Assembly: GCA_045577945.1 (NCBI GenBank)
Contig: JAZNJG010000189.1
Coordinates: forward strand, 1 to 59,505
DNA from: Bacilli bacterium
Lineage (GTDB): Bacteria; Bacillota_I; Bacilli_A; ML615J-28; CAG-698
Length of the DNA: 59,505 nucleotides
Direction: 5' to 3'
Every line of letters begins with the position of its first letter. Position 1 is the stretch's first letter. Made by a program: the position numbers and the translations under genes. Below the pieces are notes generated by a model. That model had not been told where the DNA came from. It made no database searches and saw only the letters and a program-made list of their open reading frames with translations. Of this stretch, positions 1 to 59,505 are shown piece by piece.

Positions 1-2
1 GT

Positions 3-2192
3 GAAGTAGTAATCACTGCAAGTCTAAAAGATGTTGAAGGTATTTCAGCCACAATTAAAGTAGTTGTAAAAGCCGAAGAACATACACATGTATATGATAA
101 AGAAGTAGTCGAAGATAAATATTTAAAATCTAATGCTACAACAGAAAGTGCTGCAGTTTATTATAAATCATGTGAATGTGGTGAGTTTGATAAAGAATTA
201 TCTGAAACATTTGAACATGGTGAACCATTAAAACCTATGGTTGTGCTAGTAAATAAAATTGAATGTTCCTTAGGTCAAGAATTAGAATTAAATAAAGGCG
301 ATGAAAAGGAATTAGTAATAACTGTATTACCAGATAACGCTACAAATAAAGAAGTAAGCGTTGTTTCTGAAAATCCTGAAATTTGCAAAGTAGAAGATAA
401 TAAAATTATAGCATTACAAAAAGGAAGTGCAAAATTAACAATTAAAGCTTTAGATGAATCTAATGTTTCTATTGAAATTATTATTACTGTAAAAGACAAC
501 AGCGAAGAAGAACTAGGAAAATATATGGAAGAATTCCTTGAAACTTTCCCTGAAGAAACAATGGATACATTACCTCAAGGAAATGAAATATACAATATAA
601 CATATGATTTTGAGAAAGTTATTAATAGTAAAGGGGAATTATCAAGAGAACAATTTGATACTGAAATTACTGGGAAGGTTATTTTAAGTATAGGCGAATC
701 TTCTTTAGAAAAAGAAGTATCAATATTAGTTTATGGAACATTCACTGATGAAATCGTTAAAGAATTTATGGATGCATTACCAAAAGAAGTGAACGAAAGT
801 ATTAAATTCTTAAGAAGCAGTGAGAAATATGGCGGAACAAAAATTCTTGCTATGGAATCTAGCATGCCTGAGTATTTAACTAAATCAGGAATGTATACAA
901 GACCATTCCATGATGAAGTTGTAATGATTAGAATTAATATAAGAACAACTGAACCAAAAGTATCAAGATATTATGATGTTCCTGTAAATGTTGCGGGGGA
1001 AACTATCGAATATAAAACAAATGCGGTTATGGAATGGTTATTCGGAGAATATAAAGAAAATAGTGTATTATACTATGACTCTCCAGCATTCCCTACTACA
1101 TGTGATACATATGATGCCACAATTAAATGGCTTGATAGCAAAGGTGATGATTTAGACTTTAGTAAAGTAGCTCAAGACCCGGTTTTAGGAGAATCAGTGG
1201 TTTTCAGTGCGAAAATTACAATTAGAGGAGAAACATACACACAAACAGCTGATTACTTTGTATGGAATAAATACTATCAAAGTGACGAAGAAAAATTAGA
1301 TGATTTTGTGAAAGCAATTAACTGGCAAGACATTAGAGCATATAAATACACATCTGCCGCATATTATGAAACTAATTACGGTTATTTACCATTCTATATC
1401 CCAGGAGAATCAGTTATCAATACTGATTATATGTGCGAACTTACATACGGAAGATGTAGAACAGGTATCATAAAAAAATCTACCGAATACATTGTAGTTC
1501 ATGATACAGCAGGTGGAGCACCAACTCATACAGCTGAATCATTTGCTCTAGATTTAAGAAATCAAAATAATAAAGAAAACAATCAATATATTTCATGGCA
1601 TTTCACTGTTGGAGAAGATGGAGTATTCCAAAGCTTACCTTTAGATGAAGTAGCATATCATGCCGGAGACGGTTCATATGAATATGGAGATGTATACTAT
1701 AATAGTACATATAAAAAAGCAGATTGTATTGGTGGCGGTAACAGAAATGGTATTGGAATAGAATCTTGTATTAATATGGGCGCTGATTACAACGTTACAC
1801 TAAGAAAACTTGCAAAATTAGTTGCAGAATTACTTCTTCAATATAATTTAAGTTTTGATAGAATTAAACAACATTGGCACTTCAGTGGAAAAGATTGTCC
1901 AGGCGTAATTAGACACACAGGTAGATGGCAAGAATTCAGAAACTTAGTCAAAATTGAATATTTTGCTAAAACACAATTAAAAGACTCAACATTTGAGTGG
2001 AAATCATTAACTCCTGATTTAATGGATGACACAGGAAAAGTAATCGTTAAAACTGGAGCACCTATGACATTAAAATATAGTGTAAAAGCATCATACAATG
2101 GTGTAACAAAAGAATACGAATTCTCTTCTAATACTCTAAAATTAGAAGATTTAATAGGCAAGGATCTAACTGGAACTAGCAACGAATATTAG
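3..2192 (+). CDS. 5'-partial Ig-stalked N-acetylmuramoyl-L-alanine amidase (Amidase_2); probable lipoprotein starting upstream of the window
   Basis: The frame is open from nt 3 (EVVITASLKD...HTHVYDKEVV...YYKSCECGE), so the ATG at 237 is internal. It has a Big_2-like segment (VLPDNATNKEV), Ig repeats, and the amidase motifs VVHDT, SWHFTV, DEVAYHAGDG, GIGIE and QHWHFSGKDCP. Confidence 0.85.
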   Translation, partial: EVVITASLKDVEGISATIKVVVKAEEHTHVYDKEVVEDKYLKSNATTESAAVYYKSCECGEFDKELSETFEHGEPLKPMVVLVNKIECSLGQELELNKGDEKELVITVLPDNATNKEVSVVSENPEICKVEDNKIIALQKGSAKLTIKALDESNVSIEIIITVKDNSEEELGKYMEEFLETFPEETMDTLPQGNEIYNITYDFEKVINSKGELSREQFDTEITGKVILSIGESSLEKEVSILVYGTFTDEIVKEFMDALPKEVNESIKFLRSSEKYGGTKILAMESSMPEYLTKSGMYTRPFHDEVVMIRINIRTTEPKVSRYYDVPVNVAGETIEYKTNAVMEWLFGEYKENSVLYYDSPAFPTTCDTYDATIKWLDSKGDDLDFSKVAQDPVLGESVVFSAKITIRGETYTQTADYFVWNKYYQSDEEKLDDFVKAINWQDIRAYKYTSAAYYETNYGYLPFYIPGESVINTDYMCELTYGRCRTGIIKKSTEYIVVHDTAGGAPTHTAESFALDLRNQNNKENNQYISWHFTVGEDGVFQSLPLDEVAYHAGDGSYEYGDVYYNSTYKKADCIGGGNRNGIGIESCINMGADYNVTLRKLAKLVAELLLQYNLSFDRIKQHWHFSGKDCPGVIRHTGRWQEFRNLVKIEYFAKTQLKDSTFEWKSLTPDLMDDTGKVIVKTGAPMTLKYSVKASYNGVTKEYEFSSNTLKLEDLIGKDLTGTSNEY

Positions 2193-2241
2193 TTGTATTG
2201 ATCTTATTTGATATATAAAATTAGAAAGGATAAATAAATAT

Positions 2242-4914
2242 ATGAAAAAAATAATATTTGTTCTGACGTTAATGCTAAGTTTATTATTATTAGCTTGTAA
2301 TGGAGAAATAAAATATGAAATATCATTTGAGGGAGAAGACACAATAGAGTTATCTATTGGAGATACTTATGAACTTAAATATTCTCTTACTAATGACGGA
2401 ACAGCCGGAATTGAATTATATAGTGATATAGTTACTTTAGAAGGAAATATGTTAACAGCTGTTAAAGAAGGTTCATCATCATTATTAATATATTGTAATG
2501 AAGATAAAGGAATAACTAAAGAAGTAAATATTATAGTAAAGGCCAAAATATCATCATTAAATATTGATGTAAAAACTGAACTTGTAGTTGGGGAAGAGGT
2601 AGAAATAAAAGTTATTCCTAACGAAGAAGGAGAATTAAATTTAACTTATAGTTTAGATAACGATGTTCTTTCTATTAATGAAGAAACAAAAAAACTTGTA
2701 GCAAATAAGACAGGAAAAGCTGTTTTAACTGTAAAAGATGAAGTGCTAAATATTAGTGCTAATGTTGAAATTACTGTTTTAAACAAGATTGAATCTTTCG
2801 ATGTTTCTGATTTAGTATTAAAATTAGAAGAAGAAAAAGAATTACAAATTAGTTATGATAATACATGTAAAGTTGATTTTATCTTATCAACAAAAGATGA
2901 CATCGTTACAGTTGATGGATTAAAAGTAAAAGCTAACAAAACTGGAAAGACTGTAATTACTGTAACTGATAAGATAACTAACTTATCAAAAGAAGTTAAC
3001 GTAGAAGTAAAGAAAGTATTAACTGATTTTGTGGTTGTATTTGGTGAAGCTGTTGTTGGTAAAGAAGTAACAGCAGATTACTCATATGAAAAAGACGTAG
3101 AAGTTAATTTTGAAATTACCTTTAGTAACGATAATTTAACATTAGAAAATGGGAAAATCATAGCTAAAAAAGAAGGTAATGTAAAGGTTACTGTTTTAGA
3201 AATTAATAGTGGAATCGTTAAAGAATACGATTTAACAGTTGAAAAAGGAAAAGAAGATCCAGATCAATTACTGAATAATTTATTAGACTGGGCAATTAAT
3301 GAAGTAGGAACATGCGGAGAATTTGAAGTGATTCTACCTGAAACTCATCCGGATTATCAATGTGAATATGTATGGGAAAGTAGTGATGAATCTATTTTTG
3401 CCTTAGATGGATTTCTAGAATATGTAGAATTTGATACAGACGTAGACATTACATGTAAAGTAATTTATGAGGGAAAGGAAAAATCAAAAACTTTCACTTT
3501 TACGATTTTAGGATATGCGTTCCAAGAACTTGCACAAAAGTTTGAAAAGCAATTCCCTGGCGGAAGAATTTTCCAAACAATGAATTTAGTAACAAATTAT
3601 CCAGACTATTATGGTGGAACAATTATTAAATGGGAATCAAGTAATCCTGATGTCTTTACGAATAAGGGTGAATATATTAAACCAGTTAATAATACTAATA
3701 TCATATTGTATTATACTATTCAATTAGGAAGTCCAAATCTTTCAAGAAATTTTGAAGTAGAATTAGAAGTTGAAGGAATGACAATAACTGATGTTAAAGA
3801 AGAAATTGTATCTTGGGCTAAAGATAATATTGGTATCAATGGAGCAATCGATGAGAATACTATATTCCCTAACTATTTAGAAGAATATGGTGCTGAACTT
3901 ATATGGTTTGATGCATTTGGCAATCCATTAGTTGTAGAAAAATTTGTTGGAAATCCAATTTATAGTCAAGGTGTCGATGTTCAGTTGAAAATCATATATA
4001 AAGGACATTCAGCTTTAGTAGACTTACACTACAACACATTATCAGCCGAAATTACTGATATGTGGGATGCAATTGAAATATTTACTAATACAATTTCAGA
4101 ATTTAATGTAAGAGAATATGAATATAATTTAGTAAATTGGAATAGTTTTGAAAAAGGATATATTCCATTTTATAACAATAATGACTCTCAAATTATAGAA
4201 AGTATTTTACCATATACATATGGTAAGCAAAGAACTGGTATTAAGAAATCTTCAACTGAATATGTAGTAGTTCATGATACTGGTAATCCAGGAGCAGGTG
4301 CTAATGCAGAAATGCATAATAGATATATTACTAATTTAAATAATGATTCTAAATCAACATCTATTTCTTGGCATTTTACAGTTGATGAAAAATCAATCTA
4401 TCAACATTTACCATTAGATGAAGTTGCATGGCATGCAGGAGATGGTTCAAGAAAATATGGTGAAGTATACTTCAATAACGATTATCAAGCATGGAGTATT
4501 GGTGGCGGAAATTACAATGGAATTGGTATAGAATCATGTATCGATAAGGGTAGTGATTATACAAAAACAATGAGAATACTAGCTAAACTTGTTGCTGAAT
4601 TATTAATTGACTTTGAACTTTCTATAGATAGAGTAAAACAACATAACCATTTTTCTGGCAAAAACTGTCCTCAAGTTATGAGAGAAAACGACAGGTGGAA
4701 TGAATTTATTCTATTAGTTCAATTAGAATATTTTGCTAAGACAACGTTAAAAGGTGTTAAGTTTGAATGGAAATCTTTATCTGATTGCTTAGATAATACA
4801 GGAAGAGTAACATCTGATCAACCTGTAGGAACAAAATTAAATTATCAAGTTACAGCTACTTATCAAGGAGAAAGCAAAACATATACATATACAAGCGTGT
4901 TAAAAGCTAGATAG
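2242..4914 (+). CDS. Lipoprotein with long Ig-like stalk and C-terminal Amidase_2 (XlyA/PlyL-type Zn amidase); tandem paralogue of the upstream gene
   Basis: Lipobox LLLAC and repeated Big_2/atrophied-Ig motifs (WESSNPDVFTNKG). Amidase motifs VVHDT, SWHFTV, DEVAWHAGDG, GIGIE and QHNHFSGKNCP are present. Confidence 0.88.
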   Translation: MKKIIFVLTLMLSLLLLACNGEIKYEISFEGEDTIELSIGDTYELKYSLTNDGTAGIELYSDIVTLEGNMLTAVKEGSSSLLIYCNEDKGITKEVNIIVKAKISSLNIDVKTELVVGEEVEIKVIPNEEGELNLTYSLDNDVLSINEETKKLVANKTGKAVLTVKDEVLNISANVEITVLNKIESFDVSDLVLKLEEEKELQISYDNTCKVDFILSTKDDIVTVDGLKVKANKTGKTVITVTDKITNLSKEVNVEVKKVLTDFVVVFGEAVVGKEVTADYSYEKDVEVNFEITFSNDNLTLENGKIIAKKEGNVKVTVLEINSGIVKEYDLTVEKGKEDPDQLLNNLLDWAINEVGTCGEFEVILPETHPDYQCEYVWESSDESIFALDGFLEYVEFDTDVDITCKVIYEGKEKSKTFTFTILGYAFQELAQKFEKQFPGGRIFQTMNLVTNYPDYYGGTIIKWESSNPDVFTNKGEYIKPVNNTNIILYYTIQLGSPNLSRNFEVELEVEGMTITDVKEEIVSWAKDNIGINGAIDENTIFPNYLEEYGAELIWFDAFGNPLVVEKFVGNPIYSQGVDVQLKIIYKGHSALVDLHYNTLSAEITDMWDAIEIFTNTISEFNVREYEYNLVNWNSFEKGYIPFYNNNDSQIIESILPYTYGKQRTGIKKSSTEYVVVHDTGNPGAGANAEMHNRYITNLNNDSKSTSISWHFTVDEKSIYQHLPLDEVAWHAGDGSRKYGEVYFNNDYQAWSIGGGNYNGIGIESCIDKGSDYTKTMRILAKLVAELLIDFELSIDRVKQHNHFSGKNCPQVMRENDRWNEFILLVQLEYFAKTTLKGVKFEWKSLSDCLDNTGRVTSDQPVGTKLNYQVTATYQGESKTYTYTSVLKAR

Positions 4915-4921
4915 GAGTTTT

Positions 4922-5611
4922 ATGCGTTGCAAAAAATGTGGAAGAGAAGTATCCGATAATAGCATATTTTGTATAAATTGTGGTGAAAAGGTAGAAAAAA
5001 GCACCATAAAAATATGCAAAAAGTGTGGCAAAGAAAATGAAGACATTTATATGTTTTGTTCGGGATGCGGTTCATTATTAGATAACTATGATGAAAATTT
5101 AGAAGATAAAAAAGATCAAGCTAAAGTGGTTTGCAAAAATTGTGGGAATGAAACAAACGAAGATAGCGCTTATTGTCAGCACTGTGGAAAAAATCCTAAT
5201 GAAGAAATGAAGAATTATTGCCCAAATTGTGGAATATTAAATCCCAATGAAAACAATTATTGTTTAAGATGTGGTTCACCACTGAAGAAAGACAAAGATA
5301 AAGACAATATCTTTAACAAAAATAATAAATCCTATGATAATATACATATAAAACCTAAAATAAAAACATCTGTATCGCTAATTTTAGGAATAATTGCAAT
5401 ACTACTGTCTCCAGGAGTTGCAACTATTGTTTTATCAATATTATCTATAGTATATTATGCGAAGGAAAAAGAAACACATCCAAAAGAACAAAGAATTGTG
5501 GGGCTTGTGCTGTCTATAATAGCATTGTTTATAACATTTATAAGAGCAATATTATTTATTTTATCTCTAATTTATGGGCCAGACTTTGATGTTCCAGGAT
5601 ATTTCTATTAA
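4922..5611 (+). CDS. Multi zinc-ribbon membrane protein (four double-zinc-ribbon units plus C-terminal TM helices)
   Basis: Eight CxxCG motifs in pairs, then two hydrophobic segments. RBS ggag upstream. Confidence 0.8.
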   Translation: MRCKKCGREVSDNSIFCINCGEKVEKSTIKICKKCGKENEDIYMFCSGCGSLLDNYDENLEDKKDQAKVVCKNCGNETNEDSAYCQHCGKNPNEEMKNYCPNCGILNPNENNYCLRCGSPLKKDKDKDNIFNKNNKSYDNIHIKPKIKTSVSLILGIIAILLSPGVATIVLSILSIVYYAKEKETHPKEQRIVGLVLSIIALFITFIRAILFILSLIYGPDFDVPGYFY

Positions 5612-5625
5612 TTTAAAAAGTAAAT

Positions 5626-5660
5626 AAAAAAAGGTAATCTGTTTAGATTACCTCTTTTTT
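5626..5660. terminator. Bidirectional intrinsic terminator
   Basis: aggtaatct-gttt-agattacct hairpin flanked by A- and T-runs between convergent genes. Confidence 0.8.
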
Positions 5661-5681
5661 ATAATGATATATAATAAATAT

Positions 5682-6272
5682 TTATTTTTGAAGTAAAATT
5701 ATTTTTTTTCTATCAAATATAATAATTCCTTCTTTCTTTAAAGTAATAAGTTCTCTAGAAAGTGAAGGTCTAGGAATACATAGATATCGAGCTAATGCCT
5801 CTTTAGATTTTATAAAGAAATAATTCTTATTGGTTTTCTTTAAATTATCATATAGTAAAAATAGTATCTTATCCCTTATGCTACCTTGGGATAATATCTT
5901 TACCTTCTCTTGTATCTTCATAGAAGTATTAGATATCATACTCAAGTAATATTCTAAAAAGTTTTTATTTTCTAAAGCTTTTAGAAAATTATTCTTACTA
6001 AATTCAATAACCTCAGTTTTTTTAAGAGCAACAGCTGAGCCCAAATAGATATTATTTTTTGAAAACAAAAGTAATCCTCCATAAAAATCTCCCTCAGAGA
6101 CACAATTTATCTCATATTCATTATTATAATAAGTTAAAGTTTTAATAGAAATAGTACCAGAGATAATAAAACCTATTTTAGTGCATTCATCACCCTCATC
6201 AAATACTATTTCACCTTTTTTATAAGTTATTTCTTTATATAAAGATTTGTCAATTCCAAAATCATCAAACAT
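5682..6272 (-). CDS. Crp/Fnr-family transcriptional regulator (HcpR-like)
   Basis: cNMP-like domain (YKKGEIVFDEGD...GFIISG) and HTH SKEALARYLCIPRPSLSREL. Confidence 0.88.
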   Translation of the reverse strand: MFDDFGIDKSLYKEITYKKGEIVFDEGDECTKIGFIISGTISIKTLTYYNNEYEINCVSEGDFYGGLLLFSKNNIYLGSAVALKKTEVIEFSKNNFLKALENKNFLEYYLSMISNTSMKIQEKVKILSQGSIRDKILFLLYDNLKKTNKNYFFIKSKEALARYLCIPRPSLSRELITLKKEGIIIFDRKKIILLQK

Positions 6273-6295
6273 AAGTCTCTCCTAAAATAACTTTT

Positions 6296-6309
6296 GTAAC
6301 ATATGTTAC
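6296..6309. promoter_or_regulatory. Perfect palindrome GTAAC-ATAT-GTTAC, candidate operator of the adjacent Crp/Fnr regulator
   Basis: 14-bp perfect inverted repeat in the divergent intergenic region. It resembles the GTAAC-N4-(G/C)TTAC motif recalled for clostridial HcpR-type regulators. Confidence 0.65.
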
Positions 6310-6385
6310 GATAAATTTATTATATAATAATTATAATATATTGTCAAATAATATAAAAAATATATTTAAATAAGGAGAAAAAGAA

Positions 6386-7312
6386 ATGAAAAGTTTAAAA
6401 AAATTATTTACAGTTATGTTACTAATCTTTGGTTTATTATTATTAGTAGGATGCGGTGAAGAAGATAATAAAACTTACAAAGTATTGCTTCCTTCAGGAA
6501 CTCCATTGATGGCAGTTGGAGGATTGCTAGATGATGCTGAATTTGATTTTAAGGTTGTTAATGGACAAGATCCATTAATTTCTGGTTTTACTTCAGCTGA
6601 ATACGATATGATTATTGCCCCTATTAATTTAGGAACTAAGTTCTACATTGCGGGAAAATCTAACTATCAATTTAAAGCAATCATCACAACAAATAATACA
6701 TATATTATTTCTAAGGGTGAAATTTCAAGTTTAAAAGATTTACAAGGCAAAAAAATAACTGCATTTGGAGCATCTGCTGCTCCTGGACTAGCACTTAAAG
6801 GTGCATTAGATATAAAAGGAATTGATACTACTGTTAATTATCAAAATAGTGCTGCTGATGTAATGATGTTATATTCAAGCAATACTGATGATAGTGATTT
6901 CTATTTATCTGCAGAACCAAACATTACAAAAATTGAAGATAAAACAGGAAAAACAATCAATAAAATTAGTTTACAAGAACAAATTAAAGATGAATTACCT
7001 GTACTAATTCAAGCTTGTTTATTTGTAAATCCAAATAGTAATGTAAGTAATAAGGTTATTAACAAAATTAAAGAGAATATTGAAAATATGAACAAAAATC
7101 CAGAAAACTATGCTAAACAAGTACTAAATAAGAATGATTTCTTTAATGGATTAGGGGAAAGTGTAATAGCAAAAGCAATTCCGAATTGTAATATTGACTT
7201 TATTGAAGCCAAGGATAACAAAGATGTAATTACAAAATACTATGATTTTTTAAATAAATATCAAAATGCAGTTTTAGGAGGAAAGACACCTAGTGAAGAG
7301 TTCTACATCTAA
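6386..7312 (+). CDS. ABC transporter substrate-binding lipoprotein (NitT/TauT/SsuA-like)
   Basis: Lipobox LLVGC; motifs PSGTP, SLKDLQGKKI and LSAEP; followed by a permease. Confidence 0.8.
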   Translation: MKSLKKLFTVMLLIFGLLLLVGCGEEDNKTYKVLLPSGTPLMAVGGLLDDAEFDFKVVNGQDPLISGFTSAEYDMIIAPINLGTKFYIAGKSNYQFKAIITTNNTYIISKGEISSLKDLQGKKITAFGASAAPGLALKGALDIKGIDTTVNYQNSAADVMMLYSSNTDDSDFYLSAEPNITKIEDKTGKTINKISLQEQIKDELPVLIQACLFVNPNSNVSNKVINKIKENIENMNKNPENYAKQVLNKNDFFNGLGESVIAKAIPNCNIDFIEAKDNKDVITKYYDFLNKYQNAVLGGKTPSEEFYI

Positions 7313-8096
7313 TACTACTCAAAAAGGTCTTTCGGAAAATAATATATCAAAACCAAGAGATGAATTTATAAAGAAAGGAAACATATTCTTCTGCATAGGA
7401 ATTGTAATATTGTTATCAATTTGGTTTATTCTAAGCTTATATGAGAATAATATAGTTGTTCCAAGTATCCCCTCCGTGATAGAAGATATATTTAGTTTAA
7501 TTATTAGCAAAAAAATACTTCTAATTGTTTTTACAATAATAAAGCTACTATTAATATTAATAGTCTCATTTGTAATAAGTTATTTGATTGCGTTCTTTTC
7601 TTACAAATACATATATGTTCGAAAACTATTTGCTCCTATCATTGCTTTTATGAGAAGTGTTCCAATCGCTAGTTTTGTCTTTATATTACTTTTACTAATA
7701 GGAGATGAATTCACGCCATTCATTATAACCTCATTTGTTATAATACCAGTAGCTAGCGAAACATTATATAGTCATTTTAACAATATAGATAAATCAATAA
7801 TTGATGAAACAAAATTAGTTAGTAATATTAACCTAAAGATATTTAGTACTCTATTTATACCAATGTTACTAAAACAAATAATATCAGTTGTGTTATCGTG
7901 TTTTGGATTAGGATTAAAAGTAATGATAATGAGTGAGGTAATATTATATACGGAAAACACTATTGGGTATGAAATTCAAATGTCAAAAAATGAAATAATG
8001 GATTTTACAAGATTATATTCTTGGACAATAATAGTATTAATATTAGTCTTTGTTGTGGAAGGAATAATAAAGAAAATTGAAAATAAGATAAAATAA
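7293..8096 (+). CDS. ABC transporter permease (NitT/TauT-type)
   Basis: Multiple TM helices, VVPSIPSV, MRSVPIAS, an EAA-like loop (IDKSIIDETKL) and GLGLKVMIMSE. The start codon is uncertain. Confidence 0.82.
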   Translation: MKSSTSNTTQKGLSENNISKPRDEFIKKGNIFFCIGIVILLSIWFILSLYENNIVVPSIPSVIEDIFSLIISKKILLIVFTIIKLLLILIVSFVISYLIAFFSYKYIYVRKLFAPIIAFMRSVPIASFVFILLLLIGDEFTPFIITSFVIIPVASETLYSHFNNIDKSIIDETKLVSNINLKIFSTLFIPMLLKQIISVVLSCFGLGLKVMIMSEVILYTENTIGYEIQMSKNEIMDFTRLYSWTIIVLILVFVVEGIIKKIENKIK

Positions 8097-8120
8097 AAAG
8101 CTGGTTCCCCAGCTTTTTTT
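8095..8120 (+). terminator. Intrinsic terminator
   Basis: aaaaagctgg-ttcc-ccagcttttt followed by T-run. Confidence 0.8.
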
Positions 8121-8305
8121 GATTTCATTATTAAGTCTATAAAGGTACACCTTTATGTACCAATAATATTTTACCACAGTTTAATAAAATATGCAAATAA
8201 AAATATATATTTAAGCATATTTTTCAGTAATATGAAGTAAATTTAATAATCATATGAAGTTTTCAAAAGTGTACAATTACAAACGTATTATTTGGAGGTT
8301 ATTTT

Positions 8306-8683
8306 ATGAAATTTTGTAGCAAATGTGGTAAAGAATTACACGATGATGCAGTTGTATGTGTAGGATGTGGTTGTCCTGTTTCATCAGGATCACAACAAAA
8401 TCAACAAGTACAACAATATGGTAGTTTCGGACAAAAGAAAGAAAAAGAATACGGGGGATTAGCAACTGCCGCAAAAGTTTTTGCAATATTAGGGTGTATA
8501 GGAATGGGATGGATGCTAATTCCTTTAGCATGGTGTTTACCAATAACAATAAGTTTTTGCAATAAAGTAAAAAAAGGGGAAGAAGTAGGAGTAGGATTAA
8601 AAGTTTGCATGCTATTATTTGTTAGTTTTCTTGGTGGTATATTGGCACTATGCATGGGAGAAGCAAAAGAAAAGAATAACTAA
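8306..8683 (+). CDS. Zinc-ribbon membrane protein
   Basis: MKFCSKCG...CVGCG, a Gln-rich linker and hydrophobic helices. RBS ggagg. Confidence 0.8.
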   Translation: MKFCSKCGKELHDDAVVCVGCGCPVSSGSQQNQQVQQYGSFGQKKEKEYGGLATAAKVFAILGCIGMGWMLIPLAWCLPITISFCNKVKKGEEVGVGLKVCMLLFVSFLGGILALCMGEAKEKNN

Positions 8684-8787
8684 AACGCATGTTACAGTAT
8701 TAAGTAGGAGGCTTATAGAAATAACAAATCAATTTTAATAATAAGATAGTAGAGGAACAAATAAATTTTTTAATAAGTATAATAAAT

Positions 8788-8822
8788 AATCTATTGGGTT
8801 AACCAATGGATTTTTATTTTTT
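8788..8822 (+). terminator. Probable intrinsic terminator
   Basis: aatctattgg-gttaa-ccaatggatt followed by T-rich tail. Confidence 0.55.
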
Positions 8823-8907
8823 ATTTGTTATATACATTTTTAAAAAAATATGATAGAATAAAGAAAATACATACAAGTAATATATTATAAGAAAGTGAGA
8901 ACTTAAA

Positions 8908-10449
8908 ATGGAAGAAAATAAAAATGTGGAAAAGGAACTTTTAGACGAGAAAAATGAATCTTTGCAAGAAGACAATTTGGAAGACAATTTGGAAGAAAAT
9001 TTGGAAGAAGATTTAGGAAATGAAGAATCTAAAGATTTTGATAACAAAGTATCAGATACAGAAGTAATTGAAAATGTTGAACCTGAAGATAATTTAGGCA
9101 ATTTAGATGATTCAGAAGAAAATGAGGAATTAGATTCTAAAGATAAAAAGAAAAAATCTAAAGAAAAAAAGAAGAAAAAAAATAAAGAGAGTGAACTTAA
9201 TTTGGAGGAAGATTCTAAACAAGAAGAAACTCAAGAAAAACAAATTTCTTTAAATGATATTGCTCCTCTTTCACCTATTTCTTATGATGAAATATTATTT
9301 AGTGAAGACAAATACACAGTGGATGATGTTATCAAAACTTTAAAGAAAGAAATGAACGATTTATCAAAAGAAGATAACGACAATATTGCCTCTAAATATA
9401 ATGAATATATCGAAAAATTATATAATAGTAAATATAAAGATTGCTATGAAGTATATGGCGTATTAATTTATTATTCTTTTAAACTAAATAAAGATTTAAA
9501 TTATCATTTAGTGTTAGATAATCTTGATCATAACGGCCAAATATTATCTTATATTTATGCGATAATGATAACTAATAACACGAAAGAAAAAAGAATTAAG
9601 AAGAGCATATTAAAAGAGTTACATGCTAATGGTGCTCATAAAACTGAATTAAATAAAGTTTTAAGGGTATCAAAAAATAAAAAAGTATTATTTGAATACT
9701 CAGAAGCTTCTAAAAAGAAGGGATTTAAAAAATACCTAAAAGTCGTTTCAAAATATGCTAAAAAACAAGAAGCGTATGATTCAGTATCAGAATCATTATT
9801 AAGATACACATTTAAAGCTTTCGAGTATTTATTAGTTAAAAAAGGAAATAAATTCTATAATAAATTTGAGTCAAAATTTTCTGATGATTTAAGAATATAT
9901 GCATTAACAAAAATTGCAAAAGGGTTTGGAAAAATAGGTAAATTTAAAACTGCTAAACATTTATTTGAAAAAGTTTTAACATTAGATAATAAAAATTTTG
10001 AAGCATTAGAAGGGATTTTCCTAGCAGAAAATAAATGTAACTACTTAGAAGAATTAGCTTATAAAACAAATATTGATAAAGCAAAAGGATTCAGTGAGTT
10101 TATTGAAAAAGCTAACGGATTAGAAGAAGACAAAGCAAATAAAAAAGTATCTACTTATGTAGAAATTAATAAAAAACAAAAAGAAGATAAAATAGATGAT
10201 ATTTTGACAGTTTTAAGAAAACATATTTCCGTTATTAGTTTTTCTTCAATGCTAATTTTGTGTGCTTTAACTACATTCCTTAATGGATCAGGATTAAAAG
10301 TATTATTCTATATTTCTGTTGCGATATTTGTGGGGGCAAGTTTTATAACTAGAAATATCAAAAAGCACATCGTTAGTATAATTATTAAAACTATAATCGG
10401 ATTAGGAATCTTGCTTGGTGGAATATTATTTTTATTTAAGCTATTCTAG
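8908..10449 (+). CDS. Hypothetical membrane protein: acidic/Lys low-complexity N-terminus, helical TPR-like core, three C-terminal TM helices
   Basis: EDNL repeats, poly-K tract, TPR-like FKTAKHLFEKVLTLDNKNFEAL, hydrophobic C-terminus. Confidence 0.7.
   Translation: MEENKNVEKELLDEKNESLQEDNLEDNLEENLEEDLGNEESKDFDNKVSDTEVIENVEPEDNLGNLDDSEENEELDSKDKKKKSKEKKKKKNKESELNLEEDSKQEETQEKQISLNDIAPLSPISYDEILFSEDKYTVDDVIKTLKKEMNDLSKEDNDNIASKYNEYIEKLYNSKYKDCYEVYGVLIYYSFKLNKDLNYHLVLDNLDHNGQILSYIYAIMITNNTKEKRIKKSILKELHANGAHKTELNKVLRVSKNKKVLFEYSEASKKKGFKKYLKVVSKYAKKQEAYDSVSESLLRYTFKAFEYLLVKKGNKFYNKFESKFSDDLRIYALTKIAKGFGKIGKFKTAKHLFEKVLTLDNKNFEALEGIFLAENKCNYLEELAYKTNIDKAKGFSEFIEKANGLEEDKANKKVSTYVEINKKQKEDKIDDILTVLRKHISVISFSSMLILCALTTFLNGSGLKVLFYISVAIFVGASFITRNIKKHIVSIIIKTIIGLGILLGGILFLFKLF
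8968..9015 (+). repeat. In-frame 12-bp tandem repeat x4 (EDNL/EENL/EEDL)
   Basis: gaagacaatttg gaagacaatttg gaagaaaatttg gaagaagattta. Confidence 0.85.
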
Positions 10450-10471
10450 ATAATCATAAAGAGAGGTATTT

Positions 10472-10972
10472 ATGACATTAAAAGAACTTGATAAACTTGT
10501 TCAAAGATATCGTAATGGCGAGAAGGAAACATTTGATGCAATATTCAATGAGACGCAAACAACAGTATACTTATCAGTAAGAGCAATTTTATCAGATACA
10601 GTAGCAATTGAGGACTTAGTACAAGACACATATATGAAAGCACTTGAGAATTTAGATAAATACCAAAGTGGAACGAATTTTAAAGCTTGGATAAGTAAAA
10701 TTGCTAGAAATATAGCAATAAATTATTTTAAAAGAGAAAAGAAACTAGAGCATGTTGAAATTGATGATCCTGTTTTTAATAAGGAATCAAGTGATATTAA
10801 CTTAAGTTATTGTTTAAGTCTTCTTGAAGGGGTAGAAAGGGAAGTGGTAATATACCATCTACTTCTTAATATGAAATTTAAGGATATAGCTAAAATATTG
10901 GAAGTATCTACTTCACACGCTTTTCAAATATACAAAAAAGCTTTAAAGAAAATTAAATCAGAAATAAAATAA
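10472..10972 (+). CDS. ECF-type RNA polymerase sigma-70 factor
   Basis: Region 2 EDLVQDTYMKA...FKAWISKIARNIAINY and region 4 MKFKDIAKIL; 166 aa. Confidence 0.9.
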   Translation: MTLKELDKLVQRYRNGEKETFDAIFNETQTTVYLSVRAILSDTVAIEDLVQDTYMKALENLDKYQSGTNFKAWISKIARNIAINYFKREKKLEHVEIDDPVFNKESSDINLSYCLSLLEGVEREVVIYHLLLNMKFKDIAKILEVSTSHAFQIYKKALKKIKSEIK

Positions 10973-10987
10973 AGTTTTACCTAAATA

Positions 10988-11028
10988 GGAGAATAGTATT
11001 TAAGTATTTGATTAATATTATTCTCTTT
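10988..11028 (+). terminator. Possible intrinsic terminator
   Basis: gagaatagtatt...aatattattctc inverted repeat with a short T tail. Confidence 0.5.
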
Positions 11029-11127
11029 GTCCTTGTTATTTAATCTTTTTGATGAAGGTTAGAAAATATAATCTATTGATTCGTAAAGTTTAATTTATTG
11101 TATTAAATACAAAATAAAAGGAGAATT

Positions 11128-13536
11128 ATGAAAAATTTAAATCTACTAAAGATGTTATTTGTGTTTGTTTGTTCATTTGTTTTAATGGCAATTGGCTGTG
11201 GATCCACTGAAGTTGATTATGATAAAATATTAAATGAGGCGGTTACTAAAATTGAAGTTAAAAGTGAAGTCACTGAATCATTCGGTTTAGTATCTAGTGT
11301 GACTGTTTCAGATAATCAAGTGAACATTATTTGGGAACTTGATGGTAAAGAAGTTACAAAAGTTGATGTGGTAAGAACAGAGGAAGATCAAACTTTAGTG
11401 TTGACGGCAACTTATAAGTTAACAATTAATGAAGAAACAAAAGAATTAAAGAAAACTTATCAAGTAAAAGTTTTGAAAAAGGAAGTTATAATTGAAGTAA
11501 ACAAAGAAGAGTTAGTTGACAAAGCTTTAGCTCAAATAGCGTTTGAATCAGTTATTGATAAAAATATTGAACTATTAGATAAAGTTATTGTTGAAGAAAA
11601 AGAAGTTTCTCTAGAATACGAAATTAGTTCAGATGCTATTTCTAAAGAAGGTATAATTAAAGATCTTCTTATAGATGAAAAGGTAACAATTAAATGCACA
11701 GCAAAATATGAAGATGTCGAAAAATCTAAATCTTTTGAAATTACTGTGAAAGGATTGGGAGACGAAAACATTCTTGAAGAAATCAAAGCTGAAATGACAG
11801 AAAAATTATTCACAAATGTTACCGAAGATATTGATTTAAAAGAAACTTATACTTATTTAGGAAAAGATTTACAAGTTAAGTATCAATTCTCTAAAGACTT
11901 AATTTCCGAAAATGGTAAAGTTGTTATACCTGAAACTGATGAAGAATTAGATGTTACTGTTTTAATCATGTATGGTGGAAAAGAATATCAATTAGAAATA
12001 AAAGGTGTAAAAGTGTTATCATATGAATCTCAATTACTAGAAGCATATAATGCGATTGAAATGCCAAAAGAGATTAATGATAGTATCCAATTAATAACAA
12101 AATATAAAAACGTTGTAATTGAATGGTCAACAGATAACTCACGAGTTTTAACTAGTGAAGGTGAGCTTAAATATGTAAAAGAACCAGTAGAAGTTGAGTT
12201 CTCTGCGTTGTTAATTTTATCTGTTGGTGATGAAGAATTCTTCTATGATGCCTTCTATACTATATTATGTAAACCATATGCGGCTGAAAGAAGACTTGCG
12301 TTAGCCCAAGAACAAATAAAAGTTCCTCAAGAAGTGACTTCTAATATGACTCTCACTAATGAATTTAAATATGATGTTACAGGAACATGGTCTTCATCAA
12401 ATCCAGAAATTATTAGTAATATTGGTCTAGTAAATCAAACCGAAAAAGATGTACAAGTAGAATTAGCATTACAATTAGTTTGTGATGGAATAACTAAAGA
12501 CTTAACATTTACTGTGACGGTAAAGAAAGCAGATCTAGATGGATGTGAAAAATATTTTGGCGGACATAATTTATTAGATAGAGCTGTTAACTTTGATAGT
12601 AAAGGCTTTAATAATGTAGAATTAAAGGGTGACAGACTAGAATTAAAAGATGGTGCTCTAGAAGGTTACTATGAATCAAACACATTTAAAGTAAGAGATT
12701 TCTTCTGCCTTGTAGGATCATATTCATGCATCACTTCAACAAATGCAACCGGTGAATTATTGGTTAGTATTAGAGTTGGAGAAAACTGGAGTAAATACAT
12801 TACATATGGTGAATGGGGATTAGGTTTAAATAATCTATATTATGATGATAGTGATAGCGTGGCTAAACTTAGTACTGATGAAATTTTCTCAGTTGGAGGA
12901 GATGCTGATGCCATCAAATATAGATTTGTAATGAGAAGAAAAGACGCTAGTGTAGAATCACCAAAATTGCTATTAGTTGCTTTCGCAATTGAAATGAATA
13001 ATTACTCATATCCAATTGATACTACTGATTTACCTACACAAAAAGATCATGATTTACCAAAATTATATCAACATGATGTTCCTGTAATTGGTGGATCAAT
13101 CTGTAGTGCAACTACCACAACAATGCTTTTAAAGAATAAAGGATTCGATTTCTCAAACAAAGGTTATGCATATGAACATGAATTTATGGCAAATATGGTA
13201 GCTGATAGAGGACATAATAATCCTACATATGGAAACTGGTCATATAATATGATAACAGCCGGAGCATTTGGAGTTGAAGCATATGTAGCGAGAATGTATT
13301 CATGGGAAGAATTGAAAGAATATTTAGCTACAAATGGACCTGTAGGTGCTTCTATTGCTGGTAACTTTGGAATTTATAGTACTGGTGGTCACTTAATAGT
13401 GGTTAGAGGTTACAGAGAAGAAAATGGTCAAACATACGTAATATGTAATGACCCTAATGTTAAATCTGTATATTATGAAGTTACTTTAAGTATTTTCATG
13501 AATGCATGGAGAAATGTTGTATATATCGTAGAATAG
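11128..13536 (+). CDS. Lipoprotein with atrophied-Ig stalk and C-terminal C39-like cysteine peptidase
   Basis: Lipobox MAIGC and Ig repeats (TWSSSNPEIISNIG). The catalytic set is LYQ / ICSAT / GGHLIVVRG / NDPN. Confidence 0.85.
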   Translation: MKNLNLLKMLFVFVCSFVLMAIGCGSTEVDYDKILNEAVTKIEVKSEVTESFGLVSSVTVSDNQVNIIWELDGKEVTKVDVVRTEEDQTLVLTATYKLTINEETKELKKTYQVKVLKKEVIIEVNKEELVDKALAQIAFESVIDKNIELLDKVIVEEKEVSLEYEISSDAISKEGIIKDLLIDEKVTIKCTAKYEDVEKSKSFEITVKGLGDENILEEIKAEMTEKLFTNVTEDIDLKETYTYLGKDLQVKYQFSKDLISENGKVVIPETDEELDVTVLIMYGGKEYQLEIKGVKVLSYESQLLEAYNAIEMPKEINDSIQLITKYKNVVIEWSTDNSRVLTSEGELKYVKEPVEVEFSALLILSVGDEEFFYDAFYTILCKPYAAERRLALAQEQIKVPQEVTSNMTLTNEFKYDVTGTWSSSNPEIISNIGLVNQTEKDVQVELALQLVCDGITKDLTFTVTVKKADLDGCEKYFGGHNLLDRAVNFDSKGFNNVELKGDRLELKDGALEGYYESNTFKVRDFFCLVGSYSCITSTNATGELLVSIRVGENWSKYITYGEWGLGLNNLYYDDSDSVAKLSTDEIFSVGGDADAIKYRFVMRRKDASVESPKLLLVAFAIEMNNYSYPIDTTDLPTQKDHDLPKLYQHDVPVIGGSICSATTTTMLLKNKGFDFSNKGYAYEHEFMANMVADRGHNNPTYGNWSYNMITAGAFGVEAYVARMYSWEELKEYLATNGPVGASIAGNFGIYSTGGHLIVVRGYREENGQTYVICNDPNVKSVYYEVTLSIFMNAWRNVVYIVE

Positions 13537-13558
13537 AAATTTATAGCTAAAAATTTAT

Positions 13559-13610
13559 GTCTAAATAAATTATCAATTATTGTTGATAGTTTGTTTAGAC
13601 TTTTATTTTT
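13559..13610 (+). terminator. Intrinsic terminator
   Basis: gtctaaataaattatcaa...ttgatagtttgtttagac followed by T-run. Confidence 0.7.
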
Positions 13611-13690
13611 ATAAAAAGTATGATATGATAATACATATAAAATATATTAGAGATATAAAATTATATATATAAATTAATTAGGAGGATAAT

Positions 13691-14713
13691 ATGGCTAAAA
13701 TGTTAAAATCAAATCTTGTGCTTAAAGCAAAAGATATTAATGAAATTTGTAATGAATTTGAGTTTGAAAATGTTGTTTATGAAGATGGTGGTTACAAAGT
13801 ATTAAAGAAAGAGACAGAAGGCGTTATTTATTCTCCTGAGTATGAAACAAAAGAATTTAATAAAATCGTAGGTTCATGGTGTGCGCTTTGCGATAATGAG
13901 ACAAAATCAACTATTGAAGTGATGATTTCTGTCTATGCTCATGGAAAATATTCAAAATATTTTAGTTATGGAGAATGGTCTTTAGGTGGAGAAAATTTGT
14001 ATTACGATCAAGACGATGAATATGTTTACATGAGTGTTGATGAAGTAATTTTAAAAGAAAATGAATTAGGTGAAAAGTTTAAATTTAAAGTAGTTTTAAA
14101 AAATGACGCAGTTTTCAAATTAATATGCATTATGATAAAAGCAAAATATTTTGAAGAAAACAAACCTTATGTTGAATTAAATAATATGCCTTCAACAGTT
14201 TTATATGATGTCCCTAAATTAAATCAAAATATGGTTCCTGTTATTGGCAATGAAATGTGTAGCGCAACTACTACCGCAATGTTATTAAAATTTAAGGGTA
14301 TGGATTTCTCAAAATATGACCCAGAATTTGAACATCGTTACGTAGCAACATTAGTTGCTGATAATGGACATCATGCCCCAACATACGGAAACTGGGTGTT
14401 TAATACTACAGTAATGGGTGGTTTTGGATATAATGCTTATGTATACCGTATGTATTCATGGGAAGAATTGAAACACCATTTAGCTAAAGTAGGACCTGTA
14501 GGAGCATCAATTAGAGGAAACACTGGTTTATATAAAACTGGAGGTCACTTACTTGTTGTAACAGGATATAAAGAAGTTGATGGAAAAACATATGTAGTAT
14601 GTAATGATCCTAATATTAATAGCCGTTTTGGTGAAGGATTATTTGTTTCATACGATTATCCACTTGATGTCTTTATGGGATTCTGGCGTGGAGTTGCTTA
14701 TATTATCGAATAA
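13691..14713 (+). CDS. Signal-less C39-like cysteine peptidase, paralogue of the upstream catalytic head
   Basis: No signal peptide. LNQ / MCSATTTAMLL / PTYGNW / GGHLLVVTG / NDPN are collinear with the C-terminal ~330 aa of 11128..13536. Confidence 0.85.
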   Translation: MAKMLKSNLVLKAKDINEICNEFEFENVVYEDGGYKVLKKETEGVIYSPEYETKEFNKIVGSWCALCDNETKSTIEVMISVYAHGKYSKYFSYGEWSLGGENLYYDQDDEYVYMSVDEVILKENELGEKFKFKVVLKNDAVFKLICIMIKAKYFEENKPYVELNNMPSTVLYDVPKLNQNMVPVIGNEMCSATTTAMLLKFKGMDFSKYDPEFEHRYVATLVADNGHHAPTYGNWVFNTTVMGGFGYNAYVYRMYSWEELKHHLAKVGPVGASIRGNTGLYKTGGHLLVVTGYKEVDGKTYVVCNDPNINSRFGEGLFVSYDYPLDVFMGFWRGVAYIIE

Positions 14714-14780
14714 TTTAAGGAATATAAACAAAAAGCATATAAAGAACATAATATAAAAAATAAATATAGAGGTAGAGCAT

Positions 14781-15650
14781 ATGGAATATGTTACCATTGA
14801 TTTTGAAACCGCAAATGGAAACCTTACAAGTGCTTGTAGTGTAGGAATTGTGGGGGCAAATAAAGGAAAAATAGTTTTTGAAAAATACTATTTGATAAAT
14901 CCTCAAGAGGAATTTTTACTCCAAAACTCTATGATACATGGGTTATATCCTGAAGATGTTAAAGATGCCAAAACTTTCGATCAACTTTGGGATGAAATAT
15001 TTCCTTTGCTCGATGGGAATATTGTTTTTGCCCATGCTGCAGATTTTGATATTTCGGTTTTAAGAAGTTTATTAAACAAATATAACTTAAGATACCCTAA
15101 TATTCGTATAGGATGTACATTGAAAACTGCCAGAATTGCTTTTAAAGGAGTATTAACTTCGTTTAAATTGGGAGCAATATCCAATCATTTGGAAGTGGAA
15201 CACTTGGCTCATAATGCTATAAGTGATGCATCAATTTGTTATTACATGCTAGAAAGGGTCAAAAGAATGTATCAATCTTATGATGTTGAAGACTTATTTG
15301 AAGAAATAGGATTGGCTTTTGGTACACTAAATGAATATACATATAGAGGATGCTATAATAAACTTCAAGAGAAAAAGAAGAGAACTAATGTTAAAGAAGA
15401 AAATTCTAAACTAAAAGGTTATATAATAGCTTTTACTGGAAAACCTGAAAAAATGACAAAAACAGAATTTAAGCAAATGATTGCAAGTTGTGGAGGAATA
15501 TACTCAAGAGAGATTAATAAGGTAATTAATACTTTTGTAGTGTTTAATAATCCAACACAATCACATATTATGGCGGTAAATAGGTTACAAACACAAAAAG
15601 ATGTTTTGATTTTAACAGAAGAGGAGATACTTAGAATAATCAATGATTAG
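14781..15650 (+). CDS. DEDDh 3'-5' exonuclease (DnaQ-like) with C-terminal BRCT domain
   Basis: IDFETAN, AHAADFD and HNAISDA; BRCT-like IAFTGK...IASCGG. Confidence 0.85.
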   Translation: MEYVTIDFETANGNLTSACSVGIVGANKGKIVFEKYYLINPQEEFLLQNSMIHGLYPEDVKDAKTFDQLWDEIFPLLDGNIVFAHAADFDISVLRSLLNKYNLRYPNIRIGCTLKTARIAFKGVLTSFKLGAISNHLEVEHLAHNAISDASICYYMLERVKRMYQSYDVEDLFEEIGLAFGTLNEYTYRGCYNKLQEKKKRTNVKEENSKLKGYIIAFTGKPEKMTKTEFKQMIASCGGIYSREINKVINTFVVFNNPTQSHIMAVNRLQTQKDVLILTEEEILRIIND

Positions 15651-16524
15651 CTCATATTACATTAACACTTCTACAACCCTGAATAATTACCTTAAAACAA
15701 GACATTTATCTAGCACACAAATCTATAAGTTTGTTTCTCAAAAAGCCATTACAAGCGAAAATAAGGTGCTAAATTTGGAAGATAATTTAAAAAAAGGGGA
15801 TATGATCTACGTAAATTATAGTTTGATAGAACATTCTGATATAGACTATAGTCAATATTATAATTTCCCTGAATCGATAAATATAATATATGAAGATAGC
15901 GAAATAATTGCAGTGGATAAAAAGAAAAATATGCTTACGCATAGTGACGGTAATACTAACGAAACCATAATGGATCATTTAGTAAAATATCTAACTAATA
16001 AAGGTGATGACAGCTTTCTTAGACCACTTCACCGAATTGATTTCAAAACCAAAGGTGTATGCATATTTGCTAAAAACATACTAGCATATTCTGAAATTTC
16101 TTTTCAAATAGAAAATAACACAGTAGTAAGAAAATACGAAGCGCTTGTAGAAGGGATTATTAAACTGAATAATAATCAAAAGAAAGAACTAAAAGTAAAT
16201 ATAGGAAGAGATAGACATAATTCTAAAAAAAGCATAGTATTACCTCAAAATAGTAAATTTGGAAAAGAAGCAATAACAATAATTAAACCGCTTCAAAGCA
16301 AAGGTTTAAGTAACAATACTCTGCTTGATGTTGAGATAAAAACTGGAAGGACTCATCAAATTAGAGTAACCCTTGCTAGTATAAATCATCCTGTTGTGGG
16401 GGATGATTTATATGGTAAATATAAACCAAGTGATGAACTAATGCTTATATCAAAAGAATTTAGATTTGTTTTAGATCATAAAGAAATAATCATAAAAAGT
16501 AAACAAACATATATAAAGAAATAA
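15643..16524 (+). CDS. RluA-family pseudouridine synthase
   Basis: IIYED..IIAVDK, HRID with catalytic Asp, TGRTHQIRV and GDDLYG. Confidence 0.92.
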   Translation: MISSYYINTSTTLNNYLKTRHLSSTQIYKFVSQKAITSENKVLNLEDNLKKGDMIYVNYSLIEHSDIDYSQYYNFPESINIIYEDSEIIAVDKKKNMLTHSDGNTNETIMDHLVKYLTNKGDDSFLRPLHRIDFKTKGVCIFAKNILAYSEISFQIENNTVVRKYEALVEGIIKLNNNQKKELKVNIGRDRHNSKKSIVLPQNSKFGKEAITIIKPLQSKGLSNNTLLDVEIKTGRTHQIRVTLASINHPVVGDDLYGKYKPSDELMLISKEFRFVLDHKEIIIKSKQTYIKK

Positions 16525-16574
16525 CAAAAAGTATATATATTAATAACTTAAAAGTATATATAAAAGGTATAAAG

Positions 16575-17126
16575 ATGGATAAAATATTAGATTTTGCAAG
16601 AAAAGTAATTAAAGAAAAAATAGAAAAGGAACAATCCCAAAAAGCTTTTATTGCAGTGGATGGAACATGCGGGAGAGGAAATGATACATTATTTCTTGTC
16701 CAAAACGCAAAAGAAGTGTATGCATTTGATATTCAAGACGAAGCAATAAAAAGCACAAAAGAATTATTAAAGGAATATCAAAATGTTCACGTAATTCATG
16801 ATTCACATAGTAATATAGACAATTATGTAAAATCTATTGATGTTATGATGTTTAATTTGGGATATTTACCAAAAGCTGATAAAAGAATCACAACCCATAT
16901 TGAGGATGTATTAGTAGCTTTAAAGAAGTCAATGGAACTTCTTTCTCCTAAAGGAATTATTACAATTTGTGTATATCCTGGACATGAAGAAGGGATGAAA
17001 GAAAGTATTGAACTAGGAAAATATCTAAAAACAATTAACCAAAAAGAATTTGATATTGTAAAATATGAATTCATAAATCAAATCAATTATCCTCCATATT
17101 TGTACATAATCCAAAAGTTAAAATAA
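16575..17126 (+). CDS. YtqB/MnmM-like SAM-dependent RNA methyltransferase
   Basis: DGTCGRGNDT, YAFDIQ, FNLGYLP and YPGH motifs. Confidence 0.85.
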   Translation: MDKILDFARKVIKEKIEKEQSQKAFIAVDGTCGRGNDTLFLVQNAKEVYAFDIQDEAIKSTKELLKEYQNVHVIHDSHSNIDNYVKSIDVMMFNLGYLPKADKRITTHIEDVLVALKKSMELLSPKGIITICVYPGHEEGMKESIELGKYLKTINQKEFDIVKYEFINQINYPPYLYIIQKLK

Positions 17127-17186
17127 ACAAAAATAAGGATAAAGGCTAAAATAATTATAAAAATAATTATAAAAATAGGAAATAAT

Positions 17187-17699
17187 ATGAGATTATTTAT
17201 AGGAATAAAATTAGATGAAGTAGCCCACAAGAAAGTAATGGGGATTATGGATAATTTATATAGTCAAGGTTTTAGAGGAAATTTTACAAATAAAAATAAT
17301 ATTCATTTGACACTAGCATTTTTAGGAGATGTTGATGAAAATAAAGTAGATGAACTTATTGATATAATCAACACCAAAGATATTTGGGGAAATGATAAAA
17401 CTAATACTTTGAATATTACAAAAGTAAAAACTTTAAAAGATATGATAGTCTTAGAAGTAGAACTAACAAAACAATTACAAGAATTACAAGCGAAACTAGC
17501 TAATAAACTAAAGAATAAAGGTTATAAGTTAGAAAATAGACCATATTATCCGCATATAACTTTAGTAAGACAATATACAAGTATAACTAATAAACAAATG
17601 GAGAATATGGAAATAGATATAAATAGTAACTTTGAAAAAATAATATTATTTGAATCAAAAAGAATAAGAAAGGATTTAGTCTACATTAGTTTGAATTAA
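17187..17699 (+). CDS. thpR: RNA 2',3'-cyclic phosphodiesterase (2H family)
   Basis: MRLFIG start and two HxT motifs (HLTLAFLG, PHITL). Confidence 0.88.
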   Translation: MRLFIGIKLDEVAHKKVMGIMDNLYSQGFRGNFTNKNNIHLTLAFLGDVDENKVDELIDIINTKDIWGNDKTNTLNITKVKTLKDMIVLEVELTKQLQELQAKLANKLKNKGYKLENRPYYPHITLVRQYTSITNKQMENMEIDINSNFEKIILFESKRIRKDLVYISLN

Positions 17700-17724
17700 A
17701 CTTATTAATAAAAGGTAAAATAAT

Positions 17725-18789
17725 ATGAAAAATTATCGTCAATTAGGAAAAACAAAAATTGAAGTAAATCCTTTAGGATTTGGAGGAATCCCTATCCAAA
17801 GGGTAACACGAGAAGAAAGCAAAGAAATAATTGAAAAAGCTATAGAATTAGGAGTTAATTTTTTTGATTCAGCAAGGGGATATACTTGCAGTGAAGAATA
17901 TTTAGGAGATGTACTTCCAAAATATCGCGATAAAGTGTATATTGCCACAAAATCAATGGCGAGAACGTATGATGATATGGAAAGAGATATTAATGTAAGT
18001 TTAAATAATTTTAAAACTTCTTATATTGATTTATATCAATGTCATAATGTTAGCAAACTGGAAGATTTCGAAAAAATAATTTCAGAAGATGGAGCGATGA
18101 AAGCTCTTATTAAGGCAAAAGAAAAAGGACTAATAAATCATATAGGAATCACTTCTCACAGTTTAGACTTTATTAAATGGCTTCTTGATAGTGAATATAA
18201 AGGTTTATTCGAAACAGTACAAATACCTTATAACTTTCTAGAAACTGAAGCTGAAGAGGTTCTAATAAAGTGTAAAGAACTACAAATAGGAACAATCGCC
18301 ATGAAACCACTTGGTGGTGGTGTAATTGATGATTCAGCCCCCGCAATAAAATTCTTGTTAGCTAATGAGAATTTAAGTGTATTAATTCCTGGAATGGGAT
18401 CAATAGAAGAAGTAGCTAAAAACGTTCAAGTTAAAAAAGAATTTGATAAAGCATTCAAAAACTTAAGTGTATTAAATAAAGAAGAAATTGAATACATAAA
18501 CTCTTTAAGAACTGAAGTTAAAGGTGAGTTTTGTCATCGCTGTGGGTATTGTCTACCTTGTCCAAAAGGAATTGATATCCCTTCGATATTTACTTTAGAG
18601 AATTATTTTGATAGATATGGATTAAAAGAATGGGCAATGACTCGCTATGGTAACACAAAAATAAAAGCTGGAGAATGTATAAATTGTCAAGCTTGTGTAA
18701 AGAAATGTCCATATCAATTAGATATTCCTTTAAGGTTAAAAAGGATTCACCAAAAGTTTAAAAATTATGGGGAAAACAAACATGAATAA
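17725..18789 (+). CDS. Aldo/keto reductase with C-terminal 4Fe-4S dicluster
   Basis: LGFGGIPI, FFDSARGY and IDLYQCH; CHRCGYCLPCP and CINCQACVKKCP. Confidence 0.9.
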   Translation: MKNYRQLGKTKIEVNPLGFGGIPIQRVTREESKEIIEKAIELGVNFFDSARGYTCSEEYLGDVLPKYRDKVYIATKSMARTYDDMERDINVSLNNFKTSYIDLYQCHNVSKLEDFEKIISEDGAMKALIKAKEKGLINHIGITSHSLDFIKWLLDSEYKGLFETVQIPYNFLETEAEEVLIKCKELQIGTIAMKPLGGGVIDDSAPAIKFLLANENLSVLIPGMGSIEEVAKNVQVKKEFDKAFKNLSVLNKEEIEYINSLRTEVKGEFCHRCGYCLPCPKGIDIPSIFTLENYFDRYGLKEWAMTRYGNTKIKAGECINCQACVKKCPYQLDIPLRLKRIHQKFKNYGENKHE

Positions 18790-19534
18790 TATTGATATTA
18801 ATAAAGTAAAGTTAATAACAAAAGTATTGTCTAGGGAAGAGGACGACTATCAAAAGAGACTTCAACAAGTATGTAGATTGAGATATGTTGAAATGATAAA
18901 CGAATATAATCAAAATACTCCAGAAGAAGGTACTGATTTTGATGAATATGATAAGTATTGTGATCATCTTGTGGTTATTGATGAGGTTAGTGATAAAGTA
19001 GTTGGAACGTACCGATTTATACTAAGTGAACATGTTACTAATTTAGATAATAAGTTCTTAACTGAAAACGAATTTAATATTGATGAAGTAAAGAAAGAAG
19101 GAAAAATCTTAGAATTAGGAAGGGCATGTGTAGATAAAAATTACCGAAATGGCTCCGCAATAACTCTTTTGTGGAAAGCTGCGATAAAATATGCGGTTGA
19201 AAAAGAAGTAAGGTTTATGGTAGGAACAGCATCATTTCATGGAGTAGATGCTAAACCTTATGAAAAAACGTTTAAATATCTTGTACAAAACTATAAGAGT
19301 GATTATAACTGTTATGCTATAGGAAATATTTGTCCTATAGATATTTCAGGAGAAATCGTAAGTAAAGAAGAAATTGTCGAAATGCTTCCACCTCTTGTGA
19401 AAGGTTATATGAGGTTAGGCGCTAAAATATCTAAGGATGCTTATTTTGACTATGATTTTAACAGTACTGATATTTTAATTATTATTGACATTGATAATAT
19501 GGATGCTCGATATAAAGCAAGATTTTTAAAATAA
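18782..19534 (+). CDS. OlsB-like GNAT N-acyltransferase (amino-lipid synthesis family)
   Basis: DEYDKYCDHL, VVGTYR, LELGRACV, GTASF, PPLVKGYMRLGAKI and DFNSTD. The second ATG (18782) is preferred because it follows a gggga RBS. Confidence 0.8.
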   Translation: MNNIDINKVKLITKVLSREEDDYQKRLQQVCRLRYVEMINEYNQNTPEEGTDFDEYDKYCDHLVVIDEVSDKVVGTYRFILSEHVTNLDNKFLTENEFNIDEVKKEGKILELGRACVDKNYRNGSAITLLWKAAIKYAVEKEVRFMVGTASFHGVDAKPYEKTFKYLVQNYKSDYNCYAIGNICPIDISGEIVSKEEIVEMLPPLVKGYMRLGAKISKDAYFDYDFNSTDILIIIDIDNMDARYKARFLK

Positions 19535-19564
19535 AAAATGGACGTTATGTCCATTTTATTTTTT
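19533..19564. terminator. Bidirectional intrinsic terminator
   Basis: aaaatggac-gttat-gtccatttt between convergent genes. Confidence 0.75.
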
Positions 19565-19571
19565 AATTATA

Positions 19572-20339
19572 TTAACTTACAATTTTACCATTAATTTTAA
19601 TTAGTAATTCTGATTCAGGCAACACTTCTGGAATCGAAAAAGTCAAGATGTTGTTAGAATATTCAAAAGGAATATTTTTATCATCTATAGTCAAAGCGTT
19701 CTCTTCGTTTAATTTAAAGGTTACAGGGAGTTCATCATATATTTCTACGTTATAAGCACTTATATTTCCTGTATTTTTAAGGATTAAATCGTATGTTAAA
19801 TCAGAATTCAAGTATGTGAAATCTTCTTGAGTTTGTTTGAAACATTCGATATGAGCAAATCCTTGTTTTAGTTTTAGGTCTTTAGATTTTGTTTCTTCGA
19901 CTTCATCGCTAGAGATAGAAATTAAAGATTTAATTTCTTTTACATTGTTTGTAATAGTTTTATAAGATACAACACAAACATCGTTAGGTTCTAAATAGGG
20001 TATTTGAATTTTAAAATTATTATCTTCATATGTGTATGTTAAGTTAATCTCTTGATTATTTAAAAGTGAATATTTTATAGTATTTGTTAGCAATTCTTGA
20101 CCATTGACTAAATCATTAATAACTATATTATTAGTTATTGTGTTACCAGAATTAGTAAGAATGATATTATATGTCATAATATCTCCGGGTTTAAAATAGT
20201 CACTACTAGAAAATTTTCTAGCCAACAAACCCATTTTTCTAACTTCTGTACTAACAACATTTGAAGTTGAAACACCATTTAGATTGACACCATCTAAATT
20301 ATAAGAATATTTTACTCTTGCCATACTTTTAACGTTCAT
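19572..20339 (-). CDS. DUF11 / conserved-repeat-domain protein (two Ig-like units, no signal peptide)
   Basis: PGDIMTYNIILTNSG...VIND and LTYDLILKNTG...VEIYDELP. RBS aaggagg. Confidence 0.78.
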   Translation of the reverse strand: MNVKSMARVKYSYNLDGVNLNGVSTSNVVSTEVRKMGLLARKFSSSDYFKPGDIMTYNIILTNSGNTITNNIVINDLVNGQELLTNTIKYSLLNNQEINLTYTYEDNNFKIQIPYLEPNDVCVVSYKTITNNVKEIKSLISISSDEVEETKSKDLKLKQGFAHIECFKQTQEDFTYLNSDLTYDLILKNTGNISAYNVEIYDELPVTFKLNEENALTIDDKNIPFEYSNNILTFSIPEVLPESELLIKINGKIVS

Positions 20340-20457
20340 AAATCCTCCTTCTCATCCAATATAAACTATTATGTTAAAGGTATAGTGGGAACTATACTGC
20401 ATAGTAAAAAACTATACATATAAATATATGCACATGAGTTAGTAAATATTCCAAAAA

Positions 20458-20787
20458 TTAAAAATATTTTTTATTTATTAAATCAACTAGAGAGTTATAT
20501 CTATTATCGATATCTTTTTTCAATAGTTCAAATTCTTCTGCAACAGTGAAAGAGGGGGAAGTTAATTCCATTTGCGCTTGAATTGTCAACATAGCTTGAG
20601 AAATAAGTTGAAAAAAATTACCGAGAGAATTAAGTTCCGGAGAAGACAAAGGAATAGAGATAATAACTCCGATAACTCCGCCTAACAATCCAAATTCATA
20701 TGGCGGAATATTCTTTAAAAATGAAGATAAAGATTTAAAATCATAGTTTTTAAAGTTAAATAGAGGGTCATCAATAACTATCACCAC
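20458..20787 (-). CDS. Small hypothetical protein, DUF6774-like
   Basis: LSSPELNSLGNFFQLISQAMLT resembles DUF6774-type small proteins of spore-forming Firmicutes. Start uncertain. Confidence 0.55.
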   Translation of the reverse strand: MVIVIDDPLFNFKNYDFKSLSSFLKNIPPYEFGLLGGVIGVIISIPLSSPELNSLGNFFQLISQAMLTIQAQMELTSPSFTVAEEFELLKKDIDNRYNSLVDLINKKYF

Positions 20788-20910
20788 ATAATCATATGAT
20801 GATAAATTTAAAATTAATACATTTATTAATAAAGATTAAAAAATATTAGAAAAGAATCATTAGCAAAAATAAATCTCAAGCATAGTATAAAGTGAAAGGA
20901 AGGTGTGAAT

Positions 20911-21036
20911 ATGGGAAACTGTGGAAACGTTAATCCTTGTTGCGGATTTGGCAATGGAAATAATAGTGGAAGATGGGCATTCGTATTAGTATTATTTATT
21001 TTATTAGTTATTTGTGGCGCAGCATTTGTATTCTAA
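20911..21036 (+). CDS. YjcZ/SscA-family small sporulation-type membrane protein (41 aa; absent from the ORF track)
   Basis: RBS aaggaaggtg precedes MGNCGNVNPCCGFGNGNNSGRWAFVLVLFILLVICGAAFVF*. A Gly/Cys-rich N-terminus plus A.xVLFILL.I.G is the family signature. Confidence 0.85.
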   Translation: MGNCGNVNPCCGFGNGNNSGRWAFVLVLFILLVICGAAFVF

Positions 21037-21051
21037 TAATTTAAACGCAAA

Positions 21052-21312
21052 ATGATTATAAATATGAACTGGAAAGATAAGAAAACAGATAATATATTTA
21101 GAAATAAAGAATTTTTTAATATAAAAGTCGAAGATATTAATATCTTTTTAAAAGAAATGAAAATTAATTTTGATGAAACAATCAAACGTCTAGGGCAAAA
21201 ACTTGAATATAAGATAAATAAAAATAATCAAAAGAAAAGGTTAATAAAGGATATAAATTATAAAGAATTATTAGAAAAAATAAATAAATATTTATTCAAA
21301 AAGATTAAATAG
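21052..21312 (+). CDS. Hypothetical basic protein
   Basis: 86-aa Lys/Asn-rich ORF followed by a terminator. No clear RBS. Confidence 0.45.
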   Translation: MIINMNWKDKKTDNIFRNKEFFNIKVEDINIFLKEMKINFDETIKRLGQKLEYKINKNNQKKRLIKDINYKELLEKINKYLFKKIK

Positions 21313-21342
21313 AAAAGCCTTTTAAAGAGGCTTTTTCTTTTT
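21312..21342 (+). terminator. Intrinsic terminator
   Basis: aaaagcct-tttaaag-aggctttt followed by T tail. Confidence 0.78.
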
Positions 21343-21422
21343 GTAATCAGTGTTTAATTTTTATTTAACTTCTTTACTTCTTATATTTAAAATGATAAAA
21401 TATAAGAAAAGGAGAGTAAAAA

Positions 21423-23585
21423 ATGAATTTAAAAAATATTACACGTTATTTTTCAGTATTGTTATTCATGTTTGCTTTAGTTGTGTTTGTTGGATGTGGT
21501 GAAGTGGTTTATGAACTAACTTTAAATGGCGATGCTAATTTAGAAGTAAAAGTAGAAGAAACTGTTGAATTGCCATTACAATACACTGCAGGAGCAAATT
21601 TAAAAGTAGAAATCAATCCTTCAGATTTAGCCTCATACGAAAATGGTAAATTAAAAGGATTGAAAGAAGGAACTGCTGAGGTTATCGTTTCCTTAGTAGA
21701 AGATGCAACTAAAACAGTAGAAATTACTCTTGTTGTTAAAGCAAAAGATGTAAGCGTTGGTCATACTCACGAATATGATCAAGAAGTTGTAGATGTTAAA
21801 TATTTAGCTAAAGAAGCTACATGTGAAACAAAAGCTACATATTATAAATCATGTACTTGTGGAGAAACTGATAAAGCACAAACATTTGAAACAGGCGAAT
21901 TAGCTGCTCATGTATATGATCAAGAAGTTGTAGATGTTAAATACTTAGCAAGCGAAGCTACAACTGAAAGCCCTGCTAAATACTATAAATCTTGTGTTTG
22001 TGGGGAAACTGATAAAGGTGAAACGTTTGAAAACGGTGAAAAAATTTCAAAGTATACTATCGTATTAGATTATGGATATGATGATAAAGAAGAAATAATA
22101 ACATTTGTTGATAAAGCAGAAGTAGAATTACCTACTCCTACAAGAGATGGTTATGAATTCTTAGGCTGGTTTATTGGTGATAATAAGGTTACTGAATTAG
22201 AAAATCAAGATTATAATTTAATAGCTAATTGGCAAGCTGTTAAGGTATCGATGGAAATATTCACATCAGATGATAAAACAGAATATTACCTAGATGATGA
22301 ATTCTATGTTTATGTTAAGTTTACTCCTGCATCGGCTGCTCAAGATGTTACTTGGAGATCTTTAACTGCTACTAGAGGAAAAGTTTATGAAGATGGAGTT
22401 GTTGAAATCATTAAAGATGGTACACTTACAATTAGAGCTATAACTGCTGATGGTGAATTAAGCGCCAGGATTAATTTGACAATTCTTGATTATTATAATC
22501 CTTATAGATTCTTAGAAGAAATTCATATTCCAGAAGTTGTGGCTAAAACTGTTACTGCCTATGACAGCAATACTGGTTATAAAACATATATACTAGGTGG
22601 TATCACTAATTATATGTTTAAGGATATCGATGTTAAACAAAATATTATTGAAGAAGGACGCGTTAACCGTCCTGGAACAAGTGCGAACGGTAATAAATTC
22701 TCTGCTAAATATGTGACTGTTCACGATGTAGGAGCTAGTGGAAATGCTTTAGCAAATACTAATTATTGTGCTACTGCCACAAATGTTTCTTGGCATTACA
22801 CAGTCGGAAATGATGGTATTTTCCAACAACTACCTTTAAATGAAGTAGGTTGGCATGCGGGTGATGGCACTAGTGTTCCGCTAGAATTTACGAATACGAA
22901 TATTAAAGCTCCGAATGGAAACTATGATCCAGCGAAAGTCACTATCAATCAAACTAGTGGAAACTTTGAATTAAACGGAATTGAAACAACTATTAAAGCT
23001 CCATTAAAACCAAATGGACAAATAGTTTCTAATAATGAGTTACCATATACAGGAATTAATAACTATGTTAATGAAGATGGTTATTATATGTTAAGTAATA
23101 CTCATTGGGATAAAACTTATCAAACTTTAGGAAATTATGGAGGAAACTTAAATAGTATTGGTATTGAAACATGTGTAAATAAGGGTGCAAGTTTATATTT
23201 AACATGGTATTTAACTGCTAAACTAATTGCCACAAATATTTTACCTCGTACAGGATTGAAACCAGTAGATGTAAAACAACATAACACATTTAGTGGTAAA
23301 GACTGTCCTATGACTATGAGACATGCAAACCAATGGGAAAACTTTATGAAGATTGTTTCATTTGAATATAAAGCATATTCATTCTTCTTAACAAAAGGAT
23401 GGACTTTAGAATTAATTTGCGATTCTGAATATGTAACTGGTAGTGGTATAGTAAGTTCTTTACCAGAAATAGATACGACTATTCAATATAAAGTTCGTTT
23501 AGTAAATACAAAATTAGGATTTGATGAAACTGTTACATATAATACATTACTTCCTGCTGCAAGTAACATTGTGGTTAATTATTAA
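21423..23585 (+). CDS. Lipoprotein: Big_2, two His/Cys repeats, InlB B-type repeat, Big_2, Amidase_2 with large insertion
   Basis: Lipobox VFVGC and LPTPTRDGYEFLGWF. Amidase motifs VTVHDV, SWHYTV, NEVGWHAGDG, SIGIE and QHNTFSGKDCP. Confidence 0.87.
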   Translation: MNLKNITRYFSVLLFMFALVVFVGCGEVVYELTLNGDANLEVKVEETVELPLQYTAGANLKVEINPSDLASYENGKLKGLKEGTAEVIVSLVEDATKTVEITLVVKAKDVSVGHTHEYDQEVVDVKYLAKEATCETKATYYKSCTCGETDKAQTFETGELAAHVYDQEVVDVKYLASEATTESPAKYYKSCVCGETDKGETFENGEKISKYTIVLDYGYDDKEEIITFVDKAEVELPTPTRDGYEFLGWFIGDNKVTELENQDYNLIANWQAVKVSMEIFTSDDKTEYYLDDEFYVYVKFTPASAAQDVTWRSLTATRGKVYEDGVVEIIKDGTLTIRAITADGELSARINLTILDYYNPYRFLEEIHIPEVVAKTVTAYDSNTGYKTYILGGITNYMFKDIDVKQNIIEEGRVNRPGTSANGNKFSAKYVTVHDVGASGNALANTNYCATATNVSWHYTVGNDGIFQQLPLNEVGWHAGDGTSVPLEFTNTNIKAPNGNYDPAKVTINQTSGNFELNGIETTIKAPLKPNGQIVSNNELPYTGINNYVNEDGYYMLSNTHWDKTYQTLGNYGGNLNSIGIETCVNKGASLYLTWYLTAKLIATNILPRTGLKPVDVKQHNTFSGKDCPMTMRHANQWENFMKIVSFEYKAYSFFLTKGWTLELICDSEYVTGSGIVSSLPEIDTTIQYKVRLVNTKLGFDETVTYNTLLPAASNIVVNY
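21768..22049 (+). repeat. Tandem 141-bp (47-aa) intragenic repeat x2
   Basis: The 30-mer atatgatcaagaagttgtagatgttaaata is identical at 21773 and 21914. Protein unit HxYDQEVVDVKYL...AT...YYKSCxCGE. Confidence 0.9.
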
Positions 23586-23595
23586 TTAAAAAATA

Positions 23596-23627
23596 GGAGT
23601 GTTAGTTTATTTAAACTAACACTTTTT
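23596..23627 (+). terminator. Intrinsic terminator
   Basis: agtgttagttta-tt-taaactaacact followed by T-run. Confidence 0.78.
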
Positions 23628-23716
23628 AATTTTTAAAAAAATAAATAAGGGGGTTTATTTTTTAATATAAGTATGATATAATAAATAGACAATAAAAAAG
23701 CAAAGGAGAATTATTT

Positions 23717-24436
23717 ATGGGAAGAGCACATGAGGTACGAGCTGCTTCAATGGCTAAAACAGCAGCTATCAAAAGTAAACAAAATGCAAAATATGCAAAA
23801 GCTATTTATGTAGCAGCAAAGGCGGGTGTCCCTGATCCAGAGCTAAATCAAGCTTTAAAGAAAGAAATTGAAAAAGCTAAAAAGGAACACATTCCTGCAG
23901 ATGTTATAAAAAGAGCTATTGAAAAAGCAAAAGGTGGACAAGGAGAAGCTTATAACGAAGTTAGATATGAAGGCTTTGGTCCTAACAACTGCATGGTAAT
24001 TGTTGATTGTATCACAGACAATGTTAATAGAACATACACAGCTGTTAAAACTGCATTTGGTAAAACAGGATTTAAATTAGGTGTTTCTGGCTGTGTAGCA
24101 TATATGTTTGATAATTTAGCAATATTTACATTTAAAGGTCATACAGATGAAGAAGTACTAGAAGCTTTAATGATGGCTGATGTAGAAGTTAATGATGTAG
24201 AACTTGATGAAGAATATGTTACAGTATATGCTCCTAACACATCATATACTAAAGTAAGAGAAGCTTTAGTTGAAGCGTTTGGTGAAATTGAATTTGCTGA
24301 AGATGAAACAACACTAATTCCTCAAAACTATTGCGAATTAGATGCTGAAGGTCTAAGAAAATTCAATAACTTTAGAGATATGTTAGATGACATTGAAGAT
24401 GTTCAAGAATTATATCATAATATTAAGAACGCATAA
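23717..24436 (+). CDS. yebC: YebC/PmpR family protein
   Basis: PDPELN, RYEGFGP, TDNVNRT and DIEDVQELYHN. Confidence 0.93.
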   Translation: MGRAHEVRAASMAKTAAIKSKQNAKYAKAIYVAAKAGVPDPELNQALKKEIEKAKKEHIPADVIKRAIEKAKGGQGEAYNEVRYEGFGPNNCMVIVDCITDNVNRTYTAVKTAFGKTGFKLGVSGCVAYMFDNLAIFTFKGHTDEEVLEALMMADVEVNDVELDEEYVTVYAPNTSYTKVREALVEAFGEIEFAEDETTLIPQNYCELDAEGLRKFNNFRDMLDDIEDVQELYHNIKNA

Positions 24437-24455
24437 TATTAACGCAAAGAAAATA

Positions 24456-24487
24456 AAAATGGATTATATGTATATATAGTCCATTTT
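24456..24487 (+). terminator. Intrinsic terminator
   Basis: aaaatggattata...tatagtccatttt hairpin. Confidence 0.65.
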
Positions 24488-24506
24488 AAAATAATTAGGT
24501 GGGATA

Positions 24507-24998
24507 ATGGTAAAGAGTAAGAATTTAAGGAAAGTAAAGTTTATTAATAGACTGAAGACTGTTTATATAATATTGTTTGCTCTCTTTTCAACTTTGGGAT
24601 TTTTCCCTTTGTTTAAAGTGCTAGTATATCATTCAGTTACTGATGGTCTATTGTTTGTGGTATATGCGATTGTATTATTCTTCTTTTATGGTTACTTTAG
24701 AAGAAGAATATCCGGCTTACAAAACGAGATATATAAGATAACGTTTATGAATGGCCAAGTAACTTTTTATACGCCAAGTTTTGTATATATCACAAGAAAT
24801 AAAGAATGTGTGGAAATAATTGTTAAAAAATACGAATGTATTTTCAAGTTTGAAAAAGGGATAATGCTTAAATATAAAACAAGACAAAATAATTTTTACA
24901 TTACAAGGAAGCATAGAGACGGAAAAGAAAGAATTAATATAGATGATTTAAATAAGAGTAATTTTCCGCAAGCTAAAATTACTATTACAAAAAAATGA
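24507..24998 (+). CDS. Hypothetical membrane protein (2 TM plus soluble C-terminal domain)
   Basis: Two N-terminal hydrophobic helices. RBS aggtgg. Confidence 0.65.
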   Translation: MVKSKNLRKVKFINRLKTVYIILFALFSTLGFFPLFKVLVYHSVTDGLLFVVYAIVLFFFYGYFRRRISGLQNEIYKITFMNGQVTFYTPSFVYITRNKECVEIIVKKYECIFKFEKGIMLKYKTRQNNFYITRKHRDGKERINIDDLNKSNFPQAKITITKK

Positions 24999-25005
24999 GA
25001 TTAGA

Positions 25006-25037
25006 TAAAAACTAGCTAAATGCTAGTTTTTATTTTT
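25006..25037 (+). terminator. Intrinsic terminator
   Basis: aaaaactagc-taaat-gctagttttt. Confidence 0.75.
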
Positions 25038-25127
25038 AAAATTTACATTAAACCAACAAAAGAGGTAGATTCAACTTAAGTATAAATATAAAAAATAAAT
25101 AAAAAATAAAAATTCTCAAAAAAATTG

Positions 25128-25156
25128 TTGACAAAAAAAGACGACTCTGATATAAT
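25128..25156 (+). promoter_or_regulatory. Consensus sigmaA promoter of the S10 operon
   Basis: TTGACA-17 bp-TATAAT with an extended TG and upstream A-tracts. Confidence 0.92.
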
Positions 25157-25162
25157 ATATAA

Positions 25163-25287
25163 GGTTATGCACAGGACTAAGATATGCGAGGTTGCTGATA
25201 CGCCCGGGTTCGTTGCCAATACCTAGGAAATCAGGTAATTCGCATGGAGTCAAGCAACATTTTAAATGAAGCGAAGGAGGAAAAAAC
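25163..25287 (+). ncRNA. S10 (rpsJ) ribosomal-protein leader RNA, Bacillota type
   Basis: GAGGTTGCTGA-x-ACGCCCGG...GCCA...TCAGG...GGAG resembles the recalled B. subtilis rpsJ leader. Closing stem atgcga (25184) / tcgcat (25240). Confidence 0.75.
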
Positions 25288-25593
25288 ATGGCAAAAAAAG
25301 CATTAAGAATTAAATTAGTTTCTTATGATCACAGATTAATCGATGATGCAGCAAAGAAATTCGTTGAAGCTGCGAAGAAGACAGGTGCTAAGGTGTCTGG
25401 TCCGATTCCACTACCAACTGAAAAGGAAATCTTCACAATCATCCGTTCACCACACAAACATAAAGATAGTCGTGAACAATTTGAAAGAAGAACTCATAAG
25501 CGTTTAATCGATATCGTTGAAACAACACCAAAAACTATGGATGCACTAGTTCATCTAGAAATTCCTGTAGGTGTTGAAATCATTCTTAAATAA
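25288..25593 (+). CDS. rpsJ: 30S ribosomal protein S10
   Basis: GPIPLPT, RSPH, SREQFE and THKRLIDI. Confidence 0.99.
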
Positions 25594-25618
25594 TGAGTAT
25601 TATAGGAGGTGAAAACTC

Positions 25619-26284
25619 ATGGCTAAAGGAATCTTAGGTAGAAAAATTGGAATGACACAAATTTTCTCAGCACAAGGTGAACTTATTCCTGTTACTGTTA
25701 TAGAAGTAAGTAATAACGTTGTGTTACAAGTTAAGACAGTTGAAAACGATGGTTATGCAGCTGTTCAATTAGGTTTTGGAGATGCTAAAGTTAAAAATTC
25801 AACTAAAGCAGCTATAATGCATGCTAAGAAGGCTAATCCTGACACAAATCCTAAGCGCTTCATTAAAGAAATCGCTGGGGACGAAATGTTAGTCTTTAAA
25901 GCAGGCCAAGAGGTAAAAGCAAATATATTTGCAGAAGGTGAAATTGTAGATGTTACTGGAACAAGTAAAGGTAAAGGATATGCTGGTTCAATCAAACGCC
26001 ACAACTTCCATAGAGGTCCTATGGCTCATGGTTCTGGTTATCATAGAGGTACTGGTTCAATGGGTTCAATTGATTCTGCAAGAATTTTCAAGAACAGAAA
26101 AATGCCTGGTAGATTAGGTGGAGAAAAAGTTACTGTTCAAAACTTATCAATCGTTAAAATCGATTTAGAAAAAAATATTATATTAGTAAGGGGTAATGTT
26201 CCTGGTGCTAAGAATTCATTTGTTATGATTTCTAATGCTGTTAAAGCTGGCTCTCAACCAATTAACCCTGATGCATTAGCGTAG
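25619..26284 (+). CDS. rplC: 50S ribosomal protein L3
   Basis: [20 protein letters not shown] and KMPGRLG. Confidence 0.99.
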
Positions 26285-26300
26285 AAAGGAGAAATAGAAT

Positions 26301-26924
26301 ATGCCTACTATTAAAGTATTAAATCAAGAAGGCACAGAGATCAAAGAACTTGTTCTTTCTGAAGAAATCTTTGGTGTTCAACCTAATATGCAAGTTGTTT
26401 ATGATGTAGTTAACGCTGAAAGAGCAGCTATGAGACAAGGAACACATTGTACAAAAGGTCGTAGCGAAGTAAGCGGCGGCGGCAAAAAACCTTGGAGACA
26501 AAAAGGCACTGGTCGTGCTCGTCAAGGTACTACGAGAGCTCCACAATGGCGTGGTGGTGGTATAGTATTTGGTCCAAAACCAAGAAGCTATGCAGTTAAA
26601 ACAAATAAGAAGGTAGTAAGACTTGCTAAGAAAGTTTTATTATCAAATAGATTAGCAAATAACAGCCTAGTAGTTGTTGATCAAATTCAATTAGAAACAT
26701 TCAAAACTAAAGAATTAGTTAAAGTTCTTGATGCATTAAAAGTTAATGGAAAAGTTATCGTTATGTTAGCTGAAGAAAACACAAACTTATCAATTGCTTC
26801 AAACAACATTCCTAATTGTTATGTTCAAAATGTTAGTCATTTAAGTGTTTATGATTTAATCATTGGAACAACTTATGTATTAACTGAAGGTGCTGTTAAG
26901 AAATATGAGGAGGAATTAAAATAA
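26301..26924 (+). CDS. rplD: 50S ribosomal protein L4
   Basis: GGGKKPWRQKGTGRARQG. Confidence 0.99.
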   Translation: MPTIKVLNQEGTEIKELVLSEEIFGVQPNMQVVYDVVNAERAAMRQGTHCTKGRSEVSGGGKKPWRQKGTGRARQGTTRAPQWRGGGIVFGPKPRSYAVKTNKKVVRLAKKVLLSNRLANNSLVVVDQIQLETFKTKELVKVLDALKVNGKVIVMLAEENTNLSIASNNIPNCYVQNVSHLSVYDLIIGTTYVLTEGAVKKYEEELK

Positions 26925-27217
26925 TGAAAAATCCTTATGATGTTATAGTTAAACAAATTATTACTGAAAAAACTACTAAGTTAGCTGAAGAAAATAAATA
27001 TACTTTTGAAGTTGCAAAAGGCGCTAATAAAATAGAAGTTAAAAACGCAATTGAAGAAATATTTGAATCTAAGAATGTAAAAGTTAAAAGTGTAAAAATG
27101 ATAAACGTTAGAAAAAAACCACATAGAATGGGACGTTATGAAGGTTTCAAACCAGCTGTTCATAAAGCAATCGTTACATTGCATGATGGTTGTTCTCTAG
27201 ACGTATTCGAAATTTAG
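26924..27217 (+). CDS. rplW: 50S ribosomal protein L23
   Basis: ITEK, YTFEV and ANKIEVKNAIE; operon position. Confidence 0.98.
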   Translation: MKNPYDVIVKQIITEKTTKLAEENKYTFEVAKGANKIEVKNAIEEIFESKNVKVKSVKMINVRKKPHRMGRYEGFKPAVHKAIVTLHDGCSLDVFEI

Positions 27218-27229
27218 GAGGCTTTTATA

Positions 27230-28060
27230 ATGGCAATTAAAAAATACAATCCTACAACAAACGGCCGTCGTAATATGTCTACATTAGCAAATGAAGAAAT
27301 TACTACGAGCACTCCTGAGAAGAGTTTATTAGCTCCTCTTACTAAAAAAGGTGGCCGTAATAATACTGGTAGAATTACTGTTCGTCATCAAGGCGGCGGT
27401 GCTAAGAGAAAATATCGTATCATCGATTTCAAGAGAAATAAAGATGGTATCGTTGGAACTATCGCAACAATTGAATACGATCCAAATAGATCAGCTAACA
27501 TTTGCTTAGTTAACTATTTAGATGGTGAAAAGAGATACATTCTTGCTCCAAAAGGAATTAAAGTTGGAGATAAAATCGTTTCTGGTGAAAATGCTGACAT
27601 CCGTGTTGGTAATGCATTACCATTAGATAAAATCCCTGTTGGTACAATTATTCACAATATTGAAATGTATGCAGGACATGGCGGACAATTAGTAAGATCT
27701 GCTGGTGCTAGCGCTCAAATCCTTGGACGTGAAGGCAAATATGTTATCATCAGATTAACAAGTGGTGAAGTTCGTAAATTACTAGGAAATTGTCGTGCAA
27801 CAATCGGTGAAATCGGAAACGCTGATCACATGAATGTTAACATTGGTAAAGCTGGTAGAAAACGTCATATGGTTATCAATTCTACTGTTCGTGGTTCTGT
27901 TATGAATCCTAACGATCACCCTCATGGTGGTGGTGAAGGTAGAACTCCAGTTGGTAGAAAAGCTCCACTTACTCCATGGGGTAAGATTGCTTTAGGTTTG
28001 AAAACTCGTAAAACTAAGAAAAAATCTAACGACTTAATCGTAAGACGTCGTAATGGTTAG
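27230..28060 (+). CDS. rplB: 50S ribosomal protein L2
   Basis: [17 protein letters not shown] and [13 protein letters not shown]. Confidence 0.99.
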
Positions 28061-28076
28061 AAAGGGGAATAAATAA

Positions 28077-28346
28077 ATGGCACGCTCACTTAAAAAAGGA
28101 CCTTTCATTGATGAACATTTAATGAAAAAGGTTGAAGCACAAACTGAAGCTAATAAAAAGGTTATACAAACTTGGTCACGTCGTTCAACAATATTCCCTG
28201 CGTTTATTGGACGTACAATCGCTGTATATAATGGTAAAGTACATGTTCCTGTATATGTTACAGAAGACATGGTTGGTCATAAATTAGGAGAATTCGCTCC
28301 AACTAGAACTTACCGTGGACACGGTAAAGATAAGAAATCTAATTAA
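28077..28346 (+). CDS. rpsS: 30S ribosomal protein S19
   Basis: RSLKKGPF and [11 protein letters not shown]. Confidence 0.99.
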
Positions 28347-28359
28347 GGAGGATTAAATA

Positions 28360-28710
28360 ATGGAAGGACAAATTAAAGAAGCTAAATGCACAGCTAAAAC
28401 TATCCGTATTACTCCTCGTAAAGCTAGATTAGTTATTGACTTAGTAAGAGGCAAAAATGCTGCTGATGCTGCTGCAATTTTAAAATTAACTCCAAATGCT
28501 GCATCTGTTGCAATCAACAAAGTTTTAACATCTGCCGCTGCTAACGCTGTTAATAATTTCCATATGGATAAAGCAAAATTATTTGTTAAAGAAGCATTCG
28601 TAAACGAAGGCCCTACAATGAAGAGATTCTTGCCTAGAGCTAAGGGAAGTGCTGACAGATTACTAAAAAGAACATGTCATATCACAATTGTTCTTGCGGA
28701 AAGAAATTAG
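28360..28710 (+). CDS. rplV: 50S ribosomal protein L22
   Basis: PRKARLV, SAAANA and PRAKG. Confidence 0.99.
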
Positions 28711-28719
28711 GAGGAATTT

Positions 28720-29415
28720 ATGGGTCAAAAAGTTAATCCAATAGGTTTACGTATAGGTGTTATTAAAGATTGGGAATCTAAATGGTATGCTAATAAAAAA
28801 GAAGTAGCTGATTTATTACAAGAAGACATTAAGATCCGCAAAGCTGTTTATAAATATTATGAAGAACTTCCAACTGGACGTGAAGACCAAAAAGGTCCAA
28901 ACGATCATGGAATTTCTAAAATTGAAATCGAAAGAACTAAGACTAAAGTTATGTTAACAGTTTACACAATGAAACCTGGTTTCATCATTGGTAAAGATGC
29001 TGCTAACAAAACTAATTTAGTTAAATTATTAGAAAAAATGACTGGAAAAATTTTCTATTTATCAGTTGTTGAAGTTGCAAATCCATATATCGATGCAACA
29101 TTAGTTGCTCGTAACATTGCAAAACAACTTGAAAACAGAGCATCATTCCGTCGTGTACAAAAGAAAGCAATTCAAGACGCTATGAAAGCTGGCGCTAAAG
29201 GAATTAAAACTTCTATCTCTGGTCGTTTAGGTGGAGCAGAAATGGCTCGTCGTGAAGGATACAGTGAAGGTACAGTTCCACTACATACTTTAAGAGCAGA
29301 CATCGATTATGCAACTGCTGAAGCTAATACTACTTATGGTAAATTAGGTATTAAAGTATGGATTTGTAAAGGAATCGTTTTACCAGCTAAAAAACAAACT
29401 AAGGAGGCTAAATAA
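28720..29415 (+). CDS. rpsC: 30S ribosomal protein S3
   Basis: [18 protein letters not shown] and [11 protein letters not shown]. Confidence 0.99.
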
Positions 29416-29417
29416 TT

Positions 29418-29837
29418 ATGTTAATGCCTAAAAGAACAAAGTTCCGTAGACCTCATAGAGTTAGTTATGAAGGTAAAGCTAAAGGAGCTAAGAAAGTAGA
29501 TTTTGGAGATTACGGATTACAATCTCTTGAAGGTTCATGGATTACAGCTGCTCAAATTGAAGCTGCTCGTATTGCTATGACTCGTTTTATGAAACGTGAA
29601 GGTAGTGTATGGATTAGAATTTTCCCACACATCGCTCAAACTCATAAACCTCTAGAAGTACGTATGGGAGGCGGTAAAGGTTCTCCAGACGGTTATGTTG
29701 CTGTTGTAAAAAGAGGAACAGTTATGTTTGAAATTGGTGGAGTTAGTGAAGCAGTTGCTCGCGAAGCATTAAGATTAGCAGCTCATAAATTACCAGTTGC
29801 AACAAAGATTATTACCAAAGAAAGTGGTGCAGAATAA
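29418..29837 (+). CDS. rplP: 50S ribosomal protein L16
   Basis: [14 protein letters not shown] and RMGGGKG. Confidence 0.99.
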
Positions 29838-30076
29838 TGGCTAAAAAAGAAGTGAAAAAAGAAACATCTAGAAAAGAGACTGAAATGGAAAAAATCCAAA
29901 AGTTAGATGATGCCACTATTTTAAAGAACATTGACAATTTAAAGAAAGAATTATTTAACTTACGCTTTCAATCTGCAGTTGGAAAATTAGAAAATACTGA
30001 CAGAATTAGTAAAGCAAAGAAAGCAATTGCACGTATGAAAACTGTTTTAACACAACGTGCTAATGCGAGTAAATAA
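29837..30076 (+). CDS. rpmC: 50S ribosomal protein L29 (N-terminally extended)
   Basis: [11 protein letters not shown]...IARMKT; operon position. Confidence 0.97.
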
Positions 30077-30090
30077 GGAGGCTCTCTATT

Positions 30091-30351
30091 ATGGAAAGAA
30101 ATAGTCGTAAAGTTTATATCGGTAAAGTTGTTTCAATCAAAGAAGAAAAAACAATTAAAGTATTAGTTACTACATATCGTAAACATCCATTATATGGAAA
30201 ACGTGTTGAATATTCAAAGAAGTTTACTGCTCATGATGAAAATAATGATGCTAAAATGGGAGATAAAGTTAAAATTATGGAAACTAGACCATTATCAAAA
30301 ACTAAGAATTTCCGTTTAGTTGAAATTATTGAAAGAGCTGTACAACTATAA
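30091..30351 (+). CDS. rpsQ: 30S ribosomal protein S17
   Basis: HPLYGK, AHDE and ETRPLSKTK. Confidence 0.99.
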
Positions 30352-30363
30352 GGAGGCTAAGTT

Positions 30364-30732
30364 ATGATACAACAAGAATCAAGACTTAAAGTAGCTGACA
30401 ACTCTGGTGCAAAAGAAATCTTAACTATTAAGGTTTTAGGTGGCACAAGACGTAAATATGCTAACATCGGTGATATTATTGTTGCAACTGTTAAATCAGC
30501 AACTCCTGGTGGTTTAGTTAAAAAAGGTGAAGTTATTAAAGCTGTAATCGTTAGAACAAAGAGCGGTTTGAGAAGAAAAGACGGAAGTTATATCAAATTT
30601 GATGATAACGCTGCAGTAATCATTCGTGATGACAAAACTCCAAAAGGTACTCGTATCTTTGGTCCTGTTGCTCGTGAATTACGTGACAAGGATTTCATGA
30701 AGATTATCTCTCTAGCTCCAGAAGTTCTATAA
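30364..30732 (+). CDS. rplN: 50S ribosomal protein L14
   Basis: [15 protein letters not shown] and SLAPEVL. Confidence 0.99.
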
Positions 30733-30742
30733 GGAGGGTCCT

Positions 30743-31063
30743 ATGTTTATTAAAAAAGGTGATATGGTACAAGTAATCAGCGGTGACAGTAAAGGCACTA
30801 CTGGTAAAGTATTAAAAGTATTAGTTAAAGAACAAAAAGTAGTTGTTGAAGGTGTTAATAAAGTTAGCCGTCACACTCGTCCAAATAATGAATATCCAGA
30901 AGGTGGAATTATTCAAAAAGAAGCTCCTATTGCTATCTCTAACGTTATGTTCTATGAAGTTGTTGATGGTAAAGGACAAACTACAAGAATTGGCTACAAA
31001 ATGAATGCGAAAGGTAAAAAAGTTCGTTATTCAATTAAGAGCGGAAAGGAACTTGATAAATAA
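30743..31063 (+). CDS. rplX: 50S ribosomal protein L24
   Basis: KOW motif [17 protein letters not shown] and EAPI. Confidence 0.98.
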
Positions 31064-31065
31064 TT

Positions 31066-31605
31066 ATGAATAGACTATTAGCTCATTATAATGAAAATGT
31101 TAAACCAGAATTAATTAAGACTTTTGGTTATACTTCAGTTATGCAAGCTCCTAAGATTGATAAAATCGTAGTTAATATGGGTGTTGGTGATGCTATCGTT
31201 AATTCTAAAGTTTTAGATGCTGCAGTTGAAGATTTAACTGCAATCACTGGTCAAAAACCTGTTATTACTAAAGCTAAAAAATCAATCGCTGCTTTCAAAC
31301 TTCGTGAAGGCGTTGCTATTGGATGTAAAGTTACTCTTCGTGGTGAAAGAATGTATGAATTCTTCGATAAATTAGTTTCTATTGCTCTTCCAAGAGTTCG
31401 TGACTTCCGTGGATTAAGCAAAGACTCATTTGATGGTCGTGGAAATTATACTTTAGGTATTAAAGAACAATTGATTTTCCCAGAAATCAACTTTGATAAA
31501 GTATTAAAAGTTCGTGGTATGGATATCGTAGTAGTTACAACTGCTAAGACTGATAACGAAGCTCGCGAATTATTAAAACTTATGGGAATGCCATTTAAAA
31601 AGTAA
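31066..31605 (+). CDS. rplE: 50S ribosomal protein L5
   Basis: [18 protein letters not shown] and FDGRGNY. Confidence 0.99.
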
Positions 31606-31621
31606 ATAAAGGAGTCTTATC

Positions 31622-31807
31622 ATGGCAAAAACATCGTTAAAAATTAAAAATCATCGTACACCTAAATTCAAGGTAAGAGAATATACTAGATGTGAACGCT
31701 GCGGACGTCCTCACTCTGTATTTCGTAAATTTAAATTATGCCGTCTATGTTTTAGAGAGTTAGCGTACAAGGGAGAAATTCCTGGCGTTACTAAATCTAG
31801 TTGGTAG
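31622..31807 (+). CDS. rpsN: 30S ribosomal protein S14, zinc-binding (type Z, 61 aa)
   Basis: RCERCGR...LCRLCFRE...SSW. Confidence 0.98.
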
Positions 31808-31821
31808 GAAGGAGTCTAATT

Positions 31822-32235
31822 ATGGGAATGACTGATCCAATTGCTGATATGCTTACTCGTATTCGTAATGCTAACCAAGCTAAACACGAAAAAGTAGAAA
31901 TGTCAGTATCAAAAGCAAAATTAGAAATTTTAGAAGTTATTAAAAAAGAAGGATATATCGCTGGTTATGAAGTTCTTGAAAGAGAATTAAAAAATCATAG
32001 ATTAGAAAAATATATTCAAGTTACATTAAAATATACTGATACTAAAGAAAGAGTTATTAAAGGCTTAAAACGCGTTTCTAAACCTGGTTTAAGAATTTAT
32101 GCAAAGGCTGAACAAATGCCAAAAGTATTTAATGGCTTAGGTATCGCTATTGTTTCAACATCAAATGGAGTTATGACTGATAGAGAAGCTCGCAAACAAA
32201 AAGTTGGCGGCGAAGTCATGGCATATGTTTGGTAG
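31822..32235 (+). CDS. rpsH: 30S ribosomal protein S8
   Basis: [12 protein letters not shown] and SKPGLR. True start is ATG 31822 after aaggag; the track's TTG at 31801 is too early. Confidence 0.98.
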
Positions 32236-32244
32236 GAGGATACT

Positions 32245-32784
32245 ATGTCTAGAGTCGGTAATAAATTAATCGTTTTACAAGAAAATGTATCTGTTGATGT
32301 ACAAGCTGAAAACGTAGTTGTAGTTAAAGGTCCTAACGGAGAATTAAGCGCTAAATTCGCTCCAGAAATGCAAATTAACGTTGAAGGCAATACAGTTAAA
32401 GTTGTACGCCCTAATGATTCTATTAAAATGAAAACTTTACATGGAACTACAAGAGCATTATTAAATAATATGGTTGTTGGTGTTTCTAAAGGTTTTGAAA
32501 AAGTTTTAGTTATGGAAGGCGTTGGATATAAGATGGTTCTTGAAGGGAAAAAATTGGTTGTATATGCTGGTTATTCTCACACTTGTCCACTTGATATTCC
32601 TGAAGGTGTAACAGTTAAATTAGTTAATGCGACTGAAGCTAATATTTCAGGTGCTAATAAAGAAGTTGTTGGTCAATTTGCTGCAACAGTTAGAGCAATC
32701 AGAGGACCAGAACCTTACTTAGGAAAAGGTATTCGTTACAAGGATGAAGTTATCCGTCGTAAAGAAGGAAAGAAAAATAAGTAG
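32245..32784 (+). CDS. rplF: 50S ribosomal protein L6
   Basis: MSRVG, VKGPNG and PEPYLGKGIRY. Confidence 0.99.
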   Translation: MSRVGNKLIVLQENVSVDVQAENVVVVKGPNGELSAKFAPEMQINVEGNTVKVVRPNDSIKMKTLHGTTRALLNNMVVGVSKGFEKVLVMEGVGYKMVLEGKKLVVYAGYSHTCPLDIPEGVTVKLVNATEANISGANKEVVGQFAATVRAIRGPEPYLGKGIRYKDEVIRRKEGKKNK

Positions 32785-32801
32785 AAAGGAGTGTATGAGT
32801 A

Positions 32802-33164
32802 GTGGTTACAAAAAAATCGCGTAATGTATCGCGTCAAAAACGTCATTTAAGAGTTCGTAAGAACATAGTTGGAACATCTACTTTACCTCGTTTAAATGTG
32901 TTCAGATCAAATCAACACATTTATGCTCAAATTATCAATGACGAATTACATACAACATTAGTATGTGCTTCTTCAAATGATAAAGAATTAAAATTAGAAA
33001 ATGGCTCTAATATCGAAGCTGCTAAACAAGTTGGTGCTTTAGTTGCTAAGAGAGCTTTAGAACAAAATATTAAAGCTGTAGTATTTGACCGCGGTGGATA
33101 TTTATATCACGGACGTGTTAAAGCTTTAGCTGAAGGTGCTCGTGAAGCAGGATTAGAGTTCTAG
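32802..33164 (+). CDS. rplR: 50S ribosomal protein L18
   Basis: PRLNVFRSN and [12 protein letters not shown]; GTG start. Confidence 0.99.
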
Positions 33165-33171
33165 GAGGTTA

Positions 33172-33708
33172 ATGATGCGTCAAGATAAAGAAAACAAAAA
33201 GCAAAACAAAAAAGAAGAAGCTGTTGTTGAAAAAGAATTTGAAGAACGTGTTGTAAGCATCAACCATGTTACAAAAGTTGTAAAAGGTGGTCGTAGATAC
33301 CGTTTCAGCGCAGTAGTTGTTGTTGGCGATAAGAAAGGCCGCGTTGGTCTTGGAACTGGAAAAGCTATCGAAGTTCCTGATGCAATCAGTAAAGCAGTTG
33401 AAGATGCTAAGAAAAATTTAATTAATGTTCCAATCATTGATACAACAATCCCTCACCAAATTACAGGTGTTTGGGGAGCTGGTAAAGTATTCTTAAAACC
33501 TGCTCCTGCTGGTACTGGAGTTATCGCTGGTGGTCCTGTACGTGCCGTTGTTGAACTTGCTGGAATTTCAAATATTTTATCAAAATCATTAGGTTCAAGT
33601 ACACCAATCAATATTGTTAGAGCTACAATTAAAGGTTTATCTGAATTAAGAACAGTTGAACAAGTAGCTGCAATTAGAGGACTTGATCCAAAGGATATTT
33701 TGGGGTAA
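33172..33708 (+). CDS. rpsE: 30S ribosomal protein S5
   Basis: KVVKGGR and [10 protein letters not shown]. Confidence 0.99.
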
Positions 33709-33714
33709 TTAATT

Positions 33715-33900
33715 ATGGCAGAAAAAACAATTACAATTAAATTAGTTAAAAGTGCTTATGGTCGTAAACCAAATCAAACAGGTACTCTTAAAGCTTTAGG
33801 ATTATCTAAAATAAACCAAGTTGTTACTAAACCTGACAACGATGCAGTCAGAGGTATGGTTGCTACAGTTGCTCATTTAGTAGAAGTACTTGATAAGTAG
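33715..33900 (+). CDS. rpmD: 50S ribosomal protein L30
   Basis: LKALGL...RGMV...HLV; operon position. Confidence 0.97.
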
Positions 33901-33909
33901 GAGGCTATA

Positions 33910-34380
33910 ATGAACGAAAAACAAGTTACATTATTACAAATGCATAATTTAAAGGCTAACGAAGGCGCAAGACATGCGAAAAAACGCGTTGGTCGTGGAA
34001 CTGGAAGTGGACACGGAAAGACTGCTGGACGTGGACATAAAGGTCAAAATGCTCGTAGCGGTGGCGGAGTTCGTACTGCTTACGAAGGTGGACAAACACC
34101 TTTATTCAAACGTATTCCTAAACGTGGATTTACAAATGTTAACAGAGTAGAATATACAGTAGTTAATATTTGCGAATTTGCTTGTGAATGCTTTAAACCT
34201 GGTGATGTAATTACTAAAGAAGTATTAGTTGAAAAAGGTTTAATTAAAAAGAACGTTGAATTAGTTAAAATTTTAGGTGATGGAAAACTAGATAAAGCTC
34301 TAGTAGTTAAAGCTAATAAATTTTCTAAATCAGCTGAAAAAGCGATTGTTGATGCTGGTGGAAGTATTGAGGTAATTTAA
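33910..34380 (+). CDS. rplO: 50S ribosomal protein L15
   Basis: [20 protein letters not shown] and PKRGF. Confidence 0.99.
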
Positions 34381-34381
34381 T

Positions 34382-35668
34382 ATGGAACCAAAAAATAAAA
34401 AATTATTATTTGGTTTGATTTTCACTGTTCTAATTTTAGGTGTATATAGATTAGGTTATTTTATCCAATTACCATATATTAGAATGGAAAATGTAACTGC
34501 AATGTTTACATCTGGTGAATCTATGTTTGGTTTCTTAGATATCTTCAGTGGAGGTGCTCTATCTAACTTCTCTATCGTTGCGCTAGGTGTAACACCATTC
34601 ATTACTGCTTCAATCGTTACTCAATTATTACAAATGGACATTGTTCCTGCACTTAAAGAATGGGCTGAAGAAGGCGAAAGCGGAAAACAAAAAATCAATA
34701 CATTGAATAAATATTTAGCAATTGGTTTAGCTTTTGTTCAAGCTTTAACAATCGTTCTAGGTGTTTCTGTATCTTACAATGATGTATTCTTTGGTTTAGG
34801 TACACCTGAAGGTACATTCAAATATGTTTATTTAGCAATCGTTATGACTGCTGGTACAGCATTTGTTTTATGGTTAGCAGATTTAATTACAGCTAAAGGT
34901 ATTGGAAATGGTACATCATTAATGATCGTTGCTGGTATTATTGCTAGTTATCCTGATATGATCAATGACTTATTAAATAGTTATTTATTCGTTGAAGATG
35001 CTGGTGCTAAAGAAATTCTTACATTCGTGGGAGTTATCGTATTAATGTTAGCAATTATCATAGGAGTTGTTTTCATGGAAGCTGCTCAAAGAAAAATTCC
35101 TATCCAATATTCAAACAGATCTAACGCCGGAACATTTAGAGGAAGAAACGACTCTAACATTCCAATTAAACTTAATAGTGCATCTGTAATTCCAGTTATT
35201 TTTGCATCAACATTAATGAGTTTACCAACTACAGTTGCAAACTTCATTACTAACACTGCTGTTAAAAATGTTTTAGATGCAATCTTTAATACAAGTAGAC
35301 CAATCGGTTTCGTTGTATATATCGTATTAATCGTATTATTCACATTCTTCTATTCATTCTTACAAATGAACCCAGAACAAATGGCTGATAACTTACAAAA
35401 ACAATCAGCACATATTCCTGGTATCCGTCCTGGAGAAGAAACAAGATCTTATATTTCACGTGTATTATTTAAAGTTAATGTATTAGGTGCTACTTATTTA
35501 GCAGTTCTTGCAGCATTACCAATCTTATTAACTAATCTATTAGGTTTACCTGCTTCAGTGCAAATCGGTGGAACTGGATTAATTATCGTTGTTGGTGTGG
35601 CAATTGAAACAGCAAAACAAATTAAGAGTGCTTCTGAAGAAAAAGAATACCGTGGATTTATTGAATAA
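34382..35668 (+). CDS. secY: Preprotein translocase subunit SecY
   Basis: FSGGA, LGVTPFITASI, GIGNG, IPGIRPG and GGTGLIIVVGV. Confidence 0.99.
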   Translation: MEPKNKKLLFGLIFTVLILGVYRLGYFIQLPYIRMENVTAMFTSGESMFGFLDIFSGGALSNFSIVALGVTPFITASIVTQLLQMDIVPALKEWAEEGESGKQKINTLNKYLAIGLAFVQALTIVLGVSVSYNDVFFGLGTPEGTFKYVYLAIVMTAGTAFVLWLADLITAKGIGNGTSLMIVAGIIASYPDMINDLLNSYLFVEDAGAKEILTFVGVIVLMLAIIIGVVFMEAAQRKIPIQYSNRSNAGTFRGRNDSNIPIKLNSASVIPVIFASTLMSLPTTVANFITNTAVKNVLDAIFNTSRPIGFVVYIVLIVLFTFFYSFLQMNPEQMADNLQKQSAHIPGIRPGEETRSYISRVLFKVNVLGATYLAVLAALPILLTNLLGLPASVQIGGTGLIIVVGVAIETAKQIKSASEEKEYRGFIE

Positions 35669-35739
35669 TATATTAAATATAAATTAAAATTTATAAAATT
35701 ATAAAATTATAGAATTTAGTTTCAGAAGAGGAGAATTTT

Positions 35740-36387
35740 ATGCGTTTATTAATTATGGGTGCTCCTGGTGCTGGTAAAGGTACACAAGCTGCACTTATTA
35801 AAGATTATTATAAAATTCCACATATTTCTACAGGAGATATGTTTAGAAGAGCTATTTCAGAAAAAACTCCTACAGGAATTTTAGCGAAATCATTTATTGA
35901 TAAAGGAGAATTAGTTCCAGACTCTGTTACTAACCAACTAGTTCGTGAAAGACTTCAAGAAGCTGACTGTCAAAACGGTTTTCTTCTTGATGGATATCCA
36001 CGTACATTAGTACAAGCTGAGGAACTTACAAAAATCCTTAATGATTTAAATATCAAACTTGATGCTGTTGTTGATGTTAAAGTTGATGATAGCTATCTAA
36101 TAGAAAGAATTACAGGTCGTCGTACATGTACTGAATGTGGAGAATCTTATCATATCGTTGCTAAGAAACCAAAAACAGAAGGTATCTGTGACAAATGTGG
36201 TTCTAAGTTAATTCAAAGAGCTGATGATGAAGAAGAAACTATAAAAAACAGATTAGCTGTTTATTATGCTAAAACTGAACCAGTTCTATCTTATTACGAA
36301 AAACAATCTTTAGTTAAAGGTGTTAACGGAATGGGTGGAATTAACGAAATTTTTGAAAATGTTAAAAAGGTTTTAGGAGATCTTTAA
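35740..36387 (+). CDS. adk: Adenylate kinase (Zn lid)
   Basis: [22 protein letters not shown] and CxxC..CxxC lid. Confidence 0.99.
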
Positions 36388-37163
36388 TGATAACAATAAA
36401 AAGTAATCGAGAAATCGAACTTATGGTAGAAGCTGGAAGAATTACAGCTCTTGCTCATCGAAAAGTAAAAGAGGCAATTCGTCCAGGAATTTCTACAATG
36501 GAATTAGATAAGATTGCTGAAGAGACAATTAGAGCTTGTGGAGCTACTCCTTCATTTAAAGGATATGGTGGTTTCCCAGGCTCAATATGTGCCTCAATAA
36601 ATAATGTTGTTATTCATGGTATACCTAAACAAACAACAATCTTAAAGAATGGTGATATTATCTCTGTTGATATTGGAGCTTGTTATAAAGGCTATCATGG
36701 AGATAGTGCGATGACACACGGGGTTGGTGTTGTTAGTGAAGCTAGACAAAAACTAATGGATGTTACAAAAGAATCTTTATTCAAAGGATTAGAAAAAGCC
36801 AAACCTGGAAATAGATTGTCAGATATTTCTCATGCTATAGAAGAGCATGTATTAAAACATGGATATTCAGTTGTTAAAGATTTTACAGGTCATGGGATTG
36901 GAAGAAATCTACATGAAGATCCCGCAATACCAAATTATGGAGCAGCTGGACATGGAGTATTATTAAAACCGGGAATGACATTGGCAATTGAACCAATGGT
37001 AAATGCCGGAAAATATCAAGTAAGAATTTTATCTGATGATTGGACAACTGTTACAGTTGACCGAAGTGATAGTGCCCATTTCGAACACACTATTGTGATA
37101 ACTGAAGATGGGTATAAGATATTAACAATCGAAAACGATCAAACTATTGAGGAGGATAATTAA
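36387..37163 (+). CDS. map: Methionine aminopeptidase type I
   Basis: HGIP, DIG...DSA, GHGIG..HE.P, AIEPM and AHFEHT. Confidence 0.99.
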
Positions 37164-37381
37164 TGTCTAAAAGTGATGTCATTGTTATGAAAGGAACAGT
37201 TACAGATGCATTACCAAATTCAATATTTAAAGTAACATTGGATAATGGACATCAAATAATTGCCCACGTTTCTGGTAAAATCCGCATGAACTTCATACAA
37301 ATTTTACCAGGTGATAAAGTAACTGTTGAAATGTCACCATACGATCTAACACGTGGACGTATTAAATATCGTGATAAATAG
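37163..37381 (+). CDS. infA: Translation initiation factor IF-1
   Basis: LPN..F.V.LDNG, SGKIR and [10 protein letters not shown]. Confidence 0.99.
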
Positions 37382-37403
37382 ATAAATCGTGATAAATAGA
37401 TAA
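37368..37403 (+). repeat. Perfect 18-bp tandem duplication across the infA stop codon
   Basis: atcgtgataaatagataa at 37368-37385 and 37386-37403. Confidence 0.9.
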
Positions 37404-37472
37404 TTTAATGATTCAATAGAAAATTATTTTGAAATATTATCAAGAACGGTTTAATAAGGAGGATATAATAAA

Positions 37473-37586
37473 ATGAAGGTTAGACCATCTGTAAAACCAA
37501 TATGCGATAAATGTAAAGTTATAAAAAGACATGGGAAAGTCATGGTAATATGCGTGAACCCAAAACACAAACAAAGACAAGGATAA
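37473..37586 (+). CDS. rpmJ: 50S ribosomal protein L36 (Zn-binding form; absent from the ORF track)
   Basis: [37 protein letters not shown]; RBS aaggagg. Confidence 0.98.
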
Positions 37587-37603
37587 TTTAGGAGGATAAT
37601 AAT

Positions 37604-37969
37604 ATGGCACGTATTTCTGGTGTTGATATCCCTCGTGATAAGAGAATCGTTATTTCTCTTACATATATTTATGGTATCGGAAAACCAACTGCAAGTGAAA
37701 TTTTAAAGAAAGCTAACATTGATGAAAATAAACGCGTTAAAGATTTATCAGAAGAACAATTAGCAGCAATCAGACGTGAAGTTGCAAACTACACTGTTGA
37801 AGGTGATTTACGTCGTGAAGTTGCTATGAATATTAAAAGATTAATGGAAATCAATTGCTATAGAGGTGCTCGTCATCGTAAAGGACTTCCTGTAAGAGGT
37901 CAAAACACAAGATGTAATGCACGTACTCGTAAGGGTAAAGCTAAGACTGTAGCAAATAAGAAGAAGTAG
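37604..37969 (+). CDS. rpsM: 30S ribosomal protein S13
   Basis: MARISGV, IYGIG and LPVRGQ. Confidence 0.99.
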
Positions 37970-37981
37970 GAGGCTTTAAAA

Positions 37982-38365
37982 ATGGCTCGTAAAATTCGTA
38001 AACGTAAAATTAAAAAGAGTATACCTCTTGGGTTAGCTCATATTCATTCTACATTCAATAACACTATCGTTACTATCACTGATCCAGACGGAAATGCAAT
38101 TGCATGGAGCAGTGCTGGTGCATTAGGATTCAAAGGAAGTAAAAAATCTACACCATTTGCTGCTAGCCAAGCATCTGAAGCTTGTGCAAAAGCTGCATTA
38201 GATAACGGTGTAGTTAAAGTTGAAGTTTCTGTTAAAGGACCTGGTCCTGGTAGAGAAGCTGCAATTAGAAGCTTACAAGTAGCTGGACTTGAAATTACAT
38301 CAATCAAAGATGTAACTCCAATTCCTCACAATGGATGTCGTCCTCCAAAGAAACCTAGAGGATAA
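37982..38365 (+). CDS. rpsK: 30S ribosomal protein S11
   Basis: STFNNT, KSTPFAA and [14 protein letters not shown]. Confidence 0.99.
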
Positions 38366-38490
38366 TTTGATAATTGTACAATTATAATTTATATATTTAT
38401 ATATAGTATTATAAGAGAAGCGGTTAGTTCTAAATAATAAAGAAGAATTGAGAAATTTGATAATTATATAAATTTAAAAGGAGGAAACGA

Positions 38491-39582
38491 ATGAGAAAAT
38501 TCGAATTTATAAGACCTCAAATCAAATTTGATGAAACATGTGAAAATACTAACACTTATGCAAGGTTTGTAATCGAACCATTAGAAAGAGGTTATGGTCT
38601 TACTTTAGGTAACGCTCTTCGTAGAGTTTTACTATCATCAATGCCTGGTGTTGCAATGGTTGCAATGGACATTGAAGGTGTTGCTCATGAATTTATGGCT
38701 CTTGAAGGTGTAAGAGAAGATGTAACTGGAATAGTATTAAACTTAAAGAAAGTAATATTCAAAATTGATGATGATGTTTTATATAAACCAATGCCAAAAG
38801 CTCAAGAAGACATTTATGAATTAAGTGTAATCAAAGAGGGTGAAGGTGTAGTTACTGCTGGAGATTTAATTGATCATTCTAATGCTTTAACAGTTGTTAA
38901 TCCAGATCAAGTTATTGCAACCCTTTCAAAAGGTGCTAAATTTAAAGCTCGTTTCTATGCAAAAAGAGGAATTGGTTACGTTGGAGCAGATGAAAATAAG
39001 ATTTTCTGCAAAGATGAAAATAATAATATTATCGTTGATAGAATTGCAATTGATGCTATTTATACTCCAATCACTAAGGTTAATTATGAAGTAGAAAAAA
39101 CACGTGTTGAAGGCGATGTTACATATGACAAATTAACTATGGAAGTTTGGACAAACGATTCAATCAAACCTTCTGATGCTGTTTCACTCGCATCAAAATT
39201 CTTAATTGAACATTTCCAAATCTTTACTACACTAAATGAAATGGTTAGTAAAGAAGAATATATGTATGAAAAAGAAGAAAAGAAAGAAAATAAAAAATAT
39301 GAAATCAAGATTGAAGAACTTGATTTATCAGTTCGTTCATTCAACTGTCTTAAGAGAGCTGGCTTAAATACTTTAGGCGATTTAACTCAAAAGACAGAAG
39401 AAGAAATGATAAAAGTTCGTAATCTTGGACGTAAATCATTAAAAGAAGTTAGTATGAAACTTCATGAAAGAGGATTAAGCTTTAAACATCAATATGATGC
39501 AGATTCATATTTTAATGATGAAGAAGTTGATGATGCTGATCTTTTAGATGATGATGCTGACTCAGATGATGATATCGATTAA
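38491..39582 (+). CDS. rpoA: RNA polymerase alpha subunit (with insertions and acidic tail)
   Basis: [28 protein letters not shown] and RNLGRKS. Confidence 0.99.
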
Positions 39583-39599
39583 TACACAGGAGGAAGAAA

Positions 39600-39965
39600 A
39601 TGTCATTAGGTTACCGTAAATTAGGTCGTAACTCTGCTCAAAGAAAAGCTCTTTTAAGAGATTTAATTACAGACCTTATTATAAATGAACAAATTGAAAC
39701 AACATTGTATAAAGCTAAAGAACTTCAAAGACTTGCTGATAAAATGGTTACATTAGGCAAGAAAGGTGATTTAGCAGCTATTCGCCAAGCTTCTAAGTTA
39801 ATCAGATTTGAAAAAGATGAAGAAGGACAATATGCAGTTCAAAAATTATTTAAGGAAATCGCTCCTAAATATGCTGAACGTAATGGTGGATATACTAGAG
39901 TTTTAAAAACAATGCCTAGACGTGGAGATAACGCTCCAATGGCTATCATTGCTTTTGTAAAATAG
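39600..39965 (+). CDS. rplQ: 50S ribosomal protein L17
   Basis: RKLGR, RNGGYTR and RRGDNAPMA. Confidence 0.99.
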
Positions 39966-40006
39966 TTTAAATAAATGTAAAACTATATTGTTATAAATAT
40001 ATGATT

Positions 40007-40035
40007 AAAGAACACTGGTTTCCCAGTGTTTTTTT
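40007..40035 (+). terminator. Terminator of the ribosomal superoperon
   Basis: aacactgg-tttc-ccagtgtt followed by T-run. Confidence 0.85.
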
Positions 40036-40161
40036 AATTGTTAATAACATTGTAAGGTGGTAAAGCTCAAAATGGAGGCCAAGGATTATTAGTATAATAT
40101 ATATTAAATATTTATATTTTATGAAAAATATGATATAATTAAAAGGAAATGGAGAATATTT

Positions 40162-41157
40162 ATGAAAAAATTATTAATGATATTATTACTATTTTCGATG
40201 TTTATTTTAGGATGTGCTGAAGAAGAAAATATTTCAATAGAGATTCAAGCTATAGAAACTAATCTATCAATTGGAGATTCCTATGAACTAAGGGTGATTG
40301 ATAATAATAATAATCTACTTGACAATCAAGATTTATTATGGGATAGTACAGATTACAATATTTGTAAGGTTGATAAACAAGGAAAGTTAATTGCGAAAGA
40401 TTATGGCCTTGCCACAATAAAAGCAAAATTGAAAAGTGATTTGAGTGTGACTTCAGAAATTGATATCTTTATTTCATATAAAACAGTGGAAGAGGTAAAT
40501 ATTGTAAAGGAAAAGATGGAAGATGATATGACTTCATCTGGACTAGATGATGTTATAGTTAAATATGCCTCAAAATATGGGAAAATAATCGTTAAAAGTT
40601 TAGCAGGAAAATTAAGTGATTTTGCTTTTTATAAAACTTTAATTGATGTCCTTATCACTAAGGATACATATATGTTTTCAATGACATATCCAGGATATGA
40701 TATCAAAAATGGAATTGTCTTTTATTTAAGTGATTGGACTAATTATGATTCTTATGTAAGTTTAGACAAATTAACAGCAAAAGAGCTATCTAAAAATATT
40801 GCATATAGTCTATTCCTAGATTCTAAAAATGGTAAGACAATCACTGAGTTTGTGGAAACGATTAAATCTGAGATAATGGGACAATTACCTGATAATAATT
40901 TATACAAATTTAGTTTAATGAATAGAAATTATCAATATCGAGTGGTAGTTAGAGCTGATTTCCAAACAGTTTTAGTTCAAGATTTATATAGCACAGGAGC
41001 TGGTAAAGGAATAGTAGATACTATACTTGGAATTGGTGATATAGGAAATTGGACATTTGATTATATCTTTAATAATTTTGGTAGAGAAGAATTAGTAACA
41101 GAAGTTTTAAATATTAAGAATATCAAATTATGTATTGAATATCGCAAAAGAGGATAG
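40162..41157 (+). CDS. Lipoprotein: Big_2 domain plus unrecognised C-terminal domain
   Basis: Lipobox FILGC and WDSTDYNICKVDKQGKLIAKDYG. Upstream TG-a-TATAAT and ggag RBS. Confidence 0.75.
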   Translation: MKKLLMILLLFSMFILGCAEEENISIEIQAIETNLSIGDSYELRVIDNNNNLLDNQDLLWDSTDYNICKVDKQGKLIAKDYGLATIKAKLKSDLSVTSEIDIFISYKTVEEVNIVKEKMEDDMTSSGLDDVIVKYASKYGKIIVKSLAGKLSDFAFYKTLIDVLITKDTYMFSMTYPGYDIKNGIVFYLSDWTNYDSYVSLDKLTAKELSKNIAYSLFLDSKNGKTITEFVETIKSEIMGQLPDNNLYKFSLMNRNYQYRVVVRADFQTVLVQDLYSTGAGKGIVDTILGIGDIGNWTFDYIFNNFGREELVTEVLNIKNIKLCIEYRKRG

Positions 41158-41160
41158 TAT

Positions 41161-42120
41161 ATGATAAAAACAATAATAAGTAAATATATCATAATTATAG
41201 TGGCTTTATTTACGACTCTAATATTTATTTCTTGTAATAATGAATTATCTTTAGAAGAAGATATTTATGAAATTATTGTTGGGGGTAAAAAAGAGATAAA
41301 AGTACTAAGAAATGGCGAAAGACTAACAAATGATATTCTTCAATTTGCTAGTGAAGATCCTGAAGTTGCCGTGTGTACAGAAAATGGATATGTACAGGGA
41401 ATGAGCGCTGGTAAAACAAATATTTTCGTTCAAACACTTGATAGCAAGGAAACATTTGTATTTGAAGTAAAAGTAATTTACAATGTGTTTAACAATAGAA
41501 GTCCAATAATTTCAAGTGAAAAGAAATCCTTAACAAATTACAGTAAACATGATTTTTGGGATTACAATAATTATACAGAAAGAATTGGGGATTGGGATTT
41601 ATTGGAAATTGCTAAAATGCTATTAACTAAGAAACAAGACGATTATGTGTTCACTGATTTGTATCAAGTTTATTCAGCTACAAATGATCTATTATATAGC
41701 ATTACCGATTACACTAACGAAGATGTGAGTTTTGATAATTCTTTATATAATAAAATTAATCTAAGAAAATTTTTAGCTAAAAAAATGAATGTCAGTGAAG
41801 ATAAGTTTTCGAATTATACGATAGATAAAGCTATAATAAAAGTAAAAGAGGCTATTGCTAAAGCATTCGATTTATATAAAGGGGAAATTAGATTATCTAA
41901 TCTATCTAAATCTTATAAATATAGGGTTTACTTTAGTATCGATTATAAAATATATCAAACCAATAATCGCTATAGCAGAGGAACGCTTGGAGGTCTTGGT
42001 TCAATAATAGGAGATATCTTTAATGGTGACATTGAAAGTTTTTTGAATTCCTATACCTATATAGAAACTAGATATGAAGTAGAGGTTACTAGTTGTTTTG
42101 TTATTATAGAGAAAGTATAA
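41161..42120 (+). CDS. Lipoprotein: Big_2 domain plus unrecognised C-terminal domain (paralogue of the upstream gene)
   Basis: Lipobox IFISC and FASEDPEVAVCTENGYVQGMSAG. The C-terminal domain is collinear with 40162..41157. Confidence 0.75.
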   Translation: MIKTIISKYIIIIVALFTTLIFISCNNELSLEEDIYEIIVGGKKEIKVLRNGERLTNDILQFASEDPEVAVCTENGYVQGMSAGKTNIFVQTLDSKETFVFEVKVIYNVFNNRSPIISSEKKSLTNYSKHDFWDYNNYTERIGDWDLLEIAKMLLTKKQDDYVFTDLYQVYSATNDLLYSITDYTNEDVSFDNSLYNKINLRKFLAKKMNVSEDKFSNYTIDKAIIKVKEAIAKAFDLYKGEIRLSNLSKSYKYRVYFSIDYKIYQTNNRYSRGTLGGLGSIIGDIFNGDIESFLNSYTYIETRYEVEVTSCFVIIEKV

Positions 42121-42146
42121 ATATAAAATATAGAATTAATTTAAAC

Positions 42147-42175
42147 TTGAAAAATAATTATAAAAGTAGTATAAT
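42147..42175 (+). promoter_or_regulatory. sigmaA promoter of pheST
   Basis: TTGAAA-17 bp-TATAAT. Confidence 0.8.
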
Positions 42176-42182
42176 ATACATA

Positions 42183-42450
42183 ATGCGTAGATACTAGAGT
42201 AGTAAAGACAAATAAATTATTTGTAGAGAGTTTAGGGAAGGTGCAACTAAACATTAATTATGTTTTGAATTCGCTAGTGGAGTGGCTCTAATAAAGCCCG
42301 CATTCCTGCGTTAAAGGATAATTGAGAGCAAAATATAATGTTGACTATATTTTGAAGTAAGGTGGTACCGCGATAATTCGTCCTTAGGTGTATTAAATAA
42401 TTTAGCATATTGCTACTATTATTTAATTTAACTTAAGGATTTTATTTTTA
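42183..42450 (+). ncRNA. T-box riboswitch (Phe, UUC specifier)
   Basis: AGTA, AGAGA and GGTG boxes; GAA-TTC specifier at 42267-42272; T-box AAGGTGGTACCGCG at 42359-42372; downstream terminator. Lies upstream of pheS. Confidence 0.93.
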
Positions 42451-42466
42451 TATTTAGGAGGATTGT

Positions 42467-43489
42467 ATGATTAATCGCATCAATGAGTTGCAAGAAAAAG
42501 CCTTAGAAAAAATTTCACAATGTAAGAACTTAAATGAATTAAACGAAGCAAAGGCAGAAAGTTTAGGTAAAAAAAGTCCTGTCCAAGAAATTATGTCTAA
42601 GATGAGAGAATTTTCTGTGGAAGAAAAGAAAGAAATCGGAAAAAAAGTTAATGAATTTAAAGTTGCTGTTGAAGAAGCAGTAAGTAAAAAATTAGAAGAA
42701 ATTAAAGAAGCAGAAGTAAACAAAAAACTTCAAAACGAAAAAATAGATGTTACTTTACCTGGTAAAGAAATGTTAGAAGGTTCTCTTCATGTGTTAACAA
42801 AAACAATTGAAGAACTTGAAGATATCTTTATTGGTATGGGTTATGAAATTGCGGAAGGACCAGAAGTTGAAGAAGACCTATATAATTTCGAAATGATGAA
42901 CTTACCTAAAGATCATCCTGCACGTGATATGCAAGACTCTTTCTATATCACACAAACTAATCTACTTCGTACACATACTTCACCAGTTCAAGCACGTGTT
43001 ATGCTTGCTAAAAAAGGCAGTCCAATCAAGGTTGTTTGTCCTGGTAAGGTTTATAGAAGAGATAATGATGATGCAACACACTCTCATCAATTTATGCAAT
43101 TAGAAGGACTAGTTGTTGATAAAAACATTTCAATGTCTGATTTAAAAGGTACATTAACAGAAGTATTTAATAAAGTTTTAAGTAAAGATACTAAAGTAAG
43201 ATTTAGACCTTCATTTTTCCCATTCACTGAGCCAAGTGTAGAAGTTGATGTTACTTGTTTCAAGTGTGGCGGTAAGGGTTGTCCATTATGTAAGGGAAAT
43301 GGTTGGATTGAAGTATTAGGTGCTGGTATGGTTCATCCTAATGTTTTAAGAATGGCTGGTTATGATCCTGAAGTATATCAAGGATTTGCCTTTGGTATCG
43401 GAATTGAAAGAATTACTATGTTAAAGCGTGGAATTGATGATATCAGAAATTTCTATATCAATGATCCTCGTTTCATCAAACAATTCTAG
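42467..43489 (+). CDS. pheS: Phenylalanine-tRNA ligase alpha subunit
   Basis: [23 protein letters not shown] and [10 protein letters not shown]. Confidence 0.99.
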
Positions 43490-43507
43490 AGAAAGGAATG
43501 AACTAAC

Positions 43508-45889
43508 ATGAGAGTAAAATTAGATTGGTTAAATGAATTAGTTGATATGAGTGGTTATACTACTCAAGAAATAGTTGATAAATTAAGTTTATATTCTACT
43601 GAAATAGAAAGTGTTGATAGAGTTTTATCAGGAACAAATTTAGTTGTTGGTCATGTGCTAACTTGCATAGATCATCCAGATAGTGATCATTTACATATAA
43701 CAACAGTAGATGTAGGTGATGAAGTTCTTCAAATTGTTTGTGGGGCACCTAATATTGCTGCAGGACAATATGTAATTGTTGCTAAAGTTGGAGCTGTACT
43801 TCCTGGAGATTTTAAAATTAAGAAGGCTAAAGTAAGAGGTGTTGAATCATGTGGGATGATTTGTTCATTATCTGAATTAGGAATGGAAAGTAAATATGTT
43901 CCAAGTGAATATAGTGATGGTATATATTACTTTGTAAAAGACGTTAAACCAGGAGACGATCCTCTTAAACATTTATACTTTAATGATGACATTTTAGAGT
44001 TAGGTTTAACACCTAATAGAGCAGATATGTTAAGTATGTTAGGTGTAGCGTATGAAGTAAGTGCAGTTTTCGAACGTCAAATGAAAGAATTGAAATATGA
44101 TTATGTTGAAAGTGATGAATTAAATAGAGATAATATTTCTGTTGAAATTGCAACTGACAAATGTCCTGTATACTATGCTAAAGTGATTAAGAACATCAAG
44201 ATAAAGAAATCTCCTGACTGGCTAATTTCGCGTTTAATCGCTTTTGGTGTAAGACCAATTAATAACGCAGTTGACATTACAAACTACATTCTAGCGCTAT
44301 TTGGGCAACCATTACACGCATTTGATGCGGATTTGTTAGGTAATAAGATAGTTGTAAGAAATGCTTATGAAAATGAAGAATTTGTGACTCTTGACAACAT
44401 AAAAAGAACATTAGTAAGTGATGATGTAGTTATTACCAACGGAAAAGAAGTTGTAGCTTTAGCTGGAGTAATGGGAGGATTAAACACTCATGTTACAAAT
44501 GATACTAAATCTATCGTTTTAGAAATAGCGGCCTTTGATTCTGTATCAGTTCGTAAGACTTATAAACGATTGGATTTAAGAAGTGAAGCAGCTATTAGAT
44601 ATGAAAAAGGTGTTGATTTAAATAGAATTAAATTAGCAATGGAATATGCTTGTTATCTATTTAAAGAACTTTGCGAAGCAGACATCTTAAAAGGTGATGT
44701 ATATGCTGGAAGCACAGAAACGAAAGATTCTGAAATTAAATTAACTGAAGAATATGTATCAAATTATTTAGGAATAAAAGTAGAAAAGGAAGAAATCAAG
44801 TCAATTTGTGAAAGATTAAAATTTAAATGCACTGATGACTTGGTTGTATCTGTTCCTTCAAGAAGAAGAGATATTTCTATAAAAGCTGATATGGTTGAAG
44901 AAATAGGAAGACTTCATGGTTATGAATATTTACCAGAAACATTACCTTATACATCTAGTGCAGGTTCTCTAACTAAATATCAAAAAGATAGAAGAACGCT
45001 TCGCCATGCTTTAGTTGCTTTAGGATTAAGCGATGCTATTAATTACTCATTAAGAGAAAATAATGATACGTTTACATATTTATTTGAAGAAAATGCAAAA
45101 GACATAGAATTATTATATCCAATAAGTAAGGAAAGAAAACTTTTAAGAAAGAATTTAATACCAAGTTTATTAGAGAATGTATCTTACGTATTTAATAGAA
45201 AAATTAAGAATTGTGCATTCTTCGAATTAGGGAAAGTATATTACCAAATAGAAGATAAATACATCGAAGAAGAACATCTAGGATTTGCAATGTCTGGAAG
45301 TTTATCTAATACACTATGGCAAGGAAAAAATGAAGAAATTGATTTCTTCACATTAAAAGGAATAGTTAATTCTGTATTTGGAAAACTTGATGTAAAATTT
45401 GAATATGAGATGTTAGATGAAGTAAAGGAAATGCATCCATTAAGAACTGCTAAGATACTTTACAATAACAAAAAAGTTGGATTTATTGGTATGTTACATC
45501 CAAAATATGCTCAAACAAATGACTTACAAAATGTTTATGTTTGCGAAGTGAACCTTAAAGATATATTAGGTAAGGAAGATGAAACTAAAATTTATACCCC
45601 TGTAAGTAAAGTTCCTGCTGTTGAAAGAGATTTAGCAATAGTTTTACCAAAAGGTGTTCCTGCAGGTAAACTTGTAGATGAAATCAAAAAGGTTGATAAA
45701 AAATTAATTAGTAATGTTTTAGTATTTGATGTTTACGAAGGCGAAAAAGTAAAAGAAGATGAGAAGTCTATAGCTTTAAAGATAGTATTTACATCAAATG
45801 AAACTCTAACTGATGAAATCATCAACGGAAAAGTAAATAAAATAATCAAAAATATCGAGAGAAATTTAAATGGTTATTTAAGAGCTTAG
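43508..45889 (+). CDS. pheT: Phenylalanine-tRNA ligase beta subunit
   Basis: IVCGAPN, RGVESCGMICS, LTPNRAD and EEIGRLHGY; C-terminal FDX-ACB domain. Confidence 0.99.
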   Translation: MRVKLDWLNELVDMSGYTTQEIVDKLSLYSTEIESVDRVLSGTNLVVGHVLTCIDHPDSDHLHITTVDVGDEVLQIVCGAPNIAAGQYVIVAKVGAVLPGDFKIKKAKVRGVESCGMICSLSELGMESKYVPSEYSDGIYYFVKDVKPGDDPLKHLYFNDDILELGLTPNRADMLSMLGVAYEVSAVFERQMKELKYDYVESDELNRDNISVEIATDKCPVYYAKVIKNIKIKKSPDWLISRLIAFGVRPINNAVDITNYILALFGQPLHAFDADLLGNKIVVRNAYENEEFVTLDNIKRTLVSDDVVITNGKEVVALAGVMGGLNTHVTNDTKSIVLEIAAFDSVSVRKTYKRLDLRSEAAIRYEKGVDLNRIKLAMEYACYLFKELCEADILKGDVYAGSTETKDSEIKLTEEYVSNYLGIKVEKEEIKSICERLKFKCTDDLVVSVPSRRRDISIKADMVEEIGRLHGYEYLPETLPYTSSAGSLTKYQKDRRTLRHALVALGLSDAINYSLRENNDTFTYLFEENAKDIELLYPISKERKLLRKNLIPSLLENVSYVFNRKIKNCAFFELGKVYYQIEDKYIEEEHLGFAMSGSLSNTLWQGKNEEIDFFTLKGIVNSVFGKLDVKFEYEMLDEVKEMHPLRTAKILYNNKKVGFIGMLHPKYAQTNDLQNVYVCEVNLKDILGKEDETKIYTPVSKVPAVERDLAIVLPKGVPAGKLVDEIKKVDKKLISNVLVFDVYEGEKVKEDEKSIALKIVFTSNETLTDEIINGKVNKIIKNIERNLNGYLRA

Positions 45890-45904
45890 AATTATAAATA
45901 AATT

Positions 45905-45942
45905 AATCCCCCTCTTAGTATTTTATAAAGGGGGGTTTATTT
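45905..45942 (+). terminator. Intrinsic terminator
   Basis: aatccccct...aggggggttt hairpin. Confidence 0.7.
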
Positions 45943-46095
45943 AGGATTGAAGTTACTATAAATAGGAAATATTTATTAAATAATTTATAAATTTTGTCAT
46001 TGTTTATATAAAAATTAAAAGATTAAACAAGTAAATTAATACTAGTTTACTAAAAATCTATTTAATAAAAGATAATATGATAAGAAGGTGATAAA

Positions 46096-47226
46096 GTGAC
46101 AAACATTATTGATTATATTAAATGGCATGGTGACTTATCTTTCAATGAATCTAAGATCAATATAATTGATCTATATATTTTAACTATATTACCGATATTC
46201 GAATTTGATAATATCGCATATGAATATGATCCTCTTGAGACTAACCCGAAAGAGAAAACAATTGGAGAACTAACTCAACAATATTTTTCAATTAATAAAA
46301 ATAACAAAGATTTAGGTTTACTATTACCTCCTGGACTTGTTCAAATGCTAAAGGAATTAGGAAAGTCAAAGAGATTTAAAGATATAACAACTTCAAATTA
46401 TATCAATGTAATTGACTATGAAAAAGAAGAACAATTCAGTGCAATGGTTTTCCATTTTCCTAATTTTCTTTTAATTTCATACAGTGGAACAGATGATACA
46501 ATTATTGGTTGGAAAGAAAACTTTAACATGTTAACTCTTGATAAAATTCCTTCACAAACTAGAGCTGAAGAATATTCTAAATATGTGTTTAAAACATACA
46601 AGAAGCCAGTTATTACCTCTGGACATTCAAAAGGTGGAAACATGGCAATTTTTGGAGGAATGGCCATCCCTAATGAACATTTATTAAATGTACTAGCTTT
46701 TGATGCTCCAGGAGTTAATGAAAAAGTATCTAAAACACTAGAATATCAAACAATTTTACCAAAATTAAAAGAATTCATTCCAGAAGAATCCATTATCGGT
46801 AGACTATTTATACACAAAAGCAGTTATTATGTAGTTAAAAGTAATAAAAAAGGAATATATCAACATGACCCTCTATCTTGGAGAGTAATGGGAAAAGATT
46901 TCATATATTCCAAAAGCTTATCAAAAGAAGCAATAGAAATAGATAAAAAAATTAAAACAATCATTTCTGAAATGACAGAAGAAGAAAAAATAGGATTTGG
47001 AGAGGCATTATATAAAATCTTTACAAAACCAAACGTTATTAGACTTAAAGATTTAGAAGGAAAAACATTTAATTTAGTTTCAGCATACTTTAAGCTTGAT
47101 AGAAAAGATAAGAAAGTTTTGCATAAACCTTTATTGAAGCTATTAAAGGAAAAATATTTCCAAAGGAGTCTATTTAAAAGTTTCAAAGAGTTTAGAGAAG
47201 CAAAAAAAGAAAAGAAAAAGAAATAA
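46096..47226 (+). CDS. DUF2974/Mbeg1-like alpha/beta-hydrolase (lipase-like)
   Basis: EQFSAM, GTDDTIIGWKEN, GHSKGG nucleophile, FDAPG and QHD..SW. Confidence 0.88.
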   Translation: MTNIIDYIKWHGDLSFNESKINIIDLYILTILPIFEFDNIAYEYDPLETNPKEKTIGELTQQYFSINKNNKDLGLLLPPGLVQMLKELGKSKRFKDITTSNYINVIDYEKEEQFSAMVFHFPNFLLISYSGTDDTIIGWKENFNMLTLDKIPSQTRAEEYSKYVFKTYKKPVITSGHSKGGNMAIFGGMAIPNEHLLNVLAFDAPGVNEKVSKTLEYQTILPKLKEFIPEESIIGRLFIHKSSYYVVKSNKKGIYQHDPLSWRVMGKDFIYSKSLSKEAIEIDKKIKTIISEMTEEEKIGFGEALYKIFTKPNVIRLKDLEGKTFNLVSAYFKLDRKDKKVLHKPLLKLLKEKYFQRSLFKSFKEFREAKKEKKKK

Positions 47227-47227
47227 T

Positions 47228-47273
47228 AAAAAAACTAGTTCTTAATGTACAGTTAAGAGCTAGTTTATTTTTT
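47228..47273. terminator. Bidirectional terminator
   Basis: aaactagttcttaa...ttaagagctagttt between convergent genes. Confidence 0.75.
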
Positions 47274-47284
47274 AATTAATATAA

Positions 47285-48199
47285 TTATTTAATATAATCA
47301 GCTTTTGAAAGTTTAGATATATAAACCTTAGGGTTCATATTAATTTCCTCAATTACTTCTTCTAAAATTGCTTTAGGAGTTGATGCCCCACCAGTTATCC
47401 CAATTGAAGTAAATTTGTTCAATAAATCATGATAATTATTTAAGTCATTAACATTTCTTATAAGAATTACTTCTTTACCATTATTCTTTACGATATTATA
47501 TAGTGATTTACAGTTGTTGCTTAATTTGTCTCCTACGATAATAAACATATCAAAGTTATTTAAATTATTTATCAAACCTTTTTGTCTTAATTCTGTGGCA
47601 TTGCATACTTTTTTTTCTATCACAACATTATTAACAAAATCATTTTTGATATCCTTACATTTTTTAATAACTTCATCATAGATTAAAGTAGTTTGAGTAG
47701 TAATATAGACTTTTTGATCTTTATTATTGATTATATGGTTCTTTACTAAAGATGAATCAAATATATGAACTCTATCACTTATCCCAAGATAGCCTTTTAC
47801 TTCAGGATGATTTTCACTTCCCATAATAAATACTTCATATCCTAAACTTAAATACTTCATAATATTATTATGAATCTTTATTACATTAGGACAGGTAGTG
47901 TCAATAATATCTAAACCTTTTTCATTAATTTGATCAATGGTTTTTGGACTTATACCATGGGCAGTAATAATAACTGTCCCTTGATCAATTTTATCTAAAT
48001 AATTATTAGGATCTTTAATAATATTAATTTTATCTTCAAAAAAACTAACAACATCTTCATTATGAACTAAATGCCCCAACATATAAAAGGGTTTTTTACT
48101 AAGAGGATTTTCTATTAAATCAAGAATTAATTTTATTGCTCTTTCTACTCCTTTACAAAAACAGTTTGGTGTAATTTCATAGGCTTTTATCATACTCAT
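47285..48199 (-). CDS. ispH: 4-hydroxy-3-methylbut-2-enyl diphosphate reductase
   Basis: FCKGV, VHN, AHG, DTTCP, HPEV, QTT, CNAT..RQ and GASTP. Start moved to ATG 48199 (or 48193), just after the GH9 stop. Confidence 0.93.
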   Translation of the reverse strand: MSMIKAYEITPNCFCKGVERAIKLILDLIENPLSKKPFYMLGHLVHNEDVVSFFEDKINIIKDPNNYLDKIDQGTVIITAHGISPKTIDQINEKGLDIIDTTCPNVIKIHNNIMKYLSLGYEVFIMGSENHPEVKGYLGISDRVHIFDSSLVKNHIINNKDQKVYITTQTTLIYDEVIKKCKDIKNDFVNNVVIEKKVCNATELRQKGLINNLNNFDMFIIVGDKLSNNCKSLYNIVKNNGKEVILIRNVNDLNNYHDLLNKFTSIGITGGASTPKAILEEVIEEINMNPKVYISKLSKADYIK

Positions 48200-48201
48200 A
48201 A

Positions 48202-50484
48202 CTATAATAAGTCCGCCAATACTTCTAAATATTTTGCGGTAGTGTGTCCCCAAATTTCTTTAAATACCGCATTTGTATAGTCAGGCCAATAAGGAAGGTC
48301 ATGACTACCTAATGTTTTAATACCAACAGGTAAACTACCAACGATTTGTTTAGAGAAGGCTACATATAGTTTATGATTGTTGTATCCTTCTCCATACATA
48401 AGAGATGAGCTAAAAGGATTAAATCCAATCGTCCATTCAATTTGTCTTTGTGAAATATCTTTCAATTCTTGATCATTAAATAGTTTTGATAAAGCAGAGA
48501 CTGCTTTAGTCTTGCTTAATAAAGTAGCTAGGAATCCTCTTCTTGTATCAGAAATTGGATTAAGTCTTAAATACCAATTATCCTTAAGATGAACTCCAGA
48601 CTCTATTTGAGCTTTAAAGTTATTATACATTTTCTCCTTATCATAATTTCTAGGTAAAGTAAAGTGCTCATAATTAACTTTATCAATATTACAAATAGAA
48701 GCAGGTAATAGACCATAAGGTTGTGAGTATTTTATACTTTCTTTAATGTAATTTATATATAGTTTTAAAGATTGATAGATCTTATCTTTAAGAGGAGATT
48801 CCTCTAATAAATTATATGCACTAATTAATCCCCAAACAGGATATTCTTCATGACCTCTATGCTCATAATGTAATAGATATTTATGATCAACATCCTCATA
48901 ATAGAAACCATACAATGGAACATCTTTATTAGTTTCTTGTGTAGTAACTACTTTATTAACAAAATCTTCAATAATATCTAAGTATTTATTATTGTTTGTA
49001 AATTTATAAGCAAGGGATAAAGCAATCAATCCACACCCACAAGTTTGTGATGTAATCGGTTTACCCCATCTAACAGTATAAATATCATTTATAAATTCAT
49101 CATAAGCAAAATCTAAATCCTCTAATCCACATCTTAAAAGATAATTAGCATATAAAGGGTCTCTTTCTTTAAATACTTCATAACCTCTTAATAAAGAAAT
49201 AGAAGATAAAAAGTTTTCAAATGAACCTCTTTCAGCAGGATTAGTTTTAATAGTTTCATTATCTGGTGATAAAACATTATCTCTCCAAATAGAATAAGTA
49301 ACAGCCATAGCACGATAACCATCACCAAAACGAGTTTGAAGTAACCAGTCTAACCCAACCATAGCTTCTTCTAAAATTCTTTCATTTAACTCTTTATCAA
49401 ATTTACCATAGATATCTAAAAGAGAAGTAGCAATCTCAGCTGTACATATTTCAAATTGTGAGACATCACCAGCATCATGCCAGCCTCCATGATTTGGAAC
49501 AGTTCTACCATCAGGATGCACACTCTTACAATTTAAATGACATTTGGTATGAACTCCAGGAATATGTTCTCCACATCTAAGCATTCTAAGGAAATTCATA
49601 CTCTTTAGAACAGAAGAGTTAAAACATTCATCACTAATAATAAAATCTTCTGATTTTATATCATCAATTTCTATATGGTAGATACCTTCTTTTTCAAGGG
49701 AACTAAAGTCAAGTAAAGTAAAAGATCCTAAATTAGAATTACACTCTTTAGTATCAAATGTAAATGTATCACTATCATTGCATACTTTAAATGTTTTTGT
49801 GAAAGTATGACTGACAACAGCATGTTTCGTACTTACTAATTTATACCCACAATGAGAAAAGGCAATTCTATTTTCTAACTCCCAACCTTCATCATAAATA
49901 TTGGCTTTCTTTAAAGCTGAAATAGATTTAATATATACCTTAATATCAGGAAGAGCTTCTGGAGGGCAACCCATTAAAAATGGTGTAATAGAAAATAAGC
50001 AAATATCATCTCTTACAATATGCGAGCAATTCCAATCAATATTCATCCAAACATTAGGATATACAATTGGTGCGTGATTAGTATAATGACCAGTATTTCC
50101 TGTCATAAAGTGAAAATAAAAGCCCTCGTAGCCAGTTGCCTCAACATAAATTTGAGCATTCAAATAATTATATTCTGAAAGATCTAGATGCTCAAATTTA
50201 AAAGAAATTGAAGAAGAAGGTCTAGGTTTGATATTCTCTATTTTAGTATTAGTTGATAAGCACAAACATTCTTTATCATCAATTTTTTCTTTTGACAAAG
50301 TTCCTATACCGTTTAAAGTAATCAATTGATTTGTTAAATTATAATCTAAATTAGAAATATCAAATAAATCATATTTTTTTTCAATTTTCGATTTGTTTTC
50401 AAATACATTATTTAGATCTTTTTGATCTAATAAAATCTCTTTTCGTGCATAATTACTTTCCTTAGCTATTTTTTTATAATCCAT
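48202..50484 (-). CDS. Glycoside hydrolase family 9, no signal peptide
   Basis: Ig-like segment (GIYHIEI), GGWHDAGD, IGFNPF...YGEG and C-terminal KEIW (candidate acid Glu). Confidence 0.83.
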   Translation of the reverse strand: MDYKKIAKESNYARKEILLDQKDLNNVFENKSKIEKKYDLFDISNLDYNLTNQLITLNGIGTLSKEKIDDKECLCLSTNTKIENIKPRPSSSISFKFEHLDLSEYNYLNAQIYVEATGYEGFYFHFMTGNTGHYTNHAPIVYPNVWMNIDWNCSHIVRDDICLFSITPFLMGCPPEALPDIKVYIKSISALKKANIYDEGWELENRIAFSHCGYKLVSTKHAVVSHTFTKTFKVCNDSDTFTFDTKECNSNLGSFTLLDFSSLEKEGIYHIEIDDIKSEDFIISDECFNSSVLKSMNFLRMLRCGEHIPGVHTKCHLNCKSVHPDGRTVPNHGGWHDAGDVSQFEICTAEIATSLLDIYGKFDKELNERILEEAMVGLDWLLQTRFGDGYRAMAVTYSIWRDNVLSPDNETIKTNPAERGSFENFLSSISLLRGYEVFKERDPLYANYLLRCGLEDLDFAYDEFINDIYTVRWGKPITSQTCGCGLIALSLAYKFTNNNKYLDIIEDFVNKVVTTQETNKDVPLYGFYYEDVDHKYLLHYEHRGHEEYPVWGLISAYNLLEESPLKDKIYQSLKLYINYIKESIKYSQPYGLLPASICNIDKVNYEHFTLPRNYDKEKMYNNFKAQIESGVHLKDNWYLRLNPISDTRRGFLATLLSKTKAVSALSKLFNDQELKDISQRQIEWTIGFNPFSSSLMYGEGYNNHKLYVAFSKQIVGSLPVGIKTLGSHDLPYWPDYTNAVFKEIWGHTTAKYLEVLADLL

Positions 50485-50672
50485 ATTTATACCATCCTTT
50501 ATATCATAGTATGATTTCTCTTTATATTTATTTTATCAAAAAAAACAATTTAATCAAATAAAATAGTATCCTAAATATATAAAATACGTAAAAAAAATAA
50601 AAATAAAAAATAATCTTAATAAAAAGATTATTTCATTAAAGTTTTAAATAATTAAAATAAAAGCAAAAAACA

Positions 50673-51494
50673 CTAAACTCTTTTAATTTCAGTATAATCC
50701 TCAAGAGTATGATAATCTGGATCACCTTTTGGGATCCCCGCAAGAACTTGCATTTCATGATAACTTCTTGATTGAATATCATAGATAGCTTCATGTTTTT
50801 CTAAATCATTATTAACATACATTATTTTCCCAACTCTTAGCGTTACGAAAGGAACACTTTTAAAGATATATTTTAATAACCCCTTTCTTGGTCTAAAAGA
50901 AATAGCCATTGGTAAGATAGGGAGATTATATTGTTGAGCATACTTAAAGCATCCTTTTTTTAATGGTCTAATATAGGGATAATAGAACCACATTGAACCT
51001 TCTGGAAAAACGTGAATCCATTTTTTATCCTTAACACAACTCTCAATAGCTTTAGAAAAATAAGGTAAAGCTTTCAATTTCTGAGGAATAGGAATTCCTC
51101 CAATAAGTTTAATAAAGAATCTATTTGGTCCTTCAAAGTTAACAGGCCAAGCCACAACATATTCCATTTTTGGTCTTATAGCTTTTAAAATAGCAATATA
51201 ATCTATCATAAACACATGATTACATATAGTCATTACAGAAGTTTTTAATTTTTTTGCTTCTTTAACATTCTCTCTTCCCTCGATCTTTAAATTGTATCTA
51301 AAGAACATAAATGGAAAAGCAATAAGGTGAATAATAATATTTCCAAAAAACCTTATTATTCGGTACCATAGAGTATTATTGTAATATCGATGATTTTCAT
51401 CAAAGTGAGTATCAACTTGATGTTTGACTTTAATCATATGGACATCTGTCTTATCAGGGTACGTATATTTCGTAATATCAGGTTTGTAACGCAT
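50673..51494 (-). CDS. PlsC-family lysophospholipid acyltransferase
   Basis: NHVFMID (HX4D), FPEG, KKG and LPILP. Confidence 0.88.
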   Translation of the reverse strand: MRYKPDITKYTYPDKTDVHMIKVKHQVDTHFDENHRYYNNTLWYRIIRFFGNIIIHLIAFPFMFFRYNLKIEGRENVKEAKKLKTSVMTICNHVFMIDYIAILKAIRPKMEYVVAWPVNFEGPNRFFIKLIGGIPIPQKLKALPYFSKAIESCVKDKKWIHVFPEGSMWFYYPYIRPLKKGCFKYAQQYNLPILPMAISFRPRKGLLKYIFKSVPFVTLRVGKIMYVNNDLEKHEAIYDIQSRSYHEMQVLAGIPKGDPDYHTLEDYTEIKRV

Positions 51495-51672
51495 AATAAC
51501 TCCTTTAATCTTGTATAATTATATCATAGAATGTAGGAAAATGTAAAATGAATAATAAATAAAGAGAGAAAGATAAATATAAAAATGTGATTTCATTGAA
51601 AAAAAAGAAAATTTGTGATAAGATAAATACAAATATAATAATAAAAAATGAAAAAAAGATAGGAGATTATTT

Positions 51673-51933
51673 ATGAAAATAGGAATTTGTGGGAGTGTTG
51701 AATCTAATGATTGTATGATTACTTGTACAACAAATACTAGTAATGAAAATAAAGTAATTATTAATAGTATAGTAGATGATTTTTTTCATGATCAAATCGA
51801 AAAAGTGATAGTAGAAACGTTAAAAGAAGAAAACATTTCAGGAATTGTTGTTAAATGTGACGATAAAGGAGCTTTAGATTATACGATAAAATCTCGCTTA
51901 CTAACAGCAATTCACCGTTTTAATGATAAATAA
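51673..51933 (+). CDS. citD: Citrate/citramalate lyase acyl carrier protein (gamma)
   Basis: GSVESND with the prosthetic-group Ser; DKGALDYTIKSR. Confidence 0.9.
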   Translation: MKIGICGSVESNDCMITCTTNTSNENKVIINSIVDDFFHDQIEKVIVETLKEENISGIVVKCDDKGALDYTIKSRLLTAIHRFNDK

Positions 51934-51952
51934 TTAAAAATAGGAGTAAAAT

Positions 51953-52807
51953 ATGAGAAGAAGTCTATTATTTATCCCAGGAAATAAACCAGGAATGGTA
52001 CAAAATAGTGATGTATTTGAAAGTGATACAGTTATTTTTGACTTAGAAGATGCAGTAAGTGTGACTGAAAAAGATAGTGCACGCATACTAGTAAGTAATT
52101 ATTTAAAATCATTTAAACCAAACGTTGAAGTTTGTATTAGAATTAACGGATTGGATACAACTTTTTATGAAGAAGACTTAAAAGAAATTGTAACTGAAAA
52201 AGTAGATGCAATTATGCTTCCTAAAGCAAGAATTGACGAAGTAAAAAAATTAGATGAATTATTGACAACACTTGAAAAAGAAAGAAAGATAACTAAAGAA
52301 ATTAAAATCATTCCAATTATAGAACTTTGTATATCTTTAATTGAAGTTGATCAAATTGCTTTCTTAAATAGAGTTGATGGAATCTTATTAGGCGCTGAGG
52401 ACCTAAGTAAGGATCTAGAAGTCGAGAGAACAAAAAGTGGAGAAGAGATATTCTATGCGCGTAGTAGAATTGCTAACGCTTGTAAAGCTGCTAAAATTGA
52501 TGCTATTGATACACCTTTTACTGATACATTAGATAAAGAAGGATTAGAAAAGGATGCTAGATTTAGTAAAAAGTTAGGTATGAACGCTAAGAGTGCAATC
52601 CATCCAAATCAAATTGAAGTAATTAATGAAGTGTATCTTCCTACTCAAAAAGAAATTAATTGGGCTTTAAGAGTCATAAAAGCAAAAGAAGAGAATTTTG
52701 CTAAAGGAATAGGAGTATTTAGTTTAGATGGAAAGATGGTTGATAAACCAGTAATAGAATCAGCAGAAAAAGTAGTTATTAAGGCTAAAAGATATAAAGT
52801 AATATAA
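51953..52807 (+). CDS. citE: Citrate/citramalate lyase beta subunit
   Basis: RRSLLFIPG, FDLEDAV, GAED, AIHPNQI and DGKMVD. Confidence 0.92.
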   Translation: MRRSLLFIPGNKPGMVQNSDVFESDTVIFDLEDAVSVTEKDSARILVSNYLKSFKPNVEVCIRINGLDTTFYEEDLKEIVTEKVDAIMLPKARIDEVKKLDELLTTLEKERKITKEIKIIPIIELCISLIEVDQIAFLNRVDGILLGAEDLSKDLEVERTKSGEEIFYARSRIANACKAAKIDAIDTPFTDTLDKEGLEKDARFSKKLGMNAKSAIHPNQIEVINEVYLPTQKEINWALRVIKAKEENFAKGIGVFSLDGKMVDKPVIESAEKVVIKAKRYKVI

Positions 52808-52817
52808 GAGGTATGAT

Positions 52818-54326
52818 ATGAATACAAAATCTAATATAAGTTTTGACACAGAAAATAAATATATCTCAAGTGAAGAATATAAAAAATACCCAAGAAGACT
52901 AATAAACGAAAAGAATACAAGTGAAGATTATATATTATTAAATAATATAGAAGAAGCATTTGATGAATTTAACATTACCAATGGTATGACTTTATCATTC
53001 CATCATCATTTAAGAAACGGTGATTATGTTTTAAACATGGTAATGGAAGTCATTAAAAAAAGAAACTTAAAGAATATGATAATTGCTCCTAGTTCAATCT
53101 TTCCAAGCAATGAAATCGTAGCAGAATTAATTAGAAGTGGAAATATTGTAAAGATATATACAAATTATATTTCAGGGGAAACTGGTAAAGCAATAATAGA
53201 AGGTTCTTTAAAAGAGAAAGTATATATGTGCACTCATGGAGGAAGAGCTAGAGCAATTGAAAGTGGAGATATAAAGATTGATGTTGCTTTTTTAGGAATG
53301 CCAACAGTAGATAAATTAGCAAACGGAACAGGAAAATTTGGACGAAGTGCTTGTGGGAGCATTGGATATGCTTTAAGCGATGTTAAATATGCTAATAAGG
53401 TAGTTTTCGTAACTGATAATTTTGTTGATGAAGTATTAGAAAATTGCGAAGCTGAAGGTAAATATTGTGATGCAGTCTGTGTGGTAAAAGAAATAGGAGA
53501 TCCTAAAGGCATCGTATCTGGAACTACAAAAATCACAAAAGATCCTGTAGGATTAAAGATTGCAAGAAATACTGCAGCACTACTTGAAGAAATAGGAGTT
53601 CTTAAAGAAGGTTTCTCAATGCAAACAGGTGCAGGAGGAACAAGTCTTGCAACTTGCAGTTATGTTAAAGAAATAATGAAGAAAAAAAATATTAAAGCAA
53701 GTTTTGCAACTGGAGGAATAACTGGATATTTTGTAGAAATGATGAAAGAGGGATTATTAAAAGAAATATATGATGTACAGTGTTTTGATTTAGATGCTGT
53801 TAAATCATATAGCGAAAACCCTAGCCATCATGGAATGAGTGCTTCTTTTTATGCTAATCCATATGATGAAAATTGTATAGTTAACAAATTGGATTTTGTT
53901 ATTTTAGGAGCAACTGAAATAGATTTAGATTTCAATGTTAATGTTACTACGGACTCACATGGAAATATTATTGGTGGTAGTGGTGGACATGCAGACACCG
54001 CAAATGGCGCTAATATTACCATAATTGTAACAAATCTAATTAAATCAAGAATGCCAATTGTAAAGAAACGTGTTACCACAATCACAACACCAGGGCAAGA
54101 TGTCGATGTTTTAGTAACAGAAAGAGGAATCGCAATCAATCCTTTAAGAAAAGATCTTTTAGAAAAACTAAAGAATAGTAAATTAAATATAATGCCAATA
54201 GAAAAATTATTGGAAATTAGTAACAGTTTAACTGGACTTCCAAAAGAACAATCACATTCAGATGAAATTGTAGGATATGTTATATATAGAGATGGTTCAG
54301 TAATAGATTATTTATATAAAAAATGA
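52818..54326 (+). CDS. citF: Citrate/citramalate lyase alpha subunit (ACP transferase)
   Basis: SFHHHLRNGD, HGGRARAI, QTGAGG, GGSGGH and YRDG. Confidence 0.94.
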   Translation: MNTKSNISFDTENKYISSEEYKKYPRRLINEKNTSEDYILLNNIEEAFDEFNITNGMTLSFHHHLRNGDYVLNMVMEVIKKRNLKNMIIAPSSIFPSNEIVAELIRSGNIVKIYTNYISGETGKAIIEGSLKEKVYMCTHGGRARAIESGDIKIDVAFLGMPTVDKLANGTGKFGRSACGSIGYALSDVKYANKVVFVTDNFVDEVLENCEAEGKYCDAVCVVKEIGDPKGIVSGTTKITKDPVGLKIARNTAALLEEIGVLKEGFSMQTGAGGTSLATCSYVKEIMKKKNIKASFATGGITGYFVEMMKEGLLKEIYDVQCFDLDAVKSYSENPSHHGMSASFYANPYDENCIVNKLDFVILGATEIDLDFNVNVTTDSHGNIIGGSGGHADTANGANITIIVTNLIKSRMPIVKKRVTTITTPGQDVDVLVTERGIAINPLRKDLLEKLKNSKLNIMPIEKLLEISNSLTGLPKEQSHSDEIVGYVIYRDGSVIDYLYKK

Positions 54327-54351
54327 AATAATTAAATATAAGGAGTCATAT

Positions 54352-55371
54352 ATGAAAGAAGCATATTTACCTTGTGAATATGATCAAATCAAAAGTATTC
54401 TTGAAGAAAACGATTTGGTTTTAGATAAGGACATTGATAAAACATTTTATATTGATGCTGAAGCATATAAAAATGGAGAATATATTAATGAAATAATAGG
54501 AACTGTTTCAATATATAAGAATATTATTAAAGATATTGCAGTTAGAAAATCATATATGAACTTAGGATATTTTGATACATTAATTAGTGAAGTTGTTAAT
54601 TATCTTTACCAAAATAATGTTTATCATATAATGGTTTATACAAAAGTAAAATATGCTAATCATTTCAAAAGTGCAGGTTTCAAAGAAATAACAAGAACTG
54701 ACACTTCAATTCTTCTTGAATATGGAACTCCTTTAATTGATGAAGTAGTAAATAAATATAAAGAAGCCCTAGAAAGAAAATTCAATATAAATGTTCAAAA
54801 TGAAGATATCGCATCAGTTGTAGTTAATGCGAATCCAATAACTAACGGACACATGTATTTAATTGAAAAAGCTGCAATAAATCACAAATATGTAATAGTG
54901 TTCGTCGTGGAAGAGGACTTATCATATTTATCGTTTAAAGAAAGAATGTCACTAGTATATCTATCATGTATGCATCTTCATAATGTAGCGGTTGTATCTT
55001 CTACTGAATATGTTGTTTCGTGTGCGACTTTTCCTGGATATTTTTTGAAAGACGAAAGTGATAAGCAAAAAGAATGGGCTAAAGTAGATTCACAAATATT
55101 TAGAGATTATTTTATGAAAACTTTAAATATTAAAAAAAGATATGTTGGCTCAGAAAGTAAAGGGTATATGCAAATGTATAACCAAACTCTATTAGAAGTT
55201 ATAAATAACGAAAATACGAAACTAGAAATAGTCGAAAGATATGAAGAGATTAGCGCTTCTAAGATTAGAAATTTAATTGAAGAGGGCAAAATCGATGATG
55301 CCTTAAAAGACATACCTAATAGCGCTAAAGCATTATTTTTAGGAATAATTCAAAACAAAAATAAATCATAA
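54352..55371 (+). CDS. citC: [Citrate lyase] ligase
   Basis: N-terminal GNAT-like part, NANPITNGH, ATFPGYF and ISASKIR. Confidence 0.92.
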   Translation: MKEAYLPCEYDQIKSILEENDLVLDKDIDKTFYIDAEAYKNGEYINEIIGTVSIYKNIIKDIAVRKSYMNLGYFDTLISEVVNYLYQNNVYHIMVYTKVKYANHFKSAGFKEITRTDTSILLEYGTPLIDEVVNKYKEALERKFNINVQNEDIASVVVNANPITNGHMYLIEKAAINHKYVIVFVVEEDLSYLSFKERMSLVYLSCMHLHNVAVVSSTEYVVSCATFPGYFLKDESDKQKEWAKVDSQIFRDYFMKTLNIKKRYVGSESKGYMQMYNQTLLEVINNENTKLEIVERYEEISASKIRNLIEEGKIDDALKDIPNSAKALFLGIIQNKNKS

Positions 55372-55380
55372 GTATAAGCT

Positions 55381-56658
55381 ATGGATAATATATCAGAATT
55401 AATATTAAAAGACAGAGAAGAAAGAATCAACAAGATTAAATCATTGCTAGAAATATATAATGTCTTATCTTTAAAAATCAATGTAATGGGTAGTAACAAA
55501 AACACTAGATTTGCCAATGTCCTACTACGATTATATGAATCTTACATAGATAATAATTTTTACAATAAAGATTATAAATATATTACGAAAACTAAATATC
55601 TTTCATATGATGGTACATATGTGCTATATACTTTTCCAAAAGATGTCCATTTAAAAAATATACTTATTAAAATTGAAGAAAGTGAAGAAGTAGGAAGGCT
55701 TTTGGATTTGGACTTTTATGAAAAGATCGAAACAGTTAATGATACATCTCTTACTTATTCTATAAGAAGGTCTTCACCTCGTAAATGCCTTATTTGTGAT
55801 GAAGATGTCTACACTTGCATGAGAAAAAGAAAACACTCTTTACAAGAATTGATTAATAAATCAGAAGAATTAACCTATAACAAAATTGAAAAGATGATAT
55901 CAAAGGCTATAAAGGATAGTATGCTTATGGAATTAGACTTACATCCGAAGTTTGGATTGGTTACGCCTTTTAGTAATGGTTCTCATAACGATATGAATTA
56001 TGACTTAATGAGAAATAGCCAAGAAGTAATATTCCCTTATTTAGTAAAGATGTTTAAGGTGGGATATTTTAATGAAAAACTTGATATTTTTGATAAAATT
56101 AATAAAATAGGCAAAGATGCTGAAAAAGCCATGTATGAATATACAAATAATATAAACACATACAAAGGACTAATATTTTGTTTAGGATTATTTGTGGCAG
56201 CTATTGGTTATGTTATGGCCAACAATTTAGCCCTTGAAGATGTATTTTTAACAATCAAGGAAGTATATATCGCAAGTGATCATTGCAAAATATGTAATAC
56301 GCAAACATATGGGTACAAAGTTTATAAAGAATTAAACTTTGGGGGAGTTAGAAAAGAAGCTTCCTTAGGTTTTCCTAGCGTAAAAAATTCATTAAATGTT
56401 AGCACGAGTACCCTTGTCACCCTTGTACATTTGATAACGATATCTGATGATAGCGTGTTACTAAAAAGATGTGGGACAAAAGAAAAGTATAATCAAGTAA
56501 AAGAAGTATTTAAAAAATTAAATTGTAATGATTTGGACGAAGTAAATAATTTAACTGAAGAAATGATAGAAGAGAATTTGAGCTTTGGAGGAAGTGCAGA
56601 TTTATTAGTTTGCACTTTATTTGTAAGAATTGTACAAAGCCAATATAATTTAATTTAA
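55381..56658 (+). CDS. citXG: CitX-CitG fusion (holo-ACP synthase / triphosphoribosyl-dephospho-CoA synthase)
   Basis: DREER, GRLLDLD, RKCLIC..C (CitX), then PKFGLV..GSHNDM, NTYKG, GGVRKEA and SFGGSADLL (CitG). Confidence 0.88.
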   Translation: MDNISELILKDREERINKIKSLLEIYNVLSLKINVMGSNKNTRFANVLLRLYESYIDNNFYNKDYKYITKTKYLSYDGTYVLYTFPKDVHLKNILIKIEESEEVGRLLDLDFYEKIETVNDTSLTYSIRRSSPRKCLICDEDVYTCMRKRKHSLQELINKSEELTYNKIEKMISKAIKDSMLMELDLHPKFGLVTPFSNGSHNDMNYDLMRNSQEVIFPYLVKMFKVGYFNEKLDIFDKINKIGKDAEKAMYEYTNNINTYKGLIFCLGLFVAAIGYVMANNLALEDVFLTIKEVYIASDHCKICNTQTYGYKVYKELNFGGVRKEASLGFPSVKNSLNVSTSTLVTLVHLITISDDSVLLKRCGTKEKYNQVKEVFKKLNCNDLDEVNNLTEEMIEENLSFGGSADLLVCTLFVRIVQSQYNLI

Positions 56659-56668
56659 GGAGCATAAA

Positions 56669-57508
56669 ATGAGAGAAATTAATTTAACTGATGTAACAAA
56701 CGCAGTAAAGAAAATGTTAATAGAAGCATGCTATTACATTCCATGCAACGTGCTTGAATCTTTAAAGAAAGCGTATGAAAAGGAAGAATCATCATTAGGA
56801 AAAGAAATAATACAAAAAATTATAGAAAATGATGAACTTGCAAGAGATAAGGATCTACCTATTTGTCAAGATACAGGAATCGTTGTTTGTTTTTTAGAAA
56901 TAGGATCAGAAGTAATCTTTAAAGGAGATATATATGAAGCAATTAATGAAGGAGTAAAAGAAGCTTATATTAATGGCTACTTAAGAAAATCTGTTGTTGA
57001 ACATCCATTAAACAGAGTTAACACAAAAACAAACGCTCCTGCAATTACTCATATTAAAATAGTACCTGGAGATGGATTTAAAATCACTGTTGCCCCAAAA
57101 GGTGGAGGCAGTGAAAATATGAGTCTTGTGAAAATGCTAATTCCCGCTGATGGTGTAGAAGGCATTAAGAAACTTGTTATTGATACTGTATTTAATGCGG
57201 GCGGGAAACCATGTCCACCAATCATAGTAGGACTTGGAATAGGAGGAGATTTAGAAAAATCAGCTCTTCTAGCTAAAGAAGCATTAATGAGAGAAATAGA
57301 TGATGAATCAGATGATCCAATTGCGAGAAAACTAGAACAAGAGTTATTAGAAGAAATTAATAATGTTGGAATAGGTCCAATGGGTTTTGGAGGAAAAGTA
57401 ACTTGTCTAGCAGTGAAAGTCAATACATATCCATGTCATATAGCCTCACTTCCAGTTGCAATTAATATTCAATGTCATGCAAGCAGACATAAATCATGTA
57501 CACTTTAA
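56669..57508 (+). CDS. Class I Fe-S hydro-lyase alpha subunit (fumarate hydratase/mesaconase/TtdA type)
   Basis: PICQDTG, PKGGGSEN, PCPP, GPMGFGG, CHIAS and QCHASRH. Confidence 0.93.
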   Translation: MREINLTDVTNAVKKMLIEACYYIPCNVLESLKKAYEKEESSLGKEIIQKIIENDELARDKDLPICQDTGIVVCFLEIGSEVIFKGDIYEAINEGVKEAYINGYLRKSVVEHPLNRVNTKTNAPAITHIKIVPGDGFKITVAPKGGGSENMSLVKMLIPADGVEGIKKLVIDTVFNAGGKPCPPIIVGLGIGGDLEKSALLAKEALMREIDDESDDPIARKLEQELLEEINNVGIGPMGFGGKVTCLAVKVNTYPCHIASLPVAINIQCHASRHKSCTL

Positions 57509-57522
57509 AAGGGAGAAACACT

Positions 57523-58074
57523 ATGATTTTAAACTTACCATTAAAAGAAAATGATGTAAAAGAATTATTAAACATTCATGCCGGAGATGTTGTATATTTA
57601 AATGGTACAATCTATACTGCAAGAGATGCTGCTCATAAAAGACTTGTGGAACTTATTAACAAAGGTGAAAAGCTTCCAATAGATATAAATAACGGAGCAA
57701 TTTATTATGTTGGGCCAACTCCCGCAAAACCTGGAAGAGTAATAGGCTCTGCTGGACCAACATCTAGTTATCGTATGGATCCATATTCTGAAGATATGAT
57801 GAGAAACGGCTTAAAGATAATGATTGGAAAAGGCTCAAGAAATCAAAAATATAAAGATGATTTAGTTAAATATGAAGCAATTTACCTTTCAACAATTGGT
57901 GGCGCTGCAGCATTAATATCTGAGAGTATAAAAAAATGTGAACTTGTATGTTATGAAGATTTAGGTGCAGAAGCAATATATAAATTAGAGGTGGAAAATT
58001 TTTATACGATATGTACATATGATGCTCATGGAGTTGATTTATTTGAAGAAGGAGTAAATAAGTTTAAGAAATGA
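57523..58074 (+). CDS. Class I Fe-S hydro-lyase beta subunit
   Basis: TARDAAH, YVGP, GPTSSYRM, IGKG and DLGAEA. Start at ATG 57523 after gggaga. Confidence 0.93.
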   Translation: MILNLPLKENDVKELLNIHAGDVVYLNGTIYTARDAAHKRLVELINKGEKLPIDINNGAIYYVGPTPAKPGRVIGSAGPTSSYRMDPYSEDMMRNGLKIMIGKGSRNQKYKDDLVKYEAIYLSTIGGAAALISESIKKCELVCYEDLGAEAIYKLEVENFYTICTYDAHGVDLFEEGVNKFKK

Positions 58075-58625
58075 TAAAATTAAAGATAAAGAAAGACCCA
58101 CTTGTAACCGCATTAGTATGCGGGAGTACAAAGAAAACCGATGGAAGAATTCACTTTTTTGGACTTGTTGACAAGTTAAGTTCATATATTATGGAATTAA
58201 CCCATTATATTAAAGATTTATCAAGACTTGATGATGATACAAACAACTTAATAATTAATGATCTTCATAATATAGTAAATGAACTTTCAAAAATTATGGG
58301 TATTGTAGCTGGTAGTAAAGCAGCATTTTCTGATGATAATGTTCTTTATGTAATTAACTTAATAAATAAATATAAATCTTCCGAAGAAAAACTATCTAAA
58401 TTTGTTCTTCCTGGAAATAACTTATTAAGTGCAAAAACACATATTGTTAGAACAATAACTAGAGAATGTGAATTGCAATTTGCAAATATATATGAAACAT
58501 TAAATTTTAAAGACTTGAAAGAACAAAAAACAGATAATAATATCGATAATAGATTTGATTATATATTTGAATATTTAAACAAGTTATCATTATATTTTTT
58601 CGAATTAGCTTTAACTTTTGAATAA
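58071..58625 (+). CDS. PduO-type cob(I)alamin adenosyltransferase homologue (degenerate motifs)
   Basis: D.RI..FG.VD, FVLPG, H.VRT..RE.E and YLN.LS pattern; ATGA overlap with the upstream gene. Confidence 0.72.
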   Translation: MIKLKIKKDPLVTALVCGSTKKTDGRIHFFGLVDKLSSYIMELTHYIKDLSRLDDDTNNLIINDLHNIVNELSKIMGIVAGSKAAFSDDNVLYVINLINKYKSSEEKLSKFVLPGNNLLSAKTHIVRTITRECELQFANIYETLNFKDLKEQKTDNNIDNRFDYIFEYLNKLSLYFFELALTFE

Positions 58626-58686
58626 AAAATGATATAATACTATAAAAGTAAATTTTGATGTTAAGAGTACTAATGGAGGTAAAGAT

Positions 58687-59415
58687 ATGCATAACAAAAT
58701 ATTAAAAACAAGTATATATTTAGTAATTATATTATTCACATGTTTATTTGTTGGATGTGAAGATGAATGTGAACATTTTTTTGATGAATGGCACGTGAGT
58801 GTAGAAGCTAAATGTGAAATAAAAGGCTTAGAAAAAAGAGTTTGTTTATATTGCTCTTATGAAGAAACAAGAGAAATAGAAGCGCTAGAACATAAAAAAA
58901 TAAAAGTAGAAGGATTTCCATCAACATGTTTACAACCAGGTTTAACAGATGGTGTTTCTTGTGAAAAATGTGATAAAGTGTTTGAAAAACAAGAAGTTAT
59001 TCCTGTTCTTTCACATGATACTGATGGTGTATCATGGGAAATAGATTATTATCCGGATTTCTCAGAAGAAGGAAGAAAATCAATTAAATGTAAAGTATGT
59101 GGCGAACGAGTACAAACTGAAAGCATTCCTAAATTATATTATACTCCTGGATTAATTTATGAATTAAATGAAAATAAAGATGGATATATTATAACTGGCA
59201 AAGTAACTAAATCTACAATAAAAGTAGTTATTTATGCAAATGTCCAAGGATTGCCAGTAGTAGAAATAACTGCTGATTTTAGTGAAAGTGTTCCGGAAGA
59301 AGTATATTTTGAAGGAACTAAAGAAGCTTGGAATAAAATTATAATGAAGAATGATAATAATCATCCAGAAATGAATGCTATTAAATTCTTCATCAATGGT
59401 TCAGAAGTACTATAA
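58687..59415 (+). CDS. Lipoprotein with Cys-rich repeats and BspA/LRR_5-type cap motifs
   Basis: Lipobox LFVGC; three CxxC repeats (e.g. PSTCLQPG...CEKC); GLIYEL...GLPVVEI; VYFEGTKEAWNKI. Confidence 0.75.
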   Translation: MHNKILKTSIYLVIILFTCLFVGCEDECEHFFDEWHVSVEAKCEIKGLEKRVCLYCSYEETREIEALEHKKIKVEGFPSTCLQPGLTDGVSCEKCDKVFEKQEVIPVLSHDTDGVSWEIDYYPDFSEEGRKSIKCKVCGERVQTESIPKLYYTPGLIYELNENKDGYIITGKVTKSTIKVVIYANVQGLPVVEITADFSESVPEEVYFEGTKEAWNKIIMKNDNNHPEMNAIKFFINGSEVL

Positions 59416-59437
59416 AAAATTAATAAATATGATCATT

Positions 59438-59474
59438 AAAAAAGTCTAGATTTGTCTAGGCTTTTTATTTTTTT
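59438..59474 (+). terminator. Intrinsic terminator
   Basis: aaaagtctaga-tttg-tctaggctttt followed by T tail. Confidence 0.78.
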
Positions 59475-59505
59475 GGTTGATAATTAATAGTAATATTTAT
59501 ACATA

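Follow-up and report, generated by a model that had tools for sequence, protein, structure and literature searches.

Results

Stalked amidases and C39-like peptidases at the locus

The window, that is the whole stretch of 59,505 nucleotides that was analysed, codes for stalked surface enzymes predicted to act on peptidoglycan. A preliminary description had placed three Amidase_2 genes and one C39-like peptidase gene here, and all four open reading frames were found, each on the + strand, together with a second C39_2 gene that had been missed (Pfam cut-offs: 26 bits for Amidase_2, 24 bits for Peptidase_C39_2):

3..2192, + strand: P0001, predicted lipoprotein MurNAc-L-Ala amidase, 5' end open (Amidase_2, 73.3 bits at aa 494-634)
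2242..4914, + strand: P0002, predicted lipoprotein MurNAc-L-Ala amidase, 890 aa, complete (Pfam Amidase_2, 74.3 bits)
11128..13536, + strand: P0004, predicted lipoprotein C39-like cysteine peptidase, 802 aa (Peptidase_C39_2, 55.8 bits; lipobox AIGC)
13691..14713, + strand: P0245, predicted head-only C39-like peptidase, 340 aa (Pfam C39_2, 54.7 bits; translation)
21423..23585, + strand: P0003, predicted lipoprotein MurNAc-L-Ala amidase, 720 aa (Amidase_2, 57.4 bits; lipobox FVGC)

P0001 is completed by contig C208, which, reverse-complemented, overlaps the window start by exactly 56 bp and supplies 80 codons including a signal peptide and the lipobox LSIGC. Ahead of P0001 this contig encodes two more amidases, a lipoprotein of 839 aa and a protein of 368 aa without a signal peptide, and with C208 joined to the window the amidase genes form a tandem array of four, with P0001 in third place.

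P0002 has the following parts:

2242..2298, + strand: signal peptide with lipobox LLAC (translation), its Cys19 present in at least 90% of 40 homologues
2314..3246, + strand: stalk part 1, aa 25-335, four Big_2-like Ig domains (all-beta repeats in the model)
3259..4041, + strand: stalk part 2, aa 340-600, three aBig_2-like modules of helix plus beta-sandwich (secondary structure of the model)
4060..4746, + strand: catalytic head, aa 607-835, Amidase_2 (XlyA alignment, 40-sequence alignment and fold match)
4756..4908, + strand: small C-terminal beta domain, aa 839-889 (model; consensus kept across the family)

In the AF2 model (mean pLDDT 89.2) the head superimposes on XlyA (3hmb/3rdr) with a TM score of 0.93 and an rmsd of 1.6 Å, at about 33-34% identity to XlyA/PlyL/CwlA-type enzymes, from which it differs by an N-terminal GY[LI]PF extension and a 17-aa insert; in P0003 an insert of ~110 aa splits the Amidase_2 domain at the same site. 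The zinc ligands H678, H801 and C809 and the catalytic E764 are invariant in both the XlyA and the 40-sequence alignment, and the pattern H/D/E/H/K/C is retained in P0001 and intact in P0003. With Pfam, alignment and fold match in agreement, the window amidases are assigned to the XlyA type. The first part of the stalk best matches S-layer, cadherin and titin Ig arrays, the second contains a Pfam aBig_2 match (42.6 bits at aa 458-507), and in the small amidase of a relative the part equivalent to the C-terminal domain gives an aBig_2 match. Across the window enzymes the stalks are composed of Big_2, aBig_2 and Flg_new domains (Pfam). Stalk lengths vary, the amidase proteins ranging from 720 to 1865 aa, and the family has 560 relatives of the same architecture.

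P0004 (AF2 pLDDT 88.5) has five aBig_2-like modules in addition to a beta-sandwich at aa 475-623. Its papain-like head spans aa 640-802, with Q648, C659, H755, N774 and D775 invariant among 35 sequences. No characterised close relative of this head was found. P0245, whose open frame has merely 343 codons, combines the beta-sandwich with C39_2 and lacks a signal peptide; it is presumed to be the cytoplasmic twin of P0004, and a C39-like pair of ~800 and ~340 aa is seen again in congeners.

A Pfam scan (E<=0.01) found no LysM, SH3, SPOR or PG_binding domain in the window enzymes, and of the 12 Amidase_2 ORFs in the 2.1 Mb host genome (G000) the 11 that were scanned, all but that of C190, gave no wall-binding domain at E<=0.001-0.01. 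The genes between the four enzymes encode Crp, a sigma factor, RNase T, an RluD-like protein, an rRNA methylase, LigT, AKR, GNAT and YebC, followed by the S10 operon, with no phage or holin genes among them. Much of the preliminary description thus stands: surface lipoproteins on Ig stalks with distal heads that are catalytically intact by sequence, His/His/Cys ligands and the Glu kept, lipoboxes in three proteins and a truncated first gene, and neither wall-binding modules nor phage genes. The finding is confirmed and extends beyond what was first described. In the host genome Endonuclease I, 5'-nucleotidase, GH18, MBL and OB-fold heads sit on the same Ig/aBig_2 stalk, a generic scaffold. Genes for Lgt and Lsp were found as well, in line with the lipoprotein assignment.

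Wall status of the host

Wall genes found in the host genome are those for two PBPs, MurB, Ddl and one Mur ligase. Of six congeners, four have MraY and five have SEDS, and the host orthologues of the genes flanking congener mraY and SEDS lie at contig ends, so that these sites fall on contig breaks. From this gene content we conclude that the host is probably walled, and not wall-reduced as had been considered possible. It belongs to a lineage in which the cell wall is being lost. Records of the holders (20 runs, 9 studies) are from animal gut or faeces; the host is a ruminant-gut bacterium.

Amidases across the class and in wall-less relatives

Among class members sampled evenly (match threshold E<=1e-8), 37 of 111 genomes outside the order had any amidase match, with a maximum of 5, and 9 of 10 genomes of this order had 3-11. 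The host's count of 12 is far above the class background and part of an order-wide expansion. Given this expansion, the generic stalk and the housekeeping genes in between, the four window genes, presented earlier as a candidate system, do not constitute an operon or discrete system.

Both MraY and SEDS are missing from twelve genera of the same family (completeness 93-98%), two of which (G010 and G022) also lack any PBP and have one Mur-ligase-like gene each; MurB was not found in G022. Amidase_2 matches nevertheless occur in 11 of these 12 genomes, with a median of 7, and the median in 26 MraY-positive genomes is likewise 7. Wall loss thus did not raise the count, which speaks against a harvesting role. 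The genes themselves are in good order: in five wall-less genomes the reading frames, about 300-1300 aa long, are uninterrupted apart from a single case (1 TAG), ORFs sampled from four such genomes begin with canonical MKK...LVGC lipobox starts, and G022 keeps long stalks in proteins of 1100-1200 aa. H/E/H/K/C is retained in all aligned domains (32/32 wall-less and 12/12 host rows). In the domain tree 8 of the 12 host amidases, including all three from the window, are closer to an amidase of a wall-less genome than to any host paralogue; for P0003 such an amidase is the nearest neighbour.

Link to MurNAc catabolism

MurQ scored above the cut-off in 32 of 41 genomes, including 10 of the 12 wall-less genera, and the four genomes with at most one amidase match all lack it, counts that come from related genomes and hence are not independent. 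Exceptions are G020 (15 matches) and G011, which hold amidases but no MurQ. Two walled genomes (G001, G009) and two wall-less ones (G010, G022) keep an operon of NamZ, NagZ, AnmK and MurQ with stalked lipoproteins. The adjoining lipoproteins are of Big_2-SBP and Big_2/aBig_2 type, the N-termini of the operon's NamZ and NagZ show no signal peptide, and in G009, the only genome where such close linkage was seen, a small amidase adjoins the operon. A comparison of wall-synthesis with recycling genes had also been suggested early on; for the host it yielded, on the recycling side, the NamZ orthologue alone, at a contig start, with AnmK and MurQ not found in this assembly. GH73 occurs in 2 and GH25 in 4 of the 41 genomes; the usual glycan-cutting families are thus near-absent, which leaves the shortening of strands for import without its customary enzymes, a further point against harvesting. 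Also weighing against it are the missing host AnmK and MurQ, the single case of close linkage, the non-independence of the counts, the MurQ-less G020 and G011, and a C39 head with no characterised close relative.

Discussion

Surface harvesting of foreign peptidoglycan by membrane-anchored lipoprotein enzymes appears to be the best reading, to which we give a probability of roughly 60%. That wall-less kin retain both the amidases and the MurNAc operon argues for action on foreign peptidoglycan, and the nuclease, nucleotidase, GH18, MBL and OB-fold heads on the same stalk are taken as support for a scavenging lifestyle. The target would be exogenous: neighbours' walls, debris or muropeptides that have been shed. 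An N-terminal lipid anchor would carry the stalk of Big_2, aBig_2 and Flg_new modules, the seven modules of P0002 spanning very roughly 25-30 nm if extended (assuming a typical domain size), and hold out the XlyA-type zinc amidase head, which would cut the stem peptide from MurNAc. The stalked C39-like peptidase probably trims or un-crosslinks peptides. Products would then be imported, presumably in this direction, and in relatives cytoplasmic NamZ, NagZ, AnmK and MurQ would convert MurNAc and anhydro-MurNAc to GlcNAc-6-P; by analogy with AmpD, the signal-less head-only amidase and C39 twins would complete the breakdown of imported muropeptides. Walled members may also put the products into their own wall synthesis; in wall-less ones they would be food only. 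The host's dozen stalked wall-cutting enzymes, of a kind that wall-less relatives have kept, most likely serve to feed on or attack the walls of other bacteria.

Alternatively, the enzymes could be ordinary autolysins at work on the wall of the host itself, in remodelling, splitting or turnover, the stalk giving reach through a Gram-positive wall. The host's wall genes and the MraY and SEDS of its congeners are compatible with this, and domains of XlyA/CwlA type are classic for autolysins and endolysins, but orthologous subfamilies with intact catalytic residues and lipoboxes persist in genomes without MraY, SEDS or PBP, stalks remain long in G022, the scans revealed no module for wall binding or septum targeting, and 12 copies in 2.1 Mb compare with at most 5 in the 111 class members outside the order. 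We consider autolysis unlikely as the general explanation; some host paralogues may act on the own wall, the host being probably walled.

Just as improbable in our view is a primary weapon, that is contact lysis of living neighbours in predation or interference, with nutrition secondary and wall-less producers naturally immune. Amidase_2 endolysins applied from outside lyse Gram-positive cells, but intact Gram-negative peptidoglycan is out of reach for an amidase alone. Wall-less cells would need no immunity gene, the differing stalk lengths (proteins of 720 to 1865 aa) would fit, and PMC5165256 and PMC8941964 mention bacteriolytic strains among rumen anaeroplasmas. Against this, both the MurNAc operon that co-occurs and the cytoplasmic twins made of a head alone suggest consumption, the scaffold also bears purely scavenging enzymes such as nuclease and nucleotidase, and walled producers would require self-protection, for which no candidate was seen. 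The early proposal of foreign peptidoglycan use thus gains from the wall-less kin, but sequence alone does not tell contact lysis from scavenging.

It is far less probable that the heads are directed at the animal host, binding or destroying immunostimulatory muropeptides in a PGRP-like manner or mediating adhesion, with the C39-like enzyme cutting host proteins. Gut habitat, Ig-like stalks and, weakly, stalked GH18 lipoproteins labelled EndoS-like by Atlas cluster would agree with this, but the zinc site and Glu are strictly kept in 44/44 rows, so the heads are enzymes rather than simple binders, their connection with MurQ, AnmK and NamZ is metabolic, and no finding here links the heads to substrates of the animal host. 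A chance fusion of degenerate prophage endolysins to surface repeats, suggested by XlyA and PlyL as best solved relatives, is contradicted by neighbourhood and conservation (no phage or holin genes nearby, lipoprotein signals, 560 relatives of the same architecture, a tandem array kept across congeners) and hardly deserves consideration.

Comparison with known systems

XlyA/PlyL/CwlA-type enzymes (PDB 3hmb, 3rdr, 1yb0) share the fold, the His/His/Cys zinc site and the catalytic Glu, but have about 150-300 aa and wall-binding domains and are secreted or cytoplasmic until holin release, whereas the window-type enzymes are lipoproteins of 720-1865 aa that bear multi-Ig stalks and lack a wall-binding module; they carry the GY[LI]PF extension, an insert of 17 to ~110 aa in the head and the small C-terminal beta domain.

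According to PMC8054146, peptidoglycan digestion in B. subtilis needs NagZ, amidase and NamZ together, and the muropeptide rescue operon is murQ-murR-murP-amiE-nagZ-namZ. There, amidase, NagZ and NamZ dismantle peptidoglycan and MurQ catabolises MurNAc-6-P, and NamZ, GH3 NagZ and MurQ are likewise encoded together in the relatives of our host. AmiE presumably belongs to a different enzyme family from Amidase_2. In B. subtilis NagZ, AmiE and NamZ are described as secreted and MurNAc enters via the MurP PTS; the relatives instead have signal-less NamZ and NagZ, AnmK and many stalked Amidase_2 lipoproteins, and the SBP lipoprotein beside their operon suggests ABC-type uptake. Unlike in B. subtilis, the pathway also occurs in organisms without a wall to recycle.

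The MurNAc auxotroph Tannerella forsythia salvages the peptidoglycan of cohabitants with NamZ1/NamZ2 (bioRxiv 10.1101/2021.12.02.470905). It likewise uses foreign peptidoglycan and NamZ-family enzymes in a host-associated community, but is Gram-negative and salvages to build its own wall, which wall-less members here cannot do. The stalked lipoprotein amidase array as front end also sets the present organisms apart.

Anaeroplasma bactoclasticum is, reportedly from the original papers of the 1970s, a bacteriolytic rumen anaeroplasma. Bacteriolytic strains among rumen anaeroplasmas go back to Robinson et al. 1975 (cited by PMC5165256; also PMC8941964), and they are wall-less anaerobes from gut or rumen, Bacilli relatives able to lyse or recycle other bacteria. 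The texts searched, in the parts available, assign no genes to this bacteriolysis, a phenotype that the present genes would predict.

Wall-less Spiroplasma melliferum has a MurNAc uptake gene, murP (PMC3563533); it shares MurNAc-use genes with the wall-less members, but the available text describes a PTS transporter gene only and no surface amidase array.

Field, Bowerman & Hugenholtz 2024 (PMC10868615) list RF39, RFN20 and ML615J-28 as mixed walled and peptidoglycan-deficient orders. The words amidase, autolysin, hydrolase and recycl have zero occurrences in the main text, and the supplementary tables may list such genes. The evolutionary setting that it describes is that of our host, gut Bacilli whose genomes are reduced and whose walls have been lost repeatedly, and its authors suggested for them a need for scavenged muropeptides.

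Stalked amidases and C39-like peptidases of the window

The three amidase genes and the gene for a stalked C39-like peptidase claimed in the preliminary description were all found at the positions listed here, together with a second C39-like gene that was absent from its list and whose frame is open for only three codons further upstream.

Catalytic genes of the window
3..2192, Amidase_2 protein P0001 (Pfam), open at the 5' end
2242..4914, Amidase_2 protein P0002 (Pfam)
11128..13536, stalked C39-like peptidase P0004
13691..14713, + strand, C39-like protein P0245, directly after the P0004 gene, 340 aa, beta-sandwich and C39 head, no signal peptide
21423..23585, Amidase_2 protein P0003 (Pfam)

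Amidase_2 (PF01510) matches the three amidases with 73.3, 74.3 and 57.4 bits (cut-off 26), and in the four stalked proteins every catalytic head is preceded by Big_2, aBig_2 and Flg_new domains, the Ig-like repeats of the stalk. As described before, the window enzymes carry no LysM, SH3, SPOR or PG_binding module in Pfam at E ≤ 0.01, and no LysM, SH3, PG_binding, CW_binding or Amidase02_C was found in 11 of the 12 amidase ORFs of the host genome G000 (E ≤ 0.01 or E ≤ 0.001; all but the ORF on contig C190). The three complete stalked proteins start with the lipoboxes LLAC (P0002), FVGC (P0003) and AIGC (P0004), called by eye and regular expression, in line with the lipoprotein signals reported earlier. 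The lipobox cysteine Cys19 is conserved in at least 90% of a 40-sequence family alignment, and G000 has two matches to Lgt (C171, C27) and one to Lsp (C7).

The zinc ligands and the catalytic Glu are retained as claimed, H678, E764, H801 and C809 being invariant in 40 sequences. Alignment of P0002 with the solved XlyA (3hmb) placed the first zinc His, the Glu of GIE and the H-x7-C pair in register and revealed a 17-residue insert after AGDG in P0002. In the AlphaFold model of P0002, the one amidase modelled (mean pLDDT 89.2), the signal helix leads into a first stalk part of four Ig domains (aa 25-335) and a second of three aBig_2-like modules, each a helix plus a sandwich (340-600); the amidase head (607-835) comes next, and a small beta domain forms the C-terminus. 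The head, of T7-lysozyme/PGRP-like fold, matches XlyA (3hmb_B/3rdr) with a TM score (target) of 0.93 and an rmsd of 1.6 Å, and the stalk resembles the Ig arrays of S-layer, cadherin and titin-like proteins. With an Ig domain size of about 4 nm, the seven-module stalk would reach 25-30 nm if extended. By profile and residues, and for P0002 also by fold, the window amidases appear to be zinc MurNAc-L-Ala amidases of the XlyA/PlyL type, putatively hydrolysing the MurNAc-L-Ala bond. A scan of genome contigs with P0002 gave a single distant match to its head, in 'Bacillales bacterium UBA2253' (40% identity over the head).

In P0003 the amidase domain is interrupted by about 110 inserted residues (aa ~495-600; approximately 22890..23220 of the window), at the site where P0002 has its 17-residue insert. 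Split-domain amidases were also found in G010, G015 and G016, relatives from genera that lack MraY and SEDS and are termed wall-less here.

Peptidase_C39_2 (PF13529) matches both P0004 and P0245 (55.8 and 54.7 bits, cut-off 24), and Q648, C659, H755, N774 and D775 of P0004 are invariant in 35 sequences. In the P0004 model (pLDDT 88.5) a beta-sandwich lies between five aBig_2-like modules and the papain-like head. A classical C39 bacteriocin-processing peptidase was rejected, as the ABC transporter domain is missing from both P0004, a stalked lipoprotein, and the head-only P0245. Searches of the PDB with the C39 head found no match by sequence and, by profile, only the aBig_2 of the arabinanase AbnA; the ESM Atlas returned only 'C39 family peptidase' clusters without a characterised relative. 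Fold searches with the whole models of P0002 and P0004 were dominated by Ig-array proteins and gave no match for the C39 head. C39_2 genes are present in 36/41 genomes, including all 12 wall-less ones, and a C39 pair of ~800 and ~340 aa recurs in all six congeners (genomes of the same genus), one copy being partial.

Genomic context of the enzymes

G000 comprises 2.14 Mb in 208 contigs (27.6% GC, 90.6% complete) and uses the standard code; an alternative code was ruled out, as tRNA-Trp(cca) is the sole tRNA-Trp and the long ORFs are open under table 11. The genome-wide count of the amidase architecture proposed as a check yielded 12 Amidase_2 ORFs of 368 to 1865 aa, and in each of the 11 that were scanned (all except that on C190) Big_2, Flg_new or aBig_2 repeats lead up to a single amidase head close to the C-terminus. 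Contig C208, read on the reverse strand, overlaps exactly with the first 56 bases of the window and supplies the missing start of P0001 (80 codons, lipobox LSIGC). Upstream of this start it encodes an 839-aa lipoprotein amidase and a 368-aa signal-less amidase, so that C208 and the start of the window form a four-gene tandem amidase array. The arrangement recurs in congeners, for example on G003:C8 (ORFs of 385, 834, 765 and 822 aa), where the C39 pair lies some kilobases downstream.

Eight of the large ORFs contain, in 19 strict occurrences, an unnamed short stalk module, H-x-H ... C ... YYKSC-x-CGE, that matches no Pfam family and, with its conserved His and Cys, may be a small metal-binding linker. 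Apart from the two window sites listed here, it was located on G000 contigs C3, C15, C30, C179, C190 and C198.

H/C stalk modules of the window
~81..180, P0001 aa 27-60, conserved His and Cys
~21759..22037, P0003 aa 113-205, conserved His and Cys

Phage and holin genes had been reported to be missing, and none of the 20 neighbouring ORFs that we scanned is phage-like. The genes between the four enzymes are housekeeping genes (a Crp-like regulator, a sigma factor, an RNase T-like protein, a pseudouridine synthase, an rRNA methylase, LigT, an aldo-keto reductase, GNAT and YebC, then the S10 ribosomal operon). From this neighbourhood of 20 scanned ORFs, a prophage lysis cassette or endolysin was rejected; the C-terminal wall-binding domain of such enzymes is also lacking in the 11 amidase ORFs scanned. 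Further genes in the neighbourhood were observed as follows; the first two may be an anti-sigma/sigma pair controlling the stalked C39 gene.

Other genes of the window
8908..10449, + strand, 513-aa protein, highly acidic or rich in Lys towards the N-terminus and with membrane helices at the C-terminus
10472..10972, + strand, small sigma-70 r2/r4 (ECF-like) factor directly upstream of the stalked C39 gene
18767..19534, + strand, GNAT akin to N-acyl amino acid/autoinducer synthases (Acetyltransf_5, FeeM)
19572..20339, - strand, DUF11/DUF7507 surface-repeat protein adjoining this GNAT gene

Wall genes of the host

The premise of a wall-reduced host is probably wrong for G000 itself, which keeps PBPs, MurB, Ddl and a Mur ligase, but it holds for its family, in which 12 genera lack MraY and SEDS. 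The two PBPs of G000 have the same lengths and scores as those of walled congeners, Ddl lies next to the Mur ligase, and MurA-like genes are present besides MurB. Neither MraY nor SEDS was found in the G000 assembly; MraY is present in 4/6 and SEDS in 5/6 congeners. There, a gene adjoining the mraY cluster has a G000 orthologue that stops 118 bp short of the C118 contig end, and the SEDS gene adjoins murB, which in G000 lies on the 2.4-kb contig C97. We regard G000 as very probably walled.

In G000, contig breaks (C118 end, C97, C176 start, C18 start) coincide with the mraY cluster, with SEDS and with anmK-murQ. Three wall-related loci in gaps are more than random gaps at 90.6% completeness would give, and strain heterogeneity at these loci is a possible cause of the breaks.

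Amidases in wall-less relatives

The 40 relatives searched belong to the order of G000; 24 are from its family and 16 from a sister family. The 12 genera of the family without both MraY and SEDS are represented by genomes of 93-98% completeness, and in the congeners examined (G001, G005) the mraY and SEDS genes lie at separate loci. G010 and G022 also lack PBPs and have one Mur-ligase-like gene each; G022, an assembly of three contigs, has no MurB. Amidase_2 matches were nonetheless present in 11/12 wall-less genomes (0, 3, 5, 6, 7, 7, 7, 8, 9, 10, 15 and 15; median 7), the median of the MraY-positive genomes (n=26) being likewise 7. In five wall-less genomes the amidase ORFs, of ~300 to 1300 aa, are uninterrupted with one exception (one TAG), and ORFs sampled from four of the wall-less genomes start with canonical lipoboxes of the MKK...LVGC type. 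The catalytic pattern is intact in all 44 aligned domain rows, H/E/H/K/C being kept in 32/32 rows from wall-less genomes and 12/12 from G000; a few of the rows represent the same gene from overlapping loci.

In a FastTree phylogeny of 41 domain rows, eight of the 12 amidases of G000, the three window enzymes among them, are nearer to a sequence from a wall-less genome than to any G000 paralogue. This tree, read without branch supports, suggests that the paralogue subfamilies arose before the walled and wall-less genera diverged. When the class was sampled evenly (E ≤ 1e-8), 9/10 genomes of the order had 3-11 amidase matches; outside the order 37/111 genomes have any match, with a maximum of 5 and mostly small ORFs. 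The amidase expansion is confined to the order.

Other small-genome families of the class (f13, f19; e.g. G105, G128, G139, G079, G068) encode one or two large Amidase_2 proteins of ~1050-1110 aa, which suggests that the stalked architecture reaches beyond the order at low copy number.

MurNAc catabolism

The proposed check for recycling genes showed MurQ (TIGR00274, over cut-off) in 32/41 genomes and in 10/12 wall-less genera. Five of the six congeners have MurQ and the sixth has a fragment; in the G000 assembly neither MurQ (none over cut-off) nor AnmK was matched. The G000 murQ locus seems to fall in assembly gaps, only the NamZ orthologue being retained, at the start of contig C176 (52-56% identity). 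All four genomes with at most one amidase match (G007, G021, G024 and G032, from three genera) lack MurQ; these co-occurrence counts come from related, not independent, genomes.

The walled G001 and G009 and the wall-less G010 and G022 share the gene order NamZ, GH3 NagZ, AnmK, MurQ, alpha/beta hydrolase and giant Big_2/aBig_2 lipoprotein, with the NagZ slot in G010 taken by another gene. By Pfam, consecutive genes of G022 are NamZ_N/C, Glyco_hydro_3, AnmK and SIS, and genes for a DUF624 protein and a Big_2-SBP_bac_1 lipoprotein also lie next to its operon. Close amidase-murQ linkage was seen in G009 alone, where the operon adjoins a signal-less amidase of 370 aa. As judged from their N-termini, NamZ and NagZ lack signal peptides in these genomes, so that oligosaccharides are probably taken up before being cut in the cytoplasm. 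For B. subtilis, passages of PMC8054146 state that peptidoglycan digestion depends on NagZ, NamZ and an amidase together and that MurQ consumes MurNAc-6-P. The presence of AnmK hints at anhydro-muropeptides from the lytic transglycosylases of other organisms.

As glycan-cutting enzymes we searched for GH73 and GH25. Both are nearly absent (2/41 and 4/41 genomes, respectively) and thus too rare to be the general partner of the amidases. A constant neighbour of the NamZ-NagZ-AnmK-MurQ operon is a giant Big_2/aBig_2 lipoprotein of 865-2125 aa. Its ~330 C-terminal residues match no family, and the ESM Atlas gave no usable match by features, all structural rows having TM <0.5. We consider this lipoprotein a candidate for cutting or binding the glycan, the step still missing from the pathway.

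Giant lipoprotein loci in relatives
L043:3850-6483 (G022)
L042:1575-4172
L044:1272-6239
L045:585-6962

Proposed surface harvesting of foreign peptidoglycan

On the comparative evidence, above all the amidases kept by wall-less kin, the harvesting of foreign peptidoglycan at the cell surface suggested in the preliminary description emerges as the best-supported reading, to which we assign a probability of roughly 0.6. The enzymes belong to known families; their architecture and putative ecological role are uncharacterised. In G000 the Ig/aBig_2 stalk serves generally as a scaffold for display: other aBig_2-bearing ORFs, on contigs C21, C180, C105, C83, C27, C25 and C198 and six of them with a lipobox, carry Endonuclease I, metallophosphoesterase/5'-nucleotidase, metallo-beta-lactamase-fold, two GH18 and OB-fold heads. 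Since these scavenging-type heads sit on the same stalk, they favour harvesting over a dedicated weapon, killing being still compatible with them. The picture is that of a reduced-genome gut organism with many scavenging hydrolases on Ig stalks, among which the amidases are the most expanded class. The window was found in animal gut and faecal metagenomes from nine studies, goat and sheep included; no RNA run is listed among the 24 runs.

A wider reading would join several of these elements, and as a whole we think it unlikely to hold. Wall loss would have ended the need for self-protection in this gut order, and wall-less members would display unrestrained arrays of stalked hydrolases, grazing or preying on the walls of others. 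Digestion would run in two compartments, with the stalked forms of amidase and C39 outside the cell and the head-only forms in the cytoplasm. The C39-like head would represent a new peptidase class acting on the stem peptides of peptidoglycan, and the same arrays would underlie the bacteriolysis by rumen anaeroplasmas, which is long known and genetically unexplained.

Field et al. 2024 (PMC10868615) describe gut Bacilli as a mosaic of walled and peptidoglycan-deficient lineages and propose muropeptide scavenging; within its main text the terms amidase, autolysin, hydrolase and recycl do not occur. Wang et al. 2020 mention neither amidase nor murQ. Older work on bacteriolytic rumen anaeroplasmas is cited in passages of PMC5165256 and PMC8941964, and no discussion of lytic genes was found in the Anaeroplasma bactoclasticum papers looked at; a Spiroplasma genome paper notes murP in one passage (PMC3563533). 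Our literature searches, which covered main texts outside subscription journals, turned up no account of arrays of stalked amidases in Bacilli that lack or are losing the wall.

If surface harvesting is correct, an order of common uncultured gut and rumen bacteria, wall-less members included, lives partly off the walls of others. This would give a concrete gene set for peptidoglycan turnover in the gut, candidate genes for the old bacteriolytic Anaeroplasma phenotype, and a rationale for how lineages heading to a mycoplasma-like state feed, for which the main text of Field et al. 2024 named no enzymes. The Ig/aBig_2 stalk would be a lineage-wide display scaffold for scavenging enzymes, and the heads, endolysin-like but carrying new inserts and lacking a wall-binding domain, are directly testable on Lys- and DAP-type sacculi.

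Comparison with known systems

Each of the two head types comes in two forms encoded near each other, one a stalked lipoprotein and the other a head-only protein that lacks a signal peptide (amidases of 368 and 371 aa, C39 of 340 aa). As a lead, the same cut would be made twice, outside on the polymer and inside on imported muropeptides. AmpD of E. coli is an Amidase_2 enzyme, to which the head-only amidase may tentatively be likened, and YkfC of B. subtilis, a cytoplasmic NlpC/P60 peptidase, could likewise serve, again as a lead, as the analogue of the head-only C39 twin.
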